A stretch of DNA of 64,000 bases, taken from NCBI RefSeq assembly GCF_028641065.1, contig NC_073387.1:26102001-26166000 (forward strand), given 5' to 3'. This document shows positions 1 through 64,000 of the stretch, one piece after another. Made by a program: the position numbers and the translations under genes. The notes under the pieces were generated by a model. That model made no database searches. It was given only the letters and a program-made list of their open reading frames with translations, and was not told the DNA's origin. Numbering within the stretch: the first letter of the stretch is position 1; each line of letters opens with the position of its first letter. The DNA is from Leucoraja erinacea. Lineage: Eukaryota.

Positions 1-330
1 CACCCATAAGCTAAAGATGGCTGCAATACAGGCCTGGCAGAGCATCACCAGAGAAGACACCCAGCAACTGGTGATGTCCATGAATCGCAGACTTCAAGCA
101 GTCATTGCATGCAAAGGATATACATCAAAATACTAAACATGACTACTTTGATTTACATGACATTGCTATGTACCAAACATTACGGAGCCCTGAAATGGGG
201 GGGACTATGTATAAACACTGCTGTAATTTATACATGGTGAAACCAAAATATATGAAAATGGCCTTTATTAAAATCTGACTATGTGCACTTTAACCACATG
301 TGTTTTTTTAATATTACAAATCTCAAATTG
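1..330 (+). mobile_element. Tc1/mariner transposon 3' fragment
   Basis: Encodes LKMAAIQAWQSITREDTQQLVMSMNRRLQAVIACKGYTSKY*, a typical Tc1 transposase C-terminus. The reverse complement of the same sequence occurs at ~56280-56610. Confidence 0.8.
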
Positions 331-334
331 CTTG

Positions 335-560
335 TACAGAGTTTGCCCGTTACCTGCGTGGGTTTTCTCCGAGACCGTTGGTTTCCACCCACTTTCAAGA
401 CGTACAGGTTTGTAGGTTAACTGGCTTGGTAGAAATGTGAAATTGTCCCGAGTGTGTGTAGGATAGTGTTAGAGTGCGGAGATCATTGGCCAGTGCGCAC
501 TCTGTGGGCCAAAGGGCCTGTTTCCGTGCTGTATCGCTACACTAAACTAAACTAGAACTA
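335..560 (+). mobile_element. V-SINE-like (HE1-type) SINE fragment
   Basis: Central tgcgtgggttttctcc motif and a 3' tail gggcctgtttccgtgctgtat...(actaa)n. Related copies at ~38000-38470 and ~55915-56170. Confidence 0.6.
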
Positions 561-625
561 ATGTCCTTTTGTGCTGCTGATATAGTACACATTTAACTTC
601 ACTGCTCCATATTTTTGTGCTGCAG

Positions 626-1766
626 CAGGAGAAAGCCCGTTCTGAAGTTTACGATCAAAGGCCAGAGAAGACGTGCTCATCTTCAATGCGTATTCAAGAC
701 CTGGAGAAGGTTTCTGTGATAAATCAACATATACACGAGGATATAGAAGAGAAAGTCCTGATATTCAATCAACATGTTCAGGATGATATAGATGAGAAAG
801 TTTCAAAACTGAACCAGCATTTTCAGGATGATATAGAAGAAAAACTTAATCAGCAAGAGCTATGGCACCAAGTGGAGTTGCAGCGAGTAAGTAGCATCTT
901 GACTAGCAGGTTGGAGCAGCTTAAAGACAGAATTAGAGATTCCATCAAAGCAAACTTCAATGTAAGTGATTTGCCCAGAGATGATTTTGCAGAGTTGCCA
1001 CCTATAGGAAAAGGCTTTCTAATAGACAGTAATGGCACCATGGACAAAGAAGAATCAAAAATAATAGACCACCAGAAACTTAATTTGAACTTATCATTAA
1101 CAACAACACCAGGGATTTTGCAGAACCATTTGCTGGCTGGAAATAAGCACACAGTTGTCACAAATCAAGAGCATATTAGTCCTAATATGTTTGTACTAGA
1201 AAATTCATTAGGGAAGAAATCACGAGGCAATACTGCATTATCTTCAAAGGCGGAAAATACTGCAACATCTCGACTGGAGGATGTCGGTTCAGCGGTGCTG
1301 AATAAATCATCTTCAGAGTTGAAAGTGATAGAACAAGTCTCAAAAAGTGGGAAGCAGCCAAGGCAACCCAAGCAACATATTTCAGAGGTGACCAAAGGCA
1401 AATCGGTGCTTTCAAGGAAAGAGCAGGAGCACCCTCCAGTTTCAAAACTGCAGGGTTCCAAGCAGGCTACGGCTAAACATAAGACAAACCAGAACCATGA
1501 TGGCAAGTCAGCAGATTCTGTGAAGGCGATTGCCAAATGTGAAGAGCCCCGGCAAGGCAAATGGAAGGGAGTCTGTGTTCTTGGCAACTCTGAAACTGCT
1601 GAGGTCAGGAAATACAATTCTAAAAACTCAAACTCCGAAAAGATGGAAGGCCCTGAAATTAAGGGAGTTAAAGAGGAGCAGCATATGTTATCTGAAATGT
1701 CTCAGTCAAAGGGCAAGAATAGGAAAGTCAAAAAGAAGAAACATGACAAGACCAACAACACTGTTG
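626..1766 (+). CDS. FAM193B: FAM193B large internal exon (NAGNAG acceptor, start 626 or 629)
   Basis: Acceptor tgcag/cag and donor G/GTAAG at 1766/1767, open throughout. The motif ELQRVSSILTSRLEQLKDRIRDSIKANFNVSDL resembles the conserved FAM193B segment. Its phase-1 end joins in frame to the DDVFLPKD exon. Confidence 0.85.
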
Positions 1767-2934
1767 GTAAGTTTTGTTGATATACATTTTGGTTCATGTT
1801 CAGCCCTGAAAGAGCTTTGTGACTGACAGAGAAAATAGGTATTTAGAAAACTTCTGAAAGCGGTGGGGCTTGGGATGCCGCGTAATGACACTTCCCTGTT
1901 ATCATTTAGATTAGGTAAAAAAAGAACTTTTTAGTGGAAGTAGTGAACATTAATAACTGACCAAAAGTTGGCATGTGTCAGGCACAGGAGTATATCTTCA
2001 AAATGGGCCAAATTACGACACATCCCCTGCATTTTACCAAGATCAGTGGGAGTACAGATGCTTAGAAACTGGTGTACTAATTGTCAGGTGTCAGCCAAAG
2101 GTTAGAATGGAAAGCATTAAAGATTGTTATCCTGATTTGGAGCTGAAAATCTAGAACTCTTCACAAAAGGAGGAATCACTAGGTCTCCTATTCTTGAACT
2201 TTTAGAATTGTCCTCTGTTAGTTGGCACCTACTCCTGCGCTAGTGGAAACAAGATTTACGTTTTTTTAAGTAACTCCTTGCTGAAGTGTAATGTATTTGG
2301 AAATTATTTTTTTTGTTAACCTGAATTTCTTAGAATTTCAAGTTGCCTTGGCAGATGTAATGAAAAGGCTTTTATTCACTTATGGGACATAGGTAGCCAT
2401 CACACCAGAGACTGTTTGTTGATTTAACAAAATAGCATAATTTTATACTTTAATGTAAACTGCTGCAGCTTCTGATCACTTGAATGAGTAATGGCACAGG
2501 GATCATGATTGAGAAAATTGAGGTTCCATTGTTAGTAACAAAGATTCACGCCAGTTCTATGGGCAGGTGGAATAGGTGTTTAATTAAATTCCTTTGTGCT
2601 CAAACAATATGATGCTGAGCTTATGTGCCATGAAATATTAGCTTGCTTATTCCTCAACCACTGACAACTACCCATTTAAGCTGATCCAACATTAATTCCA
2701 TTATTTAATTCTCCCAATGTTTTCATCAACCACTACACCCCCCCCCCCCCCCCTCCAATTTTTACCATGCACCTACAAACCAAGCACAATTTAAAGTAGC
2801 CAACAAACTTACCTACACCTTGAGATGTGGGAAAGCCACAGCAATAGGAGAAACCCACACATTTACAGAGAAAATGTGCTACCTCTACAGACAGCACCTG
2901 TGCTCAGACCTGAACTCTTTGACACTGAGGCAGC

Positions 2935-4145
2935 CACCTCGACTTGGACCATCTCCGACATCTCCCTACCGTTTTTATCTCACCGTCTCCATCACAGGAG
3001 ATAGTCTATCGACTGACATCTATTATAAACCTACTGACTCACACAGCTATCTAGACTACACTTCTTCGCACCTTGCCTCCTGCAAAGACTATCCGCTACT
3101 CCCAATTCCTCCGTCTACGTGGCATCTGCCCCGAAGATGAGGTGTTCCATACCAGGACATCTGAAATGTCCTCATTCTTTAGGGAAGGTGGTTTCCCTCT
3201 TCCATCATAGATGAGGCTCTCACTAGAATCTCCTCAATATCCCGCAGATCCGCTCATGCTCCCCCTCCCACCAGTCGCACACAGTGCCCCTGGTCCTCGC
3301 CTTTCACCCTATCAGCCGTCGCGTATAGCACATAATTCTCCCAACATTTTTACCACCTCCAACCACACCCACCACTAGCCACATCTTCCCATCTCCACCC
3401 CTTTCCACAGAGACTGCTCCCTCCACAATTCCCTGGTTAACTCGTCCCTTCCCACCCAAACTAGCACCTCCCCAGGTACTTTCCCCTGCAGCCGCAGGAG
3501 ATACAACACCTGTCCCTACACCTCCTTCCTCGACTCTGTCCAAGGACCCCGAACGTCTTTTCAGGTGAAGCAGAGGTTCACTTGCACCTCCTCCAACCTC
3601 ATCTATTGTATCTGCTGTTCCAGATGTGGACTCCTATATATCGGCGAGACCAAGCACGAGCTCGGCAGACGTTTAGCTGAACATCTCTGCTCAGTCTGCC
3701 TAAACCTATCTGATCTCCCGGTAGCCAAACACTTTAACTCCCCTTCCTCCCACATTGACCATTCTGTCCTGGGCCTCTTCCATTGCCAGAGTGAGGCCCA
3801 GCGCAAATTAGAGGAACAGCACCTCATATTTCGCTATTGAATTCTTGCTTTCAATCTCTCTCCATACCTCCCCTTCCCAGTTCTCCCACCAATCTAACTG
3901 TCCCGATTACATTTTATCTCTGTTTGCTTTGTTGTCACCTCCCCCTAGCTAACAATAATTTATTCTACATTTTTCATGATCTACATCCCCTTTTAATGTC
4001 TTGTTCTCACACCTTACACTTCTTTATCTCTGTGTCTCCCTCTTTCCTGACTTTCAGTCTGAAGAACCGTCTCGACCCGAGACGTCACCCATTCCTTCTA
4101 TCCAGAGATACTGCCTGTCCCACTGAGTTACTCCTGCATTTTGAG
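2935..4145 (+). mobile_element. Penelope-like retroelement, degenerate (RT C-terminus + GIY-YIG endonuclease + 3' repeat)
   Basis: TDIYYKPTDSHSYLDYTSSH (RT C-terminus) and FTCTSSNLIYCICCSRCGLLYIGETK...RLAEH (GIY-YIG); frameshifted. Confidence 0.85.
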
Positions 4146-4384
4146 TCTAACCTTGACCACTGCTGCCAAAGATATTTGCATAACTAACTGTACTAATTGG
4201 CAAGTAGAATCTTGCAGACTATATAATCGTGAATTTGTGTTGGAATGGGTCAAGCTCCAGCCTGCTTCTGAAGGTGAAAAGTACCAGGAAATAATCAACG
4301 AAGCATGTTGGTAGAGCATATTGTTGTAATTTTTCTGTGAAATAATGTAATATTTTTTTTCTGCTCTTCTAATAACAACCCCAG

Positions 4385-4447
4385 TGCAGAGAGCTGATGA
4401 ATGTGCCGAAAAGCAAGAAGGTGTTCGGACAAGACCTAAACAAAATG
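4385..4447 (+). CDS. FAM193B: Candidate 63-nt symmetric cassette exon of FAM193B
   Basis: Pyrimidine tract + ccag acceptor and ATG/GTAAGG donor. Phase 1-1 and open in the FAM193B frame (VQRADECAEKQEGVRTRPKQN). No homology support. Confidence 0.5.
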
Positions 4448-5353
4448 GTAAGGAAGCACCAGTAAAATGAAATGCTTAATATTTTGGCTCCTTTTGGTTT
4501 TATATTTTAAAGCTCAAACCAGTACTTTGATGACTAAGTTGGTGTTCTTTTTTTTAAACATAACTTGGATTGCCAAATTTTCATAACAGATTTTCATACC
4601 GGATGCACTTTCATAACTATAAATGAAAATTATTAAAACAGTGCAAATGCTGGAAATCTGAAATAAAAATAAAAATGTTGGTGCATGCAGCAGGTCAGAG
4701 CAAGTGAGGGGGAGCCGAGTAGAATAAAGGGAACATCTCTGATTAGGTAAGACCAAATGTGGCAGTTGGAAGCACATACTCTTTGTCTATGTTAGATGTT
4801 GTCATTTGTGGGTCAGGCTGTACTAACGAGAGGAAAACTGAGCCCAAATCATAAATGGATGACTGGCAAAAATGGCCAGTTCTGAAATGAATGGAAAAAA
4901 GCACGTTACCTAAAGCTGGAAAACATGTTTAGAGTTCAGAAAACTGCAGCACCTCTGCATAGAGGTTACATTGGGGCTTGTTGTAACCATGCAGAGGTCA
5001 CAAACATATAGCTCAGACATGGGGGAGGAGAATAAAAGTGGCAAAAACCGGAAGCTCGGGGTCGTTGCAGTGGACCACAATGCAGAGGAGACCAAATATT
5101 GAATATCACTTAACGTTCATATTGTGAACATTTACAACTGTGTCAGAGCTATGCAAGAAGTCTATTTGTAACCACTAACGATTGCCTGTGGTGTTTGTAT
5201 TCTATTCTAAACTGATCTTCAAATTCAAATGACTGAATTGCTTTAATTTTAAATATTGTGTGTTAAATTGAAGATAGTCGATTCTATGTTATTATGCAGA
5301 AATTCGTCATTTGAGCTTTGCATCCTTACTGAGCAGCTCTTTTCATTTCTCAG

Positions 5354-5435
5354 ATGATGTATTTCTTCCCAAAGACATTGATTTAGAAAATGTGGAGATG
5401 GATGAAACGGACCGTGAGGTGGAACATTTTAAGAG
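5354..5435 (+). CDS. FAM193B: FAM193B penultimate coding exon
   Basis: Encodes DDVFLPKDIDLENVEMDETDREVEHFKR, the FAM193 C-terminal domain. Acceptor tttctcag; non-canonical donor AG/GCAAGT. Confidence 0.92.
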
Positions 5436-6836
5436 GCAAGTAAAAAGAGAACCTAATTGGCATGAGTTTCAACAGCGATTCGGATAGGCAGTCTTCTTCA
5501 ACGTGTGAAAAGGAGACAATTCATATTAGCAGAAGTTTTCAGTTATACTGACATTTCTTTATTTTCTGTCAACAATGACACAAATAACTAACAATAAAAT
5601 GACTTTGGAGTGCATTCCCATGTTTATCTCTTTTCATACTCCTGCTTTTTCAATGCGAAAGCTATTGCATCTCTTGTTTATGCTTTGAGTGCTCCCTCTT
5701 GTGCTCAAGCCTTGCATTACTCATTTCTCGATTGTCACTTGCTATCTTGAATTTTTTAATCCATTTTTAGTTTACTTTTAATTTTCTGGTGTTTTCTTCC
5801 CTCGATAGATCTCATCAATTTTACCCACTCATTGCTGCTATTTCTTACCGGTATATTCTCTCCCTTATTAGTTTTGCTCTTCCTTGACCTTGCCTTTCAG
5901 TTCTTGTATGCCCTGGTCCCAGGTTCACTCACTTGCATTGTTCATCAATCCTAGCAGGCAGGATTGAGCTGATGGCTGGCCAGCAGTTGTACATAGAACT
6001 GTTGGATAACTGGGTATTAGCATCAACATGATCTTCCTGCCATTATGTCACATCAAAGCCAGCTATCAGTGCATTGCACCCAAAACCCGCCACCAAGTCC
6101 AAGGGCTTCTCCAGATGGCCTCAAGCTGAGTGGTCAGTTGTGCAGTATCAGGCCCCTTTACTTCATGTCGCTTGTCTAATGTGATTCTATTAATTTGAAT
6201 AGAGTTGCTGACCTGGAAGAAAATAGTAAGTGGTTTACTTAGATTGTTTTAAATTGTATGAGGTAAGTGTATTTTTAAATAAATGTGTGTAACATGTTAG
6301 TTTTTTTTAATTAAGCAGAGACATATTGGATACAATTATAAAGACCATCAAGGGTGATCTGAGATCAGGGTGATAGGATAGCAATTTGATGCCTGGTTGT
6401 TCCTGGCTGAATGCACTGCTCTGGTCTGGCTGGAGCCACGTGACCTTTCGGATGGTTTGGATAAGAGAATAGTATTTGTGCTGACCTGAATCATTTGCCA
6501 GATCAAACATTATTATCAAACATCTTTATTAACATTTCTAAGTAGATAAAAGCATAAACATTTCAAACATAAATAGAAATGAAGAATGATCACCATTGTA
6601 TTCATCCTAAATACCATGTTAGCATTTTGTTACTCATCTTCATAATTGACATTTTCTTTTGTAGTTATTTTTGCTGAAAACAACAAAACTCTACTTTTTA
6701 TTTCATTTGCAACGAATAGCATTTTGTTTTGTAGAATACAGCAGGTGAGTTATTTTTTTGTGTGGATATTTAATTCGTATAGCAAAGCAGGAATAACAAT
6801 GTCGTTGGTATGTTTTTTCGTTCGATTTTGCTCTGA

Positions 6837-6956
<120 letters not shown>

Positions 6957-9190
6957 AGAGGGCACCCAGCTCTTGCCTAACAGAAACTGGAAATGCCCTG
7001 CGGTTATCATTCCTTGCTGCGATGGATATCAGCCTGCTCTCACAGCTTAAGCCAATTTGCTGTGATGTATGAACAACTTGCTGTGATGTCATCCACAACC
7101 AGTGCCTTAGCCAGAAGAAGTGCACGTCTCTAAGTGGGTGGCTTAATTGTTTCTTGGGTTTGTTTCTTGTGCTTTATGGTCATTGTGAGAAATGTTGTCG
7201 ATAAGTGTTGACACCAGTGAAGCAAATGGGAGTTCCAGTAGAAATCAATATGGGAATTGTAAAGTTCCAAAGTTTGCAAAATGTTTTTTGGGCAGTCAAG
7301 TCAGATAAAATGTGGAATAGGATAGTTGTTTGGTCGTTAAAGTGACAGTAAGGCAGGGCAGTCACATTTCATGCTACTTGAGGATTGTCTCTTGTGCAAT
7401 GATCTGTAAATGGAACTGATTTTTAGGAAAACGTCTTGGTCTTAAATCTAAATAAAATCTGTCAGCATAAAAATCAAATAATATTTAACATCTTGGATTT
7501 TGCACCAATTGGGTGTAGCTTTAATTAGCCCCTTTGGCAAGATGTGTATAGTAATTGCTGTCCTAAGAATGTCTCATGAGAACTGGAGTAAAGGTGAATA
7601 TTATCAATAGTCATCTCTGGGAACACAATTCAGTGATAAGAGCAAAGACTACATTTGAAATGTAACAATGCTATAGTGTGTTTTGTCAACTGGGAAGGTA
7701 GATCATGTGCCTTTTGATTGTCCATTTCTCTTCCCAGTTCTAATTCTGAGACCTTTGAACGTACATTTATAGAATCAGAAAAATAAATTGAGGCGATTAC
7801 TTTCAAAACTGACACCCAGGTTAGTGCAGCCCGTTTTCCTTAATAGGTATGTAAATAAGCTGTGTATTTGGAAGCTGTTGAAACAGTGTAGAGGGAATGG
7901 TGAAATTGCCAATACCATTTAAAATCGGCTTTGAAAAATGCTCTGATTTTTGTAGCTCTTAAATTAGCTAGCTAAATTTTTTGACAGCATTAGACCCAAG
8001 CAATGCTATATAGAAACAATGACGAGGCTAATAGCACAGCAATTAATTGTGTGCAGGCAACTGCATTGGTGCTTATTTTACACACTACCAGGTAGTGACA
8101 ATCTGCCCATTACAGGAGGTGCTGCGCTGTAATGGAAGTCTTACATCAGCATTTTTGATCGTGCTTTCTCTCTTCTCAATTACATCATCAATCTCAGAAG
8201 TGCACAGTTCCCTATCTTAACAATAGCTTTTTTAAAGCTGTTTTGACACCAAACCAATATTCTAAGTGTTGTTGAAGCACAAATTTTGGACAAATACTAT
8301 CTATAACATAGAATTCCAATGCCGATGTACCAGGGTAATGATCTGAAAATCTGGTGTTGCTTATAATTTGGTTGGAAATGAAGAGTAAATATGGAACTGC
8401 AAACTCTTTAAAATCAAAAATCAGAGTTTATGTTTTGGTTATAATGTGAGTGGCAGAGCTTGATCAACCAATTGTGTTCCTTTGCTGACCTCGTACAGCA
8501 AATTATCTACACAGTGATCAGACTCTGATCATAAGCCCAATAATATTTGTATTCAGCCCAAGTACAATCAACAATTGAGCATACTAAATCTGATCTCCTT
8601 GGTTATTTCTGGTAAATAAAATGCTGCAAGTACATTGCTTCTTTCTCCTTTTCTTTTTATAATTAATTTCTATTCCTTAAATTGCTGCCACATCCCAGCC
8701 AAGAATAAGATCATAATTGCCAGAAAGAAAAAAAATGATTTGGCCATGTGGTATCTTCATGGCGAGTAAGTATTAACTGCTGAACTGACGGTGATAACCA
8801 GCTGGTTGGTATCTTCTATAGTCATGGAGTAAACCGCATTTTGCAGTATATTGTACTGTAAGTTAAAGACTTCCTACTGCGCCACCATATTGGAGTGTGT
8901 AGTGGTGACAATATATAAACCTGTAGTGGCCGACCCACTTTCATATCATGGTCAATTTCAAGCATGGATGCTAATTGATCATTTATGATAAACTTTATAT
9001 GTGTTTAGAACCACATTGTAAATATCCTGTGTATAGTGGTGTCGGTGCAGATAGTGCTAATGCACATCTGTACATTACAGAATGACAAACAAATCTTTAT
9101 ATTCAAGTGTTTTTATCAATAACTCTTAGTAAAGTAAATTGGCTATAATCGTTGTAAAGTTCATTTTATGTGAAGATTAAATAAAGTCCT
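6957..9190 (+). other. FAM193B: Probable long FAM193B 3' UTR
   Basis: AT-rich and free of recognisable repeats. AATAAA at ~7451, ~7783, ~8616 and ~9180; the true end cannot be determined. Confidence 0.45.
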
Positions 9191-12100
9191 CACCAATGTG
9201 ATGGAAACTGAATGAAAACTTTCCTGTTGTGTATTAGTGACTGTAGCTGGATTTGCATTGTAGTATATGATTCTTGTTTCATCCTTTACTTTTCATTGTT
9301 GTAAACAGATCATTCTTGTTGCAACTTGAAGACATGTGAGTCACAGAGCAGCAGTCCATTCCCATGAAGTGGCATTTTATATTATAGTATTTGCTTTACT
9401 TGTTTTTGTTTTGTTTATAAAACCAGCTTCTTGGCATGTGTCCTGTTTTTTTTTTTTGTTTTTTTTTGTCCTGTTTATGCTGTCTTTAATTTGGTTTCCT
9501 TTTGGAAGAAGGAAGTATATGTTCTGTTTGTAATGGATGCTACAATTAATATGATTTTTGTCTGAATCTCATAACCATCTCCACAGCGCTCAAATTCTCA
9601 GCAAGATTTAGATTGGGATATATTCACATTATATGTTGGACTGAGCCCTCTGGAAGAAATGTTTTTAATTTGAAATAAGAATATTGTTTCTGAACAGTTG
9701 TAGGGAAAGGTATCTTATGGTATAAATTCATTTTGTGTTGTATGCTCCATTTCATGCCTGCAGCAGATCCCAGAAATGTTTGGGGAAGTAATTCCCATCC
9801 ACTGAAACAGTTTCATGTATGCTTCACTTTGTTTAAAATACGTGTTTGAAGTAACCCCGTGTAGTTTTCAAAATGTGAAATCTTATCAATTTATAATCCT
9901 GCAATTGGTTGTTTAAATAGATTTTGTTCCATTATATGTATCTTTATTTTGTATTGTAACAAGAGCATTTTTATCTATTTCAAACCAAAAATTGTTAGTT
10001 TTATACGACTTTCTGGCACCAGCCAGTCTGAACTAAAACGCAGTGGTATAAGCCAATGTTCTGACTGTTAATTCTGAAAAGAATGTAGGTTTCTATTATG
10101 CTGGCCGAGACATTTTTGATATCCTTTTTTAAATTATGTACTGTGAATTGTCTTTCTTTTGAAAGATAAATACAATGTCTTGATGAAGATATGTGTGCTT
10201 ATTTTCTTAGAGATTTGTTCTGCATCCATTTGTAGGTCCAGAAAGACTTGAGAAGGATTGGTGGGATTTGACAAGAAGTGACATTCATCAAGCGTCATCT
10301 GTCTATGAAATCCAACACAGAAATTGTTTGCCATTAATTACAGCATTTAGCCATGACGATAGTTATCCCAGCAGCGCAGAAATGCCTACTGCTTAGTCTG
10401 TTCAGAGTCAGAAAAAGAAATCACGTAAAAGCATTATATTTGACCTGGATCCATTTTTTTAAAAGTGTTAATGTGAGAACTCAAAACAGTTCTCTGCACT
10501 ACATGCCCTTATATTGTTTATGTTCCCGAGAAACCGGTTAGACACAATTTTGTGCCAGTCCGGTATCTATTTTCTACTTTGCTAAATGAAACCCTTCAGC
10601 TGACAACAAATGTAGTTGATAACAGCTGTTAACAAAAGTGCACTTTCTCCTATACAATTAGTGATATTGGTTAGAAGAGCTCATAATCCTGTGCTTTTCA
10701 CAATCAAGGATTTAACTTTCTGGAATGGAGAGGAAAGTAATTACAGCTGGATTTTTTTTCTAATTAGACGGTGAAATTAGAAATTAATTTATTTATATTT
10801 CCGAGAATCTTTTCCAAAAGAAAGTAAATCAGCATCTTTAGAAAATGACGTCTTCCATTGAAGTTTTAATCAAGTTTGATGTTTTTCTTCAAGTTATACA
10901 AAGTTGTGCGTTCAAAGATCCTAATCACTGCAAGACTTAATCTGAAAACCTACAAGAAATTATCACCCTGTTATTGAAAACACAAGTTTCCGTTTTTAAT
11001 GAGTTTGGTAATGGGTGAAGCTGAAGTCCTTTTGAGTTTTTTTTATATGGCATTTCTCACGAGTTTGCGAAGGTTGCGTTGACCATTGGATACACCTTTT
11101 CCTGAGCACTTCAGCCTTAAAATAGATCCAGGGTTTAAGATTTCAATATCTCACCTACATTAAAATGTTTTAATATACTAATCTGACTTTTGAAACTTCA
11201 ACTCTTTTTATGTAGATATGTAAATGCTATAATATTTTGCGGTTCTAATATCTCAGTTCATCAAGAATGAAGTCCAATCAAGGCCAAATCTGCAACCAAG
11301 TACAACATAATGTACAATTTTAGAAATGGTCCTCACATGATTTGCCATCAAGGTGATACTTTATGTATGTAGAGATTACAGCTGTAGAGTGAGCAATGTT
11401 ACACCTAGAACGCACGCAGCTTTGTATTTTCACCATATCTTCAAATCGCAATTATTTCATCAATTAAAATATATTTGGCACAATATTTAAATTTTAAGAT
11501 AAGAAATGTGACCAACAAAACAAGATGCAGGAGGAATTCAGTGGATCTGGCACCATTTGTGGAGGGAAATAGACAGACAATGTTTTCAGGTCTGAAGAAT
11601 GGTCCTGACCCCATATCTTATCTGTTCATTTCCCTTTACAGATACTGCTTGACCCACTGAATTGCTCCAAATTTTTTTTTTTTTTATAATGTTCAGTATT
11701 GAATAATAAGACAGATTCAGTTCACAGCCTGATGACGCACTCACGTTTATTAAAAAAAAATGAAAACATCATGTTCAATATTGTGTTAACCTTTGAGAAA
11801 TGCAAAATTGGAGCCAAGATATGAGTAAAGGTGACCTCTTCAATATTAATATCTTCAATATGTAATTCCCACGATGTGTGATTCAATCTTATTTTGGTTT
11901 AGTTTTTCCTGGTAAATTGATGGTATGTGGGAAAAGCCAGCCTTAATGATCAACATGGAACAACTTTTTAAATGGTGGAACAAACTATGAACTGTTATTA
12001 TTATTGTATTGCCATTCCCAATGTGTGATCACACAATGTAGTTGAGCAAAGTGAAATTTTATCCAAGTACTATGATTGGAGACTTCGTTAGCTTGGACAA

Positions 12101-12520
12101 TTAAGTGTAGAGAGCAAAGGAGGTGATATTTTGTACCTGCAGTACTTGTGATGGTTTAATGAGTAAGTCTGTGAATTTTGTCATGTTTCATGCAGAGTAG
12201 AATATTTTCATAGTTTACAAAAGACAAAAAGATAAAGATAAAAAAATAGAATAATAAAAAAAATTTAAAAATTGAATAATTTTCTTCCAAGTTAGATTGG
12301 TGTGCAACTTTGATAGGCTGTGGGCCGAGCATCAAAAATGTGTCTAGAAATCGGTTTTCGTGACCCAAGTCACCAAACTACATGAAACTTTCCACAGATT
12401 TAGATGAAATATAATTGAGAAGGATGTCATAACTCGTCATAGCCAAAAGTTGCACATTAATTAATTAAACTAATTAGAAAATGGAATCGGGAAAGTAAGC
12501 ACCATTTAGTGGCCAATGCC

Positions 12521-13559
12521 TAGGTATGTTACAAAACCTACCTGAATCGTGGCTGAGCATCTGCCCCACCCCTTGTGCGCGATTTTGGCGCTGTTTAGAG
12601 GGGGGGGTTTAAAACGCGATTTTTACTAGGCTGTTCCAATCGAAAATGTTCAGCCTAGTAAATCATTAACGGAAAATCGCTGAAAGACCCCGTCGCAAAA
12701 GGTATTATTAGTTTTTATGGCCTTGTATAATATTTATAGTAGTTTAAAAATCACTCTCTCACTCCGCAACCTCTCGCAGCCCCAGGGTTTTATAAAGCAA
12801 ACAATTAAAGGTATGTACCTTATTTTTACATTAAATGGGGCTTGTATATAACCCTGTATATAAAGTTTTCTATAGCGAGTAGTTCATTTTGGGCTCTTTA
12901 TATCCCGCAGTATTTTTCTGGGCACTTGAGGGGCACAAATCCAGCGCAATGTGAACGTTCTAAACCAGCGCGTTCACAGGAACCCACTAGAAAGCCGATT
13001 TAAATTGACTTTAATTTACAGCAAATGAACACTAAATTCCTTCCATTTGGCCTATAAATTGATGTAAATGAGATTTAAAAATCATGTTTTATCGTGAATT
13101 ATTTGTGAATATCATTTGGACACTTGGGCTATTTAAAAATGTTAATCATTTATTAAGAAATGGATAGATGTTTAGATCTAGTGATTGAAGTTTGAAATTA
13201 GCTACAATTGGGTAACTAACTAATTATATGCTTTAATTTCAGGTCATCCAAGCAAGATTATTTTATATTTGTTTCAGAATGCTTCAATCTATGATAACTG
13301 AAAATTTCATTCAGTTCTCTTAATTTTTAAGAAGGTTATGGGCTTTTGACTGTCCACGATCACAGCTTTTTTGTTATGTCCATAGAAAATCAATAGGGAA
13401 CAAGATGCTAATTTCCGAGTATGAAAATGGCCATAACCTTTTTATTACTTGAGATATGAAAATGAATTAGGTGTCAAATTAAACTTATTGTTATGCTTTA
13501 TCTGATGGGATAAATTGCAGACTTGATTTTTTAAATCTCAAAATTTTGTAACATTGCTA
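12521..13559. mobile_element. Non-autonomous TIR element, copy 1 (7-bp TSD)
   Basis: Termini TAGGTATGTTACAAAA / TTTTGTAACATTGCTA, with direct repeat CAATGCC on both flanks. Homologous copy at 60800-61825. Confidence 0.85.
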
Positions 13560-14019
13560 CAATGCCCATATTACACCATGGGCAGCCTATTTCCGTGTTG
13601 CAGTCCATTTAAACTATATATTATTATTACACTAAATTAACATCCACCACAGTGAGTTCACCAGGCACCTCCTCACTGTGATGGAAGGCAAAAGTCTTAA
13701 GTCTTTGTCTCATCCTTTCTTATTCTCCCTCTGCGCCGAGACGATCCAGGCTTCAGATGTTGTGACCCGGCCGGGCGATGGTAAGTAATGTCAGTTCCGC
13801 GGCTGAATCCGAGCTCCGCCGACGGGCTGGTTCAACTCTGCGGCCCAGAGTGGTCGAAGCTGCCGAAGCTGCGGCCCTCCAGTCCAGCGGACGCAGCTGT
13901 TGTTGCGGAGGCTCCGGAGAGCAGGTCATAAACCTGTGACTGTGAGCTCCTGACGATGTCGTCCACTGGGCCCGCGGTCGGGTCGGGTGGCCGCTGCCGC
14001 CGGTACGCTGCCGCCGGAA

Positions 14020-14462
14020 CACTGCCCCAGCTCCGAGGCCGGGTAGCCGCTGCCTCTGCCGCTGCTCCAGCTCCGAGGCCGGGTCGCCGCTGCCTCTGCC
14101 GCTGCCCCAGCTCCGTGGCCGCTGCCCCAGCTCCGAGGTCGGGTCGCCTCTGCCGCTGCCCCAGCTCCGAGGTCGGGTCGCCTCTGCTGCTGCTGCCCCA
14201 GCTCCGAGGCCGGGTCGCAGCTGCTGCTGCCCCAGCTCCGAGGCCGGGTCGCTGCTGCCTCTGCCGCTGCCCCAGCTCCGTGGCCGTTGCCCCAGCTCCG
14301 TGGCCGGTGCCCCAGCTCCGTGGCCGTTGCCCCAGCTCCGTGGCTGCTGCCCCAGCTCCGAGGTCGGGTCGCCTCTGCCGCTGCCCCAGCTCCGAGGCCG
14401 GGTCGCTGCTGCCTCTGCCGCTGCCCCAGCTCCGTGGCCGTTGCCCCAGCTCCGAGGCCGGG
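14020..14462. repeat. GC-rich minisatellite
   Basis: Variable 18-42 bp units built on gctgccccagctccg(a/t)ggcc. It explains the spurious ORFs on both strands here. Confidence 0.9.
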
Positions 14463-15475
14463 TTGTGTGCTAGCCTGAATGAATGAGTGGATGTACAGCT
14501 TCCAAATCTCATTTTTTCACATTATAAAAGGGTGCAATTAAATTAATTAAAGTCCATACAGATAGATTTTCATAGATTCAGACTTTTGATCTTACCTTTC
14601 AGTTCCAGTTGATTCACAAAGTTTGACTGCAGCACCTCAGCAGCGACTTTGCTTTCAAGACTTTCTTCTTCTTCTATCCACTTAGCAGCACATTCTTCAG
14701 CCTTCTTAATGCTTTTCTCACTAAATTCAATTACCCTGCTGCAAGTTTCCACGACATGTATTCCACAGAACTACAAAGAGCCTTCATCGGAATCTTCAGT
14801 AAAACAGCCATCAGTGAAGTCCTCTCAGCTATGTTGTGTGCTAGCCTGAAGCAAAACGCGTGATTGGCCAACTAGCATACAACTCGATGTTAAACGTGCT
14901 TTTATTGGACTAAAAATACCCCAAAATTTTCTGTTTTTCTCTAATAAAAAAATGTGCAAGTCTTGTTGATGACGAGTTTCAGGGGTGATTTATATAATAT
15001 TTTAACACAATATGTGAAAATTTCATGTAGTTCTGTGACTTGGGTCACAAAACACTGGAATAAAGCTCCTTGGCCCACAGCCTATGAGGGGAACATACTG
15101 AAGATCTCACGATTTTAAAGCTCTTGTTCTCTTTGATGGCAGAAGTAATAGGTTCAGGAAGTATTATTGGAGGTGCAGTTTTGTAAATTTACCACAGCAT
15201 GCTAGTGGTGGAGAGAATAAAAACTGTAGGTTACTAATCAAACAGACTACTTTATTCTAGATGTTACTGAACTGTCGAAGTGTTTCGTGTAGCTGCACTC
15301 ATCCAGGTAAGTGGAATATTCCGGTTGATGGCAGCTGGTGAGTTTTGAATAGCATCATGAATCCAGCTCCCATATTACTTTTGCATCACCAGCTGCTGCC
15401 TTTCCAACTTGGCTGCCTTCTGAGCTCATTCACAATGTACAAGCAGAAATCAATTTCTGTATCTTTTATTGTTTA

Positions 15476-16182
15476 CTAGACCATGTGGGACCCGTTGGGT
15501 CCCTGTCAGCTGGGAGGCCTGGTCCCCCAACGCAATATTCCACCACTCACCCATTACCCCCACGGGAGGCCTGGTCCCCCAACGCAACCCATTCCCCAAC
15601 ATAAGATTCCACCACTCCCCTGCCTCCCCCAGCACTGGACTTAACAAAAAATCCAATTGCACTTCCTCTGCCTAACCCATCACTTCCAATTCCACTTCCA
15701 CTGGCCCCTCCCCCTCCTGTGCTGGCAGGAGCTGGAGTAAGTGTTCGATGATGGCAACATTGTTGCAAATGTCGGGGGACTGTGAGATTCTATTCAGGTG
15801 GAAACTTGGTGGAAGCACAGGGTGTTCCTGGATTGCAACTTTGTATGGAAGTTTGTTGTAAGCTGGGGCTGCAAGGATTTAACAGTAAAAATATTTTTAA
15901 AGTTGGCTTTTATTAACCGTTAAATATCAATAACGAGAAATATAGCATCAAATCTGAAGGAAACCAGACAAGGGCGACGACGGGAAAAAGCCGAGTATGG
16001 TTCCGCAAAAATTTTAGCGCTACTGTGTACATTTTGAGGAAGATATGATCGCATGCACACGCGCGCGCGCATACACACACAGACGCACACACACACAAAC
16101 ACACACAGACGACACACAGAGAAACAGACACACACAGAGAAACACACGCACACAGAAACGCGCGCACACACACAGAAACGCG

Positions 16183-16216
<34 letters not shown>

Positions 16217-16764
16217 AACAAACGCGCGCGCACACACACACAGGAACGCGCGCGCGCACACACAAATGCGCACACACACACACACACACAGAAACGCATG
16301 CGTACGCACACAGAAACGCAAACGTGCACACAGAAACACACACAGAGAAACACAGGTGCCGGCAGACACGCACAGGCTGGCAGGCACACACGCACAGGGA
16401 GGCAGGCACACATGCACAGACACAGAGACACATAGGCACAGGGACACACGACACAGACACACACAGACATGCCGACACACACATGCCGACACACACACAT
16501 GGACGACACAGACACAATGACACAGGCGCACACACACAGAAACACACATAGACAGATACAGACACACACACACAGCCACACGCACACACAGACGTGCACA
16601 GAGAGATAGACGGATACGCACGCAGACACGCACAGAGAGAGACAAATAGACATGCATGCAGACACGCACAGAGAGTGACTGACACACGCACGCAGAGAAA
16701 CGCACAGGCATGGAAACACGCACAGACACACACGCACAGGACGAGACTTAATAGTATATATAGA
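15476..16764 (-). mobile_element. Non-autonomous Helitron
   Basis: On the minus strand: 5' TC start, 3' CTAG end, inserted between A and T with no TSD, and a hairpin GGGACCC-aac-GGGTCCC just upstream of the 3' end (15487-15503). Confidence 0.85.
16053..16740. repeat. Degenerate (CA)n/(CAGA)n microsatellite inside the Helitron
   Basis: Directly visible; source of the CV- and HT-rich pseudo-ORFs. Confidence 0.95.
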
Positions 16765-17719
16765 TTTTGCTGCTTACGGTACATCCTGCGGAGGATTTGG
16801 AGAATGCGGGGTTTTCTTTAAAAATAAATCCAGGAACTCATTCCATCACTTGGATTCCATCTCTTGCTTTGAGACCCTCCCTAAAATCTAGGCCTTTGGT
16901 CACCTAACATCTGCTTTATCATGGTGTCTAATTTCACCAATGTAGGGTTTTATCTGATGACTCAAGATCTTTTTGTATCTGAAAGGGATAATATTAATGC
17001 ATGTTACTACTCCACTCATCACATTGACAAAATTTGTTTCGTTTTCTTAATGGGGACTGCTTGGTCCTTTAGTTTATTTTTTGCTCCTGCTTTGCAGACT
17101 ATAATGCAGATAACTTTGATCCTTATCAATTGGTAGGAATGAATTGGATGCACAGATGTAATTTGAAACAGTGGTTGCTTCAGTGCATCAATGACATTCT
17201 TATGAATTGTTGGATGTGCGTCAGTCATCCTGCTGTTTGGAAGTTTTGATTGCAGAATCTAAATCTCGATTTTTCAAGGTTTATTATGAGAATTGCCCCT
17301 TGTGAGATCATAGAATATCTTAAAGCTAAGACATCTAGACAATTGTTTAGTAAGGTAGTGTAATTTGGCAGCATTATGGAGTGAGCTAGAATCAGTACAT
17401 CAATGTAATTTATAACTCTCTATTCGCGTCCTCTGCTGGTATCACTAATTTTGTGCTTCAATAATGTTACTTGGGAAGTCTTTATATTTAGTATCGTTGG
17501 CTGACTCGGGTGGTGTTTTCTATTCTATCATGTAGGTTATTAGTAAAAACTTGAATAGGTTGAGGCCCCAAAATGCACCATTGCAGATTTTTTGTTCCAA
17601 TCTCTCAGTTTGAGTGACATTCCTCCTTTATACTGCTCAGCAAATTTCATATGCAGGGGAAATAATTTAATTGCCATTCTATGTCCTTCTAATTTAGCTA
17701 CCTATGTTTTATCAAATGC

Positions 17720-18500
17720 CTTTGGTAGCAAAAACAGGAAGGCAGATTACTATCTAAATGGTGTCAAGTTGGGAAAAGAGGAAGTACAACAGGATCTGGG
17801 GATCCTTATTCATCAGTCAATGAAAGTAAGCATGCAGGTACAGCAGGCAGTAAAGAAAGTGAATGGCATGTTGACCTTTATAACAAGAGGAGTTGAGTAT
17901 AGGAGTGAAGAGGTCCTTCTGCAGTTGTATAGGGCACTAGTGAGACCACACCTGGAGTATTGTGTGCAGTTTTGGTCCCCTATTTTGAGGAAGGACATTC
18001 TTGCTATTGAGGGAGTGCAGCGCAGGTTTACAAGGTTAATTCCCAGGATGGCAGGACTGTCATATGCTGAGTGAATGGAGCGGCTGGGCTTGTATACTCT
18101 GGAGTTTAGAAGGATGAGTGGGCATCTTATTTGAAACATATAAGATTATTAAAGGTTTGGGCATGCTAGAGGCAGGAAACATGTTCCCGATGTTGGTGGA
18201 GTCCAGAACCAGGGGCCACAGTTTAAGAATAAGGGATAAGCCATTTAGAATGGAGACGAGGAAACACTTTTTCTCACAGAGAGTGTTGAGTTTGTGGAAT
18301 TCTCTGTTTCAGAGGGCGGTGGAGACCGGTTCTCGGTATACTTTCCAGAGAGAGCTAGATAGGGCTCTTAAAGATAGCGAAGTCGGGGGATATGGGGAGA
18401 AGGCAGGAACGGGGTACTGATTTGGGATGATCACATTGAATGGCAGTGCTGGCACGAAGGGCAGAATCTCCTACTCTTGCACCTATAGTCTATTTTGTCC
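17720..18500 (+). mobile_element. CR1-clade LINE 3' fragment
   Basis: LYRALVRPHLEYCVQFWSP...IEGVQRRFTRLIP ORF2 C-terminal motif, with stops. Confidence 0.9.
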
Positions 18501-19559
18501 ATTGCCTTGTGCAAATCCATGTAAATGGAAGTTGATAATTATGTTTATTGGGTATGAGCAGCCTTTCTGGCTGTCTGATCATTTGCAAAATCTCCATGCC
18601 TTTATTATCCTTTGTTAAAGACAAGTAATTTCCTGGCAGCAGATATTAAATTAATTGGTCTATAACTCTCACTTTTTTGATCCCTCATCATCCTTTCTTC
18701 TAATGATGATCATTGATTGTATATCAACGCCACTCCTACCAATTTCCACACAGAAAGCATCTATTTTATATGCATGATTCAGACTGAAAGCATGTTTTGG
18801 GGCACATTGCAAATAGTATCCAAATACTTTTATTCCAATATACATTTCATATACATTTATTCTTGAGCTGTCTTTTTTATGTATATCTCATTCATGGGTC
18901 CAATATTACTTCATTATTAATAAATATTGAAATATTATTTAATTCTTTGCATAAAGAGATATCAGGTTGTGGGATGGACATTCACAGCAACTAATGTTTT
19001 GAAACTGTTGCTCCACGCATTAAGCTACTAATTAATAATTGATGAAATCAACGTGCAAGTGTGCCTAAGTAATATTTCAAACATTAATCTATTCAATTTA
19101 AAGAAAAAACAAATTGGTCCATGACTAGTAATTTCAACATCAATATTTCAACATCAATAAGGACAATTATGATGACATGAAAGCAGAAAGAAGTATGCTG
19201 GCAAATTAGTTTAAGGGATCAGTTAATTAAAATGAACTGGCAAGCATTAAATTGGATATTTGGATAGCCTCCAGTAGATAACTCAGAAGGTGAAGTTTTC
19301 ACCGAATTTAGGGAAAAAACAAATAATTGCTTTAATATAGACAGCAGATGAGAAGATTAGACAAATTGCAAATAGTAAAAAAATACTGGAAGTTCAACAA
19401 GGAACAGTAATTACAGTATGAGAGATTTATTCAGAATTGTAAAAAAGTTTCTATATTTAAAAAAGGGTAACAAAGTATGTGTTCCAGAAAATGAAAGGAT
19501 TAATAATGAAACTGGAGCTGCAGTTGGATGACATTGGCTAATCTAGGAGAGTGAGCAAG

Positions 19560-21610
19560 TCATAATAAGGAGTTATAGTGAGGTAGTCACACCTAAGGTG
19601 CAGGCAGAGAATTGATGGGTGACCACCAGGATAGGGAGTAGGTAGAGAGTTCAGGCATCTTCCGTGGCCATTCCCCTGGAAAAACAGGTATACCTTTTTG
19701 GACACTGGACGCTCAGGGGACAGCAGCAGTTAGGTGTGTGACACTGGCCCTGCTCTGAGGCATAGTGGGGTAGGGTGAAGTTGGGCAAGGTTACAGTGAT
19801 AGGAGATTTGATAGTTCGGGGACAGATGGGGGATTCTGTAGCAGCAAACTAGAGTCCAGTATGGTCTGTTGCCTCCATGGTGCCAGGGCCAAGGATGCCT
19901 CTGAGCAGCTGCAGAACATTTTCAAGGGGGAGGGTGAGTAACCAGAAGTTGTTATGCATGTTGACACAAATAACATGTGTAGGAAAGATGAAGTCCTGCA
20001 GAGTGAATATAGGTAGTTGGGCAAAAGGTTAAAATGCAGGACCTTGAGGGTGGTCATTTCTGGATTACTATCAGTGCCACGTGTTAGTGAGGGTAGCAAT
20101 AGGAGGTTAGGACGGATGAATGCATGGCTGAGTTGTTGTGGGTATATGAACTTATTGGATGTGGTGTATCTGGACTTTCAAAAAGCCTTTGACAAGATCC
20201 CACACAAGAGATTAGTGTGCAAAATTAGAGCACATGGTATTGGGGGTAGGGTATTGACATGGATAGAGAACTGGTTGGCAGACAGAAAGCAAAGAGTAGG
20301 TATTAACGGGTCCATTTCAGAATGGCAGGCAGTGACTAGTGGGTGCTGCAATGCTCGGTGCTGGGACCCCAGTTATTTGCAATATATATTAACGATTGAA
20401 ACAGGGAAATTAAATGTGACATCTCCACGTTTGGGGATGATACAAAGCTAGATGGCAGTGTGAGCTGCGATGAGGATGGTATGAGGCTGCAGGGTGACGT
20501 GGATAGGTCGGGTGAGTGGGCAGATGCAGTATAATGTGGATAAATGTGAGGTTATCCACTTTGGTAGCAAGAACAGGAAGGCAGATTATTATCTGAATGG
20601 TGTCAGAATAGGAAAAGCGGAGGTGCAAAGAAACTGGGTATGCTTGTACATCAACCACTGAAAATAAGCATGCAGGTACAGTAGGTAGTGAAGAAAGCTT
20701 ATGACATGTTGGGCTTCATTGCAAGAGGATGTGAGTTTAGGAGCAAGGAGGGCCTACTGCAGTTGTACAGAGCCCTGGTGAGACTGCACCTGGAGTATTG
20801 TGTGCAATTTTAGTCTCCTAATTTGAGGAAGAACATTATTGGTATTGAGGGAGTACAGCAAAGGTTCACCAGGTTAATTCCAGGGATGGTGGGATGACTA
20901 ATCTTCTGGATTTTTTTAGTTTGTAACCAGGAAAATGGACATGGGAGACCCAGTGGGTGTGGGACTTTCAGAAAGCCTTTGATAAGGTCCCACATAGGTG
21001 ATTAGTAGGCAAAATTAGAACACATGGTTTGGGGGTAGGGTACTACCATGGATAGAAAATTGGTTGGCAGACAGGAAAAAAAGAGCAGGGATTAACAGGT
21101 CCCTTTCAGAATGGCAAGCAGTGGGATACCGCAAGGTTCGGTGCTGGGACTGCAGCTATTTACAATATACATTAATGATTTGTATGAAGGGATTAAAAGT
21201 GACATTAGCAAATTTGCAGATGATACAATTTGCAGATGGGTGGCAGTGTGAACTGTGAGGAGGATGCTATGAGGATGCAGGGTGACTTGGACAGGTTGGG
21301 TGAGTGGACAGGTGCAGTTTAATGAGGATAAATGTGAGGTTATCCACTTTGGTGGCAAGAACAGGAAGGCAGATTATTATCTGAATGGTGCAAAGTTAGG
21401 AAAAGGGGAAGTACAACGAGATCTGGGTGTCCTTGTACACCATTCTCTGAAGGTAAGCAGGCAAGCCTCCATAACAAGAGGAGTATAGGAGCAAAGAGGT
21501 CCTTCTGCAGTTGTAGGATGAGAGGGAATCTTATTGAAACATATAAGATTATTAAGGGATTGGACACGCGGACACGTACGAGGCAGGAAACATGCTCCCG
21601 ATATAGGGGG
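19560..21610 (+). mobile_element. CR1 fragments: ORF1 esterase remnant followed by two RT fragments
   Basis: MVCCLHGARAKD...VVISGLLSVPR (SGNH-esterase-like ORF1), then DVVYLDFQKAFDK RT motifs twice; degenerate. Confidence 0.8.
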
Positions 21611-22419
21611 TGTGCACGTAAGGTCACTGGGTTATAGGGCTCGACGCACGGAGCCGCACAATCCATCTGGAGGACATCCATAACTTCCTGTATATGTTAT
21701 TAATGCAAGAAACGCGTACTTTCCTACCTGTTAAAAACTGCCAAAATATTAAATTTTTGCGCTGTAAAAAATTGTGGAAGTCGAGGTAAGTGAGAGACAT
21801 GTACCCAACTTCAGAATTCCAAAAGTGAAGCGAAATTAAGGTAAAGGGAAGCGAGAGCTGAAGGGACAACAGCAGCTAAAGTGCTTGGTGAACTTTGGCT
21901 GTGCAGATATCAGAATTGAAAATATTGGGAATTATCGCGTTTGCTCACTGTATTTTCATCAACAGTAAGGCATTATTTGTGGTTTTTCTTGATTCCTTTG
22001 GGATCTAAGAAGTTTCATAAGTGATAAATCTGGATGTAATTTTTGCTTCAGAGGCGTTTTCTTTTTGTATGTTAAAAACCCACTTGAGAACCATGGGCGA
22101 TTTTAAATGTTACAGCCAGATTTATCACCTCTGAAACTTTTTAGGCCGAATGGCCTACTCCTGCACCTATTTCTCCATGATGTACAGATCTAAGGAGGAT
22201 ACAATGTCAGCGATGACCAGCTTAGTATTTTGTCTGTTATAACTGCAAACCGCGACACCATGCAATGAAAGGAAACTATGTCTTAGTGCAGGAGCTCAGT
22301 TTTGCGAGCATTTGGCCACATTTGCCCGGCGTATGGCTATTGGACACAATAGCTGGTTTCCTGTGAAGGGCATTCTTTCGTCAACTCGGCTCGGAGAGCG
22401 GCGGTCAGTGTGGGACACA

Positions 22420-22471
22420 ATGGTCGTGATTAGTCGTGTGGATCATTTGGCCGTCATATCTCTTATTTTAG
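22420..22471 (+). CDS. TIM/HAVCR-like leader exon, cassette 1 (L1)
   Basis: ATG...TTAG/GTACGT, 52 nt, phase 1, encoding MVVISRVDHLAVISLIL. Homologous to 36750-36801 and joins in frame to the IgV exon. Confidence 0.8.
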
Positions 22472-22853
22472 GTACGTTACTGAGTTAATAATTTGTTTAT
22501 TATATTTGATCGTGTTATTAAAATTCCTTGGACGGCAGTAAATTAGAGGGGTCCGTGGGATACAGACGAGTTACCGTGTGATGCCGGGTCCCGTTGCAAA
22601 ACTTGCTCTTTCCATGTCCTGGGCATGTAAGTTATCACTCGCTTTTGAGTATAAAGCTAAATGGAGATGAACAATAACGCACGCATCACATTCATGCACA
22701 CAAACCATGATTTGATAATATCCCAAATTTGCCGCCCAGTCAGTAAGGGGGTCACTTTCTTGGTGCTGGGATAGGGTTTCACTTCTGTGGACACTCCCTC
22801 TCTCTTCACTCCAGTCAGAGTCAGTTGTCAGTTTCTTTCCCCGATTGTTTCAG

Positions 22854-23201
22854 GTCGAGTGTCCCTTGCCACCGGATCACAAGTGCGAGGATACCCGGGA
22901 CAGGCGATCACTCTGCCGTGCCACTACTCTGTCCGACAGTATGGTAAAACTGCGATGTGCTGGGGTCGGGGACAATGCCCTACCTTTGACTGTGGAGCTG
23001 TGCTGATTAAAACAAACGGAGAAACAGTAACTTCAGCAGGATCCGAGATATATCAGCTTGGTGGTAAAATTAAGGAAGGGGACGTGTCGCTCACGTTAAA
23101 GCAGCTTCGGAAAGAAGACGGTGGGTGGTATTGCTGCCGTGTGGAGATCCCTGGACTGTTTAATGATGTGAAAGTGAATTTGAATCTTCTGGTTTTGGAC
23201 G
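22854..23201 (+). CDS. TIM/HAVCR-family IgV exon, cassette 1 (V1)
   Basis: 348 nt, phase 1-1, tttcag/...G/GTAAG. TIM six-Cys pattern LPCHY, MCWGRGQCPTFDC, YCCRVEIPGLFND (FG-loop MILIBS-like motif). Confidence 0.92.
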
Positions 23202-23769
23202 GTAAGCAGGCAGCTCAATATTACACATTTCTGTCTCATAAATGCTGTTTCTTGATTACTCGTTGCTACCTTCTAACATCAAGCTCCATGATCAATGTAC
23301 ACGATGCAAAAGACAGCGTAGTCCTGTATTTTATGTAAAGGTAGTACATTGCCTCAGATATTGTGGGAAAGAACATGCTGTATTTTTCGCCAGAGGAAAC
23401 CCCCAGCTGGGGCAACCAGTTTATGTTCCACTTGAGGCTTTCCCAGTCTTTTATCGATCTATTGTTAGTGTAAATCTCTATTCCCGTTCACCTCAAATGT
23501 TTGCGTGTTTCCCCCATAAATACATCTTTATTTATTTCAACCACTCACCGCAGTAGCAAGTGCTACATTTTTTGCTGAATTTGCTGCTGGAAATTTTTTG
23601 TTTGTTGGCTGTCTAAATTGATGGCTTCTAATTATGCATTCTCTCTGTGTCATCCTAACAAAACATCTCATATTAACAACTTCGCTTAGCTTAGCCTTCA
23701 GCCTTATTCCAAAGCCAAAGAGTTTGGTCTCACCATCTTTTTCTTTATTTTATGTTCTTGCATATCTAA

Positions 23770-26554
23770 CATAGCAACATAGAAAATAGGTGCAGGAGTA
23801 GACCATTTGGCCCTTCGAGCCAGCACCTCATTCAATATGATCATGGCTGATCATCCAACATCATTACCCCGTTTCGGCTTTTTCCCCATATCCCTTGATT
23901 TCCTTAGCCCCAGGAGCTAAATCTAACATTTGAAAACATCCAGTGAATTGGCCTCCACTGCCTTCTGTGGCAGAGAACTCCACAGATTCAGAACTGGGTG
24001 AAAAAGTTTTTCCTCATCTCAGTCCTAAATGACCTCCCCTTATTCTTAAATTGTGACCCCTGGTTCTGGACTCCCCAAAATCAGGAACATTTTTCCTGCA
24101 TCTACCCTGTCTAATCCTCTAAAAATTGTATATTTTTCTATAAGATACCCTCTCATCCTTCTAAATTCCAGCGAATACAAGCTGGATCCATTCTTTCATC
24201 ATATGTCAGTCCCGCCATCCCGGGAATTAACCTGGTGAACCTACGTTGCACCCCCTCAATAGCAATAATGTCCATCCTCAAATTAGGGGACCAAAATTCC
24301 ACACAATACTCCAGATACGGTCTCACAAGGGCCCTGTACAACTGTAGGAGGACCTCCTTGCTCCTAAACTCAAATCTTCTTGCAATGAAGGCCCACATGC
24401 CATTGGCTTTCTTCGCTGCCTGCTGTACCTGCATGCTTAGTTTCAGTGACTGATGTACAAGCACACCCAGGTCTCATTGCACCACCCCTTCTCCTAATCT
24501 GACACCATTCATATAATAATCTGCATTCCTGTTCTTGCCACCAAAGTGGATAACATCACATTTATCCACATTATACTGCATCTACCATGCTTCTGCCCAC
24601 TCACCCAACCTATCCAAGTCACCCTGCAGCCTCATAGCATCCTCGCAGCTCACACTGCCGCCCAGCTTTGTGTCATCCGCAAACATAGAGATGTTCCATT
24701 TAATTCCCTTGTCTAAATTGTTAATATATATTGTAACCAACTGGGGTTCCAGCACCAAGCCTTGCGGCACCCAACTATTCGCTGCCTGCCATTCTGAAAA
24801 GGACCCGTTAATTCCCACTCTGCTTCCTGTCTGCCAACCAATTCTCTATCCATGTCAATACCCTATCCCCAATACCATGCGCTCTAATTTTGCACACTAA
24901 TCTCTCGTGTGGGACCTTGTCAAAGGCTTTTTGAATGCCCAGATACACCACATCTACTGGCTCTCCCTTATCCATTATACTTGTTACATATAACCATATA
25001 ACCATATAACAATTACAGCACGGAAACAGGCCATCTCGACCCTTCTAGTCCGTGCCGAACACATAATCTCCCCTTGTCCAATATACCTGCGCTCAGACCA
25101 TAACCCTCCATTCCCTTCCCATCGATATAACTATCCAATTTATTTTTAAATGATAAAAACGAACCTGCCTCCACCACCTTCACTGGAAGCTCATTCCACA
25201 CAGCTACCACTCTCTGAGTAAAGAAGTTCCCCCTCATGTTACCCCTAAACTTCAGTCCCTTAATTCTCATGTCATGTCCCCTTGTTTGAATCTTCCCTAC
25301 TCTCAGTGGGAAAAGCTTTTCCACGTCAACTCTGTCTATCCCTCTCATCATTTTAAAAACCTCTATCAAGTCCCCCCTTAACCTTCTGCGCTCCAAAGAA
25401 TAAAGCCCTAACTTGTTCAACCTTTCTCTGTAACTTAGTTGCTGAAACCCAGGCAACATTCTAGTAAATCTCCTCTGTACTCTCTCTATTTTGTTGACAT
25501 CCTTCCTATAATTAGGTGACCAAAATTGTACACCATACTCCAGAATTGGCCTCACCAATGCCTTGTACAATTTTAACATTACATCCCAACTTCTATACTC
25601 AATGCTCTGATTTATAAAGGCCAGCACACCAAAAGCTTTCTTTACCACCCTATCTACATGAGATTCCACTTTCAGGGAACCGTGCACAGTTATTCCCAGA
25701 TCACTCTGTTCACCTACATTCTTCAATTCCCTACCATTTGCCATGTACGTCCTATTTTGATTTGTCCTGCCAAGATGTAGCACCTCACACTTATCAGCAT
25801 TAAACTCCATCTGCCATCTTTCAGCCCACTCTTCCAACTGGCATAAATCTCTCTGTAGACTTTGAAACTCTACTTCATTACCCGCAACCCCACCTATCTT
25901 AGTATCATCTGCATCCTCAAAAAATTTCAAAAGATTAGTCGTATGATTTCCCCTTCATAAATCCATGCTTTTGTTGACTGATCCCATCACTGCTTTACAA
26001 ATGCACTGCTATAACATCTTTAATAATCGACTCCAGCATCTTCCCCACTACCGATGCAAGGCTAACTGGTCTATAATTCCCCATTTTCTCTCTCCCTCCT
26101 TTCTTAAAAAGTTGAGTTACATTGGCCACCCTCCAGTTCACAGGAACTGATCCAGAGTCAAGAGAACATTGGAAAATGATCACAAATGCAGCTACAATTT
26201 CTGGGGCTGCCTCCTTGAGTACTCTGGGATGCAGACCAGCAGGCCCTGGGAATTTATCTGCCTTCAGTCCCAACAATTTACCTTACACCATTTTGCGACT
26301 AATGTGGATTCCCTTCAGTTCCTTCCCACCACTAGATCCTTGGTCACCTAGATTGTTTGTGTCTTCCTTAGTGAAGACAGAACCAAAGTACTTATTTAGC
26401 CTGTTCTGCCATTTCCTAGTTTCCCAATATAAATTCACCTGTCTCTGACTTTAAGGGACCTACATTCGGCATCACTAGTCTTTTCCTATTTACATAGCTG
26501 TAGAAACTTTTACAGTCAGTTTTTATATTCCCCGCAAGCTGTCTTTCATGCTCT

Positions 26555-26605
<51 letters not shown>

Positions 26606-27370
26606 TTAATGAAACCCTCTGGCCAATTTTTGCCTCTTCCTTGGCTTTAACACTATCCTTGATGTCCTTTGTCAGCCGGGTTGAAGAATTTCATCCAGGC
26701 GGTCTTTAAATCTTTGCCATTGCATCTCCACTGTCAACCCTTCAAGTATGATTTGCCAGTCTATCCTAGCCAATTCCCGTCTCATACCTTCAAAGTCTTC
26801 TTTATTCAAATTCAGTAGCCCAGTCTCTGAATTAACTCTGTCACTCCCCATCCTAATGCAGAATTCCACTATATTATGGTCACTGTTGCCCAAGGGGCCT
26901 TGCACAACAAGATTGCTTAATAATCCTTCCTCATTACACAATACCCAGTCTAGGATGGTCTGCCCTCTATTCGGTTCCTCTACATATTGGTACAAAAACC
27001 ATCATGTATACATTCCAGGAAATCCTCCTCCTCGGCACTGCTACCAATTTGGTTGGCCCAATCTATATGTAGATTAAAATCACCCATGATAACTGCTGTA
27101 CCTTTGCTACACCTACTCTAATTTCCTGTTTGATGCTCTGAATACCACTCCAACAAGCATTTTCTGCCCTTGGCTAGTTTGCAGTTCTACCCATACCGAT
27201 TTTACAGCATCCAAACTAATGTCTCTCCTTGCTATTGCATTAATCTCCTCTTTAACCAGCAATGTCACCCCACCTCCTCTTCCTTTCTGTTTATCCTTCC
27301 AGAATATCGCATACCCCTGCATGTTTAGCTCCCAGCCTTGGTCACCGGGAGCCATGTCTTTGTAATTCCA
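23770..27370 (-). mobile_element. CR1-clade LINE (degenerate ORF2) interrupted by a second CR1
   Basis: Endonuclease, RT (FADDTKL) and C-terminal fragments in collinear order, with a 3' tail at ~23770. Confidence 0.88.
24990..25915 (-). mobile_element. Young 5'-truncated CR1 of a different subfamily, nested
   Basis: Uninterrupted ~300-aa RT C-terminal frame starting ADDTKIGG, with a (TATGGTTA)n tail. The host element resumes on both sides. Confidence 0.88.
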
Positions 27371-27895
27371 TGTAAATCCTCACAACATATCTATGTGCAC
27401 CTTCTACATCCTTTTTATAATGTGCAGTCCAGAACTGGGCAAACTAATCACTAATATCTTCTCACCAAAGCTCAAAGCAGATTTTGCATAACTTCCCCAC
27501 TGTTTGATACTCCCCCTTCATAAATGAACCCTTGGGTTTAACTTGCATTTTCTATTACCTTTGTAAACTGTAGCAAAATCAGCAGTGATCGGTTATTTAT
27601 ACTCCAAGTACTTTTTTTTTACAGCTTAGATTCATATCTGTCAAGTGATAAGTGACCTTCCTATTCTTTCCAATTTGTATGATCTGTTTTGCATTGTTGG
27701 CAAATAATTAACAAATAAAGTCCATTATTACTCATGTGATTTTTTGGAATACTCTTCAGTATTAATGACTATTAATTATAATAAATTACATTCCCAAGTC
27801 TAAATTATAAGTGATAGGAGTAGAATTAGGCCATTCGGCCCATCAATATTCAATCATAGCTGCCCTGTATCTCCCTCACAATCCTATTCTCCTGC

Positions 27896-28473
27896 TGCAC
27901 TTGTCACTTGACCTCCCCCCTCGACTCCATTCAAGGACCCAAGCAGTCGTTCCAGGTGCGACAGAGGTTCACCTGCACCTCCTCTAACCTCATCTATTGC
28001 ATCCGCTGTTCTTGATGTCAGCTGATCTACATCAGTGAGACCAAGCATAGGCTTGGCGATCATTTCGCCGAACACCTCCGCTCGGTCCGCACTAACCAAC
28101 CTGATCTCCCTGTGACTCAGCACTTCAACTCCCCCTCCCATTCTGAATCCGATCTTTCCGTCCTGGGCCTTCTCCATGGCCAGAGTGAGCACCACCGTAA
28201 ATTGAAGGAGCAGCACCTCATATTCCGCTTGGGCAGTTTGCACCCTAGTGGCATGAACATTGATTTTTCCAATTTCCGGTAGCCCTTGCTGTCTCCTCCC
28301 CTTCTCAGCTCTCCCTCAGCCCTCTGGCTCCTCCTCTTCCTTTCTCCTTTCTTCTCCCCCCCCCCCCCTACATCAGTCTGAAGAAGGGTTTTGGCCTGAA
28401 ACGTTGCCTATTTCCTTCGCTCCATAGATGCTGCTGCTGCACCCGCTGAGTTTCTCCAGCATTTTTGTCTACC
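27896..28473 (+). mobile_element. Penelope-like 3' fragment inserted in a CR1 tail
   Basis: GIY-YIG remnant homologous to 3540-3840, flanked by the direct repeat tcctattctcctgc. Confidence 0.8.
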
Positions 28474-28489
28474 TCCTATTCTCCTGCCT

Positions 28490-29790
28490 TCCCCTCAAAA
28501 CTTCTGACACCTGTACTAATCAAGAATCTATCTATCTATGCTGTAAAAATATCCACTAACTTGCCCTCCACAGCCTTCTGTGGCAAAGAATTCCACAGAT
28601 CACCACCCACTGACTAAAGAAATTTCTCCTCATCTCCTTCCTTAAAGAACGTCCTTTAATTCTGAAGCTCTGACCTCTGGTCCTAGACTCTCCCACTAGT
28701 GGAAACATCCTCTCCACATCCACTCTATCCAAGCATTTCACTATTCCGTTTCAATAATGTCCCCCCTCATTCTTCTAAACCCCAGCAAGTACAGGCCCAG
28801 TGCCAACAAACGCTCATCATAGATTTACCTCCTCATTCCGGGGATAATTCTTGTAAACTTCTCTGGACCCTCTCCAGAGCCAGCACATCCTTCTTCAGAT
28901 ATGGTGCCTAAAATTGCTCACAATATTCCAAATGTGGCCTTGCCAGCTCCTTATAGAGCCTGAGCATTACATCTCTTTTTGTATACAAGCCCTCTTGAAA
29001 TAAATGCTAGCATTAAGTTCACTTTCTTTACTACCGATTCGACTTCCAGATTTACTTTTTGGGGATCCTGCACCAGCACTCCCAAGTCCCCTTGCACCTC
29101 CGATTTCTGGATTCTTTCCCCATTTAGAAAATAAATTATGAATATAAATTATAAATTGCAGTATTCGTGCCACTGATCGTGTGGAACCAGCACTCCTTTC
29201 TCTGCTTGAAGTTAGTTGTCTTTTACTAAGCTCATTTTCCAACACAAGTATGTTTCCTTCTTGGGTTGGACTATCCACATACTGTTTCAGGAAACAGTCT
29301 TTGATACACTTAATAAATTCTGCCCAGTCTAAACCTTTAGCACTGAGCAAGTCCTAGTCAATATAGGTGAAGTTAAGCTCACCCACGTAGACAACCCTGA
29401 ATTTTTCAGTAGTCTATCTACAAATGGTTGCTTTATCTCCTGCTGACTATTGGGGGGGGGGGGGCTGATAGTACAATCCCATTAGATTGCTTGCACCTTT
29501 CTTAATGTTGATCTTGACCCTTATCACCTCAGTGGGACTAGCACCTCACCTACACTGCGTTCTCTCAAAGTGCCACTTTGACATTCTCCCTGAACCGTAG
29601 AGCAACTCCGCCACATCTTCCCTCCCACCTTATCGTGTCTGAAACTTTGAAAGTCTGGAACATTGAGCTTCCAGTTATGTCCCTCTTGCAACCAAGTTTC
29701 AGTAATGGCCACAGCATCATAGACCCAGCACCGAACCAGGCTCTAGGTTTATGTGCTTTTTCCATCACACTCTTTGTACCAAAATAAACA
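28490..29790 (-). mobile_element. CR1 fragments (3' end and endonuclease region)
   Basis: GESRTRGQSFRIKG, AITETWLQEG and FLKQYVDSPT motifs. Confidence 0.75.
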
Positions 29791-30394
29791 CATGTTAACC
29801 TATCAGGTTCACTATATTCCTTAACGTCTGCTTTCCTGTAAGACCTAATCCTAATGTCAACCTTCCATCAGTCTTTCCAAATGCTGAACTGCTACTATAG
29901 GTACTGTTTTTTTTCCACCTGCTAATCAGATTTTTTTAGGGGGATGAAAATGTCATTTCTTTGCTGTGAAAATGTACTGCAGTGAAGTACAGGCTCAGCC
30001 CAGTTCCTAGTCCATAAGGCACAGCTGTCCAGCAGTCAGAGCAAAATTTGAATGAATTGACCAATGTTAATTCATCAGATTGCTGGGAGAAGCAGAACCA
30101 AAAATTCACATGAGCTCATCAAAGTGAATCGAATAAGATCTAATGCTAAGAAAATAAGAAAACTCGGTGCAACAGGATGTTCCCCTGGTTTTTGGTTTTA
30201 TTTCCTTTCTGTTCTTGAGCGGATTGTCAAAATAATGTTAGTTCTGAGGACAGGCATCCACCACAATACAAAAGGAAGTGGGTGATTCATCTCCTCTCCC
30301 TTAGTTCTTGGAAGATACATTTCAAAACTACCATCCATTCCAACTAGCAAAAGAACATAAACTCAAAAATAATGGAAGTGGAGTTCATAAAACA

Positions 30395-30705
30395 GAGTGA
30401 GTCCCACCGCAAATTGGAGGAGTAGCACCTCATATTTCGCTTGGGTAGTTTACACCCCAGCGGTATGAACATTGACCTCCAATTTCAGGTAGTCCTTGCT
30501 TTCTCCCTCTTTCCCCTCCCCTTCCCAGCTCTCCCACAGCCTACTGTCTCCGCCTCTTCCTTGCTTCCTCTCGCCCCCCCCCCCCCCCCCCCCCCCAGCC
30601 CCAGCCCCATCAGTCTGAAGAAGGGTCACAACCCGAAACGTCACCTATTCCTTCGCTCCACAGATGCTGCTTCACCAGCTAAATTTCTCCAGCACTTATG
30701 TCTAA
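30395..30705 (+). mobile_element. Penelope-like 3' fragment
   Basis: Encodes a RKLEE-HLIFRLGSLHPSGMN terminus, followed by the same 3' repeat as 28190-28470. Confidence 0.75.
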
Positions 30706-30881
30706 ACATTGAATTGACCACCTGTACAGGGACAGAGATGTCAGGAGTTGCAATTAGTGTTAAAGCTGTGCCAGGTACAGAGTGCAGAGGTCTCATTAGA
30801 GCACGGCAATCCGTAGTATTTAAAATTCTTCTTGAAGTTTTAAGTATAATCTAGTGTCATATTATTTATTGTGTTGTACTT

Positions 30882-31152
30882 AACATAGAAACATAGAAAA
30901 TAGGTGCAGGAGGAGGCCATTCGGCCCTTCGAGCCAGCACCACCATTCATTGTGATCATATCAATAACCCGTGCCTGCCTTCTCCCCATATCCCTTGACT
31001 CCACTAGCCCCAAGAGCTCTATCTAACTCTCTCTTAAATCCATCCAGTGACTTGGCCTCCACTGCCCTCTGTGGCAGGGAATTCCATAAATTCACGACTC
31101 TCTGGGTGAAAACGTTTTTTCTCACCTCAGTCTTAAATGAAATCCCCTTTAT

Positions 31153-31191
<39 letters not shown>

Positions 31192-31475
31192 TTTTATTAG
31201 AAGTACGGTAAATTACAATCCTACACAACACATATATCTTAATACATTTTTTGTACCGCTTCATTTTTTTTGAGCTTTAAGAAAAAGGTAGAAGTAAGGA
31301 AAGTAAAGAAAGTGCAAGAGAGTCGTGAAGTGTAAGAGTGTTGGGAAAAGAAAGCCCCTTAGGAAAGAAGTTAGAGAAGGAAGTAAAGTGAGAAAATAGA
31401 CCCTAGAAAAAAAGAAAGAAAGAGAAAATAGAAACAATCGCTCTATTATAACAGACCTCCCCTTTATTCTAAGAC
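30882..31475 (-). mobile_element. CR1 3' end with a nested L1 3' fragment
   Basis: Poly(T) tract at ~31155-31190 plus L1 3' UTR (homologous to ~56830-57090), flanked by TSD cccctttattct. Confidence 0.8.
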
Positions 31476-32639
31476 GTACATATTCTTTGTGGCATTTGGT
31501 TGGATTTTAACAACATTTCCAGAGTTCTGTGTTGTGCTGCTCCACATGCCTGAATGAGTTTTCCAACCCAGATGGATTCTGGCTGAACTCTGAGGATGGG
31601 TGTAGGGAACCTACTTCTCCATCAGGTCGATGATGCCAACATGATACGACAGCTGGTGTAACGTTGCTTTCATGTTGACACTGTGACAGCTCTGTTACAG
31701 AATTGTCAGTGTGATCTTGTTACTCTTTAATTGTTGCTTTGACTTTGCTACAGGGACCATGGTCTTGTCGCATGGTCACCCTACCAGTGTTACATCACAT
31801 GTGTAGGAAGGTGCTGCAGATGCTGGTTTAAACCGAAGATAGACACAAAAAGCTGGAGTAACTTGTCTGAAGAAGGGTCTTGACTCGAAACGTCACCCAT
31901 TCCTTCTCTCCAGAGATGTTCTCTGTCCTGCTGAGTTATTCCAGCTTTTTGTGTCTATCTACCACTGTTACATTGCTGCTCTCACTGTGTGAGGAGTTAG
32001 CTGTTGCTATTCCTATGTCACCTTCCAGATCACCACCCAGTGCAGTGTGCAAATGAAAACCCAGCATCACTCTGCTGCTGATTTAGAAGTTTTATTTTTG
32101 TTGACATGATGTGGAGAAAGTGTTGCCAACTGTGAATGAATCCTGGTGATATTTCCTGAAACTCCTCCTCATCTCCCTTTGCTTCTCTGTATTGAGATCC
32201 CCGTGATCATCCCCACATCACATTTCCCAGCTTGACAAGTTGTTTTGCATCAAAGGAAACTGAATGGCTCTCAAAACCAAATCCATTGCTTTCTTCTGCA
32301 GTCTCTTTGGACTCCTTCAACTTATTGTCGTGGATCATTTTCTTCTCCCAATCCTCACACTTTTGATTACTTCCCCAATTTCTCACTCACCTCACACCAC
32401 TTTTTCCTCACACCTATCTGCCGTTCATCTCCCAATCTCTTGACACATACTCAATGCCCCAACCTATGAAAACAAGCATATCATATGCCTTCTTTACCAC
32501 TCTACCCACATGTATTACCATTTCTAGTGTCATGGTTATAACAGCAGCCTGGGGTAAACCAGTTTTGGAGCTCGCATTATTCCAGTTTAGAGACTCATGT
32601 GTTGTGCAGGGTGTGCAGAATGAAACCGTTAGTGCAGCC

Positions 32640-33140
32640 TGGAGTGATAATAGAAACTGACGGGGATGTGGACTTACCATTGGAGCCAATCCCTTGCCTC
32701 GATCGTTGCTCCAACTGCGGTTTTCACTATCGAGGAGCTCGCAGTCTCGGGTAGAGAACGATGTCAGGAGCTCCAAACGACGTAGAAGGTTTCGACCAGC
32801 CCCAACCCAGGGTCAGATTGCCCAGCGCGGGGGAGCTGAGATTCTCCCCTGATGCAGGAGCTTGTTCACCCCGACGCGGAGGGCCGGCTATGGGAGCCAA
32901 GATTGTCCCCGAAGGGTCGAGGCCCCCAACCGTGGGAGAACAAAGAAGGAAAAGAGATTTAACTTTTTTCCTCCTTCCAACACAGTGAGGAATGTGGAGG
33001 AGTCACAGTGGTGGATGTTTATGTTAAATTTATGTTAAAATGTATTTTGTGTGTTCTGTTGCTTTTTATTGGTATGACTGTATGGCAAATGAAATTCCTC
33101 ATATGTTGCAAAACATACTTGGCTAATAAAGTATGATTAT
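32640..33140 (+). mobile_element. Unclassified non-LTR 3' fragment
   Basis: GC-rich body ending in aataaagtatgattatg. Similar motifs occur in reverse at ~13660-13990 and ~47570-48400. Confidence 0.4.
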
Positions 33141-33505
33141 GAAAATGCTAGAAATATTATCTCAGTCTCCCGGTGACAGACATAAAATGCCCGGAAACTC
33201 TCGCTTTCTCCCCATTTCATCGCCTACTCTTCACAAATAAATCATTGAAAAGTGGCACTAAATCCCAGGACTCAGGTGGAACAGCGACCCAGCCAGTCCG
33301 GCACTTGGCAACATTTCCACTCTTCCTGCTGCTACTGCACAGGACAGACACGAGATCTGCTCGGTGCATTTTGTCACCAGTGATCTGAAGATCTAAACTG
33401 ACAGCAACGGTGAAGGAGGTTGTAATTTATGCGCGTTGGATATTGATGTAACGCCAAAGCAGGAGCCAAGTGGCTGATATGATTTGCCTCAATTCATAAT
33501 ACTGT

Positions 33506-36500
33506 GAAACATAGAAACATAGAAACATAGAAATTAGGTGCAGGAGTAGGCCATTCGGCCCTTCGAGCCAGCACCGCCATTCAATATGATCATGGCTGAT
33601 CATCCAACTCAGTATCCCGTACCTGCTTTCTCTCCATACCCCCTGATCCCCTTAGCCACAAGGGCCACATCTAACTCCCTCTTAAATATAGCCAATGAAC
33701 TGGCCTCAACTACCCTCTGTGGCAGAGAGTTCCAGAGATTCACCACTCTCTGCGTGAAAAAAAAGTTCTTCTCATCTCGGTTTTAAAGGATTTCCCCTTT
33801 ATCCTTAAGCTGTGACCCCTTGTCCTGGACTTCCCTAACATCGGGAACAATCTTCCTGCATCTAGCCTGTCCAACCCCTTAAGAATTTTGTAAGTTTCTA
33901 TAAGATCCCCTCTCAATCTTCTAAATTCTAGAGAGTATAAACCAAGTCTATCCAGTCTTTCTTCATAAGACAGTCCTGACATCCCAGGAATCAGTCTGGT
34001 GAACCGTCTCTGCACTCCCTCTATGGCAATAATGTCCTTCCTCAGATTTGGAGACCAAAACTGTACGCAATACTCCAGGTGTGGTCTCACCAAGACCCTG
34101 TACAACTGCAGTAGAACCTCTCTGCTCCTATACTCAAATCCTTTTGCAATGAAAGCTAACATACCATTCGCTTTCTTTACTGCCTGCTGCACCTGCATGC
34201 CTACCTTCAATGACTGGTGTACCATGACACCCAGGTCTCGCTGCATCTCCCCCTTTCCCAATCGGCCACCATTTAGATAATAGTCTGCCCTCCTGTTTTT
34301 GCCACCAAAATGGATAACCTCACATTTATCCACATTATACTGCATCTGCCAAACATTTGCCCACTCACCCAGGCTATCCAAGTCACCCTGCAGTCTCCTA
34401 GCATCCTCCTCACAGCTAACACTGCCCCCCAGCTTAGTGTCATCCGCAAACTTGGAGATATTGCCTTCAATTCCCTCATCCAGATCATTAATATATATTG
34501 TAAATAGCTGGGGTCCCAGTACTGAGCCTTGGGGTACCCCACTAGTCACTGCCTGCCATTGTGAAAAGGACCCGTTTACTCCTACTCTTTGCTCCCTGTT
34601 TGCCAGCCAGTTCTCTATCCACATCAATACTGAACCCCCAATGCCTTGTGCTTTAAGTTTGTATACTAATTTCTTATGTGGGACCTTGTCGAAAGCCTTC
34701 TGGAAGTCCAGATACACCACATCCACTGGTTCTCCCCTATCCACGCTACTAGTTACATCCTCGAAAAATTCTATAAGATTCGTCAGACATGATTTACCTT
34801 TCGTAAATCCATGCTGACTTTGTCCAATGATTTCACCACTTTCCAAATGTGCTGCTATCCCATCTTTAATAACTGACTCTAGCAGTTTCCCCACTACCGA
34901 TGTTAGACTAACTGGTCTGTAATTCCCCATTTTCTCTCTCCCTCCCTTCTTAAAAAGTGGGGTTACGTTTGCTACCCGCCAATCTTCAGGAACTACTCCA
35001 GAATCTAAAGAGTTTTGAAAGATTATTACTAATGCATCCATTATTTCTGGAGCTACTTCCTTAAGTACTCTGGGATGCAGCCTATCTGGCCCTGGGGATT
35101 TATCGGCCTTTAATCCATTCAATTTACCCAACACCACTTCCCGGCTAACCTGGATTTCACTCAATTCCTCCAACTCCTTTGACCCGCGGTCCCCTGCTAT
35201 TTCCGGCAAATTATTTATGTCTTCCTTAGTGAAGACGGAACCAAAGTAGTTATTCAATTGGTCCGCCATATCCTTGTTCCCCATGATCAACTCCCCTGTT
35301 TCTGACTGCAAGGGACCTACATTTGTTTTAACTAATCTCTTTCTTTTCACATATCTATAAAAACTTTTGCAGTCAGTTTTTATGTTCCCTGCCAGTTTTC
35401 TTTCATAATCTATTTTTCCTTTCCTAATTAAGCCCTTTGTCCTCCTCTGCTGGTCTTTGAATTTCTCCCAGTCCTCCGGTATGCTGCTTTTTCTGGCTAA
35501 TTTGTACGCATCATCCTTCGCTTTGATACTATCCCTGATTTCCCTTGTTATCCATGGATGTACTACCTTCCCTGATTTATTCTTTTGCCAAACTGGGATG
35601 AACAATTTTTGTAGTTCATCCATGCAGTCTTTAAATGTCTTCCATTGCATATCCACCGTCAACCCTTTTAGAATTAATTGCCAGTCAATCTTGGCCAATT
35701 CACGTCTCATACCCTCAAAGTTACCTTTCTTTAAGTTCAGAACCATTGTTTCTGAATTAACAATGTCACTCTCCATCCTAATGAAGAACTCAACCATATT
35801 ATGGTCACTCTTGCCCAAGGGGGCACGTACAACAAGATTGCTAACTAACCCTTCCTCATTACTCAATACCCAGTCTAAAATAGCCTGCTCTCTCGTTGGT
35901 TCCTCGACATGTTGATTTAGATAACTATCCCGCATACATTCCAAGAAATCCTCTTCCTCAGCACCCCTGCCAATTTGATTCACCCAATCTATATGTAGAT
36001 TGAAGTCACCCATTATAACCGTTTTGCCCTTTGTCGCACGCATTTCTAATTTCCTGTTTGATACCATCTCCAACTTCACTACTACTGTTAGGTGGCCTGT
36101 ACACAACACCCACCAGCGTTTTCTGCCCCTTAGTGTTTTGCAGCTCTACCCATACCGATTCCACATCCTCCAAACTAATGTCCTTCCTTTCCATTGCATT
36201 AATCCCCTCTCTAATCAGTAACGCTACCCCACCTCCTTTTCCTTTCTGTCTATCCCTCCTGAATATTGAATATCCCTGGATGTTCAGCTCCCAGCCTTGG
36301 TCACCCTGGAGCCATGTCTCCGTGATCCCAACTATATCATAGTCATTAATAGCTATCTGCACATTCAACTCATCCACCTTATTACGAATGCTCCTTGCAT
36401 TGAGACACAAAGCCTTCAGGCTTGTTTTTACAACACTCTTACCCCTTACACAATTATGTTGAAAAGTGGCCCTTTTTGATTTTTGCCCTGGTTTTGTCTG

Positions 36501-36560
36501 CCTGCCACTTTTACTTTTCACCTTGCTACCTATTTCTTCTACCCTCATTTTACACCCTTC
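33506..36560 (-). mobile_element. Young CR1-clade LINE with near-complete ORF2 (APE endonuclease + RT)
   Basis: ORFs 36006-36548 (LNARSIRNK, GITETWL) and 33740-36109 (MGDFN, SDH, GVPQGSVLGP, FADD) are joined by one frameshift near 36030. 3' (CTATGTTT)n tail. Confidence 0.95.
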
Positions 36561-36749
36561 GTGTCCACGTCAAGTAGGAAACAACTCGTAGCCACAGGAC
36601 AGGATGTGCCCCAGCGACAGCTCAGAGAGCGGCCGTGACAGTGCCTTCGAGTCTGAAGAAGGGGCCCGTCCCGGAACGTCACCTATTCCTTCTCTCCAGA
36701 GATGCTGCCTGGCCCGCTGTGTTACTCCAGCACCACAGTGTCCAGCGCG

Positions 36750-36801
36750 ATGGTTGTTACTGGCGGTGTGGCTCATTTGATCGTAGTATCTTTTTTTTTA
36801 G
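36750..36801 (+). CDS. TIM/HAVCR-like leader exon, cassette 2 (L2)
   Basis: 52 nt, MVVTGGVAHLIVVSFFL, TTAG/GTACGT donor, phase 1. Confidence 0.82.
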
Positions 36802-37581
36802 GTACGTTTCCGGTTCAGGAATTGAATTAGTTTGTCAAATCGTGTTATTCAAACTCCCTGGAATGCAGTAGGTGAGATGTGTCTGTGTGTGTGTGTAACT
36901 GAGGAGGTGCAGCCGAGTCACCGAGTGATGCCGGGTCTGATCGTGAGGACGGGCTGGAGTTGAGAAGGTCGAGGGGTGAACTAACGGGATCATTGGGGTT
37001 GAAGTCCAGGTGGGCGCTGATCTGACGGCATAGAGGATATTCGACTACGAATCTGTTCCACTGGTTTTGGCAGTTCAATGGGTTTGTTAACGGACAAATA
37101 GACCAAAGGCTGGAGCTGTGGTCCGAATTGTTTGTCCCGGTTCTACCCGTATCCGGGGAGTTTGGAATCTAATGAAATAAAATGTGAACAAAATGTCAAG
37201 AGAGGAAAATATTTGTCTCCCAGGAGTCATTCAGGGATTACAATGTGTGTCGATCCCTGTCCCATATGTCCCCGTGTCTGTCTCTGAAATTGCTTCACAA
37301 GCCGACAAGCTGAGTCAAAGCTGCTACAGAAATGCAGCGATTGGAGACGGCCGCTCGCCACCAGTTACCCTGGGATAAAGGGGTGGAGGTGGGGGGTAAA
37401 TACTGGATCTGCCTGCAATACACACATCCCGATAAATATAAACCCTTTCACAATACTCCCAATTGCCGCTAACGGTAACGGGCTCATTTTCTCAGCGCTG
37501 GGACCGGGTTGTCACAATGTGGCCACTCCCTTCCTCATCACTCAGCGCCGGCTATAACTGTCTTTTCCCGGACTGTTTCAG

Positions 37582-37929
37582 GTCGAGTGTCCCTTGCCAC
37601 CGGATCAGAAGTGCGAGGATACCCGGGACAGGCGATCACTCTGCCGTGCCACTACTCTGTCCAAATGCATGGTAAAACTGCGATGTGCTGGAGTCGGGGA
37701 AAATGCCCTGCCTCGGGCTGTGGATCTGAACTGATTAAAACAAACGGAGAAACTGTAACTTCAGCAGTATCCGAGAAATATCAGCTTGATGGTAACATTG
37801 AGCAAGGAGACGTGTCGCTCACGATAAAGCAGCTCCGGAAAGAAGACGGCGGCTGGTATTGCTGCCGTGTGAGGAGGCCTGGACCGTTTAATGATGTGAA
37901 AGTGAATTTGAATGTGCTGGTTTTGGATG
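37582..37929 (+). CDS. TIM/HAVCR-family IgV exon, cassette 2 (V2)
   Basis: 348 nt, phase 1-1; MCWSRGKCPASGC, YCCRVRRPGPFND. About 90% nt identity to V1 by manual alignment. Confidence 0.92.
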
Positions 37930-38277
37930 GTAAGCAGCTCAATATTACACGTTTCTGTCTCATTCCTGGCGTCGCAACGATGTTGCTGTTAACAGAGTTT
38001 CCTCACAGCTGTAGTGACCCAGGTTCGATCCTAACCTTCAGTGCCACCTGCGTGGAGTTCGCAGGTTCTCCACCAGTTTCCCCTCGTGTTCTGGTTTTCT
38101 CCCAGGTTCGAAGATGCGAGTGGGTTAAACTGCCTCTTGTGTAGAATAGTGGGGCGCAGATCGACAGGTTCCTGGGATATACGTACTGGATGGATTGCTG
38201 CGAATGTTTGAACAGGTGGCATGGTCTTGTTGGGCTGAATGGCCCTCTTCTGCCCCCTTAGGGAAATATCAAAACAC

Positions 38278-38954
38278 CATATTATTGTTTCTAGATTAAT
38301 TGTTAACTCTAATTAACATAGTTAAGCAAAGGGTGAAGTCGCCGCTGTAAAATGTCCCTAATGTGCAGGGCGGGGATGAGAAAATAGCATAACGTAGATT
38401 TGATATGAATTAGTGCTAGATGGTCGGCGTGGACTCTGTGGGACTAAGGGCCTGATTCCATGCTGTAACTTTCAATCAATCAATCAATTAAAAAATCAGT
38501 TGAATATCTAGCACTATGAATGAAGTGCAGGTGAAAATAGCAGGCGGGTAGAATGTAATATGGACAACGAGTCCATTGACAGAGATATTGTGAGGAGGAA
38601 CGTTTAATGTTTTACATCAGCTATATAATACAGAAACATTGGGTGTTTCCCATTCTGGCGTTTATAGCCATGTCTTTAAACTACAAGAAACATGAGCAGA
38701 GTAGGAAGGAACTGTAGATGCTGGTTTACACCGAAGATAGACACAAAATGCTGGAGTAACTCAGCGGGACAGGCAGCATCTCTGGATGACGTTTCGGTTC
38801 GAGACCCTTCTTTAGACCGAGGGACAGGGGAGAGGTCAGAGAAGGAATAGTAAGTGAAATAGGAGCAGACTTGGTGGAGTCTGTCATCTCCCCGTAACAT
38901 TAAACACCTTAATTACTAATTAGAGTTAACAATGAATCTAGAAACAATAATATG
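38278..38954. mobile_element. ~40-bp inverted-repeat-bounded element with internal SINE pieces
   Basis: catattattgtttctagatt(a/c)attgttaactctaatta at ~38278 and in reverse ending ~38954. No clear TSD. Confidence 0.55.
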
Positions 38955-38984
38955 TTATTGCATGTCAATCTCCACTTTAAAAAT

Positions 38985-39075
38985 ACCCAAAGACTTGGCT
39001 AGTTTTGTTGCCATGTGGAGATCTTTGGACTGTTTCAAGACGTGAAAGTGAATTTGGACCGTAGGCAGCTCAATG
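38985..39075 (+). pseudogene. Decayed third TIM IgV exon remnant (3' end)
   Basis: tgttgccatgtggagatctttggactgtttcaagacgtgaaagtgaatttggac...gcagctcaat aligns to the V1 3' end and intron start (CCHVEIFGLFQDVKVNL), with an internal deletion and a damaged donor. Confidence 0.75.
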
Positions 39076-39532
39076 TCCTTCTACTTGCTGAATACAGATG
39101 CAAAGTTAGCATTTAGTGCCTCGCAAATACATCCTCTGACTCTTTGGACAACTTCTAGTCCCGTCATCACACACAGTTCCACTTCCAGTGCTTCCCCGAG
39201 ATCAACCAGCTGCACTGTCCCGGCAGACCCATTGCACCCACCACCTTCAGGCTTCCAATCCAAAATAAAATGCTTACTCCAACCCTGTTTTGCCTTTATT
39301 AACGAGTGCACATCAGTAACTCCAATCCAATGGATTATTATGCTTTTTAAATGTGGAAACATCAAAGGCCCTATGAATGTCCAGAAACACCACATCCACT
39401 GGTTCTATATTCTACTCAGTGGGTTAGCTGTGTGTGAGCTGAATGATGCAGTATGTGGCAAAGCAGTGCGTGAGAAAGAATATGTCTTCACTCGCACACG
39501 AGCACAATAAATTATTATTTCTTCTGTTCTAG

Positions 39533-39616
39533 AGATCACCACACCGAATCCTTCAACCACAAATGAGTCTGTCCATGCACAGGATGCAAACTCTGTCAGA
39601 GCTTCTACATTTGAAG
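39533..39616 (+). CDS. TIM-like mucin/stalk exon 1
   Basis: ttctag acceptor, G/GTCAGA donor, 84 nt, phase 1-1. Encodes EITTPNPSTTNESVHAQDANSVRASTFE (S/T/P-rich, one N-glycan sequon). Confidence 0.75.
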
Positions 39617-40180
39617 GTCAGACTAAAAGTTCAAACTATGATGTCTTCTAATGTCTGTTGCAATGTATTTTTATATCCATATTTCCATGATTTGACTGCT
39701 TAAAGTTGACAAGGATACCTTGAAATTGCTACTAATACAAAACGTTTAATGTTTAAAACAACTTGAAATATCATGGATTTAAATTGAGTATTGCAAATAT
39801 TGCAAAATGTAGTCGGGAAATATTTGTGATTAAAGTGAATGGGACATACATTTTATCAAGTACCTTCAACACTGTCAGGAGATTCCAAGGTATTGAACAA
39901 CAAATGGAAGGCCAGCTTCTACAGCAGTGCCTCCACACCTCAATTTTTTTTTTCCTTGAATAGAATCCCAAAATTCCTGGAATTTGATGTTATTTCCTGA
40001 AATTTTCAAAAATGTTTCCTGCATGCTATTTGTTGGGTTTTTTTCACACGTTAACAACAAGGCAAATCATATCTATGTAACTACATTGTATTTGCCTGCT
40101 TCTGTTACTCACTTGTACAAGACAGCTTTCATTGCCTCCAACAGCTTTCGTTGTCTTTGTTTTTTCAACCAGCCCTCCTG

Positions 40181-40535
40181 NNNNNNNNNNNNNNNNNNNN
40201 NNNNNNNNNNNNNNNNNNNNNNNNNNNNNNNNNNNNNNNNNNNNNNNNNNNNNNNNNNNNNNNNNNNNNNNNNNNNNNNNNNNNNNNNNNNNNNNNNNNN
40301 NNNNNNNNNNNNNNNNNNNNNNNNNNNNNNNNNNNNNNNNNNNNNNNNNNNNNNNNNNNNNNNNNNNNNNNNNNNNNNNNNNNNNNNNNNNNNNNNNNNN
40401 NNNNNNNNNNNNNNNNNNNNNNNNNNNNNNNNNNNNNNNNNNNNNNNNNNNNNNNNNNNNNNNNNNNNNNNNNNNNNNNNNNNNNNNNNNNNNNNNNNNN
40501 NNNNNNNNNNNNNNNNNNNNNNNNNNNNNNNNNNN
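40181..40535. other. Assembly gap (355 N)
   Basis: Run of N. Confidence 1.
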
Positions 40536-41259
40536 CTCTCAGCCCCTTGAGCCCACCCACCATTCTGTAAAATTAAGGCCAATCCCAATGTAACTGCAAT
40601 CCCACTGTCCACTGGTAACTTTTCACCACTCGGCTTATCCAGAATTTTACCGCTGCCTGAAAAATAATCAAATGCTCAACTTCCACTGAGAAAGAGAATT
40701 ACCAAAGACTCATTGTTATACGAGTATTTTCCAGAACAGTCTGTGACCCATACTGCTGTGGCCATAGCGCTATGTTTAAAGCTCAAAGCGCTGCAGGCGG
40801 TAGCGCTAACTTTAGAACCCACAGTGCTACAGCCGACAGCTCTTTGTTTAAATTCCCACGCATTAAACTGACAGCGCTCTGTTTAAACCTTTGAGCGCCA
40901 AACTGGCAATGTTGTGTGTATTACCTTTACACCCCTTTGTGGGCCGGATGCGGAAGTTTCCCGAAATTATTCAATTTCCCTAAAAGATATTTCCCCGAAG
41001 ACAACCAGAATTCCTGAATTTCGGATAATTTCCTTCAAAGTGGAAACACTGTTCAACAGACAAGAATGTGGTGATGATGAGATATAGATTGCAATGTAGA
41101 ATTTTTAATTGATTTTAATTAAGGACTAATTATTGGCCAAGAACTGAGGTTATTTCTTGTTCTTTGAAATAATACCTTGGGCTGTTTCATATTCACCTCA
41201 ATTGCACGAGCTGCCACAGGAAGTAGCTGAGGTAGGTACAGGAACAATATATCAAAGAC

Positions 41260-42630
41260 ACCAAAGCTGGGTGGCAGTGTGAGCTGTGAAGAGGATGTTA
41301 GGAGGTTGCAGGCTGACCTGGACAGGTTGAGTGAGTGGGCAGACGCACGGCAGATGCAGTATAATATAGATAAATGTGAGATTATCCACTTTGGCGGCAA
41401 AAACAAGGGCGCAGATTTAAGGGGGAGGTACAGCGAGACCTGGGTGTCCTTGTACACCGGTCACTGAAAGTTGGCGTGCAGGTATAGCAGGCAGTAAAGA
41501 AAGTGAATGGATTGTTGGCCTTCATAACAAAAGGATTTCAGTATAGGAGTAAAGAGGTTCTTCTGCAGTTGTATAGGACTCTGGTGAGACCACATCTGGA
41601 GTATTGTGTACAGTTTCGGACTCCTAATTTGAGGAAGAACATCCTTGTGATTGCGGCTGTGCAGCGTAGGTTCACGAGATTGATTCCTGGGATGGCGGGA
41701 CTGTCATATGAGTGAAGATTGAAAAGGCTAGGCTTGAATTCACTGGAGTTTAGAAGGATGAGGGGGATTTTATAGAAACATATAAAATTATAAAAGGACT
41801 GGGCAAGCTAGATGCAAGAAAAATGTTCCCAATGTTGGGCGAGTCCAGAACCAGGGGCCACAGTCTTAGAATAAAGGGGAGGTCATTTAAGACTGAGGTG
41901 AGAAAAAACATTTTCACTCCAGAGAGTTGTGAATTTATGGAATTCCCTGCCACAGTGGAGGCCAAATCACTGGATGGATTTAAGAGAGAATTAGATAGAG
42001 CTCTAGGGGCTAGTGGAGTCAAGGGATTATGGGGAGAAGGCAGGCACGGGTTATTGATGGGGGACGATCAGCCATGATCACAATGAATGGCGGTGCTGGC
42101 TTGAAGGGCCGATTGGCCTCTTCCTGCACCTATATTCTATGTTTCCATGCTTTTGAGAGGGTGCAGAGGATGTTTACCAGAATGCTGCCTGGATGAGAGG
42201 GTTTCAGATGCAGGGAATGATTGGATAGACTTGGATTGGTTTCTCTGGAATGTCAGAGGTTGAGGGGAGACTTGATAGAATTATATAAAATTATGTAAAA
42301 CATAGATTGGTTAGTCAGTCAGAACATTTTTTCCCAGGGTGGAAATGTCCAAGAATAGAAGGCATAGCTATAAGATGAGAGGTGTAAAGTTTAATGGAGA
42401 TGTACAGGGCAAGGTTTTTTAAACAGAGTGTGGTTGGGACCTGGATCGCATTGCCAGGGCATGCACTGGAGGCTGATATGATAATGGCATTTAAGAGGCT
42501 TTTAGATAGGCATACGTAAGTGCAGGGAACTGCGGGCTATGGATTATGTACAGGCAGATGAGATCAGTTTAACTGGGCATCATGTTTGGCACAAACATTG
42601 TGGGCCAAAGGGCCTGTTCCTGTGCTGTAT
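41260..42630 (+). mobile_element. Two consecutive CR1 3' fragments
   Basis: LVRPHLEYCVQF and GESRTRGHSLRIKG motifs; the second fragment starts at ~42155. Confidence 0.85.
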
Positions 42631-43649
42631 CATTTTATAAAAATGGTTTGGAAGAATGTGGGCCAAACACAGACAAGTGGGGGCAAGTATAGGTTTGCCT
42701 TTGTTTACTTTCTGTAACTCCACCAATTGTTATGTTGTTTGCAAATTTGTTAACCAGCCTACCTACATTTTTATCCAAATCCAAATCATCTATATATTTT
42801 ATATATATCACAAATAACAGAGCTCACAGCACCCCTCTGGAACATTGCAGGTCACACGCCTCCAGTCAGATTAACACTACTCCACCACTACATTCTGTCT
42901 TCTATGGATAAGCCAATTTTGAATCCAATCTACCGAGTCTCTGTGGATCCCATATGCCATTTTTTTTTGGATCAGCCTACCATGAGGGATCTTGCGGAAT
43001 GTTTCATTAGGGCCCCTGTAGACAACATCCATTGCCTCATCAATCATATTTGTCAGCTCCTCAAAAAGCATGGTATAAAATTTGTGAGAAGGGACCTCAC
43101 ACAAAGAAACCCTTGCTGACTATCCTTAAGTTCATGTTTTCATATATCTGAGTAAATTCTAGATAAAGGAGAATCATAAAATATTCTACAAGTATATTAA
43201 AAGTTAGAGAGTAGCTAATGGGTCAATGTGGTCATCTATTTGTGGATTAGTTCAGTTTTATCAGTTCAGTTCAGTTTTATTTGTCATATGTAGGTTAACA
43301 CAGGGTCAACGGTACAATGAAATATGTTTGATAAGACAACGAGTTACCTCAGCAATGGTATTGCAAGGATAATATTAAGGTAAAAAAGATAAGACAAAAG
43401 TGACATTGGTAGATAAAAGACAATGATAAATAAAATAATTAACATATATGATGCATTTATGAGTTCAGAATCCTGATGGCAAGATGATAAAAAACTGTTC
43501 TTAAGTCTAGTGGTACGTGTAGCCATGTTATGGGTAATATGTGAGGTTTTGAAATAATACTTTACTTTAAATTAATGTGTTTACTTTGGAGAAGGATGTG
43601 GAAGCTAGTGGGATCAGGAGAGGGAGCAGAAAAAGCACGGAGTATTTCA

Positions 43650-44995
43650 AGACATAGAGTGACACAGTGTGGAAACAGGTCCTTCGGCACAACTTGCCCA
43701 CACCGGCCAACAATGGGGATCCCAGCTACACTAGTCCCACTTGCCTGCGCTTGGTCCATATCCCTCCAAACCTGTCCAATCCGTGTACCTGTCTAACTGT
43801 TTCTTAAATGATGGGATAGTCCCAACCTCAACTACCTCCTCTGGCAGCTTCTTCCATACACCCACCACCCTTTGTGTGAAAAAGTTACCCCTTGGATTCC
43901 TACTAAATCTTTTCCCCTTCACCTTGAACCTATGTCCTCTGGTCCTTGATTCCCCACCTCTGGGCTAAAGACTCTGTAAATCTACTCAATCTATTCTTCT
44001 CATGATTTTGTATACCTCTATAAGATCTCCCCTCATCCTCCTGCGCTCCATGGAATAGAGATCCAGCCTACTGAACCTCTCCCTATAACTCACACCCTCT
44101 AGTCCTGGCAACATCCTCGTAAATCTTTTCTAAACCTTTTCAAGCTTGACAATATCTTTCCAATAACATAGTGGCCAGAACTGTACACAATATTCTAAAT
44201 GTGGTCTCACCAATGTCTTATACAACTGCAACATGACCTCCCAACTTCTATACTCAATACTCTGACTGATGAAGGCCAAAGTGCCAAAAGCCTTTTTGGC
44301 TACCTTATCTACCTGTGACTCGACCTTTATGGAACCAATCACCTGTACTCCAAGATCTCTATGCTCTACAACACTCCCCAGAGGCTTACCATTTACTGTG
44401 TAGGCCCTGCCTTTGTACGACGTCGTAAAATGCAACACCTCACACTTCTCTGTATTAAATTCCATCAACCATTCCCACACCCACCTGGCCAATCGATCCA
44501 GATCCTGCTGCAATTGTTCACAACCATCTTCACTATCTGCAAAACCATTAACTTTTGTATCATCAGCAAACTTGCTAATCTTGTCCTGTATGTTCTCATC
44601 CAAATCATTGATTTAGATGACAAACAGTAATGGGCCCAACACTGAACCCTGAGGAACACCACTAGTCGCAGGCATCCAGTCTGCGAAGCAACCTTCCACC
44701 ATTACCCTCTGCTTCCTCCCATGGAGCCAATTTGCTATCCATTCAGCTATCTCTCCTTGTATCCCATGCGATCTAACCTTCCAGAGCAGCCTACCTTGTC
44801 GAATGCCTTACAGAAGTCCATGTACACATCTACAGCTCTGCCTTCATCAACCTTTTTGGTTAAATCTTCAATAAAATCAATCAGATTTGTGATACACGAC
44901 CTCACAAGTATAAAACCATGCCGACTTTCCCTAATCAGACCTTGCCCATCCAAATGCCTGTATATCCTATCCCTCAGAATACATTTCAGTAACTT
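43650..44995 (-). mobile_element. CR1 RT fragment
   Basis: VDVYMDFCKAFDKV, ISKFADDTK and LVRPHLEYCVQFW motifs. Confidence 0.88.
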
Positions 44996-47900
44996 GCAAC
45001 ATAAGATTACAACCTGCTCTTACTTTTGCACACTGAAAGTGTGTGTTTGACTGCTGCACCACAGCAATGTTTATGTTTGCTAGCAGCTTAAACGCTGATC
45101 TATTTAAAGCATTTCCTTGCTAGTGGACTGATCATGTAAAGGCGAAGAAACAGCTGAAAGATGGCCGGTTGGTCTATAGTTTGAAATAGCCAGTTCATTG
45201 TAATTTGGGACTCATTTCCAGATACCCAAGGCTTTTCCACTTTGTCCCAAAGTAGAATTGCAGTAGAATTATCTCCACTTACCAGGATGGTTATAGCACT
45301 GTCAACTCTACAGATATGATGCCATTCAGTACAAGCCTCCTTCCTGTTAAATATATACCCTGATCAGAGTCATGTGAAGAGTAATCCAAAATATTATTAT
45401 TTGGCACCAATACACAATTCTAGCTGTACTTTCTTGGCATGGGAAAGTCTTCTGCTAGTGGGTAAAGTGGTCAATCAGTACTAAACATTACCTTTTATTT
45501 TGAGACTAGGGTAAAGATCTTGTGAAATCTATCTGTATATATTTGTCAGCAGGCAAGACACACTCTCCCATTTGGCACATCAACTATCTAGTGCTGTCCA
45601 TAATTTCCCTGCTTCAAAGAGTTGCAGTGTACTTCCCTGCTTCTAAGAGACGTCCGTAAAACTATTGACGCCCTCGGCGAGATGGATTCTGAGACTTCCA
45701 CTGCCCTTGTCATACAGTTGAATACTTGATCACATCAATGCAGCCCAGCCACCACTCGACTTTGCATAATTGAATAGTATGCGACTGGCCTCATTCTGTC
45801 CCCGTGGTTCGTGTTATTACTGCCTTTATTACCCTCTCCCGTTATCACAGTACAAATAGAAGAGATTAGTCAGAGTGCTGGAGCGAGGTCAGGGTTTGAT
45901 GGAGTTTTGCCATCCGGTGAATTGACCCTAATTCTGTAGTTGCCTCTGTCCCTCTACATGATTAGGTTACAACCCCCAATGTCTATTTCAACTTTACTGA
46001 ACGTTTTTCCTTCCAATATTTAATATGTAAAAGAATATGTGTGTGTTTATGATTGTGTTTATAGTTTGTTTGGTTGTTTGTTTGTTTGTCTTTTTGCACA
46101 AAGTCCGCGAGCATTGCCACTTTTCATTTCACTGCACATCTTGTATGTGTATGTGACGAATAAACGTGACTTGACTAAGGAAGCAACTCAGCTATAATTA
46201 TGTTGAGGAATCTAAATACAACGAGAGGTCAATTCAATGCCTCTCCTAACATCCTTAAGTTCCCTTCACTATATTGGTCTATTTTCCCATCATGCTTCCT
46301 CAGTATGTAAGCTCTTGGGTTAAACATATTACAATCTACTCATCTTTTTGATGATTTTTGGAATTTCCTACATCAGGCAGCAATAGTGACTTACCACATT
46401 TGTTACCGTATTCACTCTCACCAGCTTAGAGGCTGATACTTTGCCTAATGGAGAACATAAAGGTGGAATCTGGGTGATTGGCTTGGAGAGGGACAGGGGG
46501 AAGTACAGAAGGATGCCAATTCACTCAATGGCAAAGTATCTCAAGAAAGTTATGACTCATGATTTAGCTGAGAGCATTCATGGGGCCAACTCACACAGTG
46601 AAACTATTAGGGTGCATCTTCTTTGGCAGTCTCTCAGTTTCAGGTTAAGTGGATTCTGTGGTAACAGAATCCAATGTAGATGGGGGAAGAGGGTTGATCC
46701 ATGATGTGGAGTTCTCCTTCTCTTGTGTGCTTCTCACACATGGACTCAAGATTCTCAGTGCCAAACCAAATGCTTCTCCACATCAAGAGGTCATGGCCCA
46801 GAGTTTCCCAGGAATCAGTGGAAATTTTGCAATATTTTCATGGAGGTTTTGAAAATGACTTTGGATTTATTTCTCAGTCCACCTTGTAAGTTATTCCTAT
46901 GATAGAGCTCCGAATATTATGTCTGCTTCGGAAATCTGATGCTGGGTATGCAAAGATCATGGTCTTTCAAACCGATCCATTTGAGTATAATTAGATGTTC
47001 ATTGCTGGACATGTGGGAGTGGGAGAGGACGTTAACCGTGGCAGTGGCAGTGGCAGCCAACATCGTCCACAGCACTACTCACAGTTTTCTTTTGTCCATG
47101 ATCATGACTCCGTCTATAAGCGAAGTCCCAACCACTAAATGTCCGCAGGGCTGTGTTGTACCCTTGAGTACGAGCTAAACCAGCACAACCGATGTTACAC
47201 TTTAATTTGTCAACTTCTTTCTTGGTTGAAACCTTATCAGCAATTAGACAATAAACAATAGGTACAGGAGTAGGCCATTCGGCCTTTTGAGCCACTGTGA
47301 TCATGGCTGATCATCCACAATCAGTACCCCCGTTCCTGCCTCCTCCCCATATCCCTTGACTTCGCTATCTTTAAGAGCTCTATCTAACTCACTAATTAGT
47401 GATTTAGAGCAGGATACCTCTGCACTATGTTTACATAAGTTAACTAAGGACACTACAGAATCTTACTACAGAATGTTTACTTTGTTGTTCGTTAGCCATT
47501 GTCATCTTCTATGTCCCATCCTACATCTTTAATCCTTTCCTTCCAAGGAATCGCTACCCAATGTAATACAAGATACAAGATACATTTATTTGTCACATGT
47601 GCCAGTTGGCACGGTGAAACGTGATCACCATACAGCCATACAATAAAATAAAGAACACAACACACGATAGAGTTCAGCATAAAACATCCCCGCACAGCAG
47701 AATCAAAAGTTTCCCACTGTGAGGGAAGGCACCAAAGTCAGTCATTTTCCTCTGATGTTCACCCGTGGTCGGGGTCTACGGAGCCCTCCGCAGTCGCCTC
47801 TACGGGCAGCCCGCCGCTCAGGCACGCTCGCCGGGGTGTTGGCACTCCGACGTCGGAACAGGAGGCCAACCTCAGCGGCTTGGACCTCCATATCAGCCAC

Positions 47901-50009
47901 TTCTCACCAGAGTCCGCAGCTCCCGACGTCCCCAGGCCGCGCCGGGCGGCGATTCAACGCTGGCGGCCCTCAGTAAAGGGCCCCAGGACTCCGCGATGTC
48001 GGTCAGCGCCGCCCACGCTGGGAGCTCCGCGAACCACAGCCCCGTGATGTTGGAACAGCGGCCCAACGCTCCGTAGCTTCAAACAGGATCCAGGTAGGTA
48101 TTGCCGCTCTATGGTGAATCGAGCACCACACCACCACTGCCGAAGCTCTGGTCCAGCCCCCGGTCTCCAGCAGGAAAGGCCACTCCGATCCAGTGGTAGG
48201 CCACGAGGTGGGGGGCGAGGACGCTACTCGGAGAAATAGTCGCATCCTCGCCAGGAAGCGACTGGGAAGCGGTTTCCCCTTACCCCTCCCCCACATAGAA
48301 AAACAAAAGATTCCCCAAACAAATCTATTTAGACAAACTAAAATTTAAAAAAGATAAGAAAAAACGGACAGGCTGTAGGCCGAGGTACCTTCAATGCAGC
48401 ACCCCTAGTGTAATAGACGTTAGTCTATTACAACCTGAACCTCTCCTAACAGGGCACGCTTGCTTTCATTGGGAAAAATATTGAGCACAAAAGATGGGGC
48501 CTCATGATGCAGCTGTAGAATTTGTTGGTGAGACCACACGGAGTATAGTATGTAGTTCTGGTCACCAAGCTATAGGGAGGATGTTGCCTTGGCTTGAGGC
48601 CTTGAGTTGTGGGACTGATTGGTTAGGCTGGGAATTCTTTCCTTGGAGCATTGGAGGCTGAGGTGTGACCTTATTAAGGTCTACAAGATAACGGGGTGCA
48701 TGGATAAGGCGGACGCTCATAGTATATTTACCAGATACAGAATTAGAAAATTAGAAGATATAAGCTGATGTTAAGAAGGTAGGATTTATGAGGGACCTCA
48801 GGGACAACTTTTTAATTCAGGGGTTGGTCTGTATTTGGTTGAGGAAGCTGTACAGGTGGATACAAATACACCTTTAAAATGTTAATTGGAGAGATATATG
48901 GATATGAAGGTTTTGGAGACACGAAAATGGGACAGCAGAAAATGCCAACTTGGGCGGAGCGGACAAAGTTTCTGTGCTGTAGAGCTCTATGACTATGATT
49001 AAATCCTGTGCTTCCAGTGTGCAAATTAGGGTGAACTCCAGGCAGAGATTTGGAGGGTAAAACGAGGAGCGTAGAGAAAGAGAGAAGGCAGTCTGCATAT
49101 CTCCTTTCAACTCTGTACACATACATTGACCACTTCATAATGTGGTTTCTCATGTTCCTATAGCAAATTCCATTGCAATTTGGTTTGGTTTTACATAGTT
49201 AAGATTGTCTCATCTCAGCACAGGAGGCAGATGCCGAGCAGAAGGGGCAGTGGTTCCATCAACTTAAACTTAATCTCTTTGAAGAATGTTGCATTAATTC
49301 TCCCACCAATGGCACTCTGCCAGTGACTATAATCAGTGAACCAGGCTCTTTCTGTGCAGAAAGATGATGTTTAGGTTACGCTTCCACCCATTCTGCAGCA
49401 GCAGAGTGGAGATTACTGGAGCAGGAGCCAGAATTGTGGACTATGCTTTAATGGTGTGGATTCAAACCCCACCATGATGGCAGGGAAACTTGCATTTGAG
49501 CAATTCAATAAAAATAGATTTTACTTTTAAAAGCTCATCTCACAAAGAGTAATCATGAAATTACCATATTAATCATAAAAGCCCATCTGGTTCACACAGA
49601 AATCTACTATCCATACCGGATCTAAGTGTATCTCTAAAGGTGGACATTATCTGCCTCCTAAGATCAGGGAGAATTACGAATTGGACATTAAATGGGGATA
49701 ATTAGATTTTAAAATATTTTCTCCTCGTGCTCCTCAGAATGGTGAGGTTGTCACTGATTACATGCCATGACGCTAGTGAATGACTTCATAACATTGTATA
49801 CACGCTGCTCACGTTTACAGTTGTATACTCGTCATCAGCCATTGTATTCCTGGAGTAGGGAAGGTGGCAAGAGTAACAGTTGGACCAGTCATATTATTAT
49901 AGTTCACAAGTAGCTACACTTTGGTTTGTCATGATGGCTTAAATGTAGAAGGTACAGCAGGGATTGTGATACCAAGACATGGGGTTTTGTTGGTCTGCCA
50001 CATTATTTG

Positions 50010-50520
50010 TTTGTTTTTTTAATTATTAAAAAAATATATATATTAGAAGCAAATGTACAAGAGTAGAACCAACGGCAAGTAAAATTATACAGTTATTGTA
50101 CAGCTGCAATTTTAACTTTTTAGCTTTGAATTAGAAGAAAGGAAAGGAGAAAAAGCAAGAAAGAGAAAATGTGAGATGTGCAAAGATAGGACCCCTAGAC
50201 TACCAAAGTAGTGTAGCCAAAGAGTGAATAAAAGAAAGAAAGAAGAGAGAAAGAGAAAAAAATAAAAGGACGAAAGAGAAAGAGAAAGAAAAGTGGTGAT
50301 ATACCTGCCTCTCACCCCTCCCCACCCACCTCCCCCAACCCATAATTAGATTTAAATCCAAAGTTGTGTTGCGCCATACTATCCTTGTAAGAAATCAATG
50401 AATGGTGTCCATGTCTTGGAAAAATGATCTGTTTTTTCTGCCAAGACAAGTCTAATATTTTCAAGATGTAGTGTCTCGGATATGTTTATAATCCACCTTA
50501 AGAGTAGGGACTGATGTATG
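50010..50520 (-). mobile_element. L1-clade 3' fragment
   Basis: Similar to the L1 3' end at 56814-57340 (tattagaag..., purine-rich tract, ORF2 terminus). Confidence 0.6.
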
Positions 50521-50698
50521 TTTCCAAAATCTCAGAAATAATGTCTGTTTTGCCTTATGTGGAAAATTAATGTTAGAATGAATCTTGGAAAATAGTGATG
50601 TTTTGGATCCAAGACCTTCTATACCTTACCTTGTTTTTAGGCACCATAGCGGATTCCTTGCTAGTGATATCAGCCGGAATTGTATTCTTTTTCCTCAG

Positions 50699-50760
50699 GT
50701 ACCCGAGAAATTCTGAGCTCTACAATAACTACGAATGAAATCAACAGTACTTCCGAACAA
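50699..50760 (+). CDS. TIM-like mucin/stalk exon 2
   Basis: tcctcag acceptor, CAA/GTAAGC donor, 62 nt, phase 1-0. Encodes GTREILSSTITTNEINSTSEQ. Confidence 0.8.
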
Positions 50761-50797
50761 GTAAGCATATATAAAAGGTTCAAACTACATAAAATCT

Positions 50798-50989
50798 AAG
50801 GTACACAAAAATGCTGGAGAAACACAGCGGGTGCAGCAGCATTTATGGAGCGAAGGAAATAAGGCAACGTTTCGGCCCGAAACCTTTCTTCAGACTGAAG
50901 AAGGGTTTCGGCCCGAAACGTTGCCTATTTCCTTCGCTCCATAGATGCTGCTGCACCCGCTGAGTTTCTCCAGCATTTTTGTGTACCTT
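50798..50989. repeat. ~190-bp near-perfect palindrome of two inverted Penelope-derived 3' repeats
   Basis: Arms aaggtacacaaaaatgctggag... / ...ctccagcatttttgtgtacctt. Flanking direct repeat tacataaaatctaa at 50786-50799 and 51022-51035. Confidence 0.85.
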
Positions 50990-51103
50990 TGATTTTCCAG
51001 CATCTGCAGTTCCTTCTTAAATACATAAAATCTAAAGTATATCTAGAACATCGAACACTTTTATGCAGGTGTTTTAATGGATGCTGCAATAAATCAGTCT
51101 CTA

Positions 51104-51466
51104 TGCAACGACCCAGTTATACCGACACCAAACGTCGTGAATAAACGGTTTCTTCATACAGGCATTATAGGCAGATATACATACACGTTGGTCCTCTAAC
51201 ATAAAAGTAATTGTTGCTGCTGCAAGGCTGTTGCCTCGTGGGCTTGAGTTGAACTCTTGCTGAGGTGGCAGGACACTCACCCGAAGAGGGAAGAGAGCTG
51301 GTCAGCTCGTAGTGAGAGAGAGGGTTGACCCGGGGTTCGTTATAAATACTAGGACACACCGCTATACCCCGTGACAACTACTCCCTGCCATTGCCCAGTC
51401 ACGTGACCCTACCCCCGACTGCTGAGGGTTCGTGTAGCTCGTGGCCCAACCACCAGGTGTCGCCAC
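51104..51466 (-). mobile_element. Possible solo LTR
   Basis: The minus strand begins TGTGGCGACACCTGGTGG, ends ...TTGCA and has an internal TATTTATAA. No TSD seen. Confidence 0.3.
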
Positions 51467-52249
51467 ACAGTATCAGTTTTCAATTTTTCTAATTATTCAT
51501 TGGCTTACAGACTTAGTGGCAAAATTCCACAGAAGGGAATGTAGAGCTGCATTTTGAAATGTCTGAAAAAATTAATTATAAATCTGTATGGATATAAATA
51601 CATTTTCATGTAATATGCATTTTATTTTTATGTAATAATCTAAATTGTGGCAATTTATTGAAAGCCTCCTAAAATTACAAGTATGTTTGATCACCTGGTT
51701 TGTTCTTGTCAATTTCTGTTATTAAACTATCCAGAATCCATGGAATTTTGGAGATGGAAAAACACTCCTAGAGTTTAGAAGAATGAGGGGTGACATTGAA
51801 ACATAGAGAATAATAAATTCTTCAATAGAGTGGATGTGGAGACAATGTTTCCACGAGTGGGAGAGTCTAGGACTAGAGGTCATAGCCACAGAATTAAAGA
51901 ACTTCTTTTGGGAAGGAGATGAGGAGACATTTATTTTGTCAAAGGCTGGTGAATCTGTGGAATTCTTTGCCACAGAAGGCTGGGGAGGCCGAGTTAGCGG
52001 ATATTTTTAAGGCAGAGATAGAAACATTTTTGATTAGTACAGGTGTTAGAAGTTATGGGGAGTAGGCAGGAGAATAGGGTTTGGAGGGCGATCTATGATT
52101 CAATCATGATTGATTGGCGGAGTAGACTTGATGGGCCGAATGGCCTTATGACCTTTTGCCCTTATAATGGTCAATGGTTGCAGTACGTGCATTTTAGATT
52201 TAAAATAGTGAAGAAAATCTTGTTCTCTGATTTTGTGTATCTATTTCAG

Positions 52250-52358
52250 GTTCCCGATGACCTGGTAAACATCCTGGTTTCTTATCTTGCCTGGGCAGCC
52301 CGTGTCTTAGTTTTCATCTGCTTTCTTGCAATCACTCTGCTCCTTTTTCAATGGAAAT
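52250..52358 (+). CDS. TIM-like transmembrane exon (Arg in TM)
   Basis: tttcag acceptor, T/GTAAGT donor, phase 0-1. Encodes VPDDLVNILVSYLAWAARVLVFICFLAITLLLFQWK. Confidence 0.88.
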
Positions 52359-53273
52359 GTAAGTGTCACTGTCTGGGAACCTGCTTTTTACTCAAAACAA
52401 TTTGTTGCGATATTTGTGCAAGTTCTTGTTAACATGGAACATACAGTATGACCCTGAGTTTGAGTTGATGCAGGGGAGAAGAATGAATGGTAGGTAAACC
52501 AGAAAATACATTTTAAGAATTAAAATGTACTTTAATACACATGTGAAGAAATAGGAAAGATGTAACCAAATAGATGGGGATTTCAAGGCATCCATACGGC
52601 CAGAGCTATATTGGCCAAGTCCCCTGCCTTTGATGGTGGAGATGAGGAATGGCAGCACATGAGTGGGAGAGTTAAAAGAATGGGAGACTAATGCTAGGAG
52701 GCAGACTCGAGAATGATGCAGGGTTACAATAGGGAGAGGTCATGGATGGGGTGCAGAAATGATTTTAAAGACATGGAGAACAGATATCTAATATCTAATA
52801 GAGGATATCTAATAGAGGTTGGCAATTTAACGAAGCAAGATAAATTGGGGAGAAGGATGTGATATTGGATTAAATGTGGGAAGGAACTATTTCTAAGTGA
52901 AAGTTTATGTAATCTTAGCAATTGTAAGACCCCGCACGAATGTTTTCAAGGTGTTAAAGTAAATTAATGGATATTGAAATTGATATTTTCTAATGAATTG
53001 GGAGAATAGGGTTATATGGCATTGCTAAAACTGAAACTGGATCTTTCAGAATAGAATATAGGAATTACTTCCACACGGAAAGTCTGATAGCAGTTCAGAA
53101 TTTTCAGGTATTAATATTGAATTTATGAAGTTTCTGTTACTCAAAAATCCAAATCAATATTGGGAACATTTTATGCTTCAGGTTAATATATAATTTTGGT
53201 GAAGCATACTTGAAAGATCATTAATATTTTGAAACAATCGAAGATCGTTAAAATTTTTGTTTCTGATTCATAG

Positions 53274-53308
53274 GTAAACAAACAGAAAATGAACATCTTT
53301 CATCGTAG
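53274..53308 (+). CDS. TIM-like terminal cytoplasmic exon
   Basis: tttgtttctgattcatag acceptor, phase 1, gives CKQTENEHLSS*. AATAAA at 53587 and 53595, possibly within a repeat tail. Confidence 0.65.
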
Positions 53309-54120
53309 AAGTGTTTCATTCATTCTGTAATAGTTCTATGCTTTCTCATCACCACACCATGCACAGCAACCTCTATAGTTCAAGCAGAACATCGAAGGTC
53401 CATTCACCAATGTTCTGCAATCTTTGCTCAGGCTCAAACTTCACTTTTGTGAACAAGAACAGCATGGATTGCAAGAGAGACTCCATATACTGGCTGCTGC
53501 CCCACTCAAAAGGCATTGCGTTAGTGAACTGAAGATTGGTCATATATTTGTATTATTATTTTTATTTAATTCTTTATTTCGAACAGAATAAAAGAATAAA
53601 AAGCCAGTGTGAAACAGCATACAAAAAACAAAACAAGAGTATTTATAAAGTGTCATAAACATATCTATAAATAAATGAAATTGTATGTGTCCGAAAAGGA
53701 GCAGGAAGAAGCCAAAGCTTATCAATTCCCACTCCTTATTCAACTGCTTATAATTGTAAATAAGTTTGTTTGTATGAACTTTTCTTCTGGGGTTCTGCTC
53801 TGTGACAGTGTACCCAAAGTAGCAGGTCATTGCTTAACTAATATGCTTCGATGTAATTGAGGCTGGCTTCAGCAGACATTTGCAAGTGTAAATATAAGAG
53901 AGTGTATAGAAGTACTCATTAACTACGCGTACTTTTAGTGTACTGATAACTTTTCTCAATCAAAGCATCTTTGTTGTGCTAATGTTTGCAGAACAAACAT
54001 GCCTATATTAGGCGAGAAGGACAATTGATAAAGAAATTGGCAATCAAAATGTCATGGTTATTATTTTTAATTTATAGGTAAAGTGGGCTTAGGCACATGG
54101 AGCAACTTGTGAAGAGCATA

Positions 54121-54365
54121 TACAGTGCATTCAGAATGTATTCCGACCACTTCACTTTTTCCAGATTTTGTTGCGTTACCCCCATTATTTTAAAATGGAT
54201 GAAATACTTTTTTTTCATCATCAATCTACACACAATACCCCAGAATGAAGAAGCAAAAACAGGTGTTTAGAAAATTTTGCAAAGTAATTAAAAATAAATA
54301 ACTGAAATATCACATTTACATAAGTATTCAGACACTTTAAACTCAGTGCTTTGTTGAGGCACCTT
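54121..54365. mobile_element. Tc1-like terminal fragment
   Basis: TA/CAGTGCATTCAGAATGTATTC terminus with an internal repeat aagtattcagac, typical of IR/DR Tc1 ends. Confidence 0.6.
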
Positions 54366-55486
54366 TGATATACACCAGTTAATGTATATTGGTATAAATG
54401 TATATCATGTATTACATGTATAAATGGTTCTTACTTTCGGAAACATGGTTAATTAACTGGTGGCATTATTCCCTGTCCTAATGGCCTTTGTTTTAGCTGG
54501 TGATTACATCTAATCCATCCCTCCCTTCCAAAGATGTGGGATTTCAATTTGAGCGCACTTGTTTGAATAGATGCAAGCGGCATGTCCAGCCTCTCTCCTG
54601 GGCGCGCAATACACGAGGCCGATGAAATGACACAACTGTCACACCAAAGATAGATACAAAATGCTGGAGTAACTTAGCTGAAGAGGCAGCATCTCTGGAG
54701 AGAAGGAATGGGTGGCGTTTCGGGTCGAGATCCTTCAGATGCACGCTGAAGAATGGTCTCGGCACGAAACGTCATCCAAACCAGCAAAGTATTAAAAAAA
54801 AACAAGTAAATTGGCAAAATATACAAACTGGGATAATAGAGCTTGTACATAAAGGATGGAGAGAAGAAACTCAAGTAAATGTCAGGGGACGACCTGTAGA
54901 TTTGCTCCGACATTGTACACATTGGAAGCACCAAACTGGGTTTCACCAAGTTGATTTCTGTGATAAATGGGTTTGCTTGAAGGAAAGATTGAAGTTTAGA
55001 TGAATGAGAGATGATATGAATGAATCACACGATTGAAGTGGCTTGGCAAAGAAAATGTTTACCCTCACAGAAGAGCCTCAAATAAGATGAGCATGACGAG
55101 GAATGTTTTTCTTTCAGTGGACTTTGAAATTCTTTATCCCAAAGTACTGTGGAAGTTATAACAAGGAATATTATGAAAACATAGATGGATAGATTTTTGT
55201 TTGGGAGGAGAGCAAAGGGATATAGAAAAAAGACAGGATGGTGATGTCCAAAATCAATTTAGCCTTGATGCCATCTAATGCTGAAACAAGATTGAGACAC
55301 CGCAGCCTACTCTTGCTTCTATTTCTTGATCTTAATCACAAAAAGAAGGGTATGCCACTTGTCTCTAAATACATGCAGATGTTTAGTACATAATGAAATT
55401 CTGTTAAACATTTGTAACTAAATTAAATTCGCATTAACCTCAAAATTGCACTCAGTAAAAGGAATGAGTATGAACTTGAAAATTAC

Positions 55487-55604
55487 CTTACGGAAGTTAC
55501 CTCCTGTACAGAATTCCATCGCAAGTAGAGGGACATCATTAAAGGCAATACCCTGCATTTCTTCGGGAACTTCACGAGTTTTAACAACATTTGCATTATT
55601 TAAC
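55487..55604 (-). pseudogene. CHUK: CHUK/IKK-alpha-like coding exon 3 (kinase subdomains IV-V)
   Basis: Encodes LNNANVVKTREVPEEMQGIAFNDVPLLAMEFCTGGNFRK, matching IKK-alpha LNHxNVV...PLLAMEYCxxGDLRK. aag acceptor, AAG/GTAATT donor, phase 2-0. Confidence 0.8.
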
Positions 55605-56218
55605 CTTTTTTGGGACAAGACAACAGAAATGATCTTCAGATACCCCTTACACAAGTCAAATGCATCTAAATGGTAGGAGATAGAAAAACTGTGAAAACAC
55701 AATTAACGTTATTAAATGTAATTCTACTATAGTCCTTGTATGCAAACTGAAACAAAAAATAATCCCAACTGCAAAGCAATTCTTATCTCTCGAAAATTAA
55801 ATTGTCTGAATTTTACACTTGAGATTTAACAATACAAAGAAAATTGCCTATTATTGACAAAGAAGAGAGGAACAATTTGTTAGCAGGTTCAGTAGAAATA
55901 AGCAAAAATACATGGTTTAATTTAGTATAGTTTAGAGATATAGCACGGAAACAGGCACATCGGCCCACCGAGTCCTCGCTGACCAGTGATCCCCGTACAC
56001 AAGCACTATCCTACACACTAAGGACAATTTACAATTGTTACCAAAACCAAATTAGTCTACAAACCGGTACGTCTTTGGAGTGTGATGCATCCGGGGAAAA
56101 CCCAGAGGATCACAGGGAGAACGTACAAACTCCATACACATAGCACCCGTAGTCAGGATTGAACCCGGGTCAATCGGGTTTATCATTGGAAAACCTCACT
56201 TCTTGATCTTGAGAAATA

Positions 56219-58247
56219 TAGTGCCCTCCATAATGTTTGGGACAAAGACCCATCATTTATTTATTTGCCTCTGTATTCCACAATTTGAGATTTGTAATCG
56301 AAAAAAAATCACATGTGGTTAAAGTGCACACAGTCAGATTTTAATAAAGGCCATTTGTATACATTTTGGTTTCAGCATGTAGAATTTACAGCAGTGTTTA
56401 TACATAGTCTCCCCATTTCAGGGCACCACAATGTTTGGGACACAACAAAGTCATGTAAATGAAAGTAGTCATGTTTAGTATTTTGTTGCATATCCTTTAC
56501 ATGCAACAACTGCTTGAAGTCTGTGATTCATGGACATCACCAGTTGCATGATGTCTTCTGATGTCTTCTCTGCTGATGCTCTGCCACGCCTGTATTGCAG
56601 CCATCTTTCGCAAGAATGATCCCAAACATACTGCTGAAGCAACAAGGGCATTTTTCAAAGCTAAGATAATGTCAATTCTTGAGTGGCCAAGTCAATTACC
56701 TGATCTGAAGCCAATTGAGCATGCCTTTTATATGCTGAAGAGAAAACTGAAGGGGACTATTACAAATCTCAAATTGTGGAGTACAGAGGCAAATAAATAG
56801 ATGGTGGTTCTTTTAAAAAAAATATATATATATATTTATTAGAAGTACAGTAAATTACAGTACCCCTGTAGTACAAGCCAAATATATCTTATTATATTTA
56901 ATGTACCCCTTCATTTTTTAAGCTTTAAGGAAAGATAGAAATAAAGAAAGTAGAGAAAGTGAGAGAAAGTTGTGTTAGTGTAAAAGAGTGATCAATAAAA
57001 AAAACCCCATTAGTTAGGGAAAAGAGATAAGAAATAGACCCCAGAAAAGAAAGAAAGGAAAAAAAATAAAAAAGCAAAAGCTCTATTATGAAAAGCGCAC
57101 AAAAGGGAAATACCAACTTCGTATTTTTCCTCCCCCCTTACCAGATCCTGACACCATTTCTTTTTTGAAGTACTGATGCACCTTATTCTTGTAGTAAGTT
57201 GACAAATGCAGACCAACGTCTTTTGGAAGTGGTCTGATTTGCCTGCAAGGAGGAGTCTCATATCTACCAGGTGTAATGTTTCAAACATGTTTGAAATCCA
57301 CATATTTATTGTTGGTATAGGAGCGTTCTTCCAGAATTTAAGTATAAGCTTTTTTCCCCATTATTAGCCCATAATTAAATAGATTCTTTTGAAACACATT
57401 TAGTTCACGGCTACCTTCCATTGTTCCAAAGATAATCCATTCAGGTTTTGGTATCAGTTTTATTTTTAATAATTTTGTGAAGATTTCAGAAATTTCAGAC
57501 CAGAATATTTGAATTTTTATACAAAAAGCAAATAAGTGCGCTATAGTAGCTTCTTGAGATCGGCATTCATCACAAATAGGTGAGATGTTAGGAAAAAGTT
57601 TACTTATTTTGGTTTTTGAATAGTATAATCTGTGTAAGATTTTGAATTGAATTAGAGTGTATTTTACGTTAATCGAGCATTTATGCACATTTTGTAAATG
57701 TTTATCCCACCTCTCTTTTGAAATTTTTATAGCTAGAACTTGTTCCCAGTCTCATCTAATGATGGTATTTCTATATTTAAAATGATGTTATACAAGTATG
57801 ATATTAAGTTTGCTGATTCAGCCTTTGTCTTCATTGCTTCATCCAGTAAATCTGGTGGCATATTATAATAATCTTGTGTATATTTTTTCAGATAGTCAGA
57901 TATTTGAAAATATTTAAAGTAGTGGTTATTTCTCAAATTATATTTTAATTGTAATTGTTGGAATGATAATAATTTTCCATTTTCATACGTCTCCGAGCAT
58001 TTTAATTCCTATTCTGTCCCATTGTGTAAATGATTTATCTATAATAGAGGGTTTAAACGACGGGTTATTAACTATTGGAGATAACAGAGATAGATTTCTT
58101 AATTTTAGGTCATGTTTTATTTGTTTCCAGGTTCTAATTGTACTGTGTATAATTGGATTTTTATTATAATTTGTGTTATTCAAGTTATTCAAGAGGAGGA
58201 TCGCTCAAATGGTGGTTCTTTGTCCCAAACATTATGGAAGGGCACTG
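56219..58247. mobile_element. Rearranged Tc1 transposon with nested L1
   Basis: TIRs (c/t)agtgccct...ccataatgtttgggacaaag with TA at both flanks. Transposase remnant NDPKHT...WPSQLPDLKPIEH on + and the C-terminus on -. Confidence 0.88.
56814..58208 (-). mobile_element. 5'-truncated L1-clade LINE
   Basis: ORF2 C-terminal LIQFKILHRLY...CDEC...HLFAFC zinc knuckle; 13-bp TSD atggtggttcttt at 56801-56813 and 58209-58221. Confidence 0.88.
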
Positions 58248-59289
58248 TAGCTGGGCGCACACTGTACAAAAGACACAAGGAACTACAGATGCTGGTTTAC
58301 AAAAAATATAAGGCACTGGAGCAACTCAGCAGGACAGGCGACATTGCTGAAAGACATGGACAGGTGACGTTTCAGGTTGGGACCCTTCAAAAAGCTACAA
58401 CAACATCCTTGCTTTAAAGGATAGATGTGATTAAAATATATCTACATCCCCTAAGCTAAAAAGGATACAATTTCTCCCAGAAATGTGGAAAATTCCCCCT
58501 CCTAAGCTAATTAACACTCCATTCAACTCTCAATAACATTAATTGCTTTCAAATGTAATCAATAACCAAAACCTGAATTTCACAACCATGAGGAGAGTGA
58601 CTTCCCTTGACATTACTCCATCAATTGTATTATCAAGGAGCTCTGGTAAAATTGGAAGTCATGGAAATCAAGCAAAAACCTGGTGGAGAATGGCTGCAGA
58701 AGAGCAATCACTTCCCATCGAGAAAAAACTCTCGGGGCTTACGTGTCAACCGTCTTTCTGTCAGTTCCATACATTGGGAACTTTATTTTTCTCTCTGAGA
58801 AATAATTTCAATTTAAAATGATCAGACTGAAGGGTTTCGGCCCGAAACGTTGCCTATTTCCTTCGTTCCATAGATGCTGCTGCACCCACTGAGTTTCTCC
58901 AGCATTTTTGTGTACCGATAGCTTGCTGGTAGCTGCCCAATCAGCTTAAGTACATAGATATATTGAAAGAATCATCGCTTCGCAAGTTTGATCACAACAT
59001 TACTGATCTAAATTACAAAGGTTTCTGTCACACAGATACTGGGAAGAAGGGGAAGAAAAGCAACACAAACCGGAATGTAAAAACAGGAGATTTCAAATTT
59101 TGTCATGACGAACATCTATCGATGGATTAAAATCTACAACAATAAAGGCCTAGGAGAAATTAGTCCCCTGAAATAGCATATTAACAGTTGGTCAAAGAAA
59201 CTGAAAGAAGGAGGTTTTTGTATCTGTCTCATGCTTGTTTTATTAAAGTATACCAGAAAGGTTAGACTAACTGTATATATAGAATGTAC

Positions 59290-59394
59290 CTTATGTTCGT
59301 ACATATAGACATGTCCAAAGCCCCCTGCTCCAAAGTGTTCCTTTAGATCCCAAGGCCCACTTGTCTGAACCTGCCTAAAGGGGGGCTTCTCCAT
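59290..59394 (-). pseudogene. CHUK: CHUK/IKK-alpha-like first coding exon (exon extends to acceptor at 59415)
   Basis: Encodes MEKPPFRQVQTSGPWDLKEHFGAGGFGHVYMYEHK (105 nt, Gly-rich loop). AAG/GTACAT donor; upstream tttcag acceptor. Confidence 0.8.
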
Positions 59395-59759
59395 TCTCGG
59401 TCAGAATCTTCAACACTGAAATTACAAAAATACTAACTTATCATTGAAGCCTTATAAGAAATTTAAATCACAAATAAAACAAACAAAATTAATTGAAACA
59501 CTGCCCAATACAGTTTCTACTTCAACCTTTCTTTCTCAACTGCATTTCTAACAGTAAATGGCAAAGATTAAGGCTGCAAGTGAGAATAGCAGTGGAACCT
59601 TAACTCAAGTCAGGGGAAAATAAAATGATGATCCACAGAATTGTGGTCTTCAAACAGCCCACATGTATTGTTGATTTTCCCCTATGCAGTGAATATTCAT
59701 TTCCCATGAAAAGTAAGAGTAAGATCTTGAGTTCACTTATGGAAAAATGTTTGGCTACA

Positions 59760-60790
59760 GGTCAAGACCCTTTTTCCGACTGAGAGTCAGGGAAGAGGGA
59801 AACTAGAGATATGGAAGGGATGGTTCATTATTGGCTGAAGGGAAGGTATCAACGAAGCATGCGAACAGTAAAATTAATCAGGAGGACAGTGCTGGGATTG
59901 AAACAGGCATAGGTGGAGATTAGGTATTCTGCCCTGAATAATTAACATATTTTTCCAGAGATGCTCTCTGACCTGTTGAGGTACTCCAGCTTTTTGTGTC
60001 TATCTTCTGCCTTTTAAAAATATCTGCTGTTTTGCACACCATTTATTTACCACTACAAAGTACAATAACAGAGTTAAGAGCTGGTGGAAGCAGCACCAGG
60101 AAGGGGGCGTGAAAGAGGTGATTGGTTCAGGAAGACAGACACTAAATGCTGGAGAAACTCAGCAGGACAGGCAGCATCTCTGGAGAGAAGGAATGGATGA
60201 CACTTCGGGTCAAGACCCTTCTTCTGACTGGGAGTCAGGGGAGAGGGAAACTAGAGATATGGAAGGGATGGTTCATTATTGGCTGAAGGGAAGGTATCAA
60301 CGACGCATACGAACAGTAAATTTAATCAGGAGGACAGTGCTGGGATTGAAGCTGGAATACTGACGGATAAGCCTGAAGGAGGACATGCAAACTCCACACA
60401 CACAGATCAAAACAGATGATGATCAAGCAAATGTAGAATCGTTCATTGTTTGCTGTGGGGAAGGTGACAACTATACATACAATCAGTAAAGACGTTGAAG
60501 ATCGAGATCTTGACTCGAAACGTCACCCAATCCTTCTCTCCAGAGATGCTGCCTGTCCCGCTGAGTTACTCAAGCTTTTTGTGTCTATCTTCGGTTTAAA
60601 CCAGCATCTGCATTTCCTTCTGAAACAATCAGTTAAAGTAACCAGGGGGACAGTTAAACTAGTTAGAGAATTAGGATGGGAGAGGGACAGAATGGGAAAG
60701 CCAGAGTTACTCAGGGATCGGCCTGAAGGAGGACATGCATCCTCCACACAGACAGCATTCCCAGGCTGGGATTGAACCCGCAACCCTGCG
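59760..60790. repeat. Local direct duplications of Penelope/SINE-derived sequence
   Basis: 59760-59900 is repeated at 60209-60350, and the unit cctgaaggaggacatgc recurs at ~60372, ~60722 and ~61826. Confidence 0.7.
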
Positions 60791-60799
60791 GCCTGAAGG

Positions 60800-61825
60800 T
60801 AGGTATGTTACAAAACTTACCTTCAGTGGCGCTGCAGTTCTGCCACTGACCGTGTGTGTGATTTTGGCGCCTTTGAGGGGAAGGGGGGGAGGTGGGGTTA
60901 AAATGCAGTTTTCTCCTACCTGTCCTGGATTATATTTTCTCGGATTTCAAGCTTTGGCTGAACAATTGTTCCGACGGCCGTTCTGTGAATTTTTTTTTTA
61001 AATCGCCCGACAAGTTCAGCGCTGGAGTAATTTAAAAATCAGTTTCTAAAGCCGTCAACACCGACCACGGGGACGGATTTCACGTACGGGACAGGTAAAG
61101 GAAAGCCGTTTATTTTATGTATAAAAGTGCTCCTTAAGATGCCTTTATTTCACATTTTACATTGCGAAACGGTGATTTTTTCCCCATACGAACTGGCAGT
61201 ATTTTTCCTGCCGATATGGTGTTTAAATTCACCGCAACCGCAACGTTCCAAATGATCGTGTTCCAGAAAATCCCACTCGCAAGATTTAAATGGCCATTAA
61301 TTTACAGGTATTAAACATTAAATTCCTTCTATTTGGCCTATAAATCCATGACAATGAGATTTAAAAATCATGTTATATTGTGAATTCTTGTGTGTATGTT
61401 ATTTGGACACTTTGGCTATTTAAAAATGTTAATATTTTCTTAAGAAATGGATAGATGTTTAGATCTAGTAATTGAATTATATAATTAGCTCTATTTGGGT
61501 AACTAACTAATTATATGCTTTAATTTCAGGTCATCCAAGTAAGATTGTTTCATATTTGTTTCAGAATGCTTCAATCCATAATAACTGAAAATATCAGAAA
61601 GTTATGGGCTTTTGACTGTCCTTGATCACAGCTTTTGTGTTAGGTCAGTGGAAAAGCAATAGGGAACAATATGCTAATTTCCGAGTATGAAAATGGCCAT
61701 AACGTTTTTAATACTGAAGAAAAGAAAGTGAGTTAGGTGTCAAATTAAACTTCTTTTTATGCCTTATCTGATGGGATAAATTGCAGACTTGATTTTTAAA
61801 ATCTCAAAATGTTCTAACATTGCTA
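60800..61825. mobile_element. Non-autonomous TIR element, copy 2 (7-bp TSD)
   Basis: Same termini and internal sequence as 12521-13559, with direct repeat CTGAAGG on both flanks. Confidence 0.85.
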
Positions 61826-61889
61826 CTGAAGGAGGACATGCAAACTTCACACAGACAGTGCCCCCAGGCTGGGATTGAACCCGAGACTC

Positions 61890-62170
61890 CGGCAGATCGG
61901 CCTGGAGCCGTGGGTGGTGTCCGCGGCAGGAAGGTGAGCGTCAGGTGGGGCCTTGGGGCAGAGGGGCGGGGGGGGGGGGGAGAGCCGCGCTCGCCGGACC
62001 TACCTACCTCCAGTGGGGGGGGGGGGGGGGGGGGGGGGGGGCTACCGCCGCTGCCGTCACCGTTACCGTCACCGCATCCCGTCCACAACCATCTCCCGCG
62101 CCTGCGTCATCGCCCGTCCCAGGCATGCTAGGAGTTGGAGTCCAAATCACTGCGCCTGCGCGTTCACCCT
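61890..62170 (-). promoter_or_regulatory. CpG-island promoter and probable non-coding first exon of the CHUK-like gene
   Basis: CpG-dense, NRF1-like TGCGCCTGCGC at 62151-62161, and a minus-strand donor GAG/GTAGGT at 62008/62007 that could join the acceptor at 59415. Confidence 0.6.
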
Positions 62171-62229
62171 TCAGTGAAACAACGAGTTTCGACCTGTGCA
62201 TTGTCCTCACTTTGTATCTTTTGTTTTTA

Positions 62230-63400
62230 ATCGCAAGCCAGTATCTGCAGTTCCTATTGTGTAGGAAGGAACTGCAGATGCTGGTTTAAACCGAAGACAT
62301 ACACACAACAAGCTGGAGTTAGATAGAGCTCTAAGGGCTTTGGGGAGTCAAGGGATATGGTGAGAAGGCAGGCACGGGTTATTGATTGGGACGATCAGCC
62401 ATGATCACAATGAATGGCGGTGCTGGCTCGAAGGGCTGAATGTTCTCTTCCTCCACCCATTTTCTATGTTTCTATGTAACTCAGCAGGTCAGGCAGCATC
62501 TCTGGAGAGAAGGAATGGGTATTTTTTCTGGTCGAGACCCCATGAGTCTGAAAGCAAAGATACTAGATCTTTGGTCTGAAGAAGGGTCTCGGTCTCGACC
62601 CGAAACATCATCCATTCCGTCTCTCCAGAGATGCTGTCTGGCCTGCTGAGTTACTCCAGCGTTTTGTGTCTACCATCTGTAGTTCCTATTGATATGTCTT
62701 CGTCATTTTGTTCATGTTTTGACCAGAGGAAGAGACTGAAGATGTTGGTTTACGATTAAAAAAAAGACACAAAGTTCAGACAATGCACACATGCGTACAT
62801 TGAAACTCATTGTTTCAATTAGTTGGTTCAACCAGCACCTGCATTTCATATTGATGTTTATTTATCATTTCGTTCATGTTTTGACCAAATGAAAGAACTG
62901 CAGATGCTGGTTTACACCTGACCACGTCTCGACCCGAAACGTCATCCATTCCTTCCATCCAGAGATCCTGCCAGTCCCGCTGAGTTACTCCAGCATTGTG
63001 TGTCTTATAGCGGGAACTCACAATGAGTTTCAGTGTTTGTTTGTGTGCATTTGTATTTTTTTTGTTAATCGTAAACCAACATCTGCGATTCCTACTGATT
63101 TTTCTTCATTATTTCGTTCATGTTTTAAGCAAAGGAAGGAACTGCAGATGTTGGAACTGCACAAAATGCTGGAGCAACTCAACGGGACACGCAGCATCTC
63201 TGGAGAGAAGGAATGGGTGACGTTTCGGGTCGAGACCCGTTGCTGTCTGTTCCGATGAGCTACTCCAGCTTTTCGTGTCTATCTTCGGTGTAAACCAGTA
63301 TCTACAGTTCCTATTGGTGTTTCTTCGTCATTTCGTTCATGTTTTGAACAAAGGAAGGAACTGCAGATGCTGATTTACTCAATGATGCAGGGGTTTACTT
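62230..63400. repeat. Tandem array of composite Penelope/SINE-derived units
   Basis: The motif tcatttcgttcatgttttga...gaactgcagatgctgg recurs at ~62700, ~62865, ~63110 and ~63328. Confidence 0.65.
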
Positions 63401-64000
63401 TTTTTAAAATAGAACAATTGCAAAATCTGAAGCAGAAGGGTGAGCATGCACAAAAACACTGTTCAGCAGCCCATTAGGAGAAATACAAATCGACTTTTCT
63501 TACTATTATTGCCCTTCAGGATTAGAAAAAAACCAAGACTTTCAAATAAGATTTTCATCATATGTACCTATCCGTATTTGTACAGGTGGCAATAGGCTTG
63601 ACGACGTATAATTTGCCTAATATTGTTTCGTTCGACGATAAAAAAAAAAAACAAAGCTTGGAAATAAGAAAAGGACGACAGGCAAAAAGGATACCTGCGA
63701 GACTGAAATACTGAGAGGATAATTTAAAGACTGCAGATGCTGGAAACTGGAGCAACGCAAAAGTTGTTCCAGGAACGTCAGCGGGCAGCATCTGTGGAGG
63801 CAAAAGGATAGTCGATGTTTTGGGCTAAGATTCTGCATCAGGAGATCGTTCAGTTAGATTGCTCATAGAATCCATTACAGGCTTCTGTCAGCTGAACTAG
63901 CACAAACCAACTCTGCACAAAGTGCTGGTGGAACAATACGTCAGCAGCATTTGTGGAGGGAATGGACCAGCGATATTTTGAGTTAGGACCCTTCACACCA

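Follow-up and report, generated by a model that had tools for sequence, protein, structure and literature searches.

Two leader+IgV cassettes upstream of one set of stalk, transmembrane and tail exons in a predicted TIM-4/TIM-1-like gene of the little skate

What can be made from an intact leader+IgV cassette that appears to have no stalk, transmembrane (TM) or tail exons of its own? In the stretch of little skate (Leucoraja erinacea) DNA analyzed here (64,000 nt, referred to as the window), such a cassette lies unannotated 14 kb upstream of a RefSeq gene of the TIM family. TIM receptors bind phosphatidylserine on dying cells and are exploited by many enveloped viruses. To our knowledge, diversification of the TIM binding domain outside mammals has been little studied, and a literature search for cartilaginous-fish TIM genes returned no paper. 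A preliminary description of this DNA had proposed a variable-constant layout, in which either of two cassettes could be placed on one shared receptor body.

Exon structure of the locus

Two leader+IgV exon pairs (52+348 nt, phase 1) were found intact in an exon check of the window, which holds a single set of stalk, TM and tail exons:

22420-22471, + strand: L1, leader exon of cassette 1; 52 nt, ATG, phase-1 donor TAG/gtacgt
22854-23201, + strand: V1, predicted TIM-type IgV exon; 348 nt, phase 1 to 1, acceptor tttcag/G, donor ACG/gtaagc
36750-36801, + strand: L2, leader exon of cassette 2; splice signals as in cassette 1; the RefSeq coding sequence begins at 36702
37582-37929, + strand: V2, IgV exon present in RefSeq isoforms X1 and X2; 348 nt, splice signals as in cassette 1
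39533-39616, + strand: S1, initial stalk exon of 84 nt, included in X1, skipped in X2
40181-40535, no strand: assembly gap of 355 N, inside the 39617-50698 intron, touching no exon
50699-50760, + strand: S2, second stalk exon; 62 nt
52250-52358, + strand: TM exon; 109 nt, Arg within the hydrophobic span, homologous TM exons in ray and shark proteins
53274-53308, + strand: terminal exon a; 35 nt including the stop, tail KQTENEHLSS, used in X1
53432-53532, + strand: terminal exon b; 32-aa tail, used in X2, AATAAA at 53587 and 53595

The V exons both have polypyrimidine-AG acceptors and gtaagc donors, and all three splice sites of cassette 1 are intact. Translation of joined exons gave an in-frame product of 690 nt (229 aa) from either cassette with the four downstream exons, and one of 1038 nt (345 aa) when V1 was spliced to V2 ahead of them; unspliced read-through past V1 would add a 45-aa tail before a stop codon at 23336-23338. 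The preliminary description had given the same exon coordinates, sizes, splice sites and phases, the same open joins and 345-aa tandem, and a read-through stop at 23338, all of which were reproduced. It had overlooked the exon at 53432-53532, a V fragment at 38990-39074, a SINE-like insert and the existing RefSeq gene.

Cassette 2 with the shared exons corresponds, save for a 16-residue N-terminal extension, to isoform X1 of the L. erinacea RefSeq "TIMD4-like" gene. Isoform X2 lacks the exon at 39533 and terminates in the one at 53432-53532, and the translation of its joined exons matches. Joined models were compared by translation, and searches used single exons or proteins from databases. 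V2 is the module joined to the stalk, the TM segment and either alternative tail in both annotated isoforms, and a direct S1 to S2 junction across the gapped intron is seen in X1 and Amblyraja P0159. Judged by its predicted products, the locus is a single little-skate gene of TIM-4/TIM-1-like type. The S/T-rich mucin-like stalk, single TM segment and cytoplasmic tail of the TIM family are all predicted, the stalk being short (49 aa, with 18 S/T and two N-glycosylation sequons); the TM exon passes a hydrophobicity test. The exon-a tail (X1) has no tyrosine, and the exon-b tail (X2) has one (DSIYWLL) that is not conserved in Hypanus and Mobula. Exon b seems by eye to be homologous to the Hypanus and Mobula tails, but tblastn gave no such match.

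V1 and V2 are, by their predicted sequences, true TIM-type IgV domains. The Pfam V-set scores of the two exons are 7e-14 and 8e-17; V1 matched the IgV crystal chains of mouse TIM-4 and TIM-1 (E=2e-31) with six cysteines and the FG-loop N-D all aligned, and V2 carries the same six cysteines. The FG-loop N-D of the predicted metal-ion-dependent phosphatidylserine site is present in both domains, aligned with the WFND motif of TIM-4/TIM-1; at the hydrophobic tip, V1 has L-F and V2 has P-F in place of W-F. The loop reads VEIPGLFND in V1, the ancestral form, and VRRPGPFND in V2, a derived one.

Searches by tblastn with the exons of this locus (E up to 10) and with 20 TIM proteins of cartilaginous fish (rays, skates and sharks, canonical Tyr-tail forms included) detected no second stalk, TM or tail exon in the window and no stalk/TM match from 23.2 to 36.7 kb. 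This agrees with the earlier claim of a single downstream set and of a spacer without identifiable stalk/TM exons. A hydrophobic-window scan of the spacer returned only low-complexity and LINE-antisense matches and a 19-codon open stretch (23557-23613) without homology. A candidate decayed S1 copy 3′ of V1 was rejected (local alignment not significant, z=1.7). The sequence between and beyond the cassettes contains:

23768-36548, - strand: LINE-rich spacer; EEP/RT fragments, no TIM stalk/TM homologue
36616-36646, + strand: what is left of the 5′ UTR of cassette 2, a homologue of 22385-22419 in cassette 1; 27 nt aligned at 81% identity
36650-36735, + strand: SINE-like repeat in the cassette-2 5′ UTR; source of the RefSeq start ATG (36702) and of an AG acceptor (36698-36699), whose use after V1 would give an in-frame exon of 102 nt
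38990-39074, + strand: psiV3, dead V-exon 3′ fragment including the donor region; 15-nt deletion, stops, adjoins the first stalk exon

Minus-strand EEP/RT fragments occupy 23.96-29.72 kb, and a near full-length LINE copy with a 789-aa ORF2 lies at 33516-36548. The spacer, previously described as almost all retroelement, is indeed largely LINE, with 61% of it recurring elsewhere in the window, but about 3.5 kb (29.7-30.4, 31.45-31.8 and 31.96-33.5 kb) is unclassified. The psiV3 fragment is 85.9% identical to V1 and 78.2% to V2, and its lesions indicate that V copies do die at this locus.

Age and maintenance of cassette 1

Homology between the cassettes begins in the 5′ UTR, of which about 30 nt are covered, and stops about 190 nt beyond the V donor, with transposable elements at its edges. 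L1 and L2 differ at 13 of 52 nt without an indel; the V exons differ by 10%, compared with 25-33% for the leader and introns and 25% for the flanks. The SINE-encoded N-terminal extension of cassette 2 is also found in Amblyraja P0159, and the V1-like Amblyraja copy (P0160) is without it. On the divergence of the flanks and leaders, the sharing of the extension with P0159 and the branching order of the tree given below, the duplication is old and probably predates the split of Leucoraja and Amblyraja. Cassette 1 is, on these comparisons, an old, incomplete duplicate that, in this assembly, lacks private stalk and TM exons.

Its V exon nevertheless looks maintained, since it has no exon indels, a short branch, an ancestral loop and intact splice sites. 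Between the cassettes there are no gap events in 400 exon nt versus 15 in 428 flank nt; the probability of no indels in a neutral V1 lineage is about 0.001, rising to about 0.1 given gene conversion. In the tree, V1 is sister to V2 plus the Amblyraja copies (support 93/92), its branch (0.063) is the shortest in the skate clade compared with a V2 path of 0.175, and it keeps the six cysteines and the N-D pair. Synonymous divergence of the V exon (dS 0.108) is about 3-fold below that of the flanks (about 0.3), which points to gene conversion, a process that could keep a dead exon looking healthy. V1 has thus probably been kept intact by selection and/or gene conversion. The V1/V2 codon differences comprise 22 that change the amino acid and 6 that are synonymous (dN/dS about 0.96, Fisher p=1), a ratio that fits neutrality as well as loop diversification, so no claim of positive selection can be made.

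Cassette 1 might be the relic of a truncated tandem duplicate that yields no transcript or stable protein and owes its intact look to recent gene conversion. We regard this as a serious alternative, although it falls short of an even chance. It would account for the low exon dS and the V1/V2 dN/dS near 1, and psiV3 provides an example of V-copy death within the locus. The Amblyraja V1-like copy points the same way: its gene model is truncated, with its own stalk exon, no TM segment, a read-through end and no proper signal peptide, and it looks like a decaying gene. The preliminary description had itself named an incomplete duplicate as the simpler alternative, a reading favored because the Amblyraja copy is modeled as truncated. 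Against a relic, V1 is the slowest-evolving and most ancestral-like copy of the skate clade, and the leader, which was not converted and is 25% diverged, still has its ATG, length, open frame and donor. The probability of such intactness is estimated at roughly 0.05 even with conversion, and the window holds no V1-like copy that could have served as donor.

The searched protein collections (proteins of 131-418 aa and 63-201 aa) contain no L. erinacea protein or protein model with V1, a result that suits a relic. The RefSeq joins of a V module in this species involve V2 only, in models that all have one IgV and none of which is a tandem. RNA reads were mapped to 36550-39700 with an 80% likeness setting, under which reads from V1 would be expected to map to V2 too. 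In all four runs (X6, X9, X13 and X16), depth was 0 on L2, V2, S1 and V1-like sequence alike, and the only pile-ups, thousands of reads deep in 4/4 runs, were on the SINE-like repeat at 36650-36735. In run X16, roughly one read pair shows the depth pattern expected of a single read spliced from V to S1, below any threshold.

Possible products of cassette 1

The reading that we favor, with slightly better than an even chance of being right, is that the locus is one TIM-4/TIM-1-like gene whose leader+IgV module was copied in tandem, and that a transcript from promoter 1 includes V1 and then V2 by default. Repeated tandem copying of the leader and IgV exons would have left three V copies (V1, V2 and psiV3). 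Firing of promoter 1 would lead to splicing of L1 to V1, and V1 would then be spliced by default to V2, giving the 345-aa two-IgV receptor; promoter 2 would give a one-IgV form on the same TM-Arg chassis. Default inclusion of V2 is expected because V2 has a strong acceptor and donor and a length that is a multiple of three, and a second promoter is possible because the skate copy brings its own leader and ATG. The number of domains would then vary through alternative promoters, like the long and short isoforms of chicken TIM4, and not through protocadherin-like exclusive choice.

This tandem scheme presupposes a single transcription unit for cassettes 1 and 2. The predicted V1 to V2 junction (...VLD/GRV...) is that found in the RefSeq tandem models of Hypanus and Mobula. 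Against the scheme, passage through some 14.4 kb of intron filled with antisense LINEs may be inefficient, and RefSeq has tandem models in rays and none here. The lack of V1 from the searched proteins, the V1/V2 dN/dS, the sign of gene conversion and the truncated Amblyraja copy weigh against it as well. Whether V1 is joined to the downstream exons in some form is a separate matter; we hold this to be possible rather than probable, with the tandem likelier than a V1-only join.

Cassette 1 could instead be a separate small gene for a secreted IgV, consisting of L1, V1 and the read-through tail to 23338, and might act as a soluble decoy. The open reading frame exists, RefSeq has such models for orphan cassettes of Hypanus (P0151, 140 aa) and of Amblyraja (P0160), and frogs secrete multi-IgV TIM-like proteins. 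We nevertheless think it unlikely. No AATAAA or ATTAAA occurs on the + strand for 2.2 kb past the V1 donor, which weakens the earlier suggestion of a secreted form; the consensus donor has been kept although this product would not need it; and neither a homologue of the tail nor such a protein was found in the searched collections.

Exclusive choice, in which promoter or splice selection would put either V1 or V2 on the single stalk/TM/tail chassis, is in our judgment improbable. Joining either V exon keeps the frame, the known splicing of V2 past the dead psiV3 into S1 sets a precedent within the locus for an upstream cassette reaching the shared exons, and most differences between V1 and V2 change the amino acid. 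However, the V exons have acceptors, so nothing enforces the skipping of V2; double inclusion is in frame and would escape an NMD filter; no V1 protein occurs in the searched collections; and a phase-1 fit is generic among exons of the Ig superfamily.

The variable units of clustered protocadherins and UGT1A are single exons that have a donor but no acceptor, so intervening units cannot be included. The skate locus resembles them in that more than one variable unit, all in the same orientation, precedes one set of constant exons; it lacks their defining feature, as its unit is of two exons and its V exon carries an acceptor. Of the variable-constant layout first proposed, the two intact cassettes, the single stalk/TM/tail set and the uniform phase 1 all stand, and the cassette-2 join matches X1, whereas the protocadherin/UGT1A analogy fails because both V exons have acceptors. 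A broader version, in which the cassettes are alternative promoter-driven units that present different predicted pockets on one Arg-TM (adaptor-coupled) chassis, with V1 used either exclusively or in a V1-V2 tandem, strikes us as equally improbable. If it is true, a TIM receptor of cartilaginous fish would have a germline variable-on-constant design, with V modules renewed by birth and death and psiV3 the previous one.

An assembly problem, with cassette 1 artefactual or its 3′ or extra shared exons hidden in a gap or misplaced, is very improbable: the 355-N gap does part L1/V1/L2/V2/S1 from S2/TM/tail, some of the spacer is unclassified, and a second S1 copy known from Amblyraja is missing here, but the gap cannot hold exons private to cassette 1 because it lies downstream of cassette 2, X1, X2 and Amblyraja P0159 run straight across the gapped intron, and the divergence of the cassettes (V exon, 10%; leader and introns, 25-33%) is far above haplotype differences and rules out an artefact or haplotig.

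Comparison with other TIM genes and significance

One IgV per TIM gene, as the preliminary description gave for mammals, is a rule of mammals only and does not extend to chicken TIM4, rays, gar or bullfrog. Mammalian TIM-4 and TIM-1 (TIMD4 and HAVCR1) share with the skate gene the IgV fold signature, the six cysteines, the FG-loop N-D, an S/T-rich stalk and a single TM segment. They differ in having one IgV exon per gene, a much longer mucin region and a WFND tip, whereas the skate gene has a 49-aa stalk, a TM segment with Arg, tails of 11 or 33 aa and an LFND or PFND tip.

A parallel to the favored tandem reading is chicken TIM4, in which alternative splicing of duplicated IgV exons yields one- and two-IgV isoforms on the same mucin/TM/tail, as proven by cDNA (chTIM4, chTIM4L0/L1/L2 and chTIM4S; Hu et al. 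2016, PMC4913284). There too, one TIM gene has duplicated, same-phase IgV exons upstream of a single mucin/TM/tail. However, the chicken gene has a single leader exon and a linker between its IgV domains, whereas the skate V exons would abut directly.

Rays and gar also have tandem-IgV TIM models, and bullfrog transcribes a four-IgV form. Among tandem-IgV proteins, those closest to the skate V domains are computational models from rays: Hypanus sabinus XP_059846115/6 ("pIgR-like"), which has an Arg-containing TM segment and a tail of the same family as in skate, and Mobula birostris P0216, which differs from skate in its conventional TM segment and tyrosine-motif tail. RefSeq names the latter protein "hepatitis A virus cellular receptor 2 homolog". 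The secreted "pIgR-like" proteins of anurans (bullfrog ACO52028.1/XP_073478067.1; 464 aa on a 1585-nt assembled contig) likewise have tandem TIM-type IgV domains, with CWGRGxC and YCCRVxxPGxFND motifs, but comprise four domains and no TM segment.

Duplicated IgV exons in TIM genes are thus already known from chicken and also appear in gene sets of rays and frogs, and the practical value of the present finding is for now one of annotation: an intact cassette lies upstream of the RefSeq gene. The skate locus shows three generations of a leader+IgV module within a single gene: a dead one, one that is used and a spare, the last with an ancestral pocket and the used one with an altered pocket. If V1 is expressed, skates would vary the number of IgV domains or the type of pocket on one receptor body, and cartilaginous fish would share the pattern that is proven for chicken TIM4.

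Duplicated IgV exons upstream of one set of TIM stalk and transmembrane exons

Two leader-plus-IgV cassettes do lie in front of one stalk and transmembrane (TM) region. The layout is real and somewhat richer than the preliminary description had it: the V exon is present in three generations, the tail in two forms. Exon ends and splice signals bear out the equal exon sizes and the uniform phase 1 of the cassettes; the downstream set is single for stalk and TM, whereas for the tail a second terminal exon had been overlooked.

Features of the TIM locus (positions in the window)
22420-22471, plus strand: L1 leader exon, cassette 1; 52 nt, ATG, 3' end TAG then gtacgt donor, phase 1
22854-23201, plus strand: V1 exon, cassette 1; 348 nt, acceptor tttcag before G, donor gtaagc after G, phase 1
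33516-36548, minus strand: non-LTR retrotransposon (LINE), almost full length; uninterrupted 789-aa RT ORF (ORF2) at 33743-36109, 180-aa endonuclease ORF at 36009-36548
36650-36735, plus strand: SINE-like repeat in the cassette-2 5' UTR, 14 nt 5' of the L2 ATG; source of the RefSeq start codon (36702) and, at 36698-36699, of a polypyrimidine-AG acceptor
36750-36801, plus strand: L2 leader exon, cassette 2; 52 nt, ATG, 3' end TAG then gtacgt donor, phase 1
37582-37929, plus strand: V2 exon, cassette 2; 348 nt, acceptor tttcag before G, donor gtaagc after G, phase 1
38990-39074, plus strand: psiV3, 3' of V2 and 5' of S1; final third of a V exon plus donor region
39533-39616, 50699-50760, 52250-52358, 53274-53308, plus strand: downstream exons (stalk exons S1 and S2, TM, terminal exon a), in frame with either cassette
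40181-40535, no strand: Ns, intronic; 565 nt past the S1 donor, 10.2 kb before the S2 acceptor
53432-53532, plus strand: terminal exon b, tail CSNFTFVNKNSMDCKRDSIYWLLPHSKGIALVN of isoform X2; AATAAA signals at 53587 and 53595

Both V1 and V2 match Pfam V-set, and V1 aligns with the TIM-4 and TIM-1 IgV crystal-structure chains (E=2e-31), with all of its six cysteines aligned, as well as the N-D within the ligand-binding WFND loop. Proteins were compared by searching 1.84 billion representative proteins, by name look-ups and by a word-indexed search. The cassette-2 model is the already annotated "TIMD4-like" gene, because its joined exons reproduce RefSeq isoform X1 and, minus S1 and terminating in 53432-53532, are identical to isoform X2 (XP_055498903.1, P0016, 239 aa); the annotation adds a 16-residue N-terminal extension and the second terminal exon. 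Cassette 1 is a new, unannotated, intact module upstream of that gene. Homology searches were run exon by exon, and joined models were only built and translated in scripts; these reproduced the 690-nt, 229-aa frame from either cassette, the 345-aa V1>V2 product and the read-through stop at 23338.

The X2 tail looks homologous, by eye in protein sequences, to those of Hypanus and Mobula relatives; tblastn between them gave no match. An Arg in the TM segment (AARVLVF) is conserved among relatives from rays and sharks (CWTARASVF, LAFRVSVL). Two Mobula hypostoma models carry near-identical IgVs: P0161 has this Arg-TM, short-tail body, P0162 a conventional TM followed by an EENIYQI tail, and the two resemble an activating/inhibitory receptor pair.

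Elsewhere in the window are a K/E/S-rich 387-aa ORF without Pfam family (617-1780, plus strand), which may belong to an upstream gene as a large exon; a GC-rich tandem repeat open on both strands, with ELGQRPRSWG-like units (13830-14510); a long GT/CA-rich microsatellite block (15900-16800); and weak, probably chance, Ig-like tblastn matches (13713-13763).

Retroelements around the cassettes

The two cassettes share homology over ~30 nt of 5' UTR (22385-22419 vs 36616-36646) and onward to ~190 nt beyond the V donor (z=7.3 for 23275-23393 vs 38503-38620). Sequence repeated elsewhere in the window makes up 61% of the spacer, with EEP/RT fragments of LINEs at 23.96-29.72 kb. As proposed for stalk and TM, homology search and a hydrophobicity scan turned up no homologue of stalk, TM or tail exons in the spacer, nor any beyond the known set in the rest of the window. 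The 5' end of the antisense LINE adjoins the cassette-2 5' UTR remnant and the SINE-like repeat lies near the ATG, so the sequence originally upstream of cassette 2 has been displaced; the 16-residue extension begins inside the SINE-like insert, and the cassette-2 start site may be TE-derived. Interspersed repeats in the V2-S1 intron (37964-38050, 38352-38560, 38670-38990, 39306-39411) all draw RNA reads that stem from other parts of the genome; a tRNA-like head is present in one of them (GGTTCGATCC).

Age and constraint of V1

V1 and V2 differ at 34 of 348 nt (22 amino-acid-changing and 6 synonymous codons; dS 0.108, dN 0.104, ratio 0.96), and L1 and L2 at 13 of 52. Alignable flanks have diverged by 25% and carry 15 gap events over 428 nt, while the 400 nt of exon carry none; had V1 drifted neutrally since duplication, an indel-free exon would have a probability of ~0.001. 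Later gene conversion is suggested by the low exon dS and would raise this value to ~0.1 by our own estimate. In the V-domain tree (skate clade support 97/98), V1 is sister to V2 plus both Amblyraja radiata copies (93/92), and its path from the skate node is the shortest (0.063 vs 0.175 for V2). Its FG loop is the widespread VEIPGLFND, that of V2 the derived VRRPGPFND and those of the Amblyraja copies the derived VQF[ST]GPFNDG. The SINE-encoded extension MLPGPLCYSSTTV.SA is common to cassette 2 and Amblyraja P0159 and missing from the V1-like P0160, so the cassettes were probably distinct, and the SINE insert present, before the two genera split. Together these data argue against free decay of the V1 exon; its expression is a separate matter. 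psiV3 (85.9% identical to V1, 78.2% to V2) has a 15-nt deletion and stops, with GT retained at the former donor position; since it is dead and lies between V2 and S1, V2 already splices over a dead V to the stalk.

Possible fates of V1

A one-of-many choice is enforced in the protocadherin and UGT1A clusters because their variable exons have no acceptor. The proposed analogy with these clusters fails, for the skate V exons carry acceptor and donor and, at 348 nt, a multiple of 3, are fully defined internal exons. As V2 is thus complete, a promoter-1 transcript would include it by default, and V1>V2 splicing would join ...LLVLD to GRVSLATG... in a two-IgV protein. A second possible route would use the AG at 36698-36699 in the SINE, making 36700-36801 an open, in-frame 102-nt internal exon (phase 1 to 1). 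That V1 feeds the shared exons, mostly as the V1>V2 tandem, is our tentative reading.

Collections yielded no L. erinacea V1-containing protein at 131-418 aa (word-indexed search, a range that would include a 229-aa V1 isoform or the 345-aa tandem) or at 63-201 aa (second search). Four RNA runs from four studies were mapped with an 80% likeness cut-off, loose enough to admit reads derived from V1; L2, V2 and S1 had zero depth, bar about one read pair in run X16, and the TIM gene as a whole, V2 included, is silent in these samples. That V1 is a relic is as tentative a reading as its feeding the shared exons. Against shared use, the Amblyraja V1-like copy looks like a truncated duplicate gene: the model of P0160 includes a private S1 copy that differs by two residues from that of P0159, and has neither hydrophobic leader nor TM. 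A secreted product, L1 plus V1 read-through, is unlikely, there being no AATAAA or ATTAAA within 2.2 kb. An assembly or hidden-exon explanation is quite improbable: the Ns separate S1 and all V cassettes from S2, TM and tails, with linkage resting on the scaffold and gene models X1 (the other RefSeq isoform) and P0159, but no exon adjoins the Ns and both models read S1>S2 directly (...STFEGTREILSS...), so that a hidden coding exon is not expected, an optional one being possible.

The junction of the predicted V1>V2 form is also that of RefSeq models with tandem IgVs from Hypanus sabinus (327 aa) and Mobula birostris (407 aa). The tandem form corresponds to the cDNA-proven long isoforms of chicken TIM4, a gene whose IgV exons are duplicated and included alternatively ahead of a single mucin/TM/tail (PMC4913284). 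In bullfrog, a secreted TIM-like protein with four IgV domains is transcribed. Judged by exon structure, the analogues named for a variable-constant reading of V1 and V2 do not fit, and the nearest known kind is a TIM gene whose IgV exons are duplicated, examples being chicken TIM4 and the models from rays and frogs.

What the first reader, a model, noticed from the sequence alone, without database searches (positions are those of the whole stretch)
52250..53308. Activating-receptor signature in a TIM protein: transmembrane Arg and a 15-residue tyrosine-free tail
Seen: the TM segment YLAWAA-R-VLVFICFLAITLLLF is followed by QWKCKQTENEHLSS*. The Arg lies in the outer part of the hydrophobic stretch, followed by 15 apolar residues. 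Established: an Arg at this position plus a short tail is how FcalphaRI, GPVI, NKp46, OSCAR and LILRA receptors pair with ITAM adaptors (FcR-gamma/CD3-zeta). Mammalian TIM-1 and TIM-3 signal through their own cytoplasmic tyrosines and are not known to use a charged TM residue. Inference: this is an adaptor-coupled activating TIM-like receptor, possibly one half of a paired activating/inhibitory system.
Basis: partly seen in the sequence, partly recalled or inferred. Interest (0 to 1): 0.85.

Follow-up and report, generated by a model that had tools for sequence, protein, structure and literature searches.

The report
Skate TIM receptor with membrane arginine
The little skate carries a TIM-family immune receptor whose membrane anchor holds an arginine, conserved in every shark and ray copy examined, followed by a very short tail; this is the usual design of receptors that signal through a separate partner chain, a design not described for TIM proteins, but the partner has not been identified.

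Summary
Window 52250-52358 (+) is the transmembrane exon and 53274-53308 the last coding exon of a little skate (Leucoraja erinacea) gene that NCBI annotates as 'TIM-4-like' isoform X1. One spliced transcript contig supports the chain stalk, TM, short tail.

Arg216 (52301-52303) lies about five residues inside the hydrophobic core. It is invariant in 10 of 10 elasmobranch homologues (5 ray and 4 shark species). It sits on the one helical face that is conserved (R, V+3, F+7, I+10/T+11, L+14, W+17).

Mobula hypostoma and Heptranchias perlo also have a counterpart with about 90-100% identical IgV but an uncharged TM and an EEN[IV]Y tail. That is the pattern of a paired receptor.

Caveats:
- A second annotated last exon (53432-53532) gives a 36-residue tail with an ITIM-like SIYWLL. 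This Tyr is Pro in rays.
- The tail is 14 residues, not 15.
- No classical partner gene lies in this window.
- Adaptor binding is an inference; no adaptor could be fetched or tested.

TIM homologues with a basic TM residue also occur in frogs, a caecilian and teleosts. Earlier first-reader notes flag TM arginines in other, unrelated skate receptors, but not in this gene on other DNA.

Verdict: a real, conserved, apparently undescribed TIM variant of a well-known receptor design.

The parts
36702..36801 (+). Exon 1: start codon and signal peptide (aa 1-33, plus the first base of codon 34)
   Evidence: tblastn of P0002 aa 1-34 at 100% identity; donor AG|GTACGT
37582..37929 (+). Exon 2: TIM-type IgV domain with six cysteines and the FG-loop motif PFND
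   Evidence: 100% identity to P0002 aa 34-149. PDB TIM-4 E=8e-31. Model matches Tim-1 2or8 with TM 0.92 and rmsd 1.1 A.
39533..39616 (+). Exon 3: first Ser/Thr-rich stalk exon, skipped in isoform X2
   Evidence: tblastn of P0002 aa 150-178 at 100% identity; absent from P0001
50699..50760 (+). Exon 4: second stalk exon
   Evidence: tblastn at 100% identity; piece of the run X1 contig ends at 50760
52250..52358 (+). Exon 5: juxtamembrane helix plus transmembrane segment (aa 199-235)
   Evidence: Sequence; tblastn at 100% identity; the spliced X1 contig covers exactly 52250-52358; AF2 helix 201-244 with pLDDT 81-93
52301..52303 (+). CGT codon of Arg216, the transmembrane arginine
   Evidence: Sequence; invariant in 10/10 elasmobranch homologues
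52289..52348 (+). Inferred 20-residue hydrophobic core, A212-F231 (AWAARVLVFICFLAITLLLF)
   Evidence: Counted back 20 residues from the conserved W233-K234 cytoplasmic boundary; best Kyte-Doolittle 21-mer. The boundaries are an inference.
53274..53308 (+). Exon 6a: short tail (C)KQTENEHLSS and stop codon (53306-53308); isoform X1
   Evidence: Sequence; P0002; depth arithmetic on the X1 contig; similar short tails in sharks
53432..53532 (+). Exon 6b: alternative acceptor in the same terminal region; tail (C)SNFTFVNKNSMDCKRDSIYWLLPHSKGIALVN and stop codon; isoform X2
   Evidence: P0001 aa 208-239 at 100% identity; homologous to ray tails ...N[KR]N...RDSI; no reads found on it here
53587..53600 (+). 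Two overlapping-range AATAAA hexamers (53587-53592 and 53595-53600), a possible polyadenylation signal
   Evidence: Read from the sequence; not verified by reads

Best explanation
This is the 3' end of a skate TIM-family gene of a distinct, elasmobranch-wide 'type II' class. Its parts are a TIM IgV that keeps the Asn-Asp lipid/metal site, a short Ser/Thr-rich stalk, a transmembrane helix with an invariant arginine in its upper third, and a tail of about 10-14 residues with no signalling motif. The most likely mechanism is that Arg216 pairs inside the membrane with the two aspartates of a disulphide-linked signalling dimer, a CD3-zeta/FcR-gamma-type 'RDD' assembly (DAP10/DAP12-type is less likely). 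Ligand binding by the IgV would then be converted into ITAM signalling. The classical 'type I' TIMs of the same animals instead signal through their own EEN[IV]Y tail. Shown here: gene structure, transcript support for the short tail, invariance and position of the Arg, a conserved helical face that includes it, and paired type I/type II forms in two other species. Inferred: membrane depth, adaptor pairing, the activating outcome and the ligand.
For: Exon chain and identity to annotated protein P0002. A spliced contig joins stalk, TM and short-tail exons. The Arg is invariant in 10/10 homologues from 5 ray and 4 shark species. The TM core is 53-74% identical to skate, against 6-29% for the stalk and 42-64% for the IgV. 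The invariant columns R0, V+3, F+7, I+10, T+11, L+14, W+17 and K+18 show helical periodicity that peaks at 100 degrees (permutation p=0.0034). The conserved face points within 28 degrees of the Arg. AF2 gives one continuous helix, 201-244, through the Arg. Only 15 apolar residues follow the Arg, too few to span a bilayer, so the Arg must be buried. The same species carry both forms: in Mobula hypostoma, P0007 (classical TM, EENIYQISE tail) and P0009 (Arg-TM) have about 90% identical IgV; in Heptranchias perlo, 83/83 IgV residues are identical before the two diverge. Among 78 TIM-family representatives with a TM, the 15 with a basic core residue have shorter tails (median 14 vs 43 aa, p=1.7e-4) and rarely the xN[IV]Y motif (1/15 vs 24/63, p=0.028). 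A review states that an Arg near the top of the TMD is how CD89, NKp30, NKp46 and TCR-alpha assemble with gamma/zeta dimers, and that a correctly placed basic residue can suffice.
Against: No adaptor was identified or tested, and none could be fetched with the tools available. A 2014 survey found no FcR-gamma homologue in shark genomes, though the assemblies were old. Annotated isoform X2 has a 36-residue tail with an ITIM-like SIYWLL. Three RNA-seq runs showed zero depth on the TM exon, so expression evidence rests on one low-depth contig. For adaptor pairing a single basic residue is reported to suffice, so the strong conservation of a whole helical face goes beyond what that model requires and could indicate a different partner. 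Mammalian TIM-4 works as a tether with no signalling tail, so a short tail alone does not imply activation. No type I partner exon lies in this window.
Confidence: 0.55

Rival explanations
1. This is a non-signalling tether or decoy. Like mammalian TIM-4, it only holds ligand-bearing particles. The Arg snorkels to the outer head-group region and merely sets the depth or tilt of the helix, and no partner chain is involved.
For: The tail is short and has no motif. The Arg is only about five residues from the outer edge of the core, within snorkelling range. TIM-4 is known to lack a signalling tail (established knowledge).
Against: The Arg is invariant across the shark-ray split. It sits on a conserved helical face that continues through the whole membrane to W+17, which is hard to explain without helix-helix packing. 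The family-wide link between a basic TM residue and loss of the tyrosine tail fits a division of labour.
Confidence: 0.2
2. The Arg-bearing helix does pack against a membrane partner, but the partner is not an ITAM adaptor. Candidates are a classical type I TIM, another receptor chain, or a DAP10-like YxxM chain. The output would then be modulatory or phagocytic rather than ITAM activation.
For: A whole helical face is conserved, which is more than the single basic residue said to suffice for adaptor assembly. FcR-gamma was reported absent from sharks.
Against: An Arg in the top half of a type I TMD followed by a short tail is the described zeta/gamma pattern. CD3-zeta should exist in all jawed vertebrates that have a TCR (established knowledge, not tested here).
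Confidence: 0.15
3. The main product is isoform X2. Its tail carries S-I-Y-W-L-L, an ITIM-like motif, so the protein would be inhibitory, or dual-function in the manner of KIR2DL4 (TM Arg plus ITIM).
For: NCBI models X2 with exon 6b. The exon is homologous to the tail used in ray homologues. The motif fits S/I/V/L-x-Y-x-x-I/V/L.
Against: The Tyr is Pro in all five ray sequences (RDSIPLQQ). Sharks have only 6-10 residue tails after WKC. Hypanus shows three different tails after the same TM exon. The only transcript evidence found here uses exon 6a, and no reads fell on 53352-53515.
Confidence: 0.1

Closest known systems
Fc-alpha-RI (CD89), NKp46 and NKp30: type I Ig receptors with an Arg near the top of the TMD that assemble with FcR-gamma/CD3-zeta dimers (RDD motif)
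   Same: Type I Ig-superfamily receptor. [quoted passage not shown]
   Different: The ectodomain belongs to a different family (TIM IgV, not C2-type LRC domains). The helix continues about 15 residues above the Arg as a hydrophobic/amphipathic extension. Association with any adaptor has not been shown.
CD300b/LMIR5, a DAP12-coupled activating receptor of the CD300 family that binds TIM-1, TIM-4 and phosphatidylserine (PMC2901072)
   Same: A single IgV receptor for lipid or apoptotic-cell signals, with a charged TM residue, a short tail, and inhibitory or tail-signalling relatives with similar ectodomains.
   Different: CD300b uses a central Lys and DAP12. Its IgV is only a distant structural relative; CD300lf and TREM2 rank far below the TIMs in the fold search.
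Mammalian TIM-4 (TIMD4)
   Same: It is the best PDB sequence match for the IgV (E=8e-31), with six cysteines and the FG-loop xFND. It has a mucin-type stalk and a tail with no tyrosine signalling motif.
   Different: TIM-4-like representatives in the survey have an uncharged TM (LLMIIAPSLGF...) and a tail of about 43 residues. The skate stalk is only 49 residues. The FG tip is P-F where TIM-4 has W-F.
Classical elasmobranch 'type I' TIMs (Mobula hypostoma P0007, Chiloscyllium P0036, Heptranchias P0186) and mammalian TIM-1/TIM-3
   Same: Same IgV type, about 90-100% identical within a species. Same overall layout.
   Different: They have an uncharged TM and a 33-34 residue tail ending in EEN[IV]Y, the motif also seen in the bird, frog and mammal homologues retrieved here. 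The skate gene has neither.
KIR2DL4
   Same: From memory, not tested here: a TM Arg that couples to FcR-gamma, together with an ITIM in the tail. This is the format isoform X2 would have.
   Different: Unrelated ectodomain. The skate ITIM-like Tyr is not conserved in rays.

Membership tests
TIM family (HAVCR1/HAVCR2/TIMD4) | IgV domain with six conserved cysteines (three disulphides) | tested here: met
   All six Cys align with TIM-4 and TIM-1 in the PDB. C56, C69, C80 and C128 are invariant or nearly invariant in alignment A1.
TIM family (HAVCR1/HAVCR2/TIMD4) | TIM IgV fold with the CC'/FG cleft | tested here: met
   The top 19 Foldseek hits are all TIM-1, -2, -3 or -4. Tim-1 2or8 gives TM 0.92 and rmsd 1.1 A over 112 columns.
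TIM family (HAVCR1/HAVCR2/TIMD4) | FG-loop Asn-Asp of the metal-ion-dependent ligand (phosphatidylserine) site | tested here: met
   F136, N137 and D138 align with WFND of TIM-4 and are at least 90% conserved. The tip residue is Pro instead of Trp/Leu. Binding itself was not tested.
TIM family (HAVCR1/HAVCR2/TIMD4) | Ser/Thr-rich mucin stalk | tested here: met
   Residues 150-198 contain 18 Ser/Thr out of 49 and NxS/T sites. This is short compared with mammalian TIM-1 and TIM-4.
TIM family (HAVCR1/HAVCR2/TIMD4) | Uncharged TM plus a cytoplasmic tail with the xEN[IV]Y tyrosine motif (TIM-1/TIM-3 type) | tested here: not met
   The TM holds Arg216. The tail is 14 residues with no Tyr (X1), or has a non-homologous SIYWLL (X2). 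No such exon is present in the window.
Adaptor-coupled activating Ig receptors (RDD/KDD assembly) | Basic residue buried in the TM helix (upper half for zeta/gamma) | tested here: met
   The Arg is followed by only 15 apolar residues and then QWK. The helix is continuous from 201 to 244, and the Arg is the 5th residue of a 20-residue core. Depth is inferred from geometry, not measured.
Adaptor-coupled activating Ig receptors (RDD/KDD assembly) | The basic residue is conserved among orthologues | tested here: met
   10/10 elasmobranch sequences from 9 species.
Adaptor-coupled activating Ig receptors (RDD/KDD assembly) | Short cytoplasmic tail with no signalling motif | tested here: inconclusive
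   Met for isoform X1 and for the shark homologues (6-14 residues). Isoform X2 has an ITIM-like motif whose Tyr is not conserved.
Adaptor-coupled activating Ig receptors (RDD/KDD assembly) | Physical association with an Asp-bearing dimeric adaptor, and surface expression or signalling that depends on it | not testable with these tools
The literature on FcR-gamma in sharks is negative but dated.
Paired activating/inhibitory receptor systems | A counterpart in the same genome with a near-identical ectodomain but a different TM and tail | tested here: inconclusive
   Met in Mobula hypostoma (about 90% IgV identity) and Heptranchias perlo (83/83 residues). Not shown for the skate: the second IgV in the window (22853-23200, 81% identical) has no detectable TM or tail exon of its own.

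The most novel reading that the evidence does not exclude
TIM receptors originally came as a pair: a tail-signalling form and an adaptor-coupled form with a transmembrane basic residue. The adaptor-coupled form would survive in sharks, rays, amphibians and teleosts but would have been lost in the amniote lineages sampled here. In that case, sensing of phosphatidylserine or apoptotic cells by TIMs in most vertebrates could directly drive ITAM signalling through a zeta/gamma-type chain. The elasmobranch version would use an unusually extended, conserved helix-helix interface.
Probability: 0.3. Interest if true: 0.7.

Novelty: new variant of a known kind. Interest (0 to 1): 0.55.

Why it matters
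TIM-1, TIM-3 and TIM-4 are major phosphatidylserine receptors and checkpoint molecules. How they signal is still debated and is always discussed in terms of their own tails or of tethering. A conserved TIM class built like an adaptor-coupled receptor, paired with classical TIMs in the same genomes, would add the TIM family to the list of paired immune receptor families. It would date that arrangement to at least the common ancestor of sharks and rays. It also gives a direct handle, a single Arg, for asking which ITAM adaptors work in cartilaginous fish, where FcR-gamma has been reported missing. The claim can be tested with routine co-expression assays.

Tried and rejected
- **GPI-anchor signal instead of a TM:** rejected. 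A conserved W-K stop-transfer and a 9-36 residue hydrophilic tail follow the hydrophobic segment in all homologues.
- **Word-based search with the TM/tail region (aa 196-245):** found only the two skate isoforms.
- **ESM Atlas feature search of the same region:** no usable hit.
- **Homology of the frog, caecilian and teleost basic-TM forms to the elasmobranch TM exon:** unresolved. An HMM of the exon gives 69-77 bits for elasmobranchs. The best outside hit is Hyperolius P0159 at 6.8 bits (E=0.033 among 188 sequences).
- **Three raw-read RNA runs (X7, X11, X14):** zero depth on the TM and tail exons. Their coverage in the stretch comes from repeats. This says nothing about silence.
- **A classical TM or EEN[IV]Y tail exon in the window:** none found by tblastn with 188 homologues or by a motif scan.
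- **An annotated skate protein containing the upstream IgV (22853-23200):** none in the 103-327 aa range.
- **Literature searches for a charged-TM TIM or for TIMs in cartilaginous fish:** nothing relevant. The search for shark DAP12/FcR-gamma papers also returned nothing relevant.
- **Joined spliced model:** none was sent to any search tool. Exons were searched by reference, and the database protein P0002 stood in for the joined product. One script concatenated provisional exon coordinates only to check the reading frame; the result was not saved or searched.

Full report
**Where the window comes from and what the gene is**

The IgV-coding ORF at 37479-38141 is 100% identical to two NCBI models from Leucoraja erinacea (little skate). 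[quoted passage not shown]

Exon-wise tblastn and inspection of the splice sites give this + strand structure:
- e1: 36702-36801
- e2 (IgV): 37582-37929
- e3: 39533-39616
- e4: 50699-50760
- e5 (TM): 52250-52358
- e6a: 53274-53308

Isoform X2 skips e3 and uses an alternative acceptor at 53432 (e6b, 53432-53532). Exons were searched by reference and the database protein P0002 stood in for the joined product.

**Checking the observation**

- e5 encodes VPDDLVNILVSYLAWAARVLVFICFLAITLLLFQWK, and e6a completes Cys and adds KQTENEHLSS plus a stop codon.
- The post-membrane stretch is 14 residues, not 15.
- Transcript support: a 196-nt contig in public run X1 lies on 50696-50760 and 52250-52358, which are exact exon ends. 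Its remaining 22 nt reproduce exactly the depth of 0.41 in bin 53188-53351. No depth falls in 53352-53515. The contig therefore joins stalk, TM and short-tail exons.
- Three raw-read RNA runs gave zero depth on these exons. Expression is low or tissue-restricted in what could be sampled.

**TIM-family membership of the ectodomain**

- The IgV matches solved TIM-4 and TIM-1 IgV domains at E of about 1e-30. All six cysteines align, and the FG-loop xFND aligns with WFND.
- An AlphaFold2 model built on 36 homologues (mean pLDDT 77.5, IgV blocks mostly 93-98) matches Tim-1 with TM-score 0.92 and rmsd 1.1 A. The top 19 structural hits are all TIMs.
- The stalk is short (49 aa) and 37% Ser/Thr.
- The protein is therefore a TIM by every ectodomain criterion, but it lacks the TIM-1/TIM-3-type tail.

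**The transmembrane arginine**

*Position.* The model shows one continuous helix from residue 201 to 244, with pLDDT 81-93 through the membrane part. Fifteen residues (about 22 A) cannot span a bilayer. Counting 20 residues back from the conserved W233-K234 boundary puts the core at A212-F231. The Arg is then the fifth residue, in the upper third. This depth is an inference from geometry.

*Conservation.* I recovered homologues with the same exon from five batoids and four sharks:
- Batoids: Leucoraja, Hemitrygon akajei, Hypanus sabinus, Mobula birostris, Mobula hypostoma.
- Sharks: Scyliorhinus canicula, S. torazame, Mustelus asterias, Heptranchias perlo.

They align without gaps through the exon, and the Arg is invariant in 10/10 sequences.

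*Strength of conservation.* The R-to-K core is 53-74% identical to skate. The IgV is 42-64% identical and the stalk 6-29%. For a membrane anchor this is unusual.

*Conserved face.* The invariant columns are R0, V+3, F+7, I+10, T+11, L+14, W+17 and K+18, a spacing of 3-4 residues. Conservation has a helical moment that peaks at 100 degrees per residue (permutation p=0.0034). The conserved face points within 28 degrees of the Arg. The Arg therefore belongs to a conserved helix-helix packing surface. The sample is nine distinct, related sequences, so the p-value is indicative only.

**Tails**

- Sharks and the skate X1 form have 6-11 residues after W-K, such as CKYPTT, CNYPAKEILS, CTFLTKELLS and CKQTENEHLSS. 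These look homologous.
- Rays use a 25-residue tail, RTSSICLNRNNTKPIRDSIPLQQSL. It is homologous to skate e6b through the shared N[KR]N and RDSI.
- The skate Tyr in SIYWLL, which fits an ITIM consensus, is Pro in all ray sequences.
- Hypanus has three different tails after the same TM exon.
- The conserved unit is thus the TM exon, not the tail. The ITIM-like motif is probably fortuitous, but it remains a caveat.

**Pairing with classical TIMs**

Elasmobranchs also have 'type I' TIMs with an uncharged TM and a tail of about 33 residues ending in EEN[IV]Y. The same motif appears in bird, frog and mammal homologues.
- In Mobula hypostoma the type I (P0007) and type II (P0009) proteins are about 90% identical through signal peptide and IgV, then diverge completely.
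- In Heptranchias perlo 83/83 IgV residues are identical before the two diverge.

This is the signature of paired receptor families. In the skate window itself I found no type I exon.

**Survey across the family**

A HMMER search of 1.8 billion representatives gave 1126 hits. I examined the best 150; of these and the query, 78 proteins of 450 aa or less have a predicted TM.
- 15 of the 78 have Arg or Lys in the core. Besides elasmobranchs these include frogs (Hyla, Dendropsophus, Engystomops, Lithobates, Hyperolius), a caecilian and teleosts.
- Their tails are shorter (median 14 vs 43 aa, p=1.7e-4).
- They rarely carry the xN[IV]Y motif (1/15 vs 24/63, p=0.028).
- A few of the 15 may be annotation artefacts.
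- Whether these forms share one origin is unresolved.

**Mechanism**

A recent review (PMC13107469) makes three relevant points:
- CD89 binds FcR-gamma dimers through an Arg near the top of its TMD.
- NKp30 and NKp46 are assumed to do the same with zeta/gamma, while DAP12 receptors use a central Lys.
- A correctly placed basic residue can suffice for assembly, and unassembled chains are retained in the ER.

By these rules Arg216 predicts a zeta/gamma-type partner. Akula et al. 2014 (PMC4016189) found no FcR-gamma in shark genomes. CD3-zeta, which is expected wherever a TCR exists, or an unrecognised gamma-like chain is therefore the leading candidate. None of this could be tested here.

The closest functional analogue is CD300b, a DAP12-coupled IgV receptor of the phosphatidylserine/TIM axis (PMC2901072).

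**Verdict**

I found no paper describing a charged-TM TIM, although the gene models are in public annotation. I file it as a new variant of a known kind, with moderate interest.

Noticed in passing
window 22420-23200 (+): A second, intact-looking leader exon (22420-22471, MVVISRVDHLAVISLILG, with the same TTAG|GTACGT donor) and a second IgV exon (22853-23200, 81% identical to the downstream IgV, FG loop LFND) lie 14 kb upstream. No stalk, TM or tail exon of their own is detectable, and no matching annotated skate protein of 103-327 aa was found. Both IgV exons are phase 1-1. The cassette could therefore splice to the shared downstream exons, or give a two-IgV form like Hypanus sabinus P0014 (327 aa, 'pIgR-like', same Arg-TM).
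   Followed up: partly
window 38964-39092 (+): A decayed partial IgV fragment covering the F-G strand region, ...FCCHVEIFGLFQDVKVNL. It has an in-frame stop codon and FQD instead of FND. It lies between the IgV exon and the first stalk exon and is probably a remnant of an exon duplication.
   Followed up: partly
proteins P0012, P0013, P0015-P0017: Frogs (Pristimantis, Hyperolius) encode proteins with four or five tandem TIM-type IgV domains, annotated 'polymeric immunoglobulin receptor-like'. Multi-domain TIM-IgV proteins seem common outside mammals.
   Followed up: no
window 50892-51055, 51876-52203, 54500-54827: Interspersed repeats in the introns and downstream of the gene have RNA-read depths in the hundreds to thousands at 95-99% identity, in all RNA runs. 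Many reads join 50997 to about 54641-54687 on opposite strands, so these are inverted copies of one abundant, transcribed repeat family.
   Followed up: no
window 40181-40535: A run of 355 N (assembly gap or masked) inside the long intron between the two stalk exons.
   Followed up: no
window 15916-16817 (-) and 26433-26706 (+): A long TG/CA-type microsatellite (it reads as VCVCVC ORFs) and a CCN/poly-Pro-coding simple repeat. Both are low-complexity sequence, not genes.
   Followed up: no
proteins P0003, P0004 (Amblyraja radiata): The thorny skate models of the orthologous gene end by read-through after a stalk exon (162 and 207 aa, no TM). They are either secreted isoforms or incomplete annotation.
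   Followed up: no
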